Source: Octopus bimaculoides
Taxonomy: Eukaryota
Assembly: GCF_001194135.2 (NCBI RefSeq)
Contig: NC_069004.1
Span: 15,412,178-15,476,177 of the forward strand
Reading direction: 5' to 3'
Length of the DNA: 64,000 bases
Shown here: positions 1-64,000 of the stretch, in pieces
Layout: every line of letters begins with the position of its first letter
How positions within the stretch are numbered: the first letter of the stretch is position 1
Made by a program: the position numbers and the translations under genes
Notes under the pieces: generated by a model
The model's input: the letters and a program-made list of their open reading frames with translations, nothing else
What the model was told of the DNA's origin: nothing
The model's database searches: none

Positions 1-469
1 ATAGTTTGAGATGGGGGTAGAGGTGAATGTAGTGAATAGTGAACAAGGATTGGCCTGTGGTCAAAGTGAGTGGCAAACAAGGTGGAGGACAATCAATGGC
101 AGATATAAGAATGAGGTATGGCAGGGGAAATGATAAATAACAAGTGGAACAGAAAGAGTGTTCAGTGGAAAATTAAGTGGAAACAGATGATAATGTGACT
201 GAGGGATGGATGTCAAATGGAAGTGGTTCCAAGCAGAGGGATGACTGGTAACACAAAAACAGGATGAGATATGCAATTCTGCATATTGTGCCACAGTTAA
301 ATGGGGATGGGTGACAGGAAGATGAGAGAGTGGAAAAGGTTTGACAAAAATAGATTGGGTCTGAGGGCAGGCCCCAGTTATGTTTATTGATATAAATGCT
401 TTCAGGACCTATTTTGCCATGATGCACAGATTTTCTTGAGCACAGCATATCATCAATTATCATGGTCCT

Positions 470-2215
470 TTGTCATATCTTTGATGGCATTCAACATCTT
501 AAGATCGGTCTTCACCACTGTGTCCCATGCTTTTCTGGGTCTCCCTCTTCTATAGGTTCCATCCACATGTAGTAATTGTCAAGTGTTTATGCAGCTATCC
601 TCATCCATACACATCACATGACCATACCAGCATAATTTTCATTCTTGCACAACACATCTAATGCCTTTGACATCTAATTTTTCTCTCAATACAGTTGCAC
701 TTGGTTATATAATCACACTGACATTGCACATCCATCAGAGCATATTACTTCATTTCTTTATAGTCTTCGCCTGTCTTCTGCATTAAGGGCCCATGTCCAA
801 ACAACCATGTAGTATTACTGTTTGTACAGAAGCATCATACAATCTGCATTTCACTCTGACAGAGAGGAATTTTGTTACCAGCAGAGGTAATAGCTCTGTG
901 AACTGTCTCCAGGCAGTTCTTGTTGAAGCAATTATATTTTCAGAACATCCCCACTCACTAACAATAAGGCCACCAACAGAAACTATCTACTACCTCTAAG
1001 AATCCTTCTGGGCATTCGAGAAAATCTATTTCTGATGTAACCTTCCTGATTATTGCTCTTGCACATCTACCTCATACATCATCTACTTTCTCTGTTAACC
1101 TTCCTGATTCCACAGCACCTCTTGCATATCCTTAGTTTGCATTTGGTACATCATATGGAATTTTAACTTACATATTTTCTACATATCAAGCAGGACCATT
1201 TTCTTGAAAGGCGTAGAGAACTGTCCATTTTTCTGCTTAATTTAGTTGTTGCTCAGTTATCTTTAAGGCCCTTTCATTCCAAGTTTTGCTTCTATATCTG
1301 TAATTTCTACAGATACAGCTTTAAGAATGAAGTCATCAGCATGCAGCAATGACTCGTCTGAAATTCCCGCTATGGCCTGAAAGACAATGATGAATACGAG
1401 GAGACTGAGAACTGAGCCCTACACTTTGCTAACTCACCTTACTGACAGCACCCCTGTACATGGCTTGTACATGGCTATCATAAACCATTTGCCTACTTCT
1501 AGCTTCCTGATTAACTGCCAGATTACAGAGCAAGGGACCCTGACAAAGGCTTTCTTCAGGTCAACGAATGCCAAGTGCTGTGGTTTACTTTGAGCCAAAT
1601 ACTTCTCTATTAGGAAAAGAGCATTAGTAGTGCTTCTTCTTGGCATAAAATCAAATTGCATCTCATTTAGGCTAACTCTCTTCCCAGATAACCATGCTAT
1701 AAGTCTTTCTGTAACTTTCATGACCCAGTCCAACAATTTGATGCCACTGTAGTTTCTTTTCGCTAAGGCATCTCCTTTATCTTTGCAACAGCTGACCCGC
1801 ATGCTGCTACACCAGTCGTTGGCTATGATACCTACCTGTACAACCTAAATGACTATGCAGGTGACAAGGCAGTATCCAACTCTGTCAGATATTCTAAGCA
1901 TTCTCAATGGTAATTCCTGATGGACCAGGGGCTTTCCCTACTTTCATACTGTTTTTAACTTGGATAGCTGGTGCTTTTGTTGAAACTGTGTTGGGAAAAC
2001 ATACTTTCACCCATGCACTCTCCAGATCTGATAGCCTTTCATAGTAGCAATGCCATACCCACTTCTTTCCAGAATAACAAAGTGCAAGTTTACCATTATC
2101 CATCCATACACACTTCTTACCCACATCTTGATTCTCTGATACACTTTCTTACAATCAGGCAAAAACATTTTTATGTATATTGGTTGAGGGAATAGGAACA
2201 ACTATGCTGATGCAT
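470..2215 (-). mobile_element. Degenerate RTE-clade LINE (RT region)
   Basis: Broken frames encoding KVGKAPGPSGIT, NYSGIKLL, QFDFMPRRSTTNALF, AFVDLKKAFVRVP; many stops. Confidence 0.88.
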
Positions 2216-2779
2216 TCTGTATCTGTGGGTCAGGTGTCGTTATTAAGAATGCCACCAAAGGAGGAGATATTATAAAAAAGTGAAATCTTAGAAAAAATTA
2301 TTTTTCACAGCTTGCCTGTTGTTTCTTGCAAGTCCATTGACTACATTGAGACCTTCCTCATTTAGCCTGCTGATTCAGCCAGCAACCACACATGTGGACA
2401 TGAGCAACTGAATTAAGATACATCCTGAGTGATGGTATGGGGTTGAGGTGGATATTCCATGAGCTGGGAGGATTTTTTTTTAAATTTGAAATTAGGAAAC
2501 ATTTTTTTCTGAATCATAATCTCCATGTTTTACCACATGGAATTCTCAAGAAATTTTCCTCTCATCCAGGTCTGTTATTTCACCCTTTAGTATCATGAGC
2601 CAAATGCCCTAACCACTAAGCCACAATGAGTGGTGGCTAACATAGCAATAGTGATAAATGTAATAATAATTATGAATATAATTGTGTGAGAGGAGACTGA
2701 CACATGGTTAGAGGTGGAGGTAGAGGTGGATGTAGAGATTAGTGGACAAGGATGGACCTGTGGTCAATGGTCAATATGA

Positions 2780-3232
2780 CCACATTAATTCGACCACATC
2801 TGGCCCAAATATTCTACCTGTTATGATCAAACTGGCCAGAACCAGCCTCTCACACCTACCCCACAATATCATTCGAAAAATAAACAATCACATCGTCAAA
2901 ATGTCAAAACTACAAGATAATGCATAATTAATTTAAAACAATGTGATTAACTTTCTGGCATTCAGATTACTATGTCAAATGCAATGCTTATTTCTTCACA
3001 CTGCTTTGAATTAACCATGTTTTATCTCATAACTTTGAGATTTCGATGATGTGATTGTTTTATGTTAAAACTAACCAGATCCAACCTCTCACACCTACCC
3101 TACAATGTCATTCTAAAGATATACAAATACCCCATTGAAATTTTGAAGCTACAAGATAATGTGTGATTAATTCAAAACAATGTGAATAAATTAGCATAAT
3201 ATATGACAATGAAATCTGAATGCTAAAGGGTC
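2780..3232. mobile_element. piggyBac-like MITE family, partial copies
   Basis: Same family as 50824-51026; ends AATGCTAAAGGG. Confidence 0.55.
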
Positions 3233-3413
3233 AAGTGCCACAAAAACAAAAATAATACAAAAATAAAGAAACTATACTGCTCAGAAGTTACATCAATGTG
3301 TTTCTCTCCCAATTTTTAAACAGACATATTTTGTTGTAACTGATTTTTTTTTTCACCCAAACAATTTTCTTTTATAATCTTCCAGAATGTAGCAGAGTAC
3401 AGGTCCTTTACAA

Positions 3414-3684
3414 CAGGGGTTTTCAAACTGTGGTCCGCAAGGACAAGACAGGGGGTCCGTGGACAGCAAATACTTTTTATGGGCAATTTGATTTTATATA
3501 TGTTTTTTAATCAAAATCTTTTAATTGACAATAAACCTATTTGTTAAATACTGTTAAATAAATAAATGTAAAAATATATGTTATTTTAAGCAAATATTTA
3601 TGTATAAATTTCATAAGCATTTATCCCTAAGGTAAAGCCTGAAATATAAAGGGGTCCACAAGTCAAAAAGTTTGAAAACCCCTG
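3414..3684. mobile_element. Intact hAT-type MITE
   Basis: Perfect 16-bp TIRs CAGGGGTTTTCAAACT/AGTTTGAAAACCCCTG; perfect 8-bp TSD CTTTACAA (3406-3413, 3685-3692). Confidence 0.93.
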
Positions 3685-3772
3685 CTTTACAATATAGAGA
3701 AGTGGACGGTGACCTTGAGAATATTTTCACCCATGGTTGTGAGTGAATGATATGTGTGTGTGCATCTTTTAT

Positions 3773-4058
3773 CTTGCAGCATCGGATTATTATCATTTAT
3801 TTTGAAGTTTGCAAAATTCTTTGAATGGTAAAACTTTCAATAATGATGATGACCTGAAATCGCATTTGCTTCAGTTTTTGGCCTGATAAGGACCAGAAGT
3901 TCTATCAGCGTGGAATCATGAAGTTGCCAAAATGATGGCAAAAGGTCATCAAACGAAATGGGAAATATATAATTGATTAAAGTTCATTCTTCGTATGGAA
4001 AAAAAATGGCATTTATTGCACACTAAAAAACTGAAATTACTTTCTTGCCAACTCAATA
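3773..4058 (+). mobile_element. Mariner transposase 3' fragment with right TIR
   Basis: LAASDY-HLF*SLQNSLNGKTFNNDDDLK (SPDLAPSDY motif region) and terminal ...AATTACTTTCTTGCCAACTCAATA. Confidence 0.85.
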
Positions 4059-4088
4059 CGTATGTATGTGTATGTATATGTATATGTG

Positions 4089-4129
<41 letters not shown>

Positions 4130-4273
4130 GTATATATATATATACATATATATATGTATATGTATATATATATATATGTATATGTATATATATATATACA
4201 TATNNNNNNNNNNNNNNNNNNNNNNNNNNNNNNNNNNNNNNNNNNNNNNNNNNNNNNNNNNNNNNNNNNNNNN

Positions 4274-4320
<47 letters not shown>
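4059..4320. repeat. (TA)n/(TATG)n microsatellite spanning an N gap
   Basis: Direct inspection. Confidence 0.95.
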
Positions 4321-4325
<5 letters not shown>

Positions 4326-4550
4326 GGAGACAATCGCCAAGGACTAGCAGCTGGTCATTGTGAAGAGAACAGACCAGATGGAAAATAACAGATGTCAAAG
4401 ACACAAAGCGTGACTCACACTTCCTCGTCCTCTGCCAACCCCCTACCGTGATAAATATCCCCAGTTCTTCCATACAGCCCTTGTCCTGAACAGTCACCTC
4501 AGGCACCAGCACCCTTTAGGATGAAGAGGCTCAAATTAACTACTTGGATA
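4321..4550 (+). mobile_element. RTE-like LINE 3' end fragment
   Basis: NWETIAKD...ALNSHLRHQH-like degenerate C-terminus. Confidence 0.5.
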
Positions 4551-5404
4551 TGAGTTAATGGTGATGACTCACTTCCCCCCCTCCGCACGCATTAATCACA
4601 CTTCCTTCACAATATCCTGCCACTTATATTATAGCATTCAAACCTCAAGGGTATGCCCTGGCACTTGCCACCATCTATAACTCTCTCTTTCTTTACTCAA
4701 CCATCCCATTTATATTCTGATCCCCGTCACTTGTGAGTATGCCTGGCATTTCGCCACCATCTCTATCCTGCTGTCTCCCACTCTCTCTCTCCTTCTCCTG
4801 CACTTCTCTGGGGTTGGGTAACCATGTATTTCCTTTGCAGTACCTGTTTATATCTTCATTCCTGATCTCTCTCTCTCTCTCCGGCCAAATAATCTTGTAC
4901 TTCTGCTACAGCAAGACACCTGTTCCTGCCTCACAATAACCTTTCATCATCTGACACAAGATTGCCTCCTGCAATACACCCTCCCCTCTTGAAACTATTT
5001 TTTTTTTGTCTTGTAAGTATTTGGTGGCCCTGTCAGTGCAAGTGCCACTTAAAAGTACTCAGTTCACACTGTAAAGTGGTTGGTGTTCAGAAGGATATTC
5101 AGCTGTAAAAACCTTGCCAAAACTGACCACACCTGTGCTTGCACCACATAAAAAGTACGAAGTCCACTCTACTGAGTAGTTGGTGTTAGGAAGGGCATTC
5201 AGCTGTAAAAATCCTGCCAAAACAGTCACAGAAATCTGATGCAGGCTTCTGCTTGGCCACTCTTGTGAAATGGTCCCACCCATGATGCTAGCATCGAAGG
5301 CAGATGTTAAACAATGATGATGATATAAATATATATATATATATATATAGATATATATATATATACATAAATTTTAAAATGCAGCACACACATGTGTGTG
5401 TGTG

Positions 5405-5625
5405 TGTGTGTGCAAGAGAGAAGACTGCTGGTTTGGTCATGTGATGAATATCAATGAGGACAGCTGCATAAAGAAGTGTCAAGCTCTGATTGTGGAGGGT
5501 ACTTGAGGAAGGGATAGACCCGAGAAGATGTGGGACAAAGTGGGGAGAAAGGATCTTCGGATGCTGGGCTTCATTCAGGAAATGACAAGGGACTGGGAGA
5601 TGTGGTGATTTTCTGTACTTGATAA
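5405..5625 (+). mobile_element. RTE LINE 3' fragment
   Basis: Degenerate WFGHV...EGT*GRDRPEKMWD motif; same family as 8960-9510. Confidence 0.75.
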
Positions 5626-8600
5626 GACATGTCAAACTAAGTAAAATCCCTGTTTTCACACATACAGGCTTGTTCTTTCAGGTACTGGTACCACTTAAAA
5701 AGCACCTGTGCCAGTGCTATATAAATGCACCCATGCCAGTGGCACATAAAAAGCACCCAGCACACTCTGTTAAGTGGTTAACATTAGGAAAGGCCAGAGC
5801 TGACAAGGTCAAAGAAAAACAGTCTGAAGACAAACACAACAGCTGTGGATTTGTGTTTCTGCTTGAACAGACATCATCAGAACAGAAACTGCCCTCCCTA
5901 ATGTATGAGAGAGATTGGAAACTAGTCTGTACTCTAGTTTAAATTTTGCTATTCAAGAAGTTTGTACTCTTGAGATCTTTTAGAAAATAACTTAGAGTGA
6001 GCAGTGGCATGTATTTGTGCAACACAGATAAATAAGGTTATGTTAATTAACATACAAAAGAAATTCTTGATTAACTAAAATTATCTTTGCCTCTAGAGAG
6101 GGTAAACCAATCACCTACTAGCAGTTAGTATTAATTTCAAATGAAGGGAAATAATTTGAAGAATCAAAACTTCTCTAAAAGTGACATGCGATTAAACCCA
6201 GTTGAGAACTTCAAGCTTGATGTTCTGCCAAATTACTGATATAGCAGGAATGGGGAAACCCGCAAGGTAGCTTCAAGTGAAACTAAAAATACACCAGCCA
6301 ATCAGAATAAATATTTGTCATCACTGTGGTATTAATTTGTTTACTGTCTGCTCAGAGATAAGGCGTTCTTAGAGTCCACTGCAGCCAAACATGTCTGGAG
6401 AAGAATGGCAAGGATGTAGGATATTCACAACTCTAGGTGTATTGCAGAAATTAGAATGTTCTGGTGAGGATGACTGAAATTTCAATGAAATGTATCCTGC
6501 AGACGATTTAGGAATGGTTGATGAAGGTGAGAAATTTTGAAGCTGAAGATGAAATCGGAAGTGATGCCCACAGTTTACAAACTGAAAGTGAAAACAATTT
6601 ACTGCAGAGAGAAAAAAGACAAAGAGTGACACACTAAAGTGCAATACTGGAATCACACTGAAAACGCCGCCAATTTTAAGTAAGAAACTTAGTTTTATAT
6701 TTTTTAACAAGTTGTTTTCATTATATTTCTTTCTGTTTGCAGAATATGTATTTTAAAAAGAATTGGCTGTAGAACTTAAGTCCAAGTATGAGTAATATCT
6801 CCTTGGCCAGAGCTAACAGGGTCAAAGAAAAACAGTCTGAAGACAACATGACAGCTGTGGACTTCTGTTTCTGCTTAACAACAGAAATTGCCCTACCTAA
6901 TCTTCAGTTATTGGGACAGAAATATATATACAAAAAAAGAATATGTCTGTATGCATGTATGTATATACATACATATGTATGCATAAATGTGAATGAATGG
7001 ATGAATATGCATCCATGAGTGTATGTGTGAGAGAGATTGAAAACTAGTATGTACTCTAGTTTAAATTTTGTTATTCAAGAAGTTTGTACTTTTGAGGTCT
7101 GTTAACGTTCCTACAACTGGATAAAATGAATTGCAATGGCATGCATCTTCTCAATATAAGGTTCAAATTAGATGGAGGCTGAATCCAGTTTTATTTCAGT
7201 AATCAAGAAGATGCTTTTTCTTGTTGCTTATGTAAGAAGTTAGTTTTGTATCAATATATTTGCATTCTGTTGTTCTATTCCACAAATATAAAATGTTTCC
7301 ATTCTATATGTTTCAAACAAAAAGGGAATCATTAGATATTTCTTTTTTCACTTTAACATCAACTCAGAATATAAGCTCACTAGGACACTTAGTCCCTGAT
7401 TGATCAGAGCTATTATCAAAGACATTCCAGCCACGATCATCCTGTCTTTTATTCAGACAATGTTATCTAGGACTACATTATCCAATGTGTGCTAACCATT
7501 TTCTTCAAGATTTGAGTGTGTGACTTTAGGGAATTTTACTGTTATTTCTAGGAAATTGAAAAACCACATACAGCCCCACCTTACCCCAAGCAGTTTTTAA
7601 TAGTAATGGGAGAGTGATGATGCTAAAGCTGCTGGGGGGAAGCCACAGTCAGGGTTGTCAAATTAATGATTTAATGTTGAAATCACAGTCACATAAAGGA
7701 TGATATTAGAAAGAAGTTTCATGCAGTCCCAAGCAGGAAAACCATATTTATGAATAAAGAATGGACAATAGATGTGATGTGAGAAACTTTCCATACCTTC
7801 TATGTTTGTTGCCAAGATGTCTTCAGTGTGAGATAAAACAGAATTACCAAAGCATGAAGAGGTCATTTCTCAGAACTGGTGAGTCAGTAACTAGAAAGAG
7901 AGATCAAAGGGAAATAATGAAATAGAAAACTAGCTGAATCAATATTTTATCGCTTTAAAGGCAGTGAGCTGACAGAATTGTTGTCATGCCAGGTAAAATG
8001 TTTAGTGGCATTTCACCTGTCTTCACATCTTGAGTTCAAATTCCACCAAGGCCAGCTTGACCTTTCATCCTCTTGGGGTCAATAAAATAATGTACCAGTT
8101 GAACACTGGAGTCGATGTAAGCGACTCCTCGCCTAAAAATTGCTGGCCCTGTGCCAAAATCTGAAACCCATATTTTATCACTCTTAAAGTCATCAAGCTG
8201 GCAGAATTGTTAGCATGCCAGGCAAAATGCTAAGCAGCATCTTGTTCATCTTCACATTCTGAGTTCAAATTCCACCAAGGTCAACTTAGCCTTTCATTCT
8301 TTCAGGGTCAATAAAATAACTACCAGTTGAACACTGGGGCCAATGTGACTTACCCTCCTCTAAAACTGCCTTGTGCCTAAATTTGAAACCATTTTATCAT
8401 TTTTATAGTGTGATGAGGAGGCAGAGTTAGTGGGATGTTAGGCTTATATCATTTACCCTTTTTTTTATTATTATTTGTATTTATTAATTAGGAGGAAGGA
8501 CAGTGCTCCTGAGATTAGTGAGAGGAAATTATCCAAAGACTAGACACTTGGCTTAAATGCCAAAAAATGAACTCCACAAAAGACGTCCAAGAATCAAGTA

Positions 8601-8959
8601 TTGTTCATGATACAAGGGAAATAACTCATACACAACGAAACTACAACTACGATGTCCCGTTGATTTCAGACTTCCCACCATCCGCCTCCTCTTCCTCCTC
8701 TCCATCATCATGAGAAGCAGCAACAGCATTATTCTCATTGTCATCATCGCTGTCGTTATCAACGTCACAGCTAACATGTAATGCAGTGGACTTTCGATTA
8801 GCTACTTCAAATCTGGAAGACGTCAACGTTAACATATTAAGCTTATGCATCTTGGAAAGTGAAAATTTTTTTTTTCACCTTCTCTACAATACTGTCGTCC
8901 TATCATCATTATCAACACACTCACATATAAATATATACATACACACGATATAAATGGCT

Positions 8960-9510
8960 TCCGTAACCTAGGTGACCAAGTCAGTAGTGGGGAGTGGATG
9001 CTCTGAGAGCATAGCTACTACAACAAGAATAGCCTGGGCAAAGTTCAGAGAGCTCCTATCTCTGCTGGTAACAAAGGCCTCTAGCTCAGAGTGAAAGGTA
9101 GACTGTATGATGCATGCGTGCGAACAGCCATGAAACATGGGGTGTGACTGCTGGGGACATGTGTAGGCTTGAAAGAAATGAAGCCAGTATGCTCCACTGG
9201 ATGTGTAATGTCAATGTGCATACAGGACAGAGTGTAAGTGCCCTGAGAGAAAAGTTGGACATAAGCATCAGATGTGGTGTGCAAGAGAGACGACCGCGCT
9301 GGTATGGTCATGTGTTGCATATGGATGAGGACAGCTGTGTGAAAAAGTGTCATGCCCTAACAGTAGAGGGAACCTGTGGAAGAGGTAGACCCAGGAAGAT
9401 GTGGGATGAGGTGGTGAAGCATGACCTTTGGGCCACACAGAGGCAATGACAAGCGACCAAGACCTTTGGAGATATGCTATGCTTGAGAAGACCCAACAAG
9501 CCAAGTGAGA
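8960..9510 (+). mobile_element. RTE LINE 3' fragment
   Basis: ETWGVTAGDMCRLERNEASMLHWMCNV...RWYGHV...GRGRPRKMWDEVV. Confidence 0.9.
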
Positions 9511-10019
9511 CCGTAACTGTGACCTATGCCAGTGTCACACAACCAGTCCATTAAAGATTGGTCGTTATTTAGTATATAATTTAGTTATTGTAGGTTTACT
9601 ATTAATACCAATACATATATACATAGAGTTATGTGTTTCTTTGTTGTTTAATTTTAAAGTTAGTGCTAAATTCTACCTATATTTAGATTGAATGAATGTG
9701 GTTATTAAGCTTTCACTTTTATTATACTATGGAAGACGGTAGGGAATAAAATGTATGACTTATTAATTTACTTATTTACCGATACTGTTGTACATAGGGT
9801 AAATGTGTTTGAAAGTTGTGGCTTCTTTGGTATGTTTGTTCCCAAACAACACTTATTTTAATGATGTTGACACCGCCGGATTGAATGGCACTGCCCAGGT
9901 GTCGAAACCATAATGATATCCGTGGGACAGCTGATGATGGAGGTATGTTGGATTGTTGGTATAGCTGTTTTTGTATCTGTGGAATAGTATTATAACACAT
10001 CTTTTGATATGTGTATGTA

Positions 10020-10056
<37 letters not shown>

Positions 10057-10739
10057 TGTACACAGTACACTCTGTAAATTGGTTGGTGTCAGGTTTGGCA
10101 TCAACTACAGTAAGCAAGCCAAAAATGGAACAAAGCATAAAACGTGATCCTTTGACCTGTTTGGGGAACAGTAACTCCAAACAAGAACGACTTGGACTGC
10201 ATCAATAATTTGTGTAACACACGTTAGCATGGAAATCAGGACTAACATGATGATGATTGTAACCAGAAAACCATTATCCATTGTTACATTTTTTTAAGAT
10301 GATATGGTGTGATCTGAGGGAGATTTAGCAGCAATTTCTAAAGTTTCATCATTAGGTCATGGTCCAAATTTCTGCAAGGAATGATGAAAAATAATTTTCA
10401 AATTTTGGCACAGGGCCAGCAATTTTGGGAAAGGAGTAAGTCAATTACATTGACCCCAGTGCTCAAATGGTACTTATTTTATCAACCCCAAAAGAATTGA
10501 AAGGCAAAGTCAACCTCAGTGGAATGTGAACATAAAGACAGACAAAATGCAGCTAAGCAGTTTGCTTAGTGCAGTAACAATCCTGCCAACTCACCACTTT
10601 GGAATGATGAAATATTATCACCAGAGGAATAATATTACAGTGGGAAGGTCTAATATAGAGTAAAGTCATTGTAGGAGAATTTAACCTCCTAAAATACTTT
10701 CACTTGAAATACCACAGTAACCAATGACTTTCAGGTTAT

Positions 10740-11210
10740 TTTGTGTAACTCTTGTAGTTACAAGCATTGTAGGTCAGAAAATTAGAAATCTTAGTTTTTC
10801 CATCCACTGCTTTCATGGATTCCCATGACTCCCTGTTGCCATCCAATTCCATTATTATGAATTTGAATTGCGAACTTGAGTCATAGTGAATCTTTCATTA
10901 GCTGATTACACAACCATGGACATCACACATATGGATGTGTTGCAGTTACTCTCTTGACAGAATTTCGTGATCCTGACTGTTGATCTTCAAGGATTTCTCT
11001 GCTCAGCATCAATGTAAGAATCACATTTGACTCGGTTGAGCTCTTCTGCTGCTTCTTCACAACCCACCATGCTGCAGTCCCTTGGCTTCGCCTTATCCCT
11101 GGCAGGGTGGTTGAATGGGTGCTATACCTTGCCAAAGGGCAACCAGTAACTATCCAGAGCACAGTCGTCATTTTGTGAGGTATTTTCAAAATACCCACAT
11201 ACCCCATTCT
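10740..11210 (-). mobile_element. LINE remnant (LOA/I-like, post-RT region)
   Basis: Related copies at 29090-29440 and 33495-33900; degenerate peptide resembles the WG...LWIYT...WW...QR region. Confidence 0.5.
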
Positions 11211-11354
11211 TCTGTAGACCTCCTAAAAGAATAAGGAAGAGAAATCCATTACGAACACCAGTGTGGTCCTTCATAAACAAATATAGAAAGTGTATATAAT
11301 GTAATACTCTTTGCTTCAGAGTCCAGCCACCAGGAAGCTAGATGATAAGCAATG

Positions 11355-11739
11355 TTGTTGTTGTTGGCACTCCGTCGCTTACGACGTCGAGGGTTCCAGT
11401 TGATCCGATCAACGGAACAGCCTGCTCATGAAATTAACGTGCAAGTGGCTGAGCACTCCACAGACACGTGTACCCTTAATGTAGTTCTTGGAGATATTCA
11501 GCGTGACACAGTGACAAGGCTGACCCTTTGAATTACAGGCACAACAGAAACAGGAAGAAAGAGTGAGAGAAAGTTGTGGTGGAAGAGTACAGCAGGGTTC
11601 GCCACCATCCGCTGCCGGAGCCTCGTGGAGCTTTAGGTGTTTTCACTCAATAAACACTCTCAACCGCCCGGTCTGGGAATCGAAACCGCGATTTTATGAC
11701 CGCGAGTCCGCTGCCCTAACCACTGGGCCATTGCGCCCC
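11355..11739 (-). mobile_element. tRNA-derived SINE with (CAA)n tail
   Basis: Minus-strand head GGGCGCAATGGCCCAGTGGTTAG...GGTTTCGATTCC (A/B boxes); closely similar copy at 31139-31528. Confidence 0.9.
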
Positions 11740-11979
11740 ATTTAGAAAGAGGAGAAGCAGAAAAGAAGACGTTATCCAATGTTTCATGGTGTGAGGACCA
11801 GAAACATGAGGTGTTCCAGATTGTTCTGCAATCTGGAAATACGCTTTGCCAAATACTAACTTGGCTCTTTTTTAATACGTGCACACACATATGAATATGC
11901 AAACATATATGCACAGACATTTATACATATATTGCATACTGGCATAGTACACAGTACTTGAAAGTCGCTGTCCCTTTTT

Positions 11980-12400
11980 CAACAGCCAGCTGGCGTGCTG
12001 GGTTTGAGAGGAATCAGATGAAATCCTTGGCTATTTGCTTAAGTAATTCCCCGAAAGTCGTTAAGTTTGTTGATTCTTAAAAGAGTTACCTCCCCTTGTC
12101 CACTGCCAATGACACAAAGCAAGCCTTGAACTCCGAACGCAGAACCAAAATGGATTTTGTTAAGCATTCAAACATTGCACCATTTCACTACTCTGGATTG
12201 GTACTTTATTATCAATCCTGACTCATGGGGCTTGCACTTGCGGACAGCTATCTCTGCCCCAACAGTGGTGAGCAGAGATATGGTCCAGGGGCCAAGAACA
12301 CCAGAGGTTTCCATGGCTACAGGCTCAACCATAAACCTGTCAGAGAGCAACTGATACCATGGCAGTTTTCATAGGCTTAAGGAGTTTCCTTTTTTTTTTT
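11980..12400 (-). mobile_element. CRE-like (REL-endonuclease) non-LTR retrotransposon C-terminal remnant
   Basis: WYQLLSDRFMVEPVAMETSGVLGPWTISLLTTVGAEIA resembles the KY..L...F.PVA.ET.G..GP.A..LL..IG tail of CRE-type ORFs. Confidence 0.55.
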
Positions 12401-15400
12401 TTTTTTCATAGAACTTTCAGACCCATCATTATCATTATCATTTAACATCTGTTTTCCATGCTGGTATGGGTTGGACAGTTCGACAAGAGCCAGCTAGGCA
12501 GAAGACTGCACCAGGCTTCACTGTTTTGGTACGGTTTTTATGGCTGGATGTCCTTCCTAACACCAACCACTTATGGTTCTGTTTCATAAGCTGTTGTTTG
12601 ACATCTTGACACTAGCCACCGTGAATCGCTTTTAGGTTCCATTTCTTCTGTCTGTTCATTAACCAGCACACATCATGATTCTCAACTCATCCTGTTTGTT
12701 TTCTCCTTTTTTTCCTTTTTTTGTAAATATTTTTTTTAATGATGGTTGGTTTTGGAAGTATGCATATAACCATTCACTATAAAACATGTATGTATAAAAC
12801 ATTTCTAATATAACTCTTCATGAAGGCAGCAAGCTAGCAGAATCATTTGCACACCAGGCAAAATGCTTAGCAGTATTTCAATCCGTCTTCATATTCTGAG
12901 TTCAAATTCCACCAAGGTCGACTTTGCCTTTTATCCTTGACTTCACTGGTACCAGTAGAACGCAAAAAAGCACCCAGTCCACTGTAAAGTGGTTGGCGTT
13001 AGGAAGGGCAGTGAACCGTAAAAACCATGTCAAAGCAGACACTGGAGCTCGATGCAATTCTTAGACACATTGGTTCCAATCAAACCGTCCAACCCATGCC
13101 AGCATGGAACATGGACGTTAAATGATGACGACACAAAAACACACAAAAACTCAACTGTAAGTTTCAAACAGTTGCAGTGAAAACGTCTGCGTGACAAAAT
13201 TGAAGCAATGCAATGAAAATTTTGGAAACACCAAGAAATAAATGAAAAGTTAATAATGAAACGGTTTTCATTTTTTTTTTTTTTGTTCTTCGAGGAAACA
13301 TTCATTGGTTCATACACACACACACTCATACAGACACATGTATAGACATACACACATATTCATATGCGCAGTGTAGCTCGGACGTGATGAACAATTCACA
13401 ACACTTGACACGACCACACTTACGGTAAGCTGTTCACGTGATCTGTTTGTTTACATAGCAACGTGAACTGTCACTTGACAACCGACCAACTCAACATCAG
13501 TGACGTTTCCTAGTTACACGACTTAACACAAGCGATTACGTCATATAAATTCCGAGACAATTTAGAGAACATATTTCGTATGTGTATTTCGTGTGCAAGA
13601 TTCTTGATGTGGATACGTGTGTTGAAAGAAATACAATTAAACCTTGGGAGAGGCATTATGCCGGTAATAAACACACGCACTGGTTCAGTCCTTTATTAAT
13701 TTATATAGTTTTTTGTTAAATTATTTCAGTGGAGAGACAAGTTACTGAAGAGATTGCAAGAGTGCAATGAAATAATTTAACAAAAAACTATATAAATTAA
13801 TAAANNNNNNNNNNNNNNNNNNNNNNNNNNNNNNNNNNNNNNNNNNNNNNNNNNNNNNNNNNNNNNNNNNNNNNNNNNNNNNNNNNNNNNNNNNNNNNNN
13901 NNNNNNNNNNNNNNNNNNNNNNNNNNNNNNNNNNNNNNNNNNNNNNNNNNNNNNNNNNNNNNNNNNNNNNNNNNNNNNNNNNNNNNNNNNNNNNNNNNNN
14001 NNNNNNNNNNNNNNNNNNNNNNNNNNNNNNNNNNNNNNNNNNNNNNNNNNNNNNNNNNNNNNNNNNNNNNNNNNNNNNNNNNNNNNNNNNNNNNNNNNNN
14101 NNNNNNNNNNNNNNNNNNNNNNNNNNNNNNNNNNNNNNNNNNNNNNNNNNNNNNNNNNNNNNNNNNNNNNNNNNNNNNNNNNNNNNNNNNNNNNNNNNNN
14201 NNNNNNNNNNNNNNNNNNNNNNNNNNNNNNNNNNNNNNNNNNNNNTATACTTTGGTGTGTGTATATATATATATATACTTTTGGTTTAGAAACTAAACCA
14301 AAACTGTCCGACGAACGGGAACGTGAAACTCTGAGTAACAGTTTTATTAATAAAGCGTATTACTCTACCTCCGGTATTCGAGTACTATTTTCCACCTTGT
14401 TTCACATTTATGTGCTTACTCTAGCTATCATTAAAATATCAGGTCGTCCGCACTGTCGGAGAGACAAGCGGTATAATTAATTGTAAGAGTGCAAATTGTT
14501 AGAGGTTACAGGTTATCGTCTGTGAATGATTTATTTCAGCGAATAATATCAAGGGTGTCTGAAGATTCTATTAAGGCCACACCGATTTCAGCATGGAGTT
14601 AACTCCACGAATGAGATTTAGCGAAACCCTTGCAATATGAGTGTTTCGTAATAATGTGTTAATCTAACAGTGAGAAGACAAATGTCATTATTTCCGTTTC
14701 CATCTAAGATCAATCGCAATATCATTCGTGTTTTGTTTTATAGACTCTAGAACAATGAAAAGCAGATCCGTTGTCGATAGGATCTGCATTCAAGACATAA
14801 AAGGAAATAAATAAATACCACAAATCATTTTGTCTGACGCTCTACGTATTTAACCAATTCGTAACCCTGGGGTGAAACGAAATTCACATATAAAAATGTA
14901 GATTTTTGTGTGGTTTTTAAAGAAACACCAATTTCTTTTCGCTGTAATAAAAAGAAAGAGCAAATATATTTTATAGGCATTCCTCCTTCAACGTTTAATG
15001 CCCCCCATCCAATTTATGACTACTATTCACGAAAAGGAGGCTTGAGATGCTAGAAATAGCAAACTAACCTCCTGCAAAAAGCATCTCATCGTCTTATAAG
15101 AAGGACACGTTGTACAATGTAGCTATAAATATACGGAAATAATGATCATGGTTGTCACGTCTTTGTCTGCATAATTAAGACTGACCTGGGGCTATAAACA
15201 GCCTACACAAAGACGGAACCTCCACACGGCTACTTGAGTTGCTAAAAATAGCAGCCAAAATTCCGTCGAATTACGACTGTCTTAAAAATGCAAAGATGCA
15301 CAATATAATAAATGCAGTCCTAGATAGAGTGTGTACGATTAACGACATCTTTAACGTTAAACATATTAGTGCTATAGAAAATAACCATATTACTGAGAAT

Positions 15401-17724
15401 TAAAAAGAAAATCTTCAGAGCAGACTTCTTTTTTTTTTAAAGAAAATATCTTTTCTGGTGTCCTTTTTTTTCTTTTAGCAGGCGAAGTATTTTGATGTGT
15501 CTTTATCTGCTGGAACTAGTGAGGGGAAAAATACACGTCTTTAGAGAAAGATTTTGGTTGTTATAGTTAGTTCCACAACATCGCAAAACAGGGAAAACAA
15601 AAACAAAAAAAGACGGAGAATCGAATCGAAGATTTGATTCATCTTCACTTTTCAAACGAAATATTAAACATGAAGTCTCCAAAATATTTTTAACAAACGA
15701 AGCATTTTATATACAAGTAGAATAAATAAAGAAATTACAAAGGTTCAAATTATGATTGAATGACTATTAAACAATATGTGGACGTACAATAATGTAATGA
15801 AAGAGATCTATTATCTAAGTATGACCATTATCTGAATTAAACGACGTAGACATATCGAAAATGTTATTCTAGAAAATAATCAGAATAAAAATCACTTTTA
15901 TTCAAGATAATAACATTTTATCGCTTCTACTTACATGTATATTTTCCGGTAATTTGTGAACTGTAGGAAAAGCTTACGTATTTCGCCATAGCAGTCCTTC
16001 AATGAACAAGCTAAATAGTCGACCTGCAAACAAATACCCTCACTACAGACTTCCAAAAACAAAGGACACGTTGGATAATGTAATTCTGAAAGACAGGATG
16101 GTCATGGCTGAAACGCCTTCAAAGGACTTACTACATTCAATTAGAGAGAATCGTTAGAGCGTCGGACAAGATGCTTTGCGAGATTTAGTCACAGCGCTTT
16201 ACGTTCGGAGTTCAAATTTTGCCGTGGTTAGATTAGGCTTCCATATTTTCGGGGGTCGATAAAATAAAAATATCAGTCACGTACTTACTTCTTCGATGTA
16301 TCCTGGATGTAAATGGAATTATAAATAATAGAAATCGAACTAGGACCGACCGGAGACTAAACAACAACAACAACAACGACAGTAACATTAATTCACAGAT
16401 TGTCACGTTTGCAACCGAGGAAGTGATTTCATGCTGAATAATCAGACATTAAACGAAAGATAATAACACATGTTTCCAGTAGAAGTATTAACATATATAT
16501 TTACCCGATCATGAAATGGCGAAAGATCGATTCCAGCTTACTTCGACACATAATCGATACGGAAGAAAACAAAAGAAATACGGCAATCTGGTTTACGACA
16601 TCTCGATTTACGACAATTAAGATTTTGATTTATGGTAGACCTACTGCAAAAAGAAACCCGATCTTTTGACTACATTTTGGGACAACACATTTTATCGCAT
16701 TTGGACAGTGACACACATTAAACTATTTAGAAAAACAAGAAATCCTTTCATAAATAAAGTAGGACTTGTGTGTGTCTGTGTATATATATGTAGAAAGACT
16801 TCCGCCCCCTCCCCATTTTCTCCCAAATTTATTTATTAAAAAAATTTTTTTTTTGCCCAAAACCCCCCTTTTTGAATATGGAGGTTCCGAAAAATTGCCA
16901 AAAATCGGCATTGTTAAATTCCACCACCTTCCCCCCTCCAATTCTTCAATTTTGACTTTTTTCGCCAACACTCACCCTAACCATNNNNNNNNNNNNNNNN
17001 NNNNNNNNNNNNNNNNNNNNNNNNNNNNNNNNNNNNNNNNNNNNNNNNNNNNNNNNNNNNNNNNNNNNNNNNNNNNNNNNNNNNNNNNNNNNNNNNNNNN
17101 NNNNNNNNNNNNNNNNNNNNNNNNNNNNNNNNNNNNNNNNNNNNNNNNNNNNNNNNNNNNNNNNNNNNNNNNNNNNNNNNNNNNNNNNNNNNNNNNNNNN
17201 NNNNNNNNNNNNNNNNNNNNNNNNNNNNNNNNNNNNNNNNNNNNNNNNNNNNNNNNNNNATAGTAGAAGACACTTGCATAATACGCCACTCAGTGGCACT
17301 GAACCCAGAACTATGCGGTTGGGAAGCAAGCCTCTAACTACACAGCCATGCCTACATATATATAATCATCATCGTTTAATGTCCATGTTCCATGTTGGTA
17401 TGAGTAGGACAGTTGATTGAATCTGAAGGGCCCAAGAATTGCATCATGCTCCAGGATCTGCTTTGGTATGGTTTCTATGGTTGGATGCCCTTTCTAACAC
17501 CAAACACATTACATGTAGTGGGTTTGTTTTCCATGCCGCCCACACTTGTGAAACCACCATGTAGTTTGCAAGACTTTGAACCTCGAAGGAGGAACTTTAT
17601 GCTATGGGATAATATGAGAGAAGAGGCCAGAGAAGGCCTGGTTTCTTGCTGTAGAGGAACGACATGACTACTCACATTTTGAAAGGCAGGGTAAGAATGA
17701 TCAAATGAAGCTGAAGCCATAAAT

Positions 17725-17895
17725 AAATAGACACAGGCATGGCTGTGTAGTAAGAAGCTTGCTTCCTAACTACATGGTTTCAGGTTCAGTCCTACAGTAT
17801 GACACCTTGGGCAAGTGTCTTCCACTATAGCCTTGAGCTGACCAAAGCCTTGTGAGTGGATTTATTAGGCAGACAGAAACTGAAAGCAGCCCATC

Positions 17896-17936
<41 letters not shown>

Positions 17937-18010
17937 TATTCTTTTACTTGTTTCAGTCATTTGACTGCGGCCATTCTGGAGCACCACTTTTAGTCAAGCA
18001 AATCAACCCC
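17725..18010. mobile_element. CORE-type SINE fragments around a (TA)n tract
   Basis: tRNA-like head plus CACCTTGGGCAAGTGTC core; family tail sequence after the (TA)n. Confidence 0.75.
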
Positions 18011-18015
18011 AGGAC

Positions 18016-18430
18016 TTATTCACATTTTCCTTCTGTCAGTTTTAGAACATATCCATGTATTCTCTCAAATACATTCTTTACGTGTTCGATATGTTGCACC
18101 CAAGACTCGCTCTTTATCAGAATGTCATCTAGGTATACGATGGTGAAGTCGCAATCACTTAACATCGCATCCATTATTTGTTGGATTATAGTGGGTGCCA
18201 CTTTTACTCTAAATAGCAGTCGTTTGAACTTGTACAGTCCCTGGTGTGTGTTGATTGTTAGTAGATTATGTAATTTTCTAACTAAATTTGAAGGTACACC
18301 TCTGATCAATCTGGTACCAGACAAGGATTCTGGATTATTTTTTATATTTACTTTACATGATTACAATCTTACGTTGACTTTCAAGTCTTTCTCAATTATC
18401 TCTCTGTAGGCTATTTCCAAAGTTTTATTT
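18016..18430 (-). mobile_element. Ty3/Gypsy LTR-retrotransposon RT fragment
   Basis: LLTINTHQGLYKFKRLLFRVKVAPTIIQQIMDAML...IVYLDDILI...HIEHVKNVFERI (YLDD catalytic motif). Confidence 0.9.
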
Positions 18431-19569
18431 TCATTTCTCTATTATTAATTTTACTCGCATCTTTATCTTAGTAGAAACTGACGGATAAAGAAATCAAACT
18501 ACATAAACAGCAGCAAAACTGTTCAGTAATTAAATAACACTAACATATTTTTATAATATATATATATTATATATTATACATACATATTAACACTTTACAG
18601 TATACTTACATATATATCAATTAGAAAATGGAGGATAATATGCTGTACCCAACGATTTGCAGACAGTGTATCCCGTTGAATTCATTAACTTAATTTGTAA
18701 CTAAAGTGACAAAAAACCACAAAGTACAAGTGTTTATGACAAACCATGTTATATTGACAACCGGGTTTACAAATAAAAGTACGTAAGGAATTTGAAAATA
18801 AATATAAACTTAATCTTACAGCTGTTTCGGCCTAGCGTTGGCATGCCCCATTCTATCCGAACGCTAACCCTAACCCTAACCCTCTTAGGTCATGAATGAC
18901 AATGGGATTCCACCTACAAAGTTCTCCTCCAAGGCACAAGTCCGGGCAAGGTTGTTTATGGAAAACCAGCAGTCACCCATAAATACCAGCCTCCCCTTTC
19001 CACACCACCAATGTTATCCATGGGAAAGGCAAAGGCCGATGCAGCTTGGTACCAGTGACATTGCAAATCATTTCTGCAGCTGAGTGAACTAGAGCAACAT
19101 GAAATAAAGTATCTTGGTCAAGAACACAGCACACAACCCAGTCCAGGAATCATACTCACTACCTTATGATTGTGAACCTGATGCTCTAGACCACTGAACC
19201 ATGCACCTTCACTGTCTTACTATATTACACTAATTATAAGATGTTTTCTATTGCCTTTTCTTTACACTCCTGAGGTAAGATTACCCCTGCTTAAGCCAGC
19301 CATACATTGAAAAATCCATTAAATTTAGTTATAAAAATAAGGAAGAAGAATTTAATATGAATGGAGAATTCAAAAATTCTACTTATGTTTATGAAATCTG
19401 ACCCCCAAAATGTGTAAAACAAACATTAACAAACAATGATTACTTCAAACACAGATTATGGTGGAGGGAACTGTCAGTTAAATTGTTCAATTTCCACTGA
19501 AGTCAGCTTTGCCTTTCATCCTTTTGGGGTCAATAAATTGAGTACCAATGAAGGACTGGGGTTGATGTA

Positions 19570-19930
19570 ATCAATGGCAGTGTGGTTAGAAGCTGACTTC
19601 CTAACCCCAGAGTTCTGGGTTCAGTGCCACTGCATGGCACCTTAGGTTAGTACCTTCCATGCAGCTTCAGGCAGACCTAGGCTTTGCGAGTGGATTTGGT
19701 AGTCAGAAACTGAAAGAAACCCATCGAATACATATGTATATGTGTGTGTCTCTGTCTGTGTTTGTCCACCGCCACCACCACTCAACAACTGCTGTTGATG
19801 TGTTTACGTACCCCCTAACTTAGCAGTGCGGCAAAAAAGACCAATAAAAAAATTGCCTGACTTAACAATAAGTACTGTAGATGGTTCATCAACTAGAAAT
19901 TCAAGGCGGTGCCCCAGCATGGCCACAGTC
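19570..19930 (+). mobile_element. CORE-type tRNA SINE
   Basis: Head, core and tail match the 54681-55188 family. Confidence 0.75.
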
Positions 19931-20219
19931 TAAAATTTGAGAAAGCGTGGAAATTTTAGGATTTATGGGTAGAGGAGGGAATTAAGAAAATTAGAATTTT
20001 TTTTCTGTTTTTTGCCTAATCGTATGAATTCGCAAAAATTTTCTGCCAATTCCAAAAAATAAAGAAGTTATAAACCAGAATTCTGCCAAATTAATAACAC
20101 CAGTAACTTCAACAATAAGATATTTACTGACAATTTATTTCTTAAGACTTAAAGGTTGCAGGATTAACGAACAAAATAGCTAGTTCTAAAATCTCTAAAC
20201 GATATAAGTAGTAACAATA

Positions 20220-20352
20220 CTAGACAGTAACGTTTATTGGCCACTACAACATGGCTGTTCTATAAAGGACTATGTTACTACATTTTAAACCCAGAAAAAC
20301 GTCTTTTCCAGCTGGTTAACAGCACACTACCTGTGTCCAAAATACTGTGAGT
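20220..20352 (+). promoter_or_regulatory. Putative promoter / non-coding first exon of PHYHD1
   Basis: Locally CpG-rich stretch with YY1-like AACATGGC near 20249 and donor ACT|gtgagt at 20347; coding exon 1 has an upstream acceptor, so a 5' UTR exon is expected. Boundaries approximate. Confidence 0.35.
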
Positions 20353-23283
20353 ACGGGAGCGAATCACTCCCCCTCCAGCTTGGCAAAACCAGTGCCCGAC
20401 CCAAGGATTATTTCTTTAATTCTCTCTTCCCTCTCTCTCTCTCTCTCTCTCTCAATAGTTTTGCTTTCAATTCCGTTTCCTCTGTTTTAACTTTTGGTTT
20501 CCGGTTTCGCGTACCTGACAACAGCAACAATTAATTTTATGTAAGATTCATTATTCTTATCTAAAAAAAATATACTGTTTTTTCTTTCCTCGCTTAAATA
20601 TCGTAAAATTATCTGACCGAAAATATTCTTTATGATATGGATGTTTCACCCAATAACAGTGGCAAAAGCAGAAATTTCAAACATCCACGTTTCGTTCTGT
20701 ACTCTTCCTCTCCCTCCTGTCTCTCGTACACTTGCCCTCACACACGTGCGCGCACACTACCTTTTCTCTTGCAATCAGCCTATAACAGCTGTTATGTTTG
20801 TTATATCAGGAGCCACTTGTAAAGCGCGGCTTAGAAAACACGTATCATATAAACATTTCTTCGTTATAATGTAGTCCTAGAAAAAGACAGGAGTGTCACG
20901 ACTAGAATACCTTTGATCATGGCTCTGTTCAGTCAGGTTTGACCTGGGGTTAAAACAACAGTAAGTAAACACTGGAGCGAACGAAGAAGCCTGTAGGTGA
21001 TCGTTTCCCCTTTTAGAAATAGCAACTAAAATCCCTCAAATCATACGCTTTCGTATTAGTAATGGAAAAATATTGGTGTTGTATTATGTAAGTCTAAGTA
21101 TTACGAAGAGAACGTATTTGATTAAATGTCCGTTAAATCAGAGACGATATAGCTCTAAATGTAAATAAAACGAGAGAGAGAGATTTTAATCAACGAAGGC
21201 AAACTACTAGTTTTCTCTTTCGGAGTTTGTCGAGTCCCTTGATCTGAGAGCATGTGATGAAACTAAAGATAATTACATCATGGAAGAGCCAGTTTGGTCA
21301 TAAAATAAACAAAACATAAAATTGTTAAAATTTACTTTTCGTAGCACTGTCTATTATGAAATATCAGACAGTTTCATTGAACTTCTGCCAATAGGTGACT
21401 GACATAATTCCATTGCAGCTGTTTGGTGATTCCATTATCTTGTCATCTCCTGAAATGGCCAATATGTTCTGTTACAGAGGACTGACCCTTGCACGTATTA
21501 TCTAAACATGCTGAAATATTGGTTTCAAATTTTGGCAGGTCAGCAATTTTGGGGGAGGGGCTAAGTCGATTAGATCGACTCCAGAGCTCAACTGATACTT
21601 GTTTTATCGACTTCGAGAGGATCACAGGTAAAGTCGACACCTCGGTGGTATTTGAACTCAGAATGTAAAAACAGACGAAATGCCGCTAAGCATTTAGCCC
21701 AGCGTGCTAATGGTTCTTTTCTACTATAGGCTCAAGGCCTGACATTTGGGGGAGAGGCCACAAGCAGGCAGCCACAAATGACAAACTGCTAGAGAGAGAA
21801 AGAAGGTTACCATCAGCCAACTATGAGACTATATAACTTTCACTAGCTTAATTTCTTTTCTCTTACAACATCACACTATCACTATCTATTGTTTACTACT
21901 ACAATAAGAACGTGTACACACATACAGGCTGAAATTAACTTTCTTAACCTCGCATGCTCTTTCAATTATATCACACCTGCCCACCGAAGAAGAGCATTAT
22001 ATTAAGTAACAGTAAATAGATATTTCTTTACAACTTCGATCACTGTTCTTTTTCCATCACTGCTTGACAACCGGTGTTCATGTGTTTACATCCCTGTAAC
22101 CTAGTGGTTCAGCACAAGTGACTGATAGAATAAGTACTAGGATTAAAAACTAAGTCCTGGGTTTGATTCAATCGACTAAAACGCTTCAGGGTGGGGCTCC
22201 AGCATGGCCACAGTCAAATGACTGAAACAAGTAAAAGAATAAAAGACTAGAAATTGCAACTGCTGGTTCAGTAATTTGCCAGCTCCACTATTCAATCCTC
22301 AGAAGAGGAGAGGCTGGTAAAAAGTCAGACTTGCTATCTTCAATTCAGCAACCAAACAGTTGATGGTGGACATATATGCTAAAATAGAGATAGAAAGATT
22401 AGGCTTTGTTCAAAGAGACTGGAAGAGGATAGAAGGATCACATCCACCCTCAAAGTCAAAATCTGCTGAATTTTAACTCAGAACTTAAATACAAGGTATT
22501 TTGTTGTTGTTGTTGGGGATATTTTCAGGTTTTATGAAATCTTGAACCTTCCCCAGTAAGTTTAATTCGTGAGAAAAAAAGAGTCACAAGTTCAATTCTC
22601 ACAGTGCTTCATCTTCAAAGCCCCTGTATCCATAACACTCGCAGACAGATACTGGTGCCACAATCTCTCATTGTCTACCTTGACACCTTCTCCCAGATGA
22701 TGACATGGTTCAAAGCACAATTTGAACCCTGACATGAAATTCGAGCCCAGAACACAAGAAGACCAGAAAAGCCACTACAAAGCATCTTGTCTTATGTTCA
22801 AATAATTCTATCATTCCACCACACTGAACTGGCAGAATTATTTATTCAACTCTTTAAAATGGTTGGCATTAGGAAGGGCATCCGGCTGTAGAAACAGTGC
22901 CAAAGCAGATTATGGAACCTGGTGTGGCTCCTGGCCTTGCCAACTCCTATCAAACTGTCCCATACAAGCATAGAAAACAGACAGTAAATGAAATGATGAA
23001 GAAAATGATGTAAAGCAAAGTTGACCTGAGTGGGGTTTGAACTTATAATGCAGAGAGCCAGAACAATTCACTGTTTATATATTAATCAGATACAACAAAC
23101 TCTTGGCCCCATTGTTGAATTAATTCTGGGTAGATTTTGCTTTGTTTACAACACCCCTTGCTATTCATTTGAACTTTGATAAACTATAATGTGATAAGTT
23201 ATCATTTAGGTCACCTTTAACATAATTTCTTCTGTGCAGGTTTCTCCAGTCATTTTTGGTGCTGAAAAAGTAATAAACACATC

Positions 23284-23307
23284 ATGAATGCTGAACAAAT
23301 TAAAAAG
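23284..23307 (+). CDS. PHYHD1: PHYHD1 coding exon 1 (MNAEQIKK)
   Basis: Acceptor tgcag ending 23239; in-frame TGA upstream of ATG; donor gtattt; joins in phase 0 to FNDEG. Confidence 0.8.
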
Positions 23308-26300
23308 GTATTTAATTGAATTTAATTTAGCTCTTAGAAGGCAAATTATGAGTAAAAACCAAAAAAAAACTACAACAGTAACAAATATTCTTTTGTACTC
23401 TAGGCACAAGGCCCGAAAATTTTTAGGGAGGAGGCCAGTCAATTAGATCGACTCCAGTACGCAACTGGTATTTAATTTATCAGCCCTGAAAGGATGAAAG
23501 GCAAAGTCGACCATGGCAGAATTTGAACTCAGAATGTAAAGACAAACGAAAATACCACTAAGCATTTTGCCCAGTGTGCTAACACTTCTGCCAGCTCGCC
23601 GTCTTCTTTTCTACTATAGTCACAAGGCCTGAAATTTGGAGGGAGGGGACTAGTCGATTACTTCGACCCCACAACAGTAACAAATATTACACCATCTTTA
23701 AGTAAACAACAAGATATCAATGATATCAATGATATGTTGGGGTGTGGGGGTTACATGTAATTTTCCCTCCAAATTACCCCCTTCTGATTCCATGCAGATT
23801 CCTTGGATCCTTTAATTTAGTTTTTAGTTTTGTTAACTTATAAGAGAAATGATAATATTGTAACACTAATAATATTCTTTCCTACAGTGTATTAGAAAAG
23901 AATTCAACAGTATTCAATCTATCCTTCCTTGTGTTATTCATTCTGCTCTCCAAACATTAACTAAAATATGTCGCCTTTTTTACCTTTACTTGAAATTAAT
24001 TTCTGAAATCATCATTTGGCTATCAATATTCTATTTACTTAGTCATATCGAATATGTACCTTCAGTTATTTCTCAAAACTTTTAATTTAAAAACTATCCT
24101 AAATCTTCCTTTTGGATTTTTTGTTTCGTACATTTTTCAGTTGCTTTCATGTTTATAATGAAATTTTATACATTGAAGCTGTGAAATTTTTCTGAAGACA
24201 TCATTATTTTTAAAAAAAATTAATAATAAAATTAAAGATTAAAGGTTAATGTGATTTTTTTTCTTTATATATATTTACAATTCTGTATTGATGGAATATC
24301 AGTTCTTTTTACAACATGCAGGATGAAACAAAATCATTTTATTTTTCATCTTAAAAATCAATTTTATAAAAACTAAAGGGTAAATTAAAACCTGTTTAGA
24401 AATTTAGCAGTTTCTCTTGTAGCAAACATATAGACAATAAGATTTCACACCTCCCCATTCAGAAACGTTATGGCCTGTGACAACTGATCTCTTGAAAATT
24501 CGTAAATGGATGTTTTTTTTTTTTGTTTTATAGGATGGAGTTTATCATCCCTTTTACTTTTTATTTGGTATGGAAATTATCTTAGATATGATGACTTCTT
24601 TAAATAAAATGTTGGTTTGAAAACAAGGAGAGTATATTCCATTAGAAATATAAGAAATAGGGAGGTGGGGGAAGTTGAAACTGTGTATATGTGGGTGCAT
24701 ATATGCATCTTTGCATGTATATGTACCTCTGGGTATGTAAATGTGTGTGTATGTATATATGCATGGATATATATATATACTTCAAAAATTTAATAAAAAC
24801 ACGAGTGGGCAAGGGAATAGAGGGGGAAGTTTCATAAGAATGTGAAGGGAGATGGTTCGAGATGGGATAGAGATGACTGTAGTAAGTGATGGTGAAAGAA
24901 ATGGGAGTGGCACAGGAGTGGGGGTCAGGGTTAGATATGTGAGGGCAAAAGGAGTGATAGCAGATGAGAGAGATATTAAGGATGGAGTATAGCAGAGGGG
25001 AAAGAAAGTAATGGAATGGAGTATATCTTAGGGGAGAGAGAGAGAGCAGTGGGTGGAGGTATATGAAGGAGGTGATTGGTGGAAACAGTGGACAGGGAAG
25101 ATAATGATACATGGAGGTGGTTCTGGGGTGAGGAAGAGGAAGGTAACCAAAGGGAGGAGATGAAGTATGTACCTCTTCTGCTTTCAGGTGTTTATGGCAC
25201 CCAAATAATGCTATGAATAGAGAAGGAATGAGATGTGAGAGAAATGCTTGGCGGGGCAGAGAGAATGGAGGTGGAACTCAGCCCTGCATATACAAGTATT
25301 TACCAAGCACTGGTGATGGTGCCACATAAAAAGCACCCAGTACACTCTATAAAGTGGTTGATGTTAGGTAAGGCATCCAGCCATAGAAACTAAGTCAAAA
25401 CAGACTATGGAACCTGGTACAGCCCTCAGCCTTTCCAGTTCCTGTGAAGCCATCCAACCCATGCTAGCATGGAAAATGATGATGAAGTGTGTTGGGGGTT
25501 GAATCTTTACCAATCAGTTGAATGATCTCAATAAATTCTGCATTAATGTTATTAAGCTGGTACGGAGGAACTTATAAGTATCTGTCACTAAATATAAAAA
25601 ATATGTTTTCATAATTTTTTAGCTGATCTTCAGGTAAATCCATCTGCTCTGATTAATTTGTGTTTGTTGTGATATTTTTTTTTAATTTAAATTTTAAAGT
25701 TAACATTTCCAATTTTGAAAAATATAATTCTTTTATAATTGTTAAAATATATTGACATGAATTTTAAAATACCTTTACTGTAGTATTTCTAATTTTCATA
25801 ATTTATTTTCAGTTTAATGATGAAGGAGTTTTGGTAATTCCAGACTTTCTGTCTCCAGCTACAATTGAGGATTTACGAGATGAATGTTCTAAGATTTTAG
25901 ACAAAATTGACGACTCTGAGAATTTGTCTATCTTTGATACTGATAAAGTATGTCTTCATTTTAGTCTTTGTTTGTTTGTTTGTTTTAACAGAAATTTCTT
26001 CCAATTTAACCCTTTTGCATTTATAGGAACTGTCTCCAACCTAAATAACTCTCTGTTTTATCTTCAAACTGGCCAGATCCAGCCTCTCACACTTGTCCTA
26101 CAATATTATTCTAAAAATAAACAATCATGTCATCAGTGTCTGCTTTGGCATAGTTTCTATTGCTGAATGCCGTTCCTAATGCCAACCCAGCTATTGAAGC
26201 TATGCCAAAGCAGATACTAGATCCTGATGCAGTCCTTGGACCATTTAGATTACAAAGTTATTTACCAGTTTCAAACTTGCCAGTTACTGATTCTTTTGCA

Positions 26301-29300
26301 TTTTTGATGGCAAGAGTGACAAGGAAGTATTTGTAATTCACTAGAGAACAAATATTACAAGGAACTTCATGTGACAAGCACAGTTTTCTTGTTTTGGTTT
26401 ACTTATTAATATACATTAGCAAAAGATACATGGTGGTGGTGGTGGTGGCAGATGTGGCAATGGTGGTGGGAGTGATGGAAGAGGAGAAGAAATTTTTTAA
26501 AATTTTTTTGCAAATAAATTCTTTTTGAATTTTGTATAATAAATAATAAATAATTTGAATAAATTAGATTATTGCGAATAATTAAAATTTTATTTCACAG
26601 AAGCGAACTGATGATTATTTTTTAACAAGTGGTGACAAGATTCGATTCTTCTATGAAAAAGGAGGAGTAAAAGATGATGGTATGTAAAATTAAATGTCAA
26701 AGGTTTAAATTTATTTATTTGTAACATCACCAGATGGGATGTCTTTTGTTCTATTGTTTAACCTTATGTCTCATGTCTTCTGTTATAATGTCTTATATTT
26801 ATAACATCACTAGAGATTATATCTTGTTATATTGTACCAGATTTGATGTTTTCTATTATAATGTTTTCATTCTATAACAGCGGTTCTCAACTGGGTTGCA
26901 TATGGCCCTGAGGGTCCATATAAAATTTTGGGGAGTCCACACAACAGAATAGTAAATATGAGATCCACAATAGTATTTTAAGGGCTCCTGAAAATTTTTT
27001 CTTTAGATCTATGGATTGGTATGTATTGCAAGAAACAACTAGGTTCAACCTATACAAGTTAATATATGAAAAATGAAATAGGAATTTTGAAAGAAGTTTC
27101 TATAAAACTAATTTTTAGACATCAAATGGCTATGGGGGTCCATCAGAATAAAATAGTAATGAAAGGGGTCCAAAGATAAAAAAATGTAGTAGCTGCAGGC
27201 TGGACAATAACATTAATGAGATCAATGATGAAAAAAAATGGTATTAATGAGGGAAGGCAGACGATGCCTGCCGATCGCTGCTTCTCTAAAGCATTGTTCT
27301 TTTACAAAACACACAATTTGAAGTAATAAACCTTTTACTAATGTTCCATTGGACACAAGATCCTTACAATGAGGCATTAAACCTCTTACCAAAAATAACA
27401 CAATGACCTTACAAATGAGACATTAGGCCTCTTACATTTTCTCTTATAGGCCATATATGCCCTTTCAGTATGAGGCACTCAGCCTGTAGAAAGAGACAAA
27501 TGATAACAGGTGTAAGGAATGTATTTGTATGAAATGTTGGGTATACAATTTACATGTAAGTAATGAAATAAAATTTTTTTAATGTTTTTATTTGGACTGG
27601 GTTGAAACTTATGAATATATTTACAAAAATAACAACATTTTATCAAACTGTTTGTTCTGTTTTTTGTTTCAGGAAAATTAAAAGCAATTCCCCGTTTGTC
27701 AGTCAATAAAATAGGTCATGGTAAGTGACTCTTCCTTATAAATATGTTGGTCAATATTAGATAAGTTAAAAGGCAGAAATGTTAGCACACCGGGCAAAAT
27801 GTTTAGTGGTATTTCGTCTGTCTTTATGTTCTGAGTTCAGATTCTGCCGAGGTCGACTTTGCCTTTCATCCTTCCGGGGTTGATAAATTAAGTACCAGTT
27901 GTGTACTGGGATCAATCGAACCGACTGGCTCCTCTCCAAAAATTTCGGGCCTTGTGCCTAGAGTAGAAAAGAATATCAGATAAGTAAAGATTCCACTGAG
28001 GTTGACTTACCTGTTGAACACTGAGGTTGATGTAATTGACTTATCTCCTACCCCAAAATTGCTGGCCTTGTGCTTCACCTTAACCAAACGTATACACACA
28101 CAGACACACATTCACATAGATATGTATGTGTATTTGTACATGTATGCACATGCCTTCATATCATTGTATATGCATACGTCACATATTTATATATATTCTT
28201 ATTCTTGAATTCATATAACAAATTTTGGCTGTCATTTTCATTGTGTTACTGTGTCTCTCCTTATTTGTAGCTTTACACCTGCTGAATCCTGCTTTTGAGA
28301 AAGTTTCCTTCAGTAAGAAGATTCAGGTAAGTTAACTGTGCTATGTCAAGGGGATAAGTCCAGTTTTAAATGTTCCTTTTGATTTAAAGAACTTTGCTAC
28401 TGCTGGAGTATCTATATGAATATAGAGTTTATCAGATTGAATGACAATGAAATGGGGATCGCATTCATCGTTGTCATTTCTGTTTCTCGATGCTGTGTCA
28501 TCTCATCTGTGAAACTTAAATGCAGATAACTGATTTCATTACTTATTCCCAAATGACTGTCAAACGTCGCCTTAAATCATCTCTATTCCCGCCATCTTGT
28601 AATCTTAACTTTTCCAAACTGCGATTCATAAATTCACCTCAGCATTGGCCAAACCGACAGAGTTAACTACCTTGCAAACAATAGGTGTTGACGCCTTTAA
28701 TGACACCGCCTTTTCTCTTTAATCCTATCCATGTCACTTAATTCATCCTTCAATTCACACTAAAAATCAGTTCTCTCCATAGATCTATATTTGATGCCTA
28801 TTATTCATTGTATCACATTTCTTGATATCCTTTATACAGTGTATCTATTAGATATGCTGTAACCTGAAGCCATTGCATACCTTACAGAAAATCTTATAGA
28901 AAGAGGAATATTTCACTTTTCAACAGCTGCCTGACTTTCTTCTGACTGTTTTAATATTCTGGTCACTATCATTTTACTACTCGCACCTCCAACGGTAATT
29001 ATCTGAATGAAAGAAACTATATATCACATCCAACAAGTCTGTAGGCTTCATTCCAGGACACAGTTCTAATGGACACCTAACTGTACATTAAATTCCTCAC
29101 AGAATTCAATGTCATTTATTGTGCTACTTGTAGCAGACTTGAATCTTTCATTAGCTGGTTACACAACCCTTTCCCTGTGGATGCATTGCAGTTACTCACT
29201 TGGTAATCCTGACTTGATCTAGGATTCCTCCACTCAGCATCAATGTAAGAAGTACCGTTTGCTCAGTTGAGCTCTTCTGCTACCTCTTCACAATCCGCCA

Positions 29301-32300
29301 TGTTGCAGTCCCATGACTTCACTATATCCCTAGCAGGGTGGCTGAATGGCTGCTATGCCTTGCCAAAGGGTAGCCCATAACTATTTAGGGTCCAGTCTTC
29401 ACTTCCTGAGATATTTTCAAATGCCCACATACCCACATCCATATCACTTCACTTAAATTACAGAAGTTTTAATAAAAAGCATGAACACCAAATAATTTCT
29501 GTTTCTATGTGCAGTTAATGACATTGACTTTTACATGCATGAAGAAATCAATTTATTTTCTGGATAATTTTGTTTCGTTTTCTTACAGGACATTGCTCAA
29601 TCACTCGATTACAAAGACCCAGTTATTGTTCAAAGCATGTACATCTTTAAGGTAAACAATCTCTCTCACTTTCTGTCTGTCTGTCTCTCCCTATATAGAT
29701 ATGTGTATGTGTGTATACACACACACACACACACACAAGCAGGGTTTGGACAAAATAATGGAAATGTCATCTTATTTAACTATTTTTACCTTCACCTTAG
29801 CAAAGGTGGAGGTATTGTTTTCAGTCGTGTTTGTTTGTTTGTCCGTGGACAAGATATCTCAAGAACTGCTGGATGGATTCAGATGAAACTTTCAGGGACG
29901 TTTGGATTCATGACGGGCGAAATGCTTAGTGGTATTTCATCTGTCTTTACATTCTGAGTTCAAATTCTGCCGAGGTCAACTTTGCCTTTCATCCTCTCAG
30001 GGTTGATAAATTAAGTACCAGTTACGTACAGGAGTTGATCTAATTGACTGGGCCCCCCCCCTCCCTAAAAATTTCGGGACTTGTGCCTAGAGTACAAAAT
30101 GATATTATTGTGAATGATTATTTCTAATTAGTACCAATGTTAATGAGTGATTAGCTTTATAAAACTTGAGGAGAGGTAGAGTTGTATTGTAAGATTCAGG
30201 GTTTTTTTCCTAAAAGGGCCAGCAATACAAGGAAGATAACTCTGCTCACTAGAACCTCATCTCCTCTTTCTCAAATATAATTCATAGATATACTTCATTT
30301 ATTTCTGGAAATGAACTGATAATTGCTTTTTCTTTTGTAGTAGTAGTTTAATCTGGAAGAAGGATAGGTTGTGTCCATTGTCTGTTTTTTTTTTTTGCAA
30401 GGCTTCTGGTGAAGTTCATGTGGTTGAAAGCTGCAGGAAAACAAAAAAATAAAGCATGTGTAAGGAAGGGATTTCAGAAGATTGGCCTTCTAAGGAGGAG
30501 ATACAGAAAAAAGTGGTTAGTGTGGGGGCAATGGGATGGAGTCCAGAAATATGGGTGAGGAGAGAAGAGGAGTACCTGAGGTAGCACAAGATCAGCCATT
30601 TGTGAGTAGAAAAGAAAGACTAGAGATAACATGTCAATGATGTGAAATATCATTAAATAAATATGATAAATACAACCTTTACTTCAAATTTGTCAGTAAT
30701 TCGTTTTTATGATGTTATATTTCAGCAACCTCATTTTGGTGATGCTGGTAAGTTATATATTTTATTTGATTAAAATCACATTAATCAATTCAGCTAATGT
30801 TATCTTTTCTTCATGTCATTAAATATCAACAGTAACTTCACATGAAAATAGTGTCGCTGAGTAATTATCTACAGTGACTTTTGTTTTTTTGTTTTTAGAT
30901 ATGTTAATAGTCACTGGATATTTCCATCTCCTTCACAGGTCAAAAGCTTTAGAGCTGCCATTATCAACGCCAGCATAATAAAAGGTAGAACAGATAAAGA
31001 TAGATATTGTGGGGGTGGGTTGATGTTTGTTGTGTAACATGGAAGATGTCCTCAGCAAAAACCTTTACAGACAAGGAACAATAGTACAAGGTTGTACAAC
31101 AGCAATGGAGTGGGTGCAGTAGATGTACTATTAACTATTTGTTGTTGTTGGCACTCCGTCGCTTACAACGTCGTGGGTTCCAGTTGATCCGATCAACGGA
31201 ACAGCCTGCTCGTGAAATTAACGTGCAAGTGGCTGAGCACTCCACAGACACGTGTACCCTTAACGTAGTTCTCGGGGATATTCAGCGTGACACAGTGTGA
31301 CAAGGCTGATCCTTTGAATTACAGGCACAACAGAAACAGGAAGTAAGAGTGAGAGAAAGTTATGGTGAAAGAGTACAGCAGGGTTCAACACCATCTCCTG
31401 CTGTAGCCTCGTGGAGCTTTAGGTGTTTTCGCTCAATAAACACTCACAACGCCCGGTCTGGGAATCGAAACCGCGATCCTATGACCACGAGTCCGCTGCC
31501 CTAACCACTGGGCCATTGCGCCTCCGCAACTATTAACTATAAGATGGATACAGTCATTGAAGTAGCCAGAGAGAGGGATAAGATAATCAAGCTTAGGTTA
31601 GCTATTGACACCTTGACAGGAACATTAATCTCAGTGTATGACCACAGCCAGGATTTTGAGCATTTGAGCAGAAGGAGAGCATCTATGAACCCCTTTGTAG
31701 ACTACCTCAATGATCCAATGATAACAAAAACCGAAAGAAAGAAAAGTTATGTTATTGAAAGTTTTTCACTTAATTTAGAAACTTTTGGTGATTTCTTTCT
31801 TCCTTAAAACAGTTTTTTTTTTTAAGACAATAAAATGAGAATTCAATGCTTTCAATTTTATTTGTAGTGAATTCACATCAAGATAGTACATACCTGTATA
31901 CAGAACCAATGAGTCTTTTAGGTTTCTGGTTTCCTTTACAAAATGCCACTCGGGAAAATGGATGTTTGGCATACATACCTGGATCACATAATAGTAAGTA
32001 TTCTAAAATATATTTTCATTAAAATTTTTTTATCCTTTGATCATGTGTTGATTGAAATACATTTCTTTATAGTTTTAAAACTTATAAGCAATTATTATCA
32101 GATTCGTTAGAGTTTATTAATAAGGAAATGTATAACAGGTATATTACTCAATATTTAAGTCAGAGTTTAGTATGGTGAAGACCTCTTACAGTGGCCATGC
32201 TGGAGCACCACCTTGAAGAACTTTTAATCAGATGAATCTATCTCCGTTCTTATTTTTAGCTTACGTTTGGTACTTACTGTATTTTCCTCTTTTTGCTGAA

Positions 32301-35300
32301 CCACTAAGTTATGAGGACTACAACACACCATCACCAGTTGTCAACTGGTGCTGGAAGAAAAACACACACACACACGCGCACACATGATAGGCTTCTTTCA
32401 GTTTCTGTCTACCAAATTCACTCACAAGGCTTTGGCTGGCCTGAAGCTATTGTAGAAAACACCTGCCCAAGGTGCCACATAGTGGGACTGAACCCAAAAC
32501 CATGTAATTGGGAAGCAAGCTTCTTCCTACACAGCCATACCTGCACCTATCAATGTATGTATGAACATACGTATGTACGTAATTTTCGTTGCACTAAAAG
32601 AAATTCCAAGTCATCTTAACCCAAATTGACAACAAGTTATTCAATGTGAAATTTCATCAGTAAAAGTTCAACCAGAAACCTGTTTTCTCTTTATAATCTG
32701 TCTTCAATTAGGTGGCCTTCACAATAACCAAAGGATGATGCTGAACCCTGATATTGAACATGGAACTACAATGGTTGGAACTCGCCCCACTTATGAAGAT
32801 GGTGATTTCAAAGATATTGAAGTAGAAAAAGGTTATTCTGATACATTTTGTCTGCTTTCTTTAATTCAAAGACAACCACTTTAACGAGGTTTTCATTTCT
32901 TACATTTTCCACATCACAACTCAAATTTATAAAAATATTAAAAAAAATAAATAAATAAAATGAAATAAAATAAAACTAGTACTCCTTTAATTACAACAAG
33001 GGTTCCAGCTGATCTGATCAATGGAACAGTCTGCTTGTGAAATTAATGTGCAAGTGGCTGAGCATTCCAGAGACACACATACCCTTGACGTAGTTCTCAG
33101 GGAGATTCAGTCCGACACAGAATGTTACAAGGCTGGCCCTTTGAAATACTGGTTCTACTCATTTTTGCCAGCTGAGTGGACTGGAACAACATGAAATAAA
33201 GTGTCTTACTCAAAGACACAATGTGCTGACAGGAATCGAACTCGCCATCTAGCGATCATGAGTCAAATACCCTAACCACTAAGCCATATGCCTTCACACA
33301 ACTCTGATTTAGAACCAAAGACAAGATAAAGTAACTCTTGTCTTTTTGAAGAACATCAACAACTTAATTAGAATGAATCGATGTAATCAAATTAATTACT
33401 TTTCTGTGAAATAACATTTCTATACAGTCACTTAAATCGCTAGAATAGCAACCAAAGTTGCTCTCGAATAACACTTTATTAGCTTAGGTATGTGTATGTG
33501 GATATTTGGAAAATACCTCATGGAGTGAAGACTGTGCCCTGTATAGTTACAGGTTGCCCTTTGGCAAGGCATACCACCCATTCAGCCACCCTGCCAAGGA
33601 TAGGGCAAAGTCATGGGCCTGCAGCATGGTAGATTGTGAAGAGTTAGCAGAAGATCCCAACTGCGCCAACGGTGCTTTTTACATTGATGCTGAGCAGAGG
33701 AATCCTAGAAGATCAATGGTCAGGATCACCAAGCTCTATCAAGAGAGTAACTGCAATGCATCCACAGGGGTGGCATCTATGGTTGTGTAATCAGCTAATG
33801 AAAGATACACTATGAATCAAGCTCCCAATTCAAATTCATAATGGAACTGAATGGTAATAGAGAGGTATGGGAATCTGCAAAAGCAGCGTAAAATAATATT
33901 AGGTAACAAGGCACATTAGATAATGAAGTCCTAGAGATCTGCATTAGATGTTAGCTTGAGGCTGGAGTGTTTTCAATCACAGTTCTGCTCAGTCAAAGTT
34001 GACCTGTTGTAACACACCTGAGCACTGAATACAATAAGCTCATTACCATAATTAGTAGTAAGGCAGTGAACTAGCAGAATCGTTAGCATGCTGGACGAAA
34101 TGCTTCACAGCATCTCTTTTGGCTTTGTGTTCTGATTTCAAATTCTGCTGTAGTAGACTTAACTTTTCATCCTTTCATAGTCAATATGAACAGTACTAGT
34201 TGAGCATGAAATTGAGTAGCCCTCATCTCACAAAATTTCAGGCCTTGTTCCTATTGAAGAAAGGATTATTATTAAATAACTTGTTTCTAGTTGTTAAAAT
34301 ATTTTGTTCTCTATAATTCTTTAATGTATCTGAGAGTGAGATTATTAGAAAAAATAGTTCTATGTAGTAGCCAGCAGCTGGGGTGTCACAGACTTAACTT
34401 ATTTGGCAACAAGTCACACACATCCACATAGACTGCTGTTCATGTAGTGATTGTCCTTGTATTAACCTGACTAGTATATAGAAGTCTATTCTTTCTTGAT
34501 GAGGTCTACTAAGGCTGAAATATGTTCAGAGTTGTCTCTCTTACTTGCCGAAATCAGATTCAAATTTGTATTATTCTTGGAACTCATTTTGCTTCCCATC
34601 ACTGAATAATTATTATTAATTAATTGGATTTTTTTACCTCACTGCATTAAATGAGACCTTAATTTGACTCATTGGCAACCAATATTCTACTTGTTATATT
34701 ACATATCACATGCAATAACTACCAACTCTAACGTGGATTTCTTTATTTCCTCATTTATTCCAGGTTCGCTTGTTCTTATACATGGACTGGTTGTTCACAG
34801 AAGTGAGAAGAATGTCTCTTCAGACTCTAGACATGCTTACACATTCCATATGTATGACAAAGGCAAAAGTGTATACTGCTCCAAAAACTGGTTTGTATAA
34901 ATTAATAACTAACCTTGTTTATTATTCTTGACTGGTTTTTCTTGTTTTCTTATTATTCTTGTTCTGGCTAGATTTGCAATGTCACCAACAGTGGAACTAA
35001 ACTCTCATTCAACAAATTATGTGATTCAGTTTTGATTGTTCAAGTAAAACAATTCTAGAATACATATATTGCTAAATAACTTGTGAACTGAGCTAAAAGG
35101 GAACCGCTCCATAGTTACTTAACCTGCAACAAATAGCAGCTAAATATCCCTTAAATCACACACCATTGACTTTAACCCTGTCATGCCATATTCCTACTAT
35201 AGTGAGAAAAGGTTAAATGTCATCTCTGCTGGATCCCTGGTAAAGTGGTCATGAACAACACACATAGAAAAAGAAGGTGCAGCCAGTTCTGTCCATTAGT

Positions 35301-35710
35301 TGGCCTGCAATCATTACTCTTGAGTTGTATATGCAGCTATTTATTTTTTTGCTCAGGAGCCCGGGTGGAAAGTAAGGTTAGTCACAAGGGTCCTGATCTG
35401 AGAGGGTTAAGAAAGAATGATACATTAGAATGCTCTTAATCATAGCTCTGCTGTATGAAGGGTGACCAGGCTAAACAACAAGATACTTAAGTAAAGGGTA
35501 AACTCTAATTTCCTATTTTACTACAGTTCTGAAACTTTCACCCAATAATAATCAGATTTATCTGGTACTTATGTTGATTTTCTCAGTATTCTAACTCAGA
35601 TCTTTTCAGCTAGCTAAAACTATTTCTTAAATTCTTTCTGTTTATACAGGTTACAGCCAACTGCTGACTATTCCTTTGCACATCTCTACAGAAAAGATTC
35701 CAGTCATTAA
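23284..35710 (+). CDS. PHYHD1: Phytanoyl-CoA dioxygenase domain-containing protein 1 (2OG/Fe(II) oxygenase), 11 coding exons, 286 aa
   Basis: join(23284-23307,25813-25947,26601-26679,27673-27720,28271-28326,29589-29651,30726-30747,31868-31993,32712-32831,34764-34890,35650-35710) = 861 nt; all introns GT-AG, phases compatible. Motifs [43 protein letters not shown] (HxD), [38 protein letters not shown] match PHYHD1. Confidence 0.95.
25813..25947 (+). CDS. PHYHD1: PHYHD1 coding exon 2
   Basis: ttttcag|[45 protein letters not shown]|gtatgt. Confidence 0.92.
26601..26679 (+). CDS. PHYHD1: PHYHD1 coding exon 3
   Basis: tcacag|[26 protein letters not shown]|gtatgt. Confidence 0.95.
26878..27180. 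mobile_element. hAT-type MITE, right end missing
   Basis: Left TIR CAGCGGTTCTCAAC and GGGGTCC subterminal motifs; no right TIR. Confidence 0.6.
27673..27720 (+). CDS. PHYHD1: PHYHD1 coding exon 4
   Basis: tttcag|(G)[15 protein letters not shown]|gtaagt. Confidence 0.93.
27767..27971 (+). mobile_element. Abundant SINE copy with TSD in a PHYHD1 intron
   Basis: TSD AATATTAGATAAGT (27753-27766) / AATATCAGATAAGT (27972-27985). The family has well over a dozen copies in this window. Confidence 0.85.
28271..28326 (+). CDS. PHYHD1: PHYHD1 coding exon 5
   Basis: ttgtag|(A)[18 protein letters not shown]|gtaagt. Confidence 0.93.
28760..29440 (-). mobile_element. LOA/I-like LINE remnant, possibly including RNase H region
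   Basis: Homologous to 10740-11210; downstream degenerate peptides resemble RNase H segments (LG.YA..FQ.E, I.IY.D). Confidence 0.45.
29589..29651 (+). CDS. PHYHD1: PHYHD1 coding exon 6
   Basis: ttacag|[21 protein letters not shown]|gtaaac. Confidence 0.95.
30726..30747 (+). CDS. PHYHD1: PHYHD1 coding exon 7 (22-nt microexon)
   Basis: tttcag|QPHFGDA(V)|gtaagt; needed to restore phase between exons 6 and 8. Confidence 0.9.
31139..31528 (-). mobile_element. Full-length tRNA-derived SINE with 12-bp TSD
   Basis: TSD ACTATTAACTAT at 31127-31138 and 31529-31540; A/B boxes; (CAA)n tail. Confidence 0.93.
31868..31993 (+). CDS. PHYHD1: PHYHD1 coding exon 8 (HxD iron-binding motif)
   Basis: ttgtag|[41 protein letters not shown]|gtaagt. 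Confidence 0.96.
32712..32831 (+). CDS. PHYHD1: PHYHD1 coding exon 9
   Basis: aattag|[39 protein letters not shown]|gttatt (weak donor, phase fits). Confidence 0.85.
33495..33900 (+). mobile_element. LINE remnant (third copy of the LOA/I-like family)
   Basis: Reverse-orientation homologue of 10740-11210. Confidence 0.55.
34764..34890 (+). CDS. PHYHD1: PHYHD1 coding exon 10 (distal His, 2OG-binding Arg)
   Basis: ttccag|(G)[41 protein letters not shown](W)|gtttgt. Confidence 0.95.
35650..35710 (+). CDS. PHYHD1: PHYHD1 terminal coding exon
   Basis: atacag|[19 protein letters not shown]; AATAAA at 35788-35793. Confidence 0.92.
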
Positions 35711-37640
35711 TTGAAAAAATTACATTTTTCTACGAAATCGTACACTATTATAGTTTTATTTTAAAGAATCTAAACTCATTAAAATTAAATAAATTCGTTA
35801 TGATGTAAAAGTTTAAATTACTACATCTTTCAGTAATTACTATGTGTGAGTTATGAAATCATATAATTCTATAAAACAAATGGTGATTTGTAGACACTGA
35901 GGTGTGTAAGAACTTGACAATAATCTTTTTAAATTAAATTTTTATAAGAAAGGAATCTAACACCACTGCCATACTGATAGAATCTTGAATCTTTGTCACT
36001 ATGGTAAAACAGACGAACTTAAAATGCCATACAAGGATTAATTAAAATTAATCTCTGTGTCATTTGTTGATAGTTTATCCTCTGTTTAGAATTTCATTAA
36101 TTATAAAATGTGATTTCCAAAACAAACTGGTCATTTAATTGTTTGATTTCTATTTTGCCATACTAACTGAGGTTAGATGAATACATTCTGCTGAAGAATT
36201 GTTTTACAGTCGAATACTTTTCCTCTTGCGAAACCTTACCTGTCGGTTAAGGAAGGAACTGTTATACTCCACACATCTTTGAAAGCACTGAGCAAGTAGA
36301 CAATCTGTTGACAGGTAATGACAACAAACATTATCTTTTTGTAGCTCAGTGTTTTTTCATGCAAAGCACAGACTGTAAACATTCACACACACACACACAC
36401 ACATGTATGACAAGCTTCATACAGTTTCTCTCCACCAAATTCTCTCACAAGGCACTGATTAGCCCAAGAGTATAGTAGAAGATCCAAGGTGCTACAGAGT
36501 GGGATTGAACTTGGAATCATGTGGTTGAGAAGTGAACTTCTCAACTATACAGACATCCCTGTGACTGGTATTTGAAGGAAAATATCAAAAGTACTATAAT
36601 TAAATATAATTAAATTTATGAATATTTTATTGTGTAATTATTTTTGTTTGAAAATTAAATTGTTATATTTCTGATATTTGGTGTTTGTTGTTCATTGTTC
36701 GGTCAATAGTAACAAGTGGAAAAATAAAATCTAAAACTAAGACTACTATTTGGTTCCAGACCAATTTAAAGCCAATTTACTTTACTTAATCATTTTTAAA
36801 TACTGCAGTTAAACGTTTTGAAGAGAACAAAATATTTTTCTCTTCTATGAATTGGTAATGTAGGTTGTGAAGGTGACAGACAGTGCCATAGCACAATTGA
36901 TGCAAAGCAGTCAACCTAGATGAGATGCAGTTTGGTTTCAAGCTTAGTAGTGGTACCACAGATTCAATCTTCCAAGTAAATCAACTGCAATAGAATTATC
37001 ATCATCATCATCATCATCATTAGATGTTCACTTTCCATGCCAGCATAGATTGTCCTGCTGTACTACTAACCAACACATTCTCCCCCCCCCCCGTCTCCTA
37101 CATAACCTTTATTGCCACCCAATACATATTCTCCCTTTCATTTCTCTACCCAGCCTAACATCTCTAGAGTGCTCTGCAGCCTTTCTTTCTCTTACTGTTC
37201 CCACCACTCCCCACTACTTCTTTCTTGCACTGTTCTCTTCCCACAGCATTTTTGCCTCTTCAACACCTTCTTATTTCTCCCTCTCTGATTTTTAGGAAAA
37301 TTATGACACATTTCTTCTTCTAAACAATCACCAACAGCTGAATGCCTAAGACAACAAAATTCTAAACAAGATAAATATCCTTTGAACATTAAAATTTATG
37401 ATGAGTAAAGCAGTGAGCTGGCAGAATTGCTAACATGCCAAACATTCTCCTTTACATTCTGAGTTCAAATTCTGCCAAGGTCAACTTTGCCTTTCATCCT
37501 TTCAAAGTCAATAAAAAAAGTACCGATTCAGTTCTGGGGCTGATGTGATTGACTTACGCCTTCCCCTGAAATTTCTGGCCTTGTGCCAAAATTTGAAGCC
37601 AATATTTATGATGGGTGTATATATTAATATATACCCTATA

Positions 37641-38022
37641 TTCTTTTATCATTTTAGTTGTTTCAGTAATTTGACTGCAGCCATGCTGGAGTACAGCCTT
37701 GAAAGGTTTCAGTCAACAAATGAACCCCAGGACTTATTTCTTAACTCTAGTACTTATTCTATCAGTCTCTTTTGGTGAACTGCTAAGTTATGGCTACGTA
37801 AACACACCAACACTAGCTGTCAAGCAGTGATGGGGGGGGACAAACACAGACACAAAGACACACACACATATATATATGACAGGCTTCTTCCAATTTCTGT
37901 CTACCAAATCTACTCACAAGTCTTTGGTCAGCCCAAGGCTATAGTAGAAGACACTTGCCCAAGGTGCCACACAGTGGGACTGAACCTGGAACCATGTGGT
38001 TGGGAAGCAAGCTTCTTACCAT
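37641..38022 (-). mobile_element. CORE-type tRNA SINE
   Basis: GACACTTGCCCAAGGTGCCACACAGTGGGACTGAACC core/head; same family as 54681-55188. Confidence 0.85.
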
Positions 38023-38192
38023 ATGTACAATTCACACAAACACATTAAAGATTTTCTAACTATAAGCCATCATGTTGGCATACATTGTATCTTTATTTTT
38101 CTTTTGTTTTCAAGAACTCATACAAACATTAAAAATTATACAAGAGAAAGGACTAAAACACAAGATTTCTTTCTTACTTTTTTTTTAATTAG

Positions 38193-38279
38193 TTATTTCT
38201 GGTCTCCTAACAAATCTTTTTGTTTTCGTGCCATCATCTCCTCAGCTTCTGTCATCTTCCCTTGCATCTGATGTACCAA
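38193..38279 (-). CDS. MRRF: MRRF terminal coding exon
   Basis: atgcag|LVHQMQGKMTEAEEMMARKQKDLLGDQK*; minus-strand AATAAA at 38097-38092. Confidence 0.9.
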   Translation of the reverse strand: MVHQMQGKMTEAEEMMARKQKDLLGDQK

Positions 38280-41200
38280 CTGCATAAAATACAATAACAT
38301 TAGTAAACATTGTAACCATAGTAACAACAAAATACAACAGCAGTGATTTACTGAAAATGATATGAAAATAAACCACTTTATTACATCAAGTGTTATAGGG
38401 CTCTGTCTGTCTCCCACTACAATTTTGTTAACTCTGAGTGTCTCATTGTCTGGTTGCTGCTATCCCTAACCATATGCAGACACTTTTTTATGAAGATAAT
38501 CCACCTTTTTTTCCTCTAGTCTGGTAAAAAAGGGGACAGTGCTGATGACCTTCATAGATCCTTTTAGCTCAATGACTAATGCCATTGTTTTACTTATGTT
38601 GCAGGAAAGATACAAGGAGGGAGGGAATTCCAGACGACCAATGCTCTGGGGTACTAAAAAGGATTGGGTCTTGGTGAAGTTTGAGGTTTGGATGAGAGGA
38701 GAGATGTTTAAGTCAAGAGTAAGTGAAGAAGGCAGAAGACAAGCCAGTTCCAAAGAGTAGAGGCCATTGTAGTAGTGGCAGAAAAGGCAGAGAGAGGAGA
38801 CAATATATATATATGGGCCATAGGTTGAAGTGTGTTTGTCTGTGATTTTATGTCAATTGACTAGGAGACCATTCCCTGGATGTCAGTGTGTGTAGCCACA
38901 GCACTGTCTCAGATGTGGGCCTCACCTGAACTTAGAGACAAGCTAGTAATAATGTAACGCTGACACTTACCCATAAGGCCTGTATAACTTATATGAACAG
39001 GATATCAACAATTTGTAATGGAAACATGATAGTCGAATGTCAGTGAATAACATCAAGACAAGGAACAACATATAACGAGTCAATATGAGAGCCTGTACAG
39101 TCACTCAAACCGTTAGAAACAACAGCCAAATCACCCTCAAAGCACCCACACACACACATACTTTGTAAATAAAAGGAAGGAAACACTAGGCAATGTAGTC
39201 ATAGATATACAAATTGACAAGATAGTCACGACTGGAACATCTTTCATCATAGATCTGTTTAGTTTGAGTTGAACTGGAGCTAAACAACAATACCAATAAA
39301 ATCTATGAACTGAAATTGTTCCAACCCAACACACAGCTAAAAACTCTAGATTCTCTATAACTGCCATACCATACTATTTCTGATGTTTGTCTGTGGTAAC
39401 CACACATCTATAACATAGCCAAGTTGTATGATAGAGAATAAAGACATCAGGTCGTAAACCAGAAATTTTTTTTTATATGGAAATGCCTGAATCTTCAGGA
39501 CAATTTCTTCAAACAAGAGGTTTTTAACCCTTTCGTAACTATATTTATTTTGAGATGTTCTGTGTTTCTTTCAATTACTTTAAATATAATAAAAAATTTA
39601 GTAAAATAATTTAGTTATTACTCAGCTAGTGTTAGGAACATAAACTGTGACTAAGGTTTGGTGGAAGATTTTAATTCAAAGTTTATGAAAACAAGAGATT
39701 TGTACTCAGAGGCAGAGCCAGTTTCAGCCGGGTTGGTAATGAAAGGGTTAAACTTACTGATTCTTGGATATTCATAAGTAAATCTTCTGAGTAGGCTCCT
39801 TTGTTAGCTTTCAATTTCTTTGTATATCTATTGCAAATTTCACGCAGTTTCTGCTTACTTTTATCACAAAATGTTTTAGCAGATTTGCAGAGCTTTTCAC
39901 GATGTTCTTTTGAAACTCTAAACAAAACAGAAATTTAAAGGGTTAAGCTACATAATTGTTTTCTACAAAGGCAAAAAGACAAATATGTCATATTATAAGA
40001 GGGATTTGAGAATATTGTGCGCTGTACTTTTTAAGTACATTAACATTGAGAATATTGTGTGCTGTACTTTTTAAGTACATTAACAATCTCAAATGAAATG
40101 AAATGATTTTAAACAAAAAGGGTCATTAAAGATATAGAGGCAGGGTAAGCTGTAGACCCAAGAGAAATAGACATTGAAAATATCTAGTGATGTAAGATAT
40201 ACAAATAGGACTTCCATTTACAAGCAGGCCATACAAAGAAGTGTTATCTCCATTGACTAGCATAGCAATATCACTGTCTACTGCTACAAGAGCTAAGAAG
40301 ATAATTAAGAAAAGACCAACTACAAAGGCATCGAATTTGTGGACCATATTATGAAAGTGACAGAAAGGGAATTAGTTTAAACAAGGTGCAGTTTGGGTTT
40401 GTGTCAGGAAATGGAATGGCTGATGTCTTCTTTTCAGTGAAACAGCTACAGGAAAAGTTCTTAACGAAGAACAAACCATTTTAGCTAACATTCATTGAGC
40501 AAGAGAAGACAGTGTTCGATTACAAAATCCATCTGAAAATCATGGTCCCGGAGTATCATTACATTTCCATCCTCCTGCATAACTTTACTTGGTACATGCT
40601 CATACCAGTTCTCTGTTACTTCGTATTGGTATTTACAGCACAAGAGTCAATGAAGATACACACACATTTTATCGTGGCAGCGCTTGCATTCTTTTTGTGC
40701 AAGGCTCTCATATCCACTTACCAAGTGGGTCACATTTTCCACACTCTTTCCACAGAGTCTGCATTTCTGGATGTCAGAAGTTTTATAGATGTTATACTTC
40801 ACTGAATTGGTAGCGAGAGCCTGGTCTTGTGCAGCAATGATCAGGCTTTCGGTGGTATGTTTCAAATCACCTCACTCAAGCCATACCCATAATGCTGTAT
40901 TCTTCTTAACGCCTTGTGTATTCCTTTCAAACTGTCCATGCATTCTCATTTCAAGCGGGTCTTCTTTTCTCTTCTCCTCAACTCTTTGGTTAAATTGTTC
41001 CTTGCTCATCATTTCATCTGCATTTATACTTTATATCTTTCACAGCATATTGCAGCAGGTCTTTATCACTATTTATCAAATACTCGGCAAGCGTTCTCCT
41101 TTCACTCCTTATACAATGGTCTATACTAATTAGTCCTCTGCCACCATTCTTTCTTTTCATGTTATTATTACTATTATTATTATTATTAATATTACTATTA

Positions 41201-44200
41201 TTATGGGTGACACAAGTTATGTTAAGCATAAACATAATGACATAACTTGATTTAAGAACTACCAAATGACTTAGAGTAATTTTTATTCGATGCAGCATTT
41301 TGCTCGGAAGCTAAATCTCACTTTTGGCCTTAACTTACAGACTGGAGTAATAGGACTTGAAAGTCTCACGTAGAAAAAAATCTGTCTCAATGAAATCCAT
41401 CTGACCCATGCAAGTATGAAAAAGTGGACATTAAAACGATGCTGATGATGACGATGATGATTCCATGACCAAGAATCTGGTAAAATACCTAGTCATATAA
41501 ACTATGTAGTCCATGAATGGAATGAAAGCTATTTTTCACCATACTATTTATTATTATTAATGTTAAACACTTTCAAAGGAACAAAGAAAAAGGTAATTTT
41601 CAGAATGAAAGTTGAGATTAGACAAACTTATTTTGGAGAAAAAATAATGTCTTGATTTAAGCAGTGACTAAACTTATGAACTTTTCACCAATGTCCACTG
41701 AAGAGAAGACTATGTTGACATAGACAGGTAATTAAGCAGGACAATGTACAGACCAGAATGAAGATACTTGTGTTAGTTGATAGAAGACATTCACAGAAGA
41801 GACAGACTAAAATGATAAAGAGAAAGGGTTTGATGAAAGCTGAGAAGAGATGAAAAAATGCTGAGTCTAAATTTTAGATCCTAAAATGATTGAGTTGTGG
41901 GGAGCTGGAGTCAGCATCAACAAGAATTTTCATTAAGTGATTACAACAGAGTTCTTACTTTGGTATTGGAATAAAAATAGTTGTTCCATCCACTTGAGGG
42001 TTTATGGCAGCTCCTGATTTAATGATTGCATTCTTCACTATTGGCAAATACTGGAGAGAAAATATAAATCAGTTATTTTAATATTTGTCAAATTCTGCAG
42101 GTAACTGAACCAATCCTCAATATATTTCAGATATTTAAGGTGGCAATCTGGCAGAATTGTTAGCATACTGGGCAAGATGCTTAATAGCATTTTGTCAATC
42201 TCTATAGGGTGTTCACAAAATCTGGGTACATAGGGATTAACACATACTTTAAGAAATTATTATTTCTTATATTTAATTGTTTATGTTATGATTTTATTTA
42301 CTCCATGTACCCAGACTTTGTGGACACCCTGTACATTCTGAGTTCAAATTCCACTGAAGTTGACTTTGCCTTTCATCCTTTTGGGGCCTGATAAAATAAG
42401 TACCAGTTAAGCACTGGAGTTGATTTAATTGACTTGGCCTCCTTCCCCAAACTGGTGGCCTTGTACCAAAATTTAAAACCAATATATTTCAGATATTATT
42501 TTATTAACTTTAACAGAAAGAACTACAAAGGCAATCTCCAGTGTTATCTGAACTTGCAGCCAAACATTGAAATACATTTAATACACAGCTGCCAGCTATG
42601 TTATCTATTTGAATATTAGAAATTGTAGAATGATGGGCAAAAATACTTTGAAGATTTAGTTACAGATCTTCTTTCCCTAACCAATGTTAATTTCATGTCT
42701 CATTATTTTGAAGTCAGTAAGGTGGTGAGGTGGCAGAATCATTACCACACTGAACAAAATGCTTAGTGTCTGTCTTTACATTATGAGTTCAAATTCCACT
42801 TAGCCCGACCTTGCCTTTCACTCTTTGGGGATCAATGAAATAAGTATCAGCTAAGTACTGAGGTTAATGTAATCAACTTGATCCCCTACCCTAAAAACTT
42901 GCTGGCCTTGTGCCAAAATTTGAAACCATTAAAGGTGGCGAGCTGGCAGAATCATTAGCACATTGGACAAAATGTTTAATGATGTTTCAGCCATCTTTTC
43001 ATTATAAATTCAAATTCTGCCGGGGGGGGGGGGGTGTCAATGAAGTAAGTACCAATTGAGAACACTGGGACTGATGTAATCAACTAGCCTCTACTCCTAG
43101 AAAAATTCAGGCCTTGTGACTATAGTAGAAAGGATTATTCTGGAGTCAGTAAAATAAGTAACAATCAAGAATTGGAACCAATCTTAATAAACAATACTCC
43201 CTGAAATTTCAAACTCTTGTATCTATGTTAGCAATTGATATAAATCAGTAAATTAATATTAAATGAAATAATAAGGTGGCAAATTGGCAGAATTGTTAGC
43301 ATACCAGACAAACAGCTTAGCAGCATTTCATCCGCCTTTACCATCTGAGTTCAAATTCCACCAAGGTCTATTTTGCCTTTCATCCTTTCAGGGTCGACAA
43401 AATAAGTACAAATTGAACACTGGAGTCAATTCAATCGACTTATTCCCTCCCTTGAAATTGCTGGTTTTGTGCCAAAATTTGAAATCAATATTAAATGAAA
43501 TAATGGAGTCATAAAGGGGTGGTGATGATTAAGGTAATATGACGAAAGATATACATGGTAAATGAGAAAATAATTACTATGTTTGATGACATATAAGATG
43601 CACTTTTTTCTTCAAAAATTTCTCAAAAAATCGTCCCAGGTCCTACAAAGTTTGGCCTATATTACATGCTTCCATGTACAAAAGAACTTTCTTCTTGAAT
43701 ATGTGCAGCTGATATTGGGGAGTCTTTTATGCCATCAAATATAATAGAATTAATTAATATTAAACGGAAAAGAATGTAATAAGATATGCATAATAGAGAA
43801 GACAATCAGTAGACAAACCTGAGTTGACTCCCTTAAATTAATCACTATCAAAGATGGATTCTTCTGGATAATTTGAGCAATTTGGTTGAGAGGAAATTCT
43901 TTATTTTCTATTTTCACAGTAATTGTATCAAAAACACCTGAAATAAGTGGATTGTGGAGTTATCAGGATTTTGCACAGAAATTAAATGAGAAATAACAAA
44001 GATATGTTAGATTAAACTTATGCAATAGAGTAATTTCATTAATATTACTATATGTCATGTGTCTATATTTGGCAACTGGTTTCTCTTTTTCTGTATTGAT
44101 ATATGAATGTGAAAGGAGAAAGCAGTGGCTGTGCTGAGAGAGGTGGAAGAGAGAGAAAGAAAGTATATCAAGAGATGTGTGTTATAAAGATAGATAGGTG

Positions 44201-46374
44201 AAGGAAGAGAGAGAGAGAAATAGAGACAGATGGGATGGCAATAGTGTGTATGAATAAAAGAGAAGAGATAGAAAGAGAAAAAAAGATAAAGTTCTACAAC
44301 AGAAAGGGAGAATTAGCGAGATGACATGGTAAAAATAATAGAAGTATAGGAAGTGAGTGAACGAGAGAGAGAATGAGAAGGGAGAGAGAGAAATTCAATA
44401 ATATCGTGTTGGGGGGGGGGTAGTAGTAGTAGTGTGCAGTTGGTGAATATGTTGGAAAATCTGATCATTAAACATTGAGTGTGAAGAAGGAAGTGATTGG
44501 CATAAGATGAGAAGAGAGAGAGAGAGAAAGAGTTATTTTTATTTCAAGGCACTGACAATGAAGACAGACGACATGTCTATAGCAACATGAAGAACTTGGA
44601 GACATTAAAGTAATTCATGTTGATGAGAATAATAATAATTATAATGATGACAGTGAAAATTAGGACAACTTACGGGTGGATATTCTGAGAGAAAGTTGAT
44701 TTAAGTAATCCACTTGAAGTTGTTCCAACACACTAGACATTTCGGATTTGAAAGCTGTCAAATTTATTATCTCCTCCATTTCCTCATCACTAACAAACAC
44801 TTTTGGTTTACCTGTTAGCAGAAAAAGGAATTTCTGAGAACCTTCCAAAGGAATAGTCTTCAAAAAGTCATTTGGAAATGTTTATTAGTTTTACCTTTTA
44901 TTGATGAAAACTAAAGAAATTTGTGGAATTGTTGATAAAGAGAAAGAAAACCAAATAACTGGAATCTTAAAAAATTAAAGCATCAGAGGAAATATTCTAT
45001 AATATTTATTCTAGTTAAGGCAGCAAGCTTGCAGAATTGTTAGCAAGCGGGGCAGAATGCTTAGCAGCATTTCATCCCTCTTCACATTCTGAGTTTAAAT
45101 ACCACTAAAGTCGACTTTGCCTTTCATCCTTTCAGAACAGTGGCAGCTCTTAGATATGAAGTGGAAATAGGGGGTACTGCAGTTCCGCAGTTCCTATACA
45201 AGCCGCTACTGTTTCAGGGTCAATAAAATAAGTACTAGTTGAGTACTAGGGTTGATGTAATCAACTTACTCTTTCCTCCAAAATTGCTGGCCCTGTACCA
45301 ACACCTGAAACCAATATTTTTTCTGGTTCCTTACATTGTGAGTTCAATTTTGTTTTTCATCCTCTCGAGGTGAATGCTAGATTTTCTAGAAATAGCAATC
45401 AAATTACACCCTATCATCATGACATGAAAAGAGAGAATTACACTGGCTAATGCAACTAGGCTCATTGCCAGACTTTGGTGCCTGAGGGTACTTCAGAATA
45501 TTCTGGGTGGGCACTAATTTGTATTATAGGAAGATTTGTGTAAACTGTATTTTCTAAATCTGAGGGTACACCATTGAATAGTGAGGAAATGCCATCCAGT
45601 TTGTAAATTGTATTTTATAAATATGAGGGTGTACCATTACCATTGAATAGTGAGGGGGCTGTACCATCCAGTGCACCTACTTAGTGACAGACATAAATGG
45701 AATTCTCTTGTTTCTAGCTATACAATAATTATTTATTTCTTTATTACCCACAGGGGGCTAAACATAGAGGGGACGAACAAGGACAGACAAAGGGTTAAAG
45801 TCGACTATATCAAGCCAGTGCATAACCGGTACTTATTTAATCAACCCTGAAAGGATGAAAGGCAAAGTTGACCTCGGCGGAATTTGAACTCAGAACGTAA
45901 TGGCAGACGAAATAAACATTTCTGCCAGCTTGCTGCCTTACAATAATTATTTACCTGATTCATGGAAGAACATTCAACAAGAGTTCTCAATAACTGATTC
46001 ATAGAGCAACATTCACAGAAAGTCCCAACCAGTTTCTGCAGTAACATTTTGCTAATTTGGAGATCCACCCCAGACAATAATAATTATAACTAGTAAATAA
46101 TGAATGCGGAATGAAAATAAATCCAATACTTACTTGTTTTCTTCTTAGATTTGGAAGCTTTGGCATATTCACGGATATGACACCAGTTGCATGATGCAGT
46201 TAGTGAGACACTGGATCTTGGATCAATATTTCCATGACATTTGGATAACATACATAACATTTGTCTCCTGTTATTGAATGATGTCAAAGTGGAAGGAAAT
46301 TTCTGGATAAAAGCAGGTTGTACCTTTGAAAAGAGACCAGTGCGTAGTCGCCATAAAACCCTCCATGTATTCAT
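38193..46374 (-). CDS. MRRF: Mitochondrial ribosome recycling factor, 6 coding exons, 278 aa
   Basis: complement join(46374-46134,44811-44674,43937-43819,42050-41959,39917-39758,38279-38193) = 837 nt; GT-AG, phases compatible. Basic, acid-poor presequence-like N-terminus ending REYAKASKSKK; RRF motifs FPLNQIAQI, INPQVDGTTIFIPIPKVSKEHREKL, SEDLL, KQKDLLG. Confidence 0.94.
39528..39747. mobile_element. piggyBac-like MITE with TTAA TSDs
   Basis: TTAA|CCCTTTC...GAAAGGG|TTAA (TTAA at 39524-39527 and 39748-39751). Confidence 0.85.
39758..39917 (-). CDS. MRRF: MRRF coding exon 5
   Basis: gtttag|VSKEHREKLCKSAKTFCDKSKQKLREICNRYTKKLKANKGAYSEDLLMNIQES|gtaagt. Confidence 0.95.
40500..41150 (-). mobile_element. 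R4/Dong-like REL non-LTR retrotransposon 3' fragment
   Basis: RKNGGRGLISIDHC; TESLIIAAQDQALAT; zinc knuckle CRLCGKSVENVTHLVSG; RCHDK; NWYEH-like motif. Confidence 0.85.
41959..42050 (-). CDS. MRRF: MRRF coding exon 4
   Basis: ctccag|YLPIVKNAIIKSGAAINPQVDGTTIFIPIP(K)|gtaaga. Confidence 0.94.
42205..42331. mobile_element. 127-bp Tc1/mariner-type MITE nested in a SINE
   Basis: TA|TAGGGTGTTCACAAAATCTGGGTACAT...ATGTACCCAGACTTTGTGGACACCCTG|TA; interrupts the SINE at its TTTA^CATTCTGAG site. Confidence 0.88.
43819..43937 (-). CDS. MRRF: MRRF coding exon 3
   Basis: tttcag|VFDTITVKIENKEFPLNQIAQIIQKNPSLIVINLRESTQ|gtttgt. Confidence 0.93.
44674..44811 (-). CDS. MRRF: MRRF coding exon 2
   Basis: taacag|KPKVFVSDEEMEEIINLTAFKSEMSSVLEQLQVDYLNQLSLRIST|gtaagt. 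Confidence 0.92.
46134..46374 (-). CDS. MRRF: MRRF coding exon 1 (mitochondrial targeting peptide)
   Basis: ttgcag|ATT ATG: MNTWRVLWRLRTGLFSK...REYAKASKSKKKT|gtaagt. Confidence 0.85.
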
Positions 46375-47020
46375 AATCTGCAATATAGTATTAAAAGGAA
46401 GATTTTAAACTGGGAGATTAAAAGCTGCAATATATTATTATTCCTGAGGCTCTTACATTATTAAAGAGAGAAAGCTTATAGTTGGGTCAGTAATCAGGAT
46501 GTTAGTATGTTAATTACAGGATCGGTGGCGCAGCGATTAGAGCATCGGGCTCACAATCACGAAGTAGTGAGTTCGATTCCTGGACCAGCCCATGTGTTGT
46601 ATTTTTGACCAAGACACTTTATTTTCACATTGCTCCAGTTCACTCAGCTATAGAAATGAGCTGCAATGTCACCAGTGCCCAGCTTAATTGACCTCTGCCT
46701 TTCCCTTGGATAACATTGGTGGTGTGGAGAGGGGAGGCTGGTATGCATGGGTGACTACTAGTCTCCCATAAACAACCTTGCCCAGACTTGNNNNNNNNNN
46801 GGTGACTACTAGTCTCCCATAAACAACCTTGCCCAGACTTGTGCCTTGGAGGAGCACTTTCTAGGTGTAATCTCATGATCATCCATGACCAGAGGGGGTT
46901 TTTAGTTGTAGTAATAGTAATAGCAACAGCTGTGGTAGTGATAGAGAAATGCTACATTCTGAGTTCAAAGGATTATTATTAGTAGAAGTAGTAGTTTAAA
47001 GGTATTATTATTATTATTAT

Positions 47021-47053
<33 letters not shown>

Positions 47054-48449
47054 CAGCAAATAAAATAAAGTACCAGACAATTACTAGGGTTGATGGCACT
47101 AACTCCTCCCCTCACAATTGTTGGCCTTGTACCATAATTTGAAACCATTATTAATAAGGGCAGTTAATTGGTGGATTCGCTGAATCATTAGTGTATTGGG
47201 GAAAATGCTTGGCTTTTGAGTCAAATCTATCCAAGGTCAACTTTTCCTTTCATCTCTCTGGAGTCAATAAAATAAGAACTAGTTAAGTATTTGGGATGGA
47301 TGGTGTTGATTAAAAACCCTCTCCTCAAAACTGCTGGTCTAAGTTAGAAATAATTATTTGCCAGAACATTGGATAGCAGAATAGACACAGCACTGAACAA
47401 AATGCTTCAGAATATTTAGTGATGTCAAGGTTGAGAGCTGGCAGAATTTGTTCCGTTTGGCTACGGAAGCAGTGACCCTCCCATTTACTGCAGTATCTAG
47501 AATGTGGGAAGGTGCAAAGTTATAGACTTCTAGATGAGGCACCTACCTCTTACCCAGGAATAAAGGGCAAGACTATCTTGTCTCTTCCCATCCAGTGGGA
47601 TCCAGAAATGAGGGGATATTAACTCGAGTTAGGGCTCGCTTTGTTTTGGTTTTTCATTCTTGCGCAAGACAATGGATGTTTGGGAGAATGTACGGCAAAA
47701 AATAGCTCAGTTCAAGTTAGGTACTTCTTAATCTCATCGGTCAAGGTGCAATATGGAGGAATGAAAGACAAATACTGCAAAACATTAATGCATCGCCGGC
47801 AGTGGACGTTTCTGTCACTCAAGGACACAGTAAATAGCCTCAAGGTGGTTACTCGAGCTGCTAGAAAAAACAGCCAAATTTCCTTCAAATTACACTCTGC
47901 TGTATAAAAGAAGAAGAACGCGTTGGACAATTCAGTTCTATATACACTGTCTGATTAAAAAGATGGGATGGTCACGGTCGAAACGTCTTTGATTATGAGT
48001 CTGCTGGGTTGGAAGCTGACCTGCAGTTCGACAACCTCATCCACCGGTCACAGTATTTATAATTTGAATTCTCTGTTTTCTTGGTGGTTTTGAGAATGGA
48101 TCACCTCTTCATTGATAGCTCGGTTTACAAAGGTGAAGCAATTACATATATTTAATGAATATGAATAAATATTTTATTCCACGAGACAATGAAGCCGCAA
48201 GGTTGTCGCTCGACCTAGCAGACAAACTTCCCTACAATTACACTTCACAACAAGAAAAAACACATTTTGATAATACAGTCCATGATTCATTATGCATGAA
48301 AATAAGATGGGATGGTCACCGCTGAAACGCCTTTGATTATAGATCTGACCTAGGACTAAGTGATAACGAAGTTATTGCAAGTAAGAACTTATCAAAACAA
48401 CCGAAACAAGAAACCTGTCAAGGGCAAAACTTATGAATTATTTCTAATA

Positions 48450-49090
48450 ATATACATATGACATATATTCAATCAATAAATTTCTGATTCCACGATGTTA
48501 CCTCACGTTTGTCAAATTAAAGAAATGTAAGAACAAATGTTTTTACATAATAAAAGCTAAAAACTTTGACAAAAGAAACCAAAATTACTAACCGAGGGGC
48601 ACATGTTAAATGTTTGGCTAGAACTAGTTTTGTATTTACAAGCAATTCACTCTAACGCTACGTAGAATTGAATAGCAGGTTAAATAAGTCTTTATAAATC
48701 AAATATTGTTTTAAAGAAATAAAACTAATTATAATAACTAATTATTCTTATTGCTATTATTAATATTAATCTAAACAAAAAAGATGAATTACTAAATACG
48801 AAACTTAATTTAGTTGCTAGCTTTACACGTTGCCAACTTGACTACTTTAAAATATTTTCTCCTTTAAGTTCTTTTACTTTTCTCTTCATTTAAATATTAA
48901 CCACAATATTAACCCTTATATTAGCTGCTTTGCCATCACTAAAACAAATATTTATGAGATATTTAGCTAAGCCATTAAAAAAGCCATAATAGAGAGAATT
49001 GCGACTGATTTTGGTTTCCTTGTTCCTTTTTAAAGGCTTTTGTTTGTAATTAAGAAATGTTTTTGTAAACCCTTCACAATTTGTTGTGAA
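48450..49090. promoter_or_regulatory. Putative bidirectional promoter region between MRRF and RBM18
   Basis: The genes diverge here. MRRF coding exon 1 has an acceptor 3 nt before its ATG, so it needs an upstream non-coding exon; a candidate minus-strand donor GAG|gtaaca is at 48501. TSSs cannot be seen directly. Confidence 0.5.
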
Positions 49091-49105
49091 ATGACTTCGG
49101 ACATG
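49091..49105 (+). CDS. RBM18: RBM18 coding exon 1 (MTSDM)
   Basis: ATG ACT TCG GAC ATG|gtaagt; phase 0 fits exon 2, which has no ATG before the RRM. Confidence 0.75.
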
Positions 49106-52100
49106 GTAAGTTTATCACTTTAATTATATCATTCTTTACATATTTCCTTATATTATAGGAACTTGAAATGATATTTGAAAATATTTCAAAGGAGTGACCA
49201 AGAGATTTCTGACAAAAATTCGTGCTGTCCTTGCAGTGTTTGACAGAGAAACAATAGACATTGCTCGTTTAATTTAATTTCGAGCCTTTTCGTCTGAGTT
49301 CAAATCTTCCCGAAGGCCCCCGTTGTCTTTCACCTTCTCGGGGTCAGTAAAATAGAATAGACTTGTGTTGAATGATAGCTATTTCTCAACAACTTACAGT
49401 TTTGTGTCAGTCTTTCAGACAATAGGGTCGCGTATTGAAATCCTACTGCAAGCTGTATGAATGAATTATTCTTGTTTCTGGTCGATGTAAGCTAAATGAA
49501 TTATTATGACTACTATTAACTGTTTATCCCAGTAATAGGCTGAGGTAGAAACTTAAATAGTTTTTCCACTAGCTAAAAAAAAAAAAAATCACTATCTACT
49601 CACTGCTTTAATTAATTAATGTTTGAAGTCCTGACTCATATTTTATTAATTATTGTTTTTGTTATTAAGGCGACGAACTGGCAGAACCGTCAGCTCCGGA
49701 CAAAATATTTAGCAGCATTTTTGGTTCTTTACATTCTGAGTTCAAATCTCGCCGAGGTCAATTTTGCCTCTCATCCTTTCGGAGTCAATAAGATATAGGG
49801 CCAGTCAAGTATTGGGGGTTGTTGTAATCGATTTACCCACTCCTAAATTGCTGATCGTGTCCTAAAATTTAAGCCATTATTAATAATGTCATAATAATTT
49901 CAAGTTTTGGCACAAGGCTAGCAATTTCAGGGTGGAGGTAAGTCGATTACATCAACCTCAGAACTCAACTGGTATTTAGTTTATCGACTCCAAAAGGGTG
50001 AAAGGTAAAGTCAGCAGAATTTGAAGACGGACGAAATGCCGCTAAGCATTCTGACCGGCGTGCTAACGATTCTTCCAGCTCGACACCTTAATGGTTTCAA
50101 ATTCTGGACCAAATAATGATGTTAGATAGGTATAGTTAATATAATTTTCCTGATACTTGATTGATAATTATTTTAACCATTTTGGTGAAAAGACGAAAGG
50201 AGTCTGTAAACTCAGAACATAACTAAAATACTTAACATAGTCTTCAGAAATTGATGTTGCCACTCCTTTACAAATGATGAAAATATATAATATAATAATT
50301 TTGGAAATAAAATGGGCTGGTTTTGACAAATAGATAATAGTTAAAATTTTATTTACATTCCTGGCATAAAAATAAACATTTCCTAAACATTACAAAGTGA
50401 ATAAGTTCACCATAAAATGACTCTAGATATCTGGAAAATTTCGTGTTTGTATAAAGGAACAAAGCAAGATTGTTATTTTGTTTAATTCAGATTTAGATCA
50501 AAGACAATAGCTTTCTTGTTCACAAGTGCAGATCTTTATTCCTCTACATTTTAGTTTTAGAATGTTATCTACCAAGTTGTGAACACTATATAATCTCACA
50601 TTTTGCTCTTGCAGCCAACTTATCTCCCAGCACCACCTCAAGATCCTAATGCTGCCGACCAGTGCAGACTATGGATCGGTAACCTTGACCCTCGTGTTAC
50701 AGAGTAAGTATAACAGCACCTTTTGTCTTTTCCAATTCTCAATCACTGATCCTTATAAAATGATGAAAATACTAATTATTACTATTCATTAAGAAGACTC
50801 ATTCAACCCTTAATCAGAATTAACCCATTAGCATTTAAACCATCCCAAATATTCTACCTATTCAAACCAGTCAGATCCAGACCGTCACACCTAGTCCTAC
50901 AATGTCATCCTAAAATATGCAATCACATCATTGATATCTCAAAGCTATGAGATAATGTACGATCAATCTAAAGCAATGTAAATAAAAAGAGATTACATTT
51001 GACAGAGTAATCTGAATGCTAAAGGGATATGGTAGAAATAGCAATTTAAATATTTGGAAGTAATTCACATCTTTGGTATCTAGAATATGTTTTGAACCTC
51101 CGTACACATTTTGCAATGTAATATTTAATTGTGTTGTGTATAAGTCCATGCAGTTTATACACGTGAGGTAGTCCAGTTATGTTTTATCTAGATTGATGTA
51201 TTGATAGTCTTTGGCCTAGTCACTTGTATAGTTAATCAGGTTGTACAGAAAGATATGCCTAGCAACATTATAATTAACTGCTTCAAGAGTAAAGGTAAGG
51301 CTTTAGTGAGGAGTAATTACAAAGGTAACAAATTGCTGAACCAGGTGTTGAAAGCTGCTGAAGGAGTTATGGTGTAACTACTTAGGAAGAGGATTAGATT
51401 GGCTGAGATACAGTTCAATTTTGTGCCAGGGAGAAGTACCACTGACGCTCTTCTAATAAACAAAATATTTAGCCAAAAGTAAACTGCTGTACTTGACTTT
51501 TGTCAACTGGAGAAAGCCTCCCTGATCTGGTGGTTGCTGCAGAAGCTAGGAACGGCTGGTGATAGTTGTCCAAGCCATGTACAAGGATTCTGTCAGCAGG
51601 GTAACAGTTAACAATGAGTATGGTGATGAATTTAGTGTACAGGCTGGAGCTCAGCTCTCAGTCACCTTATTATTGCTCTCCAGGCTATAACAGGAGTTTT
51701 AAGATTTACTCATAGGAACTACTATATGCTGATAACCTTGTTCTGTTGGCTGAAATGGTAACAGGATTAGATAAAAATTTCAGGTGTGAAAGTAAAACTT
51801 GGAATCAAAGGGCCTTGAATTTAGAAAAGACCAAAATCCTAGTAAGCAGCAAAACAGTATGTTTATCCCTTCAGGAAAATGGCAGTGTTTGATTTGTAAA
51901 AAAGATGTAGGTAGTAATTCCACACAGTGTATCCATATATGCTGATAACCTTGTTCTGTTTGCTGAAATGGTAGCAGGATTAGATAAAAATTTCAGGTGT
52001 GAAAGTAAAACTTGGAATCAAAGGGTTATGTACATGGCTATGGACACACAAGAGGTGCATTGGAACCACTGGAAGATTAACAGAGAAAGAAGTCTTGTCT

Positions 52101-55100
52101 GTGGCAGATGTGCAGGAGCAATAAAAACTAAGAACACATCAGAAATAAATTTTCTTAAATGCCCAGGAGGATCCTTAGAGGTAGTAGACAGTTTCTGTTA
52201 ACTAGGTGACCAAATTAGCAGTGGAGGAGGTTGTTCTAAAAATTAAGTTGTTAGAATAAGAACCAGCTGGAGGAAGTTCAAAGAGCTATTACTTCTGTTG
52301 ATAACAAAAGGTCTCTCAGGATGAAAGGTAGAGTGTATGCTACTCCTCTTTGTAACTATTTCCGAGTCAGAGCCTTTTAAACAGTCCAGCTCATGCCAAC
52401 ATGTATGTTAAGTGATGATGATGAATGCACTATTAATTTGAAAGGATCAAATGATTCTAACCAAGTTCTTGAAGAGTTTGCATGTAATACTAACTGTTTA
52501 ATTTAATATCTATTCAAAATACACCAAATGTCTTTTTCAGTGAAATACTGCCTTTCTGTTGCTGTATAAATATAATTTATCAATATAAATATACCTTTCA
52601 GATTTGCTTTACTTAAAATCCTTCAGAAATTTGGTAATCTTTTGAAATTTGATTTGATGTACCACAAATCAGGACCAGACCAGGGTAAACACAGAGGATA
52701 TTGTTTTGCTACTTATGAAAATAAAGAGGTGAGATCATTTACTGAGATTTCATTTAATTTAACAACTGCTGGGTTTGACTTTATTGTTTTCATTGTCTTT
52801 ATTCATTTTATGATAAACCACAGTTTAAAAAAAAAAAGGTGTCAACATTTATTGTTTAGTCCATGTTTCATCATCTCTAAAATGAAATCTAATTATGATT
52901 GTTATTTGTTTACTTTCAGGAAGCAAGTTATGCCTGTCAATGTCTTGATGGGAAGCTTCTTTTGTCAAAAAACTTATCTGTCAAGTTGGCACATTCAGAT
53001 AAAGATGTATGTTTTTATTACTTTGTTTGTATAATCTATATTCGTTAAAATGTATCAGCATTGTGCTGTTGTTGAATATTTAAGAAGTTTCTTTCGGCAG
53101 CAAGCTGGCAGAATCATTAGCACGCCAGGCAAAATGCTTAGCAGCAGTTCATCTGTCTTTATGTTCGGAGTTCAAATTCTGCCAAAGTCAACTTTGCATT
53201 TCATCTTCTTTAGTACATTTTTCTTTAGTGATGAAAGAAATACAAAACATTCTGTTAGAAATTATTTTAATCTTGGTCTTGAAATGAATTTTCTTTTTAA
53301 TTACAAAGTTAAAAAACAAAATTTTGTTTTGCACTTAGTTTTAGTTGTTTTAACTTCTTTGCATCAGTGAGGGAAAATGTTTAAACTATAAAAAGAATTG
53401 AAAAATTATAATTTTTAAAAATATCTTCATCTTATACCATGGACTACAAAGTTTTGTGGAGAGAATATTATTATGCTGAAACCCAGTCCTTGTGCAATAA
53501 TACCTTGATATACGAGTTAATTCGTACCCAGAGAATGCTTCAACAAGTGAAAACTCATAAACAGAAAATCAAACTCGTAAAAGCTTGTAAACCCAGTGTC
53601 TCCTATTTTGATGATCCCAAACTAAGAATATAAAGGGAGGTAACTAAATACTACAAACCATTTAGTTCAGGTGATTTGTAATTTTAATGGCTTTATTAGA
53701 GAGTGGGGAAAATGGCAGCACCTCTGACCCTTTACAAAAAAGTTTCCGTGACTAGTTAGAGGAAGAGGTTATGGTTGGGTTTGGGATGTTGCTTGAATGC
53801 TTGCAGCAGAATAGACTCTGGTCATCCAATGCTCAGATGGTGATGTTAAATCAGGCAAATGAATTCATTCTGTCACTCTTAAACAGGAATGGTCCCTTTA
53901 ATGGCTTTCTGCATCGTTTCACTCACAAAACATTAATTAACTGATGCTATGATAATAGGTTCTTGTTTGTGGTGTCATGCAGTTACACTGAACCTGAAAT
54001 CAAGTAGCTGCACCTAGCCATGTCTGCACAAATGAATACCTTTAGTTCCAGTTTCCTTCATCATTATCATTATCATTGTTTAATGTCCACTTTCCATGCT
54101 GGCATGGGTTGGACGGTTCGACTGGAAACTGGTAAGCTGAGGGGCTGCACCAGGTTCCAATCTGATTTGGCAAGGTTTCTACAGCTGGAAGCTCTTCTTA
54201 ATGCAAAAAGCCTTAAACTTCATGGCTCCATTATGTAATTGATGAGAAGCACTCACAAGATATTTTAATATGGCAGCTAATGGATAACAGAATTGATAGA
54301 CTGTTCGGCAAAATTAGCAGTATTACTTCTTTTTACATCCAAGCAAAATCAGTTTTTGCCTTGCCTTCTTGATTTTTTATTTGTTTTATCTTTTTTATTG
54401 CAGCAAAATATCGGCTTACCATTAACAGTAAAAGTCTTGAAAGAAGATGCCAAATTAAGCAATATAGACAGTAATTCAGGACTAAGGTTAGTTGAAAGTA
54501 TTCCATCGATTTGACGGGATTTTTTTGTCAATTTTACATTTGAGAAGTTCTTGATTTCATTAATGGAATAAGCTGACGATAACAGCATTTATTTAGTCTA
54601 ATCTATATTTGTTAGTTTCTTAAATAACAAAATTATTTTTTTGTTTCTTTGGTCAGTAAGTGTTATTTCCTATTTGCTTCTACTCTTTTACTTTTTTACT
54701 TGTTTCAGTCATTTGATTGTGGCCATGCTGGAGCACCGCCTTTAGTCGAGCAAATCGACCCCAGGACTTATTCTTTGGAAGCCTAGTACTTATTCTATCG
54801 GTCTCTTTTGCCGAACTGCTAAGTTACGGGGACGTAAACACACCAGCATCAGTTGTCAAGCGATGTTGGGGGAGACAAACACAGACACACAAACATATAC
54901 ATACACAATTAGATTGGAGCCTGGTGTAGCCATCCGGTTGCACCAGTCCTCAGTCAAATCGTCCAACCCATGCTAGCATGGAAAGCGGACGTTAAACGAT
55001 GATGATGATGATGATACATATATATGACGGGCTTCTTTCAGTTTCCATCTACCAAATCCACTCACAAGGCTTTGGTCGGCCCGAGGCTATAGCAGAAGAT

Positions 55101-56963
55101 ACTTGCCCAAGGTGCCATGCAGTGGGACTGAACCCGGAACCATGTGGTTGGTAAGCAAGCTACTTACCACACAGCCACTCCTGCACCTATCTAGAAATCA
55201 AAAGAAAAGACTACTATTCCCTTCAAACTTTGCTTATATGACCTGGACATCAATGTTTTGAAACCGTCCTATTTTCCGTTACATTTCAGACAGATTCAAC
55301 ACTGAGTTGCTGAAGCAGAAATATTTTAACAACATATATTCTGTTCAGCACTAGAAATTTGCTTGTCAGTTGCTTGACCTTAACCACTTGAGCATGTCTC
55401 GTAATGACTGATGATGAGCAGAAGTAGTGGGAGAGCATCATAGCCACGTGTTGAAAGGGATTCTTTGGGGTTTGAATAAATGTAACAAAAGCAAAGTTTG
55501 AAGGAAATATTAGCCATCTTTCATACTTTTAGGGTAAGCAAATAGGAAATAACAGTTGCTACCCAAGGACAAAACTTGTGTTACATAGTGTAATAGCTTT
55601 TATTCCATTGTCTTTTAATATTTTACAGAGCATTTTTGCCAATCATGATACAAAGTTAATTTTTTCCCTTAATTTACATTTGTTTTGTTGTGTAAATATA
55701 GTAGAATGGTTTTACATTTTTTTAATTTGTTTTATTGGAACATTTTTATTGCTAAGTACACTGTTTGTTACTGAATTGTCCAGTAAAACTTGTCAGTCAG
55801 AGCCCAGGAGCAAGTAAACTGTTAACTGTACTAAAATCCGAACTTGCAATTCCTAAATTATTTCAAATTGCACTAAAATATTTTCTTGCTGAAACATTAT
55901 TAATGAAAAGGAAGTTTCAAACAAAAGAGATGTAAACTCTGAAGTTGAATTGGCAGGAAACCCATTAAATGTGGAGGAGTAAGGAAAATGATGAAATAAT
56001 TAGATCAAACTGGATTGATTTCATCATCATCTTTTAACATGTTTTCCATGCTGGCATAAACTGGATGGTTTGACCAGAGCTGGTAAGGTCAGGGGCTGCA
56101 TCAGTTTCCATTGTCTGTTCTGGCATGGTTTCTATGGCTGGATGCCCTTCCTATCAATGGTTGAGAACCACTGGTTTACATGAAACAATAAAAAAAAAAG
56201 TCATTTGGAATCATTGTTAGTTGTATTGTTTCCTGTTTTAAACTTTGCTCCAGCTTTTGATATGACATCAATATATTTGTAGGAAACACCTGTGCCCCAC
56301 CTCTTAAGTGTCAGGTATTGTTTCCCAACACATCCCTTTGTTCCAGTGATGACCAGGTCTCAAGATTGCTAGATTTGAAGGCGGTGGGCTGGCAGAATCG
56401 TTAGCACGCTGGGCGAAATGCTTAGCAGTATTTCGTCGGCTGCTACATTCTGAGTTCAAATTCCGCCGAGGTCGACTTAGCCTTTCATCCTTTCGGGGTC
56501 GATTAAATAAGTACCAGTTATGCACTGGGGTTGATGTAATCGACTTAATCCCTTTGACTGTCCTTGTTTGTCCCCTCTATGTTTAGCCCCTTGTGGGCAA
56601 TAAAAAAAATAAAATTGCTAGATTTAAGAGAATCAACTTGTTTTGTGGCAGAACATGAGTTGCTAAGTTTCATTTCATAAAACAAAAAGCCAAGTTCTTA
56701 TTAGAGGAGTTCCCAAATTGTTTTCCTTTTCGACGTTTCTATTCATGCAGCATTATTTTCCTTCCATCTTTTGTAGCCGAGAAAGTAAAATCCGAGCAAT
56801 TGAAGCAAAACTTCGAGCGATGGAAGAAAGTCAGAAGGATTTCACTTACTCCCTGGCCCCTGCGGCAGCACCAGGGACCAGTAAATGGTGCTCATCTCAA
56901 ATGGCATCCACTCGAAAACCACAAAATAATAAACCTTACAGACGAACTTTTTCTAAAAGATGA
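49091..56963 (+). CDS. RBM18: RNA-binding motif protein 18 (single RRM), 6 coding exons, 195 aa
   Basis: join(49091-49105,50615-50703,52602-52728,52920-53006,54404-54486,56777-56963) = 588 nt. RNP2 RLWIGNLDPRVTE, LLKILQKFG, HKSG, RNP1 RGYCFATY, CLDGKLLLSK and C-terminal KIRAIEAKL match RBM18. Confidence 0.95.
50615..50703 (+). CDS. RBM18: RBM18 coding exon 2 (RNP2)
   Basis: ttgcag|PTYLPAPPQDPNAADQCRLWIGNLDPRVT(E)|gtaagt. Confidence 0.94.
50824..51026. mobile_element. piggyBac-like MITE
   Basis: TTAA|CCCATTAGCATT...AATGCTAAAGGG; family also at ~2780-3232, ~58170-58196 and ~63060-63282. Confidence 0.7.
51300..52360 (+). mobile_element. Degenerate RTE LINE fragment with internal duplication
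   Basis: IQFNFVPGRSTTDAL, ELLYADNLVLLAE and LGDQISSGGGC motifs; a ~90-bp segment is repeated at ~51725 and ~51935. Confidence 0.85.
52602..52728 (+). CDS. RBM18: RBM18 coding exon 3 (RNP1)
   Basis: tttcag|FALLKILQKFGNLLKFDLMYHKSGPDQGKHRGYCFATYENKE|gtgaga. Confidence 0.96.
52920..53006 (+). CDS. RBM18: RBM18 coding exon 4
   Basis: tttcag|EASYACQCLDGKLLLSKNLSVKLAHSDKD|gtatgt. Confidence 0.94.
54404..54486 (+). CDS. RBM18: RBM18 coding exon 5
   Basis: ttgcag|QNIGLPLTVKVLKEDAKLSNIDSNSGL(S)|gttagt; its phase-2 end matches the last exon. Confidence 0.82.
54681..55188 (-). mobile_element. Near full-length CORE-type tRNA SINE with a nested SINE fragment
   Basis: tRNA-like head (GGCTGTGTGGTAAG...GGTTCAGTCCC), MIR-like core CACCTTGGGCAAGT; nested piece ~54910-55012. 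Confidence 0.88.
56377..56613 (+). mobile_element. Young SINE copy with 12-bp TSD
   Basis: TSD ATTGCTAGATTT at 56365-56376 and 56614-56625; CpGs retained. Confidence 0.9.
56777..56963 (+). CDS. RBM18: RBM18 terminal coding exon
   Basis: ttgtag|RESKIRAIEAKLRAMEES...KPYRRTFSKR*; AATAAA at 57038-57043. Confidence 0.92.
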
Positions 56964-57759
56964 GGAACTCTTTTTTTTTTCTAAAGAAAGGAAGAAACAT
57001 TAAAAAGACCATTTTTCTAAAAAAAAAAAAATTAATTAATAAATGATATGATGGACCATTTTTCTAAAATAAAAATGAATGGTCATTTTCTGAGAGGTCC
57101 ATTCAAAGAGTACCACTGTCAGCACTGCAATGACAATAAATTTAATTCCTGTAACAGAACGGAAGCGAATCTTGTCCATTTCTGCAGGTATTTCTGTATT
57201 ATTTTTTGTCCAAGTTTCAACTATTTCAGGTAACTTCATGTAATATAGTTTTAGTTNNNNNNNNNNNNNNNNNNNNNNNNNNNNNNNNNNNNNNNNNNNN
57301 NNNNNNNNNNNNNNNNNNNNNNNNNNNNNNNNNNNNNNNNNNNNNNNNNNNNNNNNNNNNNNNNNNNNNNNNNNNNNNNNNNNNNNNNNNNNNNNNNNNN
57401 NNNNNNNNNNNNNNNNNNNNNNNNNNNNNNNNNNNNNNNNNNNNNNNNNNNNNNNNNNNNNNNNNNNNNNNNNNNNNNNNNNNNNNNNNNNNNNNNNNNN
57501 NNNNNNNNNNNNNNNNNNNNNNNNNNNNNNNNNNNNNNNNNNNNNNNNNNNNNNNNNNNNNNNNNNNNNNNNNNNNNNNNNNNNNNNNNNNNNNNNNNNN
57601 NNNNNNNNNNNNNNNNNNNNNNNNNNNNNNNNNNNNNNNNNNNNNNNNNNNNNNNNNNNNNNNNNNNNNNNNNNNNNNNNNNNNNNNTTATATTTTTATA
57701 TGTATTATTCCAAAACTATGACACCAATAAGTTCCATTTCAGTATTTATGGTATGTATG

Positions 57760-57801
<42 letters not shown>

Positions 57802-58422
57802 TGTAATCTTTAATTAGAAATTCCAAGAAATATCCATATATAAAAAATACTCAACATTTGCTGTATTTCTTGTGTCAGTGTCTCATTGGTATGAATAAAA
57901 TGTGGATGATATTAATTCTGTATAAACACAAATGCGTATAATTAGTTTTACTCCAAAATAATTTTCCCAAGACGGAACATACTGGTTTGCAAGCAAAGAT
58001 CAACAGTGTTTGACTTGGTTGGATCTTGTTCACCTTTGTAATAATTAGAACCACAATACGTTCTAACATTTGGATTTTGCTGTTTTACATTTATTTTCCA
58101 GTGCTAGCAAGGATAAGATGTATTTTGTGGGAGACTATATTTTTACAGCCGGATAAATTTGCCTTTTGACAGAAAATGTGAATGCTAAAGGGTTAAGGTA
58201 ATTAACCTTCACAAAACTAAATGTGAAACAGACTAATCAATGATTCTAACACATTTTGCCATTTGTCGAGTTCTCCCATGCTGCAACTCACACACACACA
58301 GCTGGTATTACATGATATTGGTTGGCAACAGCTTAGATAACAATTTCTGTTACAAGTTGATGACAGACATACAGCATCTAGTGATGAATCATAGACCAAC
58401 TGCATGTACTTGTGGCATTATA

Positions 58423-58549
58423 CAGGGTGTCCACAAAGTCTGGGTACATGGGGATTAACACATACCTTAAGAAATTATTATTTCTTATATTTAATTGTTT
58501 ATGTTGTGATTTTATTTACTCCATGTACCCAAACTTTGTGGACACCCTG
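58423..58549. mobile_element. 127-bp Tc1/mariner-type MITE
   Basis: TA|CAGGGTGTCCACAAAGTCTGGGTACATGG...CCATGTACCCAAACTTTGTGGACACCCTG|TA. Confidence 0.92.
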
Positions 58550-60279
58550 TAGATATATGTCTCGTATTTACATCATACATACAGTTCATATTTGAGATCC
58601 TTTCCATGGTCACTCTACTGAGAATAGCATCTAAATCTCTCTCAAATATGGAGTGGTTTTGATGATAGACCTGCTTACTCAAGGCTGACCTGGCAAAACA
58701 CTATAATCAAGGCTGACCCAGACTAAACCATATAATCTTTGATGACCCAATAAGGAAGATCCTCTCTGTTGGGTTTAATGGTGGTTAATCAGCTGAACTT
58801 GTATTTGCATCATCATCATTTAATGTTCATTCTCCACGGGTTGTGCTTGAGTATTCCACAGACGTTTTTGCTAACAAATCCAAGCACAACCTGCATAATT
58901 GCCATAAATCTACCTAAATTATTCACGCATTAATAAATTCTGTGTTGTTGCACTTTGCAGATGTTTTGATGATCAGGAGCCGTACAAATAATCACTTTGT
59001 TGTTTATTTGAAAGTAAAATATATTTATGCATCCGGCTGTGAAATATGCAGCAACAAAACCCCAGCCCACAACATTATCCATTGTATCCCTTGTTTTAAG
59101 CTGGTAGGGTGTGGTTTTAGGGAAAATGGGTTAGTATTTCTAGCAGGTCGAGAAACAAAATAGAAGGCTCTCGCCACCACTATATCATATCGTTGGTGTC
59201 CGAGAGATGGTAGATATATTAAATGCTACTTTCAATCAAATTGTTTATTGATAGGCTTGGGAGCTGATGAATATAAGGTTAGAGAAATGCAGTGATTTCA
59301 GGAAAATAAGAAAAGAAGCAATCATAAAAGCATGTGTTTAGGGGAAGTTCATTCTCAGTATATATTTTAATTCCAGGATAGATCTGACGCACTAGACATA
59401 TGACCTAAGACGTTCCAGCAGAGACAACCCGTTTTTCTTAAAGACATCGTGTATCTAAGATTGAGGAAATAGCGTATGTTTTGAGGGAGATTTGGATGTT
59501 GTTTCCAACTGGTGCAGTAGCCATGTAAAAGTTGTTTTACATAGGGCAATTTGTATCTCATCTAATGTGATTCCAATTGGCAATCTATTGCGACCATGAA
59601 TTAAAAAGAATAATAATAATAATTCCATTATTTCTTTAATTTTAATTTTACCATTTTAATACAAAGAAAACAGGTAAAAAAAGAGAGAGAGAAGAAAAAA
59701 TAGGGAGGAGGAGGGGGGGGGGGGTAATGCAGCAAATGGAGGATGAAGAGACGATGAGCCGCGCCCTAGTATAATATCCGCGATGGTGTTGCTCCAGAGA
59801 AATGCCAGCGAGACTCGCTACAGCAGCCACTGCACCTCGCGGAGCTCATTTCTCCGACGGGGCTCCGTTATCCCTACTTTGCAGAGGAAATCAGTAGTAT
59901 AGGATTTGGAAACATGACGGTGAATAGCCAGGTCCCAGTCATCATCATCATCATCGTTTAACGTCCGCTTTCCATGCTAGCATGGGTTGGACGAAAGATA
60001 CCTTAATGTAGGCCCTGGGTAGGATTGAACCCTGCCCAGGATGTTCAATGTGGCTGTCTAATTATGTCTCTACCCATGAGACCACCAACCGGTATTTATT
60101 GATTTTTCTTTCCTCAGAGTTAGGGGGCGACGAGACAAAGGTCTGTAACTGATGAAGCTTGTATTAAATACATATTCAAAACTATAAATATTAAATCCGT
60201 TGAAAGGTTGTCGTAGCGAAACCGAAACGGATAAAATCCAACCCGATCTAGACACTTTCTTTGTCTGGGGTTGAAGAAT

Positions 60280-60376
60280 TAAACCGGAAGCTGCAGCAAC
60301 AAAAATACACACTTCCGGAAACTGCGGCGACAGGAATAGCTAACTTCCGGTAATATCATCATTCGGTGAAAATGGC
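60280..60376 (+). promoter_or_regulatory. PSMB7 proximal promoter / 5' UTR with three ETS-type cores and a YY1-type motif
   Basis: CCGGAAG 60284-60290, CACTTCCGG 60310-60318, ACTTCCGG 60343-60350, AAAATGGC over the start codon; TATA-less, CpG-rich. Confidence 0.6.
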
Positions 60377-60433
60377 TTCGACTCTCGTATCTTTCCCTCA
60401 TAAATCTGGATTTGTTTTTGAAAATTGTCGTCG
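60372..60433 (+). CDS. PSMB7: PSMB7 exon 1 (propeptide)
   Basis: [20 protein letters not shown](R)|gtaagt. Confidence 0.93.
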
Positions 60434-63400
60434 GTAAGTAATTTTTGTTTCAGTAAATACGTTATCAATCATTTATATGTCTACTAGAATCAATGTACTT
60501 AGTATATCTTTAAACAATCGTCTTTTATATACGATGAATCCGTGTTTGTTGGATGAACCCAAATGACTCCTTTATTGACTCGCGAACCAGCGATTCCCAT
60601 TTTATTTTATTAAGTCCCAACACTTGTAGTATTATGGATAGTATATTTTAGTTAAACAGTAGCTATCCTGGAATAATATCTAATGTATTTAACCATTTTT
60701 GGCTGTCAAAACGAATTGTGAAAGTTACTGGCAGTGTTTATTATTTTGCTGAATCATTGTATCAAAGAAACTCAAATCAGAAAAATGTGCCAATATTTTT
60801 AGATCATTTGAGCTTTTAGGTTTTGTGGGAAAATTTAAAACTAAATAAAAAAAAAAACAGAATTCTGCCAAAAATTTTTTTAAACCAGCTTTAGAAAAAA
60901 CTAATTTTATTCAACAGACAAATCTCAACTTAACGTTGTGAAGGATATTCTATTGTGCTAGTTANNNNNNNNNNATTCAACAGACAAATCTCAACTTAAC
61001 GTTGTGAAGGATATTCTATTGTGCTAGTTACTGTTATTCCTGTAGACTTTATTTGTGAGGGTTGGTGAAAAAATTGACCCGAAAAACCGCTATTCTACAT
61101 GATCTGTCCCTTCATTTTCCTGCCCCCCCCCCCCCTATCATAGCGTCGATCTTGTTCTATGAAGGAAAAAAATTGCCAGTGCCGCCAAACTCCTAAGGAA
61201 AAATTCCACTTTTTGAAAGCCGTTTATCATCAAATATACTGAAAATCCAGATGAATTGGGTTTTTTTTTTGTGTGGTGGTGGTGGTAGTGTGTTTAGCCC
61301 TAGGTCAACCTTGCTTCAATAGATCTATAAGTATTCCAGCCATGACTCTCCCGTCTGTTTCCTGGGCAGTGTGTGTGCAGGACTACGTTATTTAATGTGT
61401 CCTCTAATTAATTAATTAATTAAATTGTGTCCTCTAAACAGTGGGTTGTTATATGAGAGTGATTTAGCTGCTATTTCTAACCTACGAATATAGACTCACT
61501 TTTGGCTCGTATTGGGAGTCAGAAATGTTTCTTCTTTATACGTTGAAGTAAATGTACTTCATTGTATGATAAAAGCTCAAAATGAAAATTTTCGTATATT
61601 GTAATTAGCCATACCTAAATCTGTTAAAGAATTGAAAATAGTTTCTTGAGCCACTATAACATAATATAACTAGTATTAAAGAACACATTATCTCAGTGCC
61701 ATCTGGATAGTGTATTTAATAGAAATATAGGAATTTTTTTGTTTGTTTGTTGCAATTTCATATTGTGTAGTCAGGAATGAGTTGCCATAATAAACAAGGG
61801 AGTTAGTGAGGACCATAGTTGAGGAAGGAAGAAAAAACAGAGAACTTATATTTCTTAACAACTGGGAGTTTCCATTTCTTTGCAATATGCTAACTGAATT
61901 CCCCTATTCTATAATAATGATAATTGTCTGTCATAGGCGCAAGGCCCTAAATTTTAGAGGAGGGGCTGCTAGCCAATTAACTTAATTTCAGTGCTCGGCT
62001 GGTACTTTATCAACCTCAAAAAGATGACCATGGCAGGATTAGAACTCAGAACATGAAGCTGGAAGAAATCCCACTGAGCATTTTGCCTGACATGTTAACG
62101 ATTCTGCCAGCTTGCCAGCTGCTAATAATAATAATAATAATAATAATAATAGTAATAGTAATAGTAATAATAATAATAATAATAATTTAATCCTTTCTAT
62201 TCTAGGCATAAGGTCTGGGATTTTATTGAGAGGGGCTTGTCAATTACACTGACCCCAGTGCACAACTGGTACTTATTTCATTGACCCGAAAGAAATGGCA
62301 CCTAACATTTTGTCCTGCATGCTAATGATTCTGCCAGCTTGCTACTTTAATAGTAATAATAATAATAACTGATGTGTGGCTAAGTGGTTAGTGTATTTGG
62401 CTCACAACTGTAAGGTCGTGAGTTCAATTCCTGACAGCTCTCGAGCAAGGCACTTTATTTCACATTACTCCAGTTCACACAACTGGCAAAAATGAGTAGT
62501 TCCTGTAACCCAATGAGTCAGCCATGCCACATTCTGTATCATGCTGAATCTCTCTGAGAACTGCACTAAGGGTACGTGTATCTGTGGAGTGCTCAGCCAC
62601 TTTCACATTAATTTCATGAGCAGGCTGTTCTGCTGATTAGATCAGCTGGAGTCCTTGTCATCATAATCACCGGAGTGCCAGCTAATAATAACTGATTTTT
62701 TATTCACCAAAAAGATGAGAAATTGAGGACATTACCAAAGTGAGTTGCAAAAACAGTGGGAGGAGATCAAATCATGTAAAAACCTTTAATTACATGTGTT
62801 TTCCTTCTTTATTCTTGATTGTGTTGTCACTAAACATAAGGGAAAATATCCTCCCCTCTACCCCCTTCCTATTTTGTCACCTCCCTTTAATGATTGTTGT
62901 TATTTTCTTACAGGAATGCTTCTTTGACTAATAATGGAATTACTCTGCCCCATGTCTACAAGACTGGAACTACAATAGCTGGAGTTATTTTTAAGGTAAC
63001 TTAATGTTTTAAAATTGTATTTAGTTCTTTACTGGAGAAATGTGTTGGTGAAGATTTGTATTTTCACTTTACTATTCAGATTAATTCATCAAAATGTAAT
63101 GCTTATTATCCACATTTTAAAAAATTATTCATGTATCTTGTAGCTTTGAGATTTTTGAAGATGTGCTTGTTTATTTTTAGAATAACATTGTTGGGTAGGT
63201 GTAAGAAGCTGGGTCTGGTTAGTTGCAATATAAAAGAAACAGAATATTTGGGCTGGATATGGCCATTTTAAATGTTAATGGGTTAAGCAAATACAGATTA
63301 ATGTACACTGAAGTAGATTATAATACTGTATTATTAATACACACAGTAGTATTGATGTCAGATGGATTCTGAAATGGATTTGTATCAGGGCTGATGAGTT

Positions 63401-63526
63401 AATCTCTTCTCTGTTTCTTTATTTTTAGGATGGTGTAGTTCTTGGAGCAGATACAAGAGCTACTGAAGACACTATTGTAGCTGACAAAAACTGTGCAAAG
63501 ATCCATTATATGGCTGACAACATTTA
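60372..63526 (+). CDS. PSMB7: 20S proteasome subunit beta type-7 (beta2), exons 1-3; gene continues past the window end
   Basis: join(60372-60433,62914-62995,63429-63526): [25 protein letters not shown]...KTG|[36 protein letters not shown]. 39-aa propeptide; catalytic Thr1 (codon 62969-62971), Asp17 and Lys33 intact. Confidence 0.96.
62124..62187. repeat. (AAT)n/(AGTAAT)n microsatellite
   Basis: Direct inspection. Confidence 0.9.
62914..62995 (+). CDS. PSMB7: PSMB7 exon 2 (autocleavage site, Thr1)
   Basis: ttacag|[27 protein letters not shown]|gtaact. Confidence 0.96.
63429..63526 (+). CDS. PSMB7: PSMB7 exon 3
   Basis: ttttag|[32 protein letters not shown](Y)|gtaagt. Confidence 0.97.
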
Positions 63527-64000
63527 GTAAGTAAAACATACTTTAATTAATTATTATTATTATTATTCTTTTCAACCCAGGTTTTGTTGGAACTCCTGGT
63601 GTCTTGCATACATAGCTGGCTACAGCCTTTTCACCTATCTAATATCTTCCTGGTTGTTCTGGCGGAGCCAAGGAGGCAGACCTTTTGTAACAGCTCTACT
63701 GACACTCTTTTCCAATTTCTTTTATATTCCTCTTAATACCTTCTGATACTGTCCCTAAGGACCTAACACTGATTAGCACTATCTTCACCTTCATTTTCCA
63801 TAGCAGGGCTATTTCGTACTTAAAGGACTGTATATGTCTTTTTTCTTTCTCTTTCCCTTCCTTCTTGAATATAAAAGGTAAGAGGCTCAACCATAACTGA
63901 GAAGGGAACTTCATGGGAAAAAAGTTCTTCTCTCTGTCTGGTGGGACTGTCAACAATTAGAGCGTTTGAAGAAAAAAAAGACCCACTTTAGTGAATCGAA

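Follow-up and report, generated by a model that had tools for sequence, protein, structure and literature searches.

Conserved pairs of neighboring genes are enriched for 5'-5' orientation and short spacers, a trend that has been ascribed to bidirectional promoters, and HSPD1-HSPE1 exemplifies the co-regulated 5'-5' class of these CAMPs (Irimia et al. 2012, PMC3514665). At the scale of whole chromosomes, the MHC paralogon (human 1q, 6p21, 9q33-q34 and 19p13) traces to a single amphioxus chromosome that corresponds to human chromosomes 1, 6, 9 and 19 (432 genes), with 9q33.2-q34.3 (DAB2IP..EHMT1) forming one block, the 9q33.2 end of which is marked by DAB2IP. On that amphioxus chromosome the proto-MHC genes are dispersed across the full length, and compaction has been argued to be a vertebrate-specific feature; the 'proto-MHC chromosome' in its broader sense has also been described as partly an artefact. 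A third kind of neighborhood, the coleoid-specific microsyntenies, arose through cephalopod genome reorganization.

The run of four genes analyzed here shares features with each of these. As in the MHC paralogon, the four human orthologues lie in 9q33.2-q34.3 and include an anchor gene, PSMB7/10; unlike the octopus run, however, paralogon linkage is chromosome-scale and macrosyntenic, its genes being scattered in amphioxus, whereas a tight conserved block was seen here only for MRRF-RBM18, and MRRF, RBM18 and PHYHD1 have no immune or proteasome role. Like the coleoid-specific microsyntenies, the run is a compact multi-gene arrangement common to two cephalopods in a repeat-rich genome, but it was seen here in two octopods only, and any shared regulation would be hypothetical. 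The closest resemblance to CAMPs concerns the internal MRRF-RBM18 pair, which is likewise non-paralogous and divergent, with a very short spacer (145-550 bp) in three molluscs.

Gene models of the octopus locus

The window, a 64,000-nucleotide stretch of the Octopus bimaculoides genome (CM046624.1:15,412,178-15,476,177), contains PHYHD1(+), MRRF(-), RBM18(+) and PSMB7/10(+) in this order, with GT-AG boundaries at all introns. The four genes are functionally unrelated, housekeeping and intact, and the public O. bimaculoides annotation lists RRF(-), RRM(+) and Proteasome(+) at the window. An earlier note, made from the DNA letters, had described PHYHD1(+), MRRF(-), RBM18(+) and PSMB7(+) as consecutive; their positions, order and strands are all borne out by the exon models, and the limits it gave for the cluster, 23284 and 63526, prove to be the PHYHD1 ATG and the donor site of PSMB7 exon 3, respectively.

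23284-35710, + strand: PHYHD1 orthologue, Fe(II)/2-oxoglutarate dioxygenase of the PhyH family; 11 coding exons, 286 aa, intact
23284-23307, 25813-25947, 26601-26679, 27673-27720, 28271-28326, 29589-29651, + strand: PHYHD1 exons 1-6
30726-30747, 31868-31993, 32712-32831, 34764-34890, 35650-35710, + strand: PHYHD1 exons 7-11
30726-30747, + strand: 22-nt PHYHD1 microexon encoding QPHFGDA(+1 nt), from the Argonauta comparison
48604-38193, - strand: MRRF orthologue, mitochondrial ribosome recycling factor; 7 coding exons, 283 aa, intact
48604-48593, 46377-46134, 44811-44674, 43937-43819, 42050-41959, 39917-39758, 38279-38193, - strand: MRRF exons
49091-56963, + strand: RBM18 orthologue, single-RRM protein; 6 coding exons, 195 aa
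49091-49105, 50615-50704, 52603-52728, 52920-53006, 54404-54484, 56775-56963, + strand: RBM18 exons
60311-60350, + strand: two ACTTCCGG motifs, ETS/GABP-type, 22-61 bp upstream of the PSMB7 ATG
60372-60433, 62914-62995, 63429-63526, + strand: first 3 coding exons of the PSMB7/PSMB10 co-orthologue; the gene runs past the window

The top structure match of the 286-aa PHYHD1 model in the PDB is human PHYHD1 (2opw, E=9.6e-75, residues 3-280), with PHYH far weaker (2a1x, E=4.8e-10), and the model has the HQD and distal His (VVHRS) iron-binding motifs. The Pfam PhyH domain scored E=5.9e-43 on a provisional 284-aa model that still contained a 16-nt exon, since rejected. On full-length similarity, domain and iron ligands, the gene belongs to the PHYHD1 subfamily of PhyH dioxygenases; no cephalopod proteins were returned in the PHYHD1 homology search. 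The 22-nt microexon shows 95% identity over 38 nt to its Argonauta counterpart (QPHIGDA) and brings back the motif MYIFKQPHFG..V.HQD of human PHYHD1; without it, the frame breaks. The 16-nt candidate (31407-31422) also kept the frame and was dropped after Argonauta revealed the 22-nt microexon, a replacement that raised the PDB score from 235 to 255 bits.

For MRRF, the top PDB matches are mitochondrial RRFs (7nsh/6nu2, 3e-32), followed by bacterial RRF at 1e-14, and the Pfam RRF domain is matched at E=1.5e-31. The model is 93% identical to O. sinensis MRRF, an RRF gene is publicly annotated at the same place, and the MRRF homology search gave 6 proteins, with no outgroup MRRF loci among them. 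The translation of the RBM18 exons is exactly that of the NCBI entry 'probable RNA-binding protein 18 [Octopus bimaculoides]' and matches Pfam RRM_1; as the PDB has no RBM18 entry, orthology is based on the named NCBI orthologues and the conserved C-terminal KIRAIEAKL motif.

The fourth gene has its best PDB matches in PSMB7 (2.4e-26) and PSMB10 (7.9e-26), other beta subunits scoring 1e-4 or weaker, and carries the propeptide/active-site junction G|TTIAG in exon 2. The public annotation gives a 275-aa product with Proteasome and Pr_beta_C domains, of which the first 80 residues fall inside the window. Judged from these matches, it is a beta2-type proteasome subunit about equally near PSMB7 and PSMB10. 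The ETS/GABP-type motifs upstream of its ATG may be functional; the proximal AACTTCCGGTAA is kept in Argonauta, equally far from the ATG.

The earlier note had also reported no further recognizable gene among the four, and every search agreed. Public annotation adds no gene between them in either O. bimaculoides or Argonauta, no Rfam families or tRNAs were detected there, and the intergenic ORFs had no Pfam matches among the selected stop-free ORFs scanned at 23-64 kb (16 intergenic, from 35.7-38.2 kb and 57-60.4 kb, plus 4 intronic). On the PHYHD1 side, this gene-dense region adjoins at least 23 kb with transposon remnants only; the Pfam scan of 1-23.2 kb covered most ORFs 45 aa or longer, leaving out a few that are mostly low-complexity.

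Three assembly gaps interrupt the locus:

46791-46800: 10 N, in MRRF intron 1, with an exact 41-bp direct duplication on the flanks
57257-57687: 431 N, intergenic between RBM18 and PSMB7
60965-60974: 10 N, in PSMB7 intron 1, with an exact 56-bp direct duplication on the flanks

None of them touches an exon, and no reading frame relies on one. The exact direct duplications beside both 10-N gaps indicate overlapping contig ends rather than missing sequence. The RBM18-PSMB7 spacer that contains the 431-N gap measures 3.41 kb, compared with 3.46 kb in Argonauta, where no gene is called.

The divergent MRRF-RBM18 pair

MRRF and RBM18 are arranged head to head, separated by a short interval:

48605-49090: spacer from the MRRF ATG (-) to the RBM18 ATG (+), putative bidirectional promoter; 486 bp, AT-rich (26% GC)

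The same RRF(-)/RRM(+) orientation was found in all four molluscs with the pair (Octopus, Argonauta, Mya and Sinanodonta), two of which are bivalves. The ATG-to-ATG distance is below 1 kb in three of them (486 bp in Octopus, 550 bp in Argonauta, 145 bp in Sinanodonta) and longer in Mya (2271 bp). A tiny first coding exon of RBM18, 5 codons long in octopus and 3-5 codons across the molluscs compared, stays beside MRRF, with a following intron of 1.5 kb in octopus, ~20 kb in Mya and ~42 kb in Sinanodonta. In vertebrates, a cattle gene list runs '...LHX6, RBM18, MRRF, PTGS1...' and 'LHX6 RBM18 MRRF' is given at one SNP in goose. We take the vertebrate pair to be divergent as well. MRRF-RBM18 is thus an ancient conserved neighborhood, older than the mollusc-vertebrate split, as demonstrated directly in molluscs and by gene-list adjacency in vertebrates. 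This is the part of the earlier note's claim, that the four genes are a surviving bilaterian fragment, which stands.

The retention of the pair most probably reflects a single short bidirectional promoter shared by both genes, because breakage would then be harmful. Such a promoter would transcribe MRRF and RBM18 together and most probably hold them in place, since a rearrangement that split the two would leave one or both disabled. Both the shared promoter and the selective constraint are putative. In the Octopus-Argonauta alignment of the spacer, short conserved stretches were found beside the two ATGs only, and the spacers of the four molluscs yielded no common housekeeping or promoter motif.

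By adjacency, orientation and short spacer, MRRF-RBM18 fits the known CAMP class, with co-regulation putative. As in CAMPs, the adjacency is kept across distant phyla (molluscs and vertebrates), and, as in HSPD1-HSPE1, one partner is a nuclear-encoded mitochondrial protein. The pair is broken, however, in Capitella, whose RBM18 has unrelated neighbors on both sides (TYW3 and a BTB-Kelch gene), and the 10-kb flanks examined in Amphiura, Paralvinella and Solemya did not reveal it. Our literature search found no discussion of the MRRF-RBM18 pair, its synteny or an RBM18 bidirectional promoter. The pair adds a clean further example of an ancient head-to-head arrangement, and its linkage to MRRF hints at possible co-regulation of the poorly characterized RBM18 with a mitochondrial translation factor.

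Origin of the four-gene run

We favor a history in two layers, with a probability of about 0.75: an ancient MRRF-RBM18 pair, flanked by PHYHD1 and PSMB7 through shared-chromosome ancestry. All four genes would descend from one ancestral chromosome, the source of human 1q/6p/9q/19p, and would accordingly belong to one ancestral linkage group. We propose that PHYHD1 and PSMB7 lie beside the pair because of this common linkage group, as one local outcome of gene-order scrambling.

The human map agrees with common linkage. Human PHYHD1 is at 9q34.11 and PSMB7 at 9q33.3, and RBM18/MRRF are listed among chromosome 9 genes with DAB2IP, LHX6 and PTGS1. As the earlier note had stated, all four orthologues therefore fall in 9q33-q34, more precisely in 9q33.2-q34.11, inside the MHC-paralogous block 9q33.2-q34.3, and PSMB7 is indeed a recognized anchor gene of the paralogon. 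The gene identities on which that placement depends hold, except that the beta2 gene has two human co-orthologues, PSMB7 (9q33.3) and PSMB10 (16q22.1). Location of the human orthologues in one band region is, however, expected from chromosome-scale synteny and alone is no evidence for a local block. A rough estimate for a linkage group of ~430 genes, divided in human among four chromosomes, is that chance would bring three independent units to 9q many times per chromosome.

Evidence on local order comes from other genomes. The complete order and orientation recur in Argonauta hians and were found only in this other octopod, with spacers of 1.9 kb, 550 bp and 3.46 kb against 2.5 kb, 486 bp and 3.41 kb in Octopus. 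The outgroup comparison covered loci of Mya, Sinanodonta, Capitella, Amphiura, Paralvinella, Solemya and Candidula with flanks of 10 kb; squid, Nautilus, a gastropod chromosome, scallop, amphioxus and cnidarian loci lie outside it. At all of the sampled loci but that of Candidula, neither PHYHD1 nor PSMB7 was found within 10 kb of MRRF/RBM18, a range beyond which either gene could still sit in bivalves, where genes are widely spaced. A tblastn search of the 10-kb flanks of the Amphiura, Solemya, Paralvinella and Candidula loci likewise yielded none of the partner genes (MRRF, PSMB7 or PHYHD1), and no MRRF lies near the PHYHD1 of Candidula. In Mya, an RNase_T-like gene takes the place of PHYHD1 on the 3' side of MRRF.

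Octopus (PHYHD1-MRRF-RBM18-PSMB7) and human (RBM18-MRRF-PSMB7-PHYHD1) are not colinear. The bands of PSMB7 (9q33.3) and PHYHD1 (9q34.11) are more distal than that of the RBM18/MRRF pair (9q33.2), and we take this distal side to be the MRRF side of the human pair, which would place human PSMB7 on the opposite side of the pair from its octopus counterpart. Given that PHYHD1 and PSMB7 are absent from the outgroup flanks, that the human order differs and that the amphioxus genes are scattered, chance co-occurrence within one retained chromosome is a plausible account of the run. On the best reading of these comparisons, the immediate adjacency of all four genes can be traced no further back than the last ancestor that Octopus and Argonauta share. 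The earlier claim is thus not supported for the four genes as a single surviving ancestral bilaterian block. Our literature search for at least three of PHYHD1, MRRF, RBM18 and PSMB7 together found nothing relevant.

An unlikely alternative to the two-layer history is a cephalopod- or octopod-specific microsynteny that arose in the coleoid reorganization and is now under selection, for example as a shared regulatory or chromatin domain for constitutive genes. The order, orientation and near-equal spacers in Octopus and Argonauta, members of two families, could reflect such constraint, and this gene-dense region sits beside at least 23 kb of transposon remnants only. The same stability would nevertheless be seen if two related octopods simply had insufficient time for a breakpoint to fall within 40 kb. 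Outside the exons, moreover, conservation was detected only in dispersed repeats and in a short stretch immediately 5' of the PSMB7 ATG, and no functional link joins the four genes.

Quite improbable, in our judgment, is the proposal that the run of four is what remains of a tight 'proto-MHC' neighborhood of the ancestral bilaterian, compact in octopus and spread over ~6.7 Mb in human. It draws on the position of the four human orthologues within the MHC-paralogous block, the role of PSMB7 as a classic anchor, the demonstrable antiquity of the internal MRRF-RBM18 pair and the stability of the block between two octopod families. Against these stand the absence of PHYHD1 and PSMB7 within 10 kb of MRRF/RBM18 in the sampled outgroups, the other gene 3' of MRRF in Mya, the lack of colinearity between octopus and human, and the estimated frequency of chance 9q groupings; the scattering of the amphioxus genes, with compaction argued to be vertebrate-specific, and the partly artefactual nature ascribed to the broader 'proto-MHC chromosome' weigh in the same direction. 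The deeper version, in which the whole cluster, or at least PSMB7 beside MRRF-RBM18, is a relic of a tight pre-bilaterian proto-MHC neighborhood that octopods kept despite coleoid scrambling, is just as improbable and would entail independent dispersal in bivalves, annelids, echinoderms and vertebrates.

Were the four-gene block ancestral, it would be an uncommon case of microsynteny among several unrelated genes, preserved in a genome that ranks with the most rearranged in animals, and reconstruction of the MHC region before its duplication would gain a concrete local anchor. Independently of its origin, the locus now has corrected models for four octopus genes, including the 22-nt microexon of PHYHD1.

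Gene models and the PHYHD1 microexon

Exons were located by tblastn, with approximate human sequences serving as probes only, and the identifications were then re-derived from the window, giving the following models.

23284 (ATG)-35710 (stop), plus strand: PHYHD1, 11 coding exons, all introns GT-AG, 286 aa
30726-30747, plus strand: 22-nt microexon of PHYHD1, encoding QPHFGDA, canonical splice sites
48604-38193, minus strand: MRRF, 7 coding exons, 283 aa
49091-56963, plus strand: RBM18, translation identical to the annotated 195-aa protein
60372 (start)-63526 (end of exon 3), plus strand: beta2 proteasome subunit gene, part within the window

Rebuilt in this way, the models bear out the four genes that the earlier note had named, with their positions, order and strands, and the gene calls are sound; its end coordinate, 63526, is the end of the third exon of the beta2 gene. 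PHYHD1 aligns over its full length with human PHYHD1 (structure 2opw, E=9.6e-75), compared with 4.8e-10 for the paralogue PHYH in the same PDB search. The top solved-structure matches of MRRF are mitochondrial RRFs (3e-32, versus 1e-14 for bacterial RRF); the protein shares 93% identity with O. sinensis MRRF, and its first exon comprises 4 codons (48604-48593), with exon 2 beginning at 46377 on the minus strand. A homology search with the concatenated RBM18 exons identified the annotated protein as NCBI 'probable RNA-binding protein 18 [Octopus bimaculoides]'. The contig carrying its gene (GCA_001194135.2, CM046624.1) matches the window at 100% identity over 18,166 and 6,313 bases flanking the 431-N gap, which places the window at CM046624.1:15,412,178-15,476,177 on the plus strand. 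The fourth gene carries Proteasome and Pr_beta_C domains in public annotation and has nearly the same score with PSMB7 as with PSMB10, the immunoproteasome subunit; it is therefore the pre-duplication co-orthologue of both and not specifically 'PSMB7'.

The PHYHD1 reading frame requires a microexon between 29651 and 31868. With the 22-nt exon in place, the MYIFKQPHFG..V.HQD motif known from human PHYHD1 is recovered, and the gene that we built in Argonauta hians contains a microexon of the same length (QPHIGDA, at ~22008-21987 of locus L009, minus strand), with 95% identity to Octopus over 38 nt of this region. A 16-nt candidate at 31407 was dropped in favor of the 22-nt exon, which is conserved in Argonauta and gives a better PDB score (255 versus 235 bits). 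Gene predictors could easily overlook an exon of this size. Because a homology search returned no cephalopod PHYHD1 protein, the public octopus model of this gene may be absent or wrong.

The divergent MRRF-RBM18 pair

MRRF and RBM18 lie head to head in Octopus, with 486 bp between the start codons and a spacer of 26% GC. Three other molluscs share this arrangement, RRF on the minus and RRM on the plus strand: the start codons are 550 bp apart in Argonauta hians, 145 bp in the unionid Sinanodonta woodiana and 2271 bp in the clam Mya arenaria. The vertebrate pair is probably divergent as well. The first coding exon of RBM18, which adjoins MRRF in both Octopus and Mya, has 5 codons in the former (49091-49105) and 3 in the latter (10001-10009 of locus L005), and the exon 2 donor follows '...ITE/VTE' at an identical position in the two species. 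Intron 1 differs greatly in length, measuring 1.5 kb in Octopus, ~20 kb in Mya and ~42 kb in Sinanodonta, with HSP20 (small heat-shock protein) genes nested within it in Mya (L005 15846-33489) and Sinanodonta (L011 28790-29395 and 42569-43156); retention of the tiny exon beside MRRF despite these differences would be expected under shared promoter constraint. The two bivalves with intron-nested HSP20 genes are distantly related, and the 1.5-kb octopus intron contains none.

Positional gene lists from GWAS papers place LHX6, RBM18, MRRF and PTGS1 consecutively on cattle chromosome 11 and give 'LHX6 RBM18 MRRF' at one SNP in goose, and a human study includes both RBM18 and MRRF among neighbouring chromosome 9 genes. 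The pair does not occur everywhere: RBM18 in Capitella is flanked by TYW3 and a BTB-Kelch gene, and searches of the ~8-10 kb upstream of RBM18 detected no RRF in Amphiura, Paralvinella or Solemya. Irimia et al. (2012, PMC3514665) describe conserved ancestral pairs in which the 5'-5' orientation is enriched and spacers are very short, features ascribed to bidirectional promoters, and MRRF-RBM18 fits this class in both orientation and spacer length. We therefore infer a putative bidirectional promoter for the pair, in whose spacer no shared motif was found.

Age of the four-gene order and 9q33-q34 co-location

The full order, PhyH(+), RRF(-), RRM(+) and Proteasome(+), recurs in Argonauta with spacers similar to those of Octopus (1.9 vs 2.5 kb, 550 vs 486 bp and 3.46 vs 3.41 kb, respectively), and so dates back at least to the common ancestor of the two. 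It was not found outside octopods among the loci retrieved with 10-kb flanks. Probing with PSMB7, PHYHD1 and MRRF by tblastn yielded nothing else in the 10-kb RBM18 flanks of six species, nor anything in the PHYHD1 flanks of the snail Candidula; in Mya, an RNase_T-like gene lies 3 kb from the 3' end of MRRF. With flanks capped at 10 kb and no squid, Nautilus, scallop, amphioxus or cnidarian locus among those compared, these negatives leave the order unsupported outside octopods but do not prove it missing there.

The human positions cited in the earlier note hold: PHYHD1 at 9q34.11, PSMB7 at 9q33.3, and RBM18 and MRRF listed with DAB2IP, at the 9q33.2 end of the block. The region 9q33.2-q34.3 belongs to a set of four human blocks (1q, 6p, 9q and 19p) that match a single amphioxus chromosome, with 432 such orthologues there. 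Nakatani et al. warn that the extended 'proto-MHC chromosome' is in part an artefact of reconstruction. If the linkage group, but not gene order, was kept in octopus, any neighbouring conserved genes would have orthologues on 1q, 6p, 9q or 19p. Counting MRRF-RBM18 as one of three independent units and assuming a 25-40% share for 9q, we estimate, as an approximation of our own rather than a computed null, that ~2-6% of triplets would be all-9q, amounting to several to tens of runs per chromosome with ~400 such genes. The three human positions span ~6.7 Mb of a ~16-Mb block, an unremarkable spread. Order also differs: PSMB7 lies on the RBM18 side of the pair in octopus and, we presume, on the MRRF side in mammals. 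Together, the blocks shared with one chromosome, the expected all-9q runs, the span and the differing order leave standing the counter-reading that the earlier note itself had named, co-occurrence by chance within a single retained chromosome.

Thus, where the earlier note proposed a surviving fragment of an ancestral neighbourhood, common chromosomal ancestry and the ancient MRRF-RBM18 pair, divergent in Argonauta, Sinanodonta and Mya, are upheld, but extension to all four genes over-reached, the flanking genes having been seen beside the pair only in octopods; that the whole block is ancestral is very unlikely. The adjacency is what macrosynteny ordinarily produces, with the addition of one conserved divergent pair of a known class.

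Gaps, intergenic content and repeats

1437-1844, minus strand: RVT_1-matching ORF, E=6e-5
18019-18360, minus strand: RVT_1-matching ORF, E=6.7e-10
46791-46800: 10-N gap within MRRF intron 1
57257-57687: 431-N gap, intergenic, between RBM18 and PSMB7
60965-60974: 10-N gap within PSMB7 intron 1
60311-60318 and 60343-60350: ACTTCCGG motifs (putative, ETS/GABP-type), immediately 5' of the PSMB7 start codon

No reading frame crosses any gap. The 41 bases before the gap in MRRF are repeated exactly after it (46750-46841), as are the 56 bases before the gap in PSMB7 (60909-61030); such duplications imply that contigs with overlapping ends were joined through a spacer, so that both gaps are probably unmerged overlaps, the true sequence likely being continuous and single-copy. 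The Argonauta spacer equivalent to the 431-N region is of the same length and contains no gene. Neither the O. bimaculoides nor the Argonauta annotation calls further genes between the four; stop-free ORFs from the two longer spacers between genes and four long intronic ORFs had no credible Pfam match, and no Rfam families or tRNAs are present between the genes.

Across the 23 kb 5' of PHYHD1, only the two reverse-transcriptase fragments were found, and no cellular gene was recognised in 1-23,200. A third ORF (9111-9446, plus strand), without a Pfam match, resembles by eye the C-terminal region of a non-LTR element; all three are retrotransposon remnants. A long (AT/TA)n-rich microsatellite (4130-4320) surrounds a 70-N gap (4204-4273). 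An interspersed repeat of ~55-70 bp occurs in several introns and spacers (54957-55015, 54059-54132 and, inverted, 59939-59994) and, at non-orthologous places with 80-89% identity, in Argonauta locus L002 (4910-4980, 11027-11078, 19202-19263 and 24409-24470); it probably represents a SINE- or MITE-like element that octopods share. The PSMB7-proximal ACTTCCGG position is conserved in Argonauta (L002 ~20017-20054), where the distal motif is inverted.
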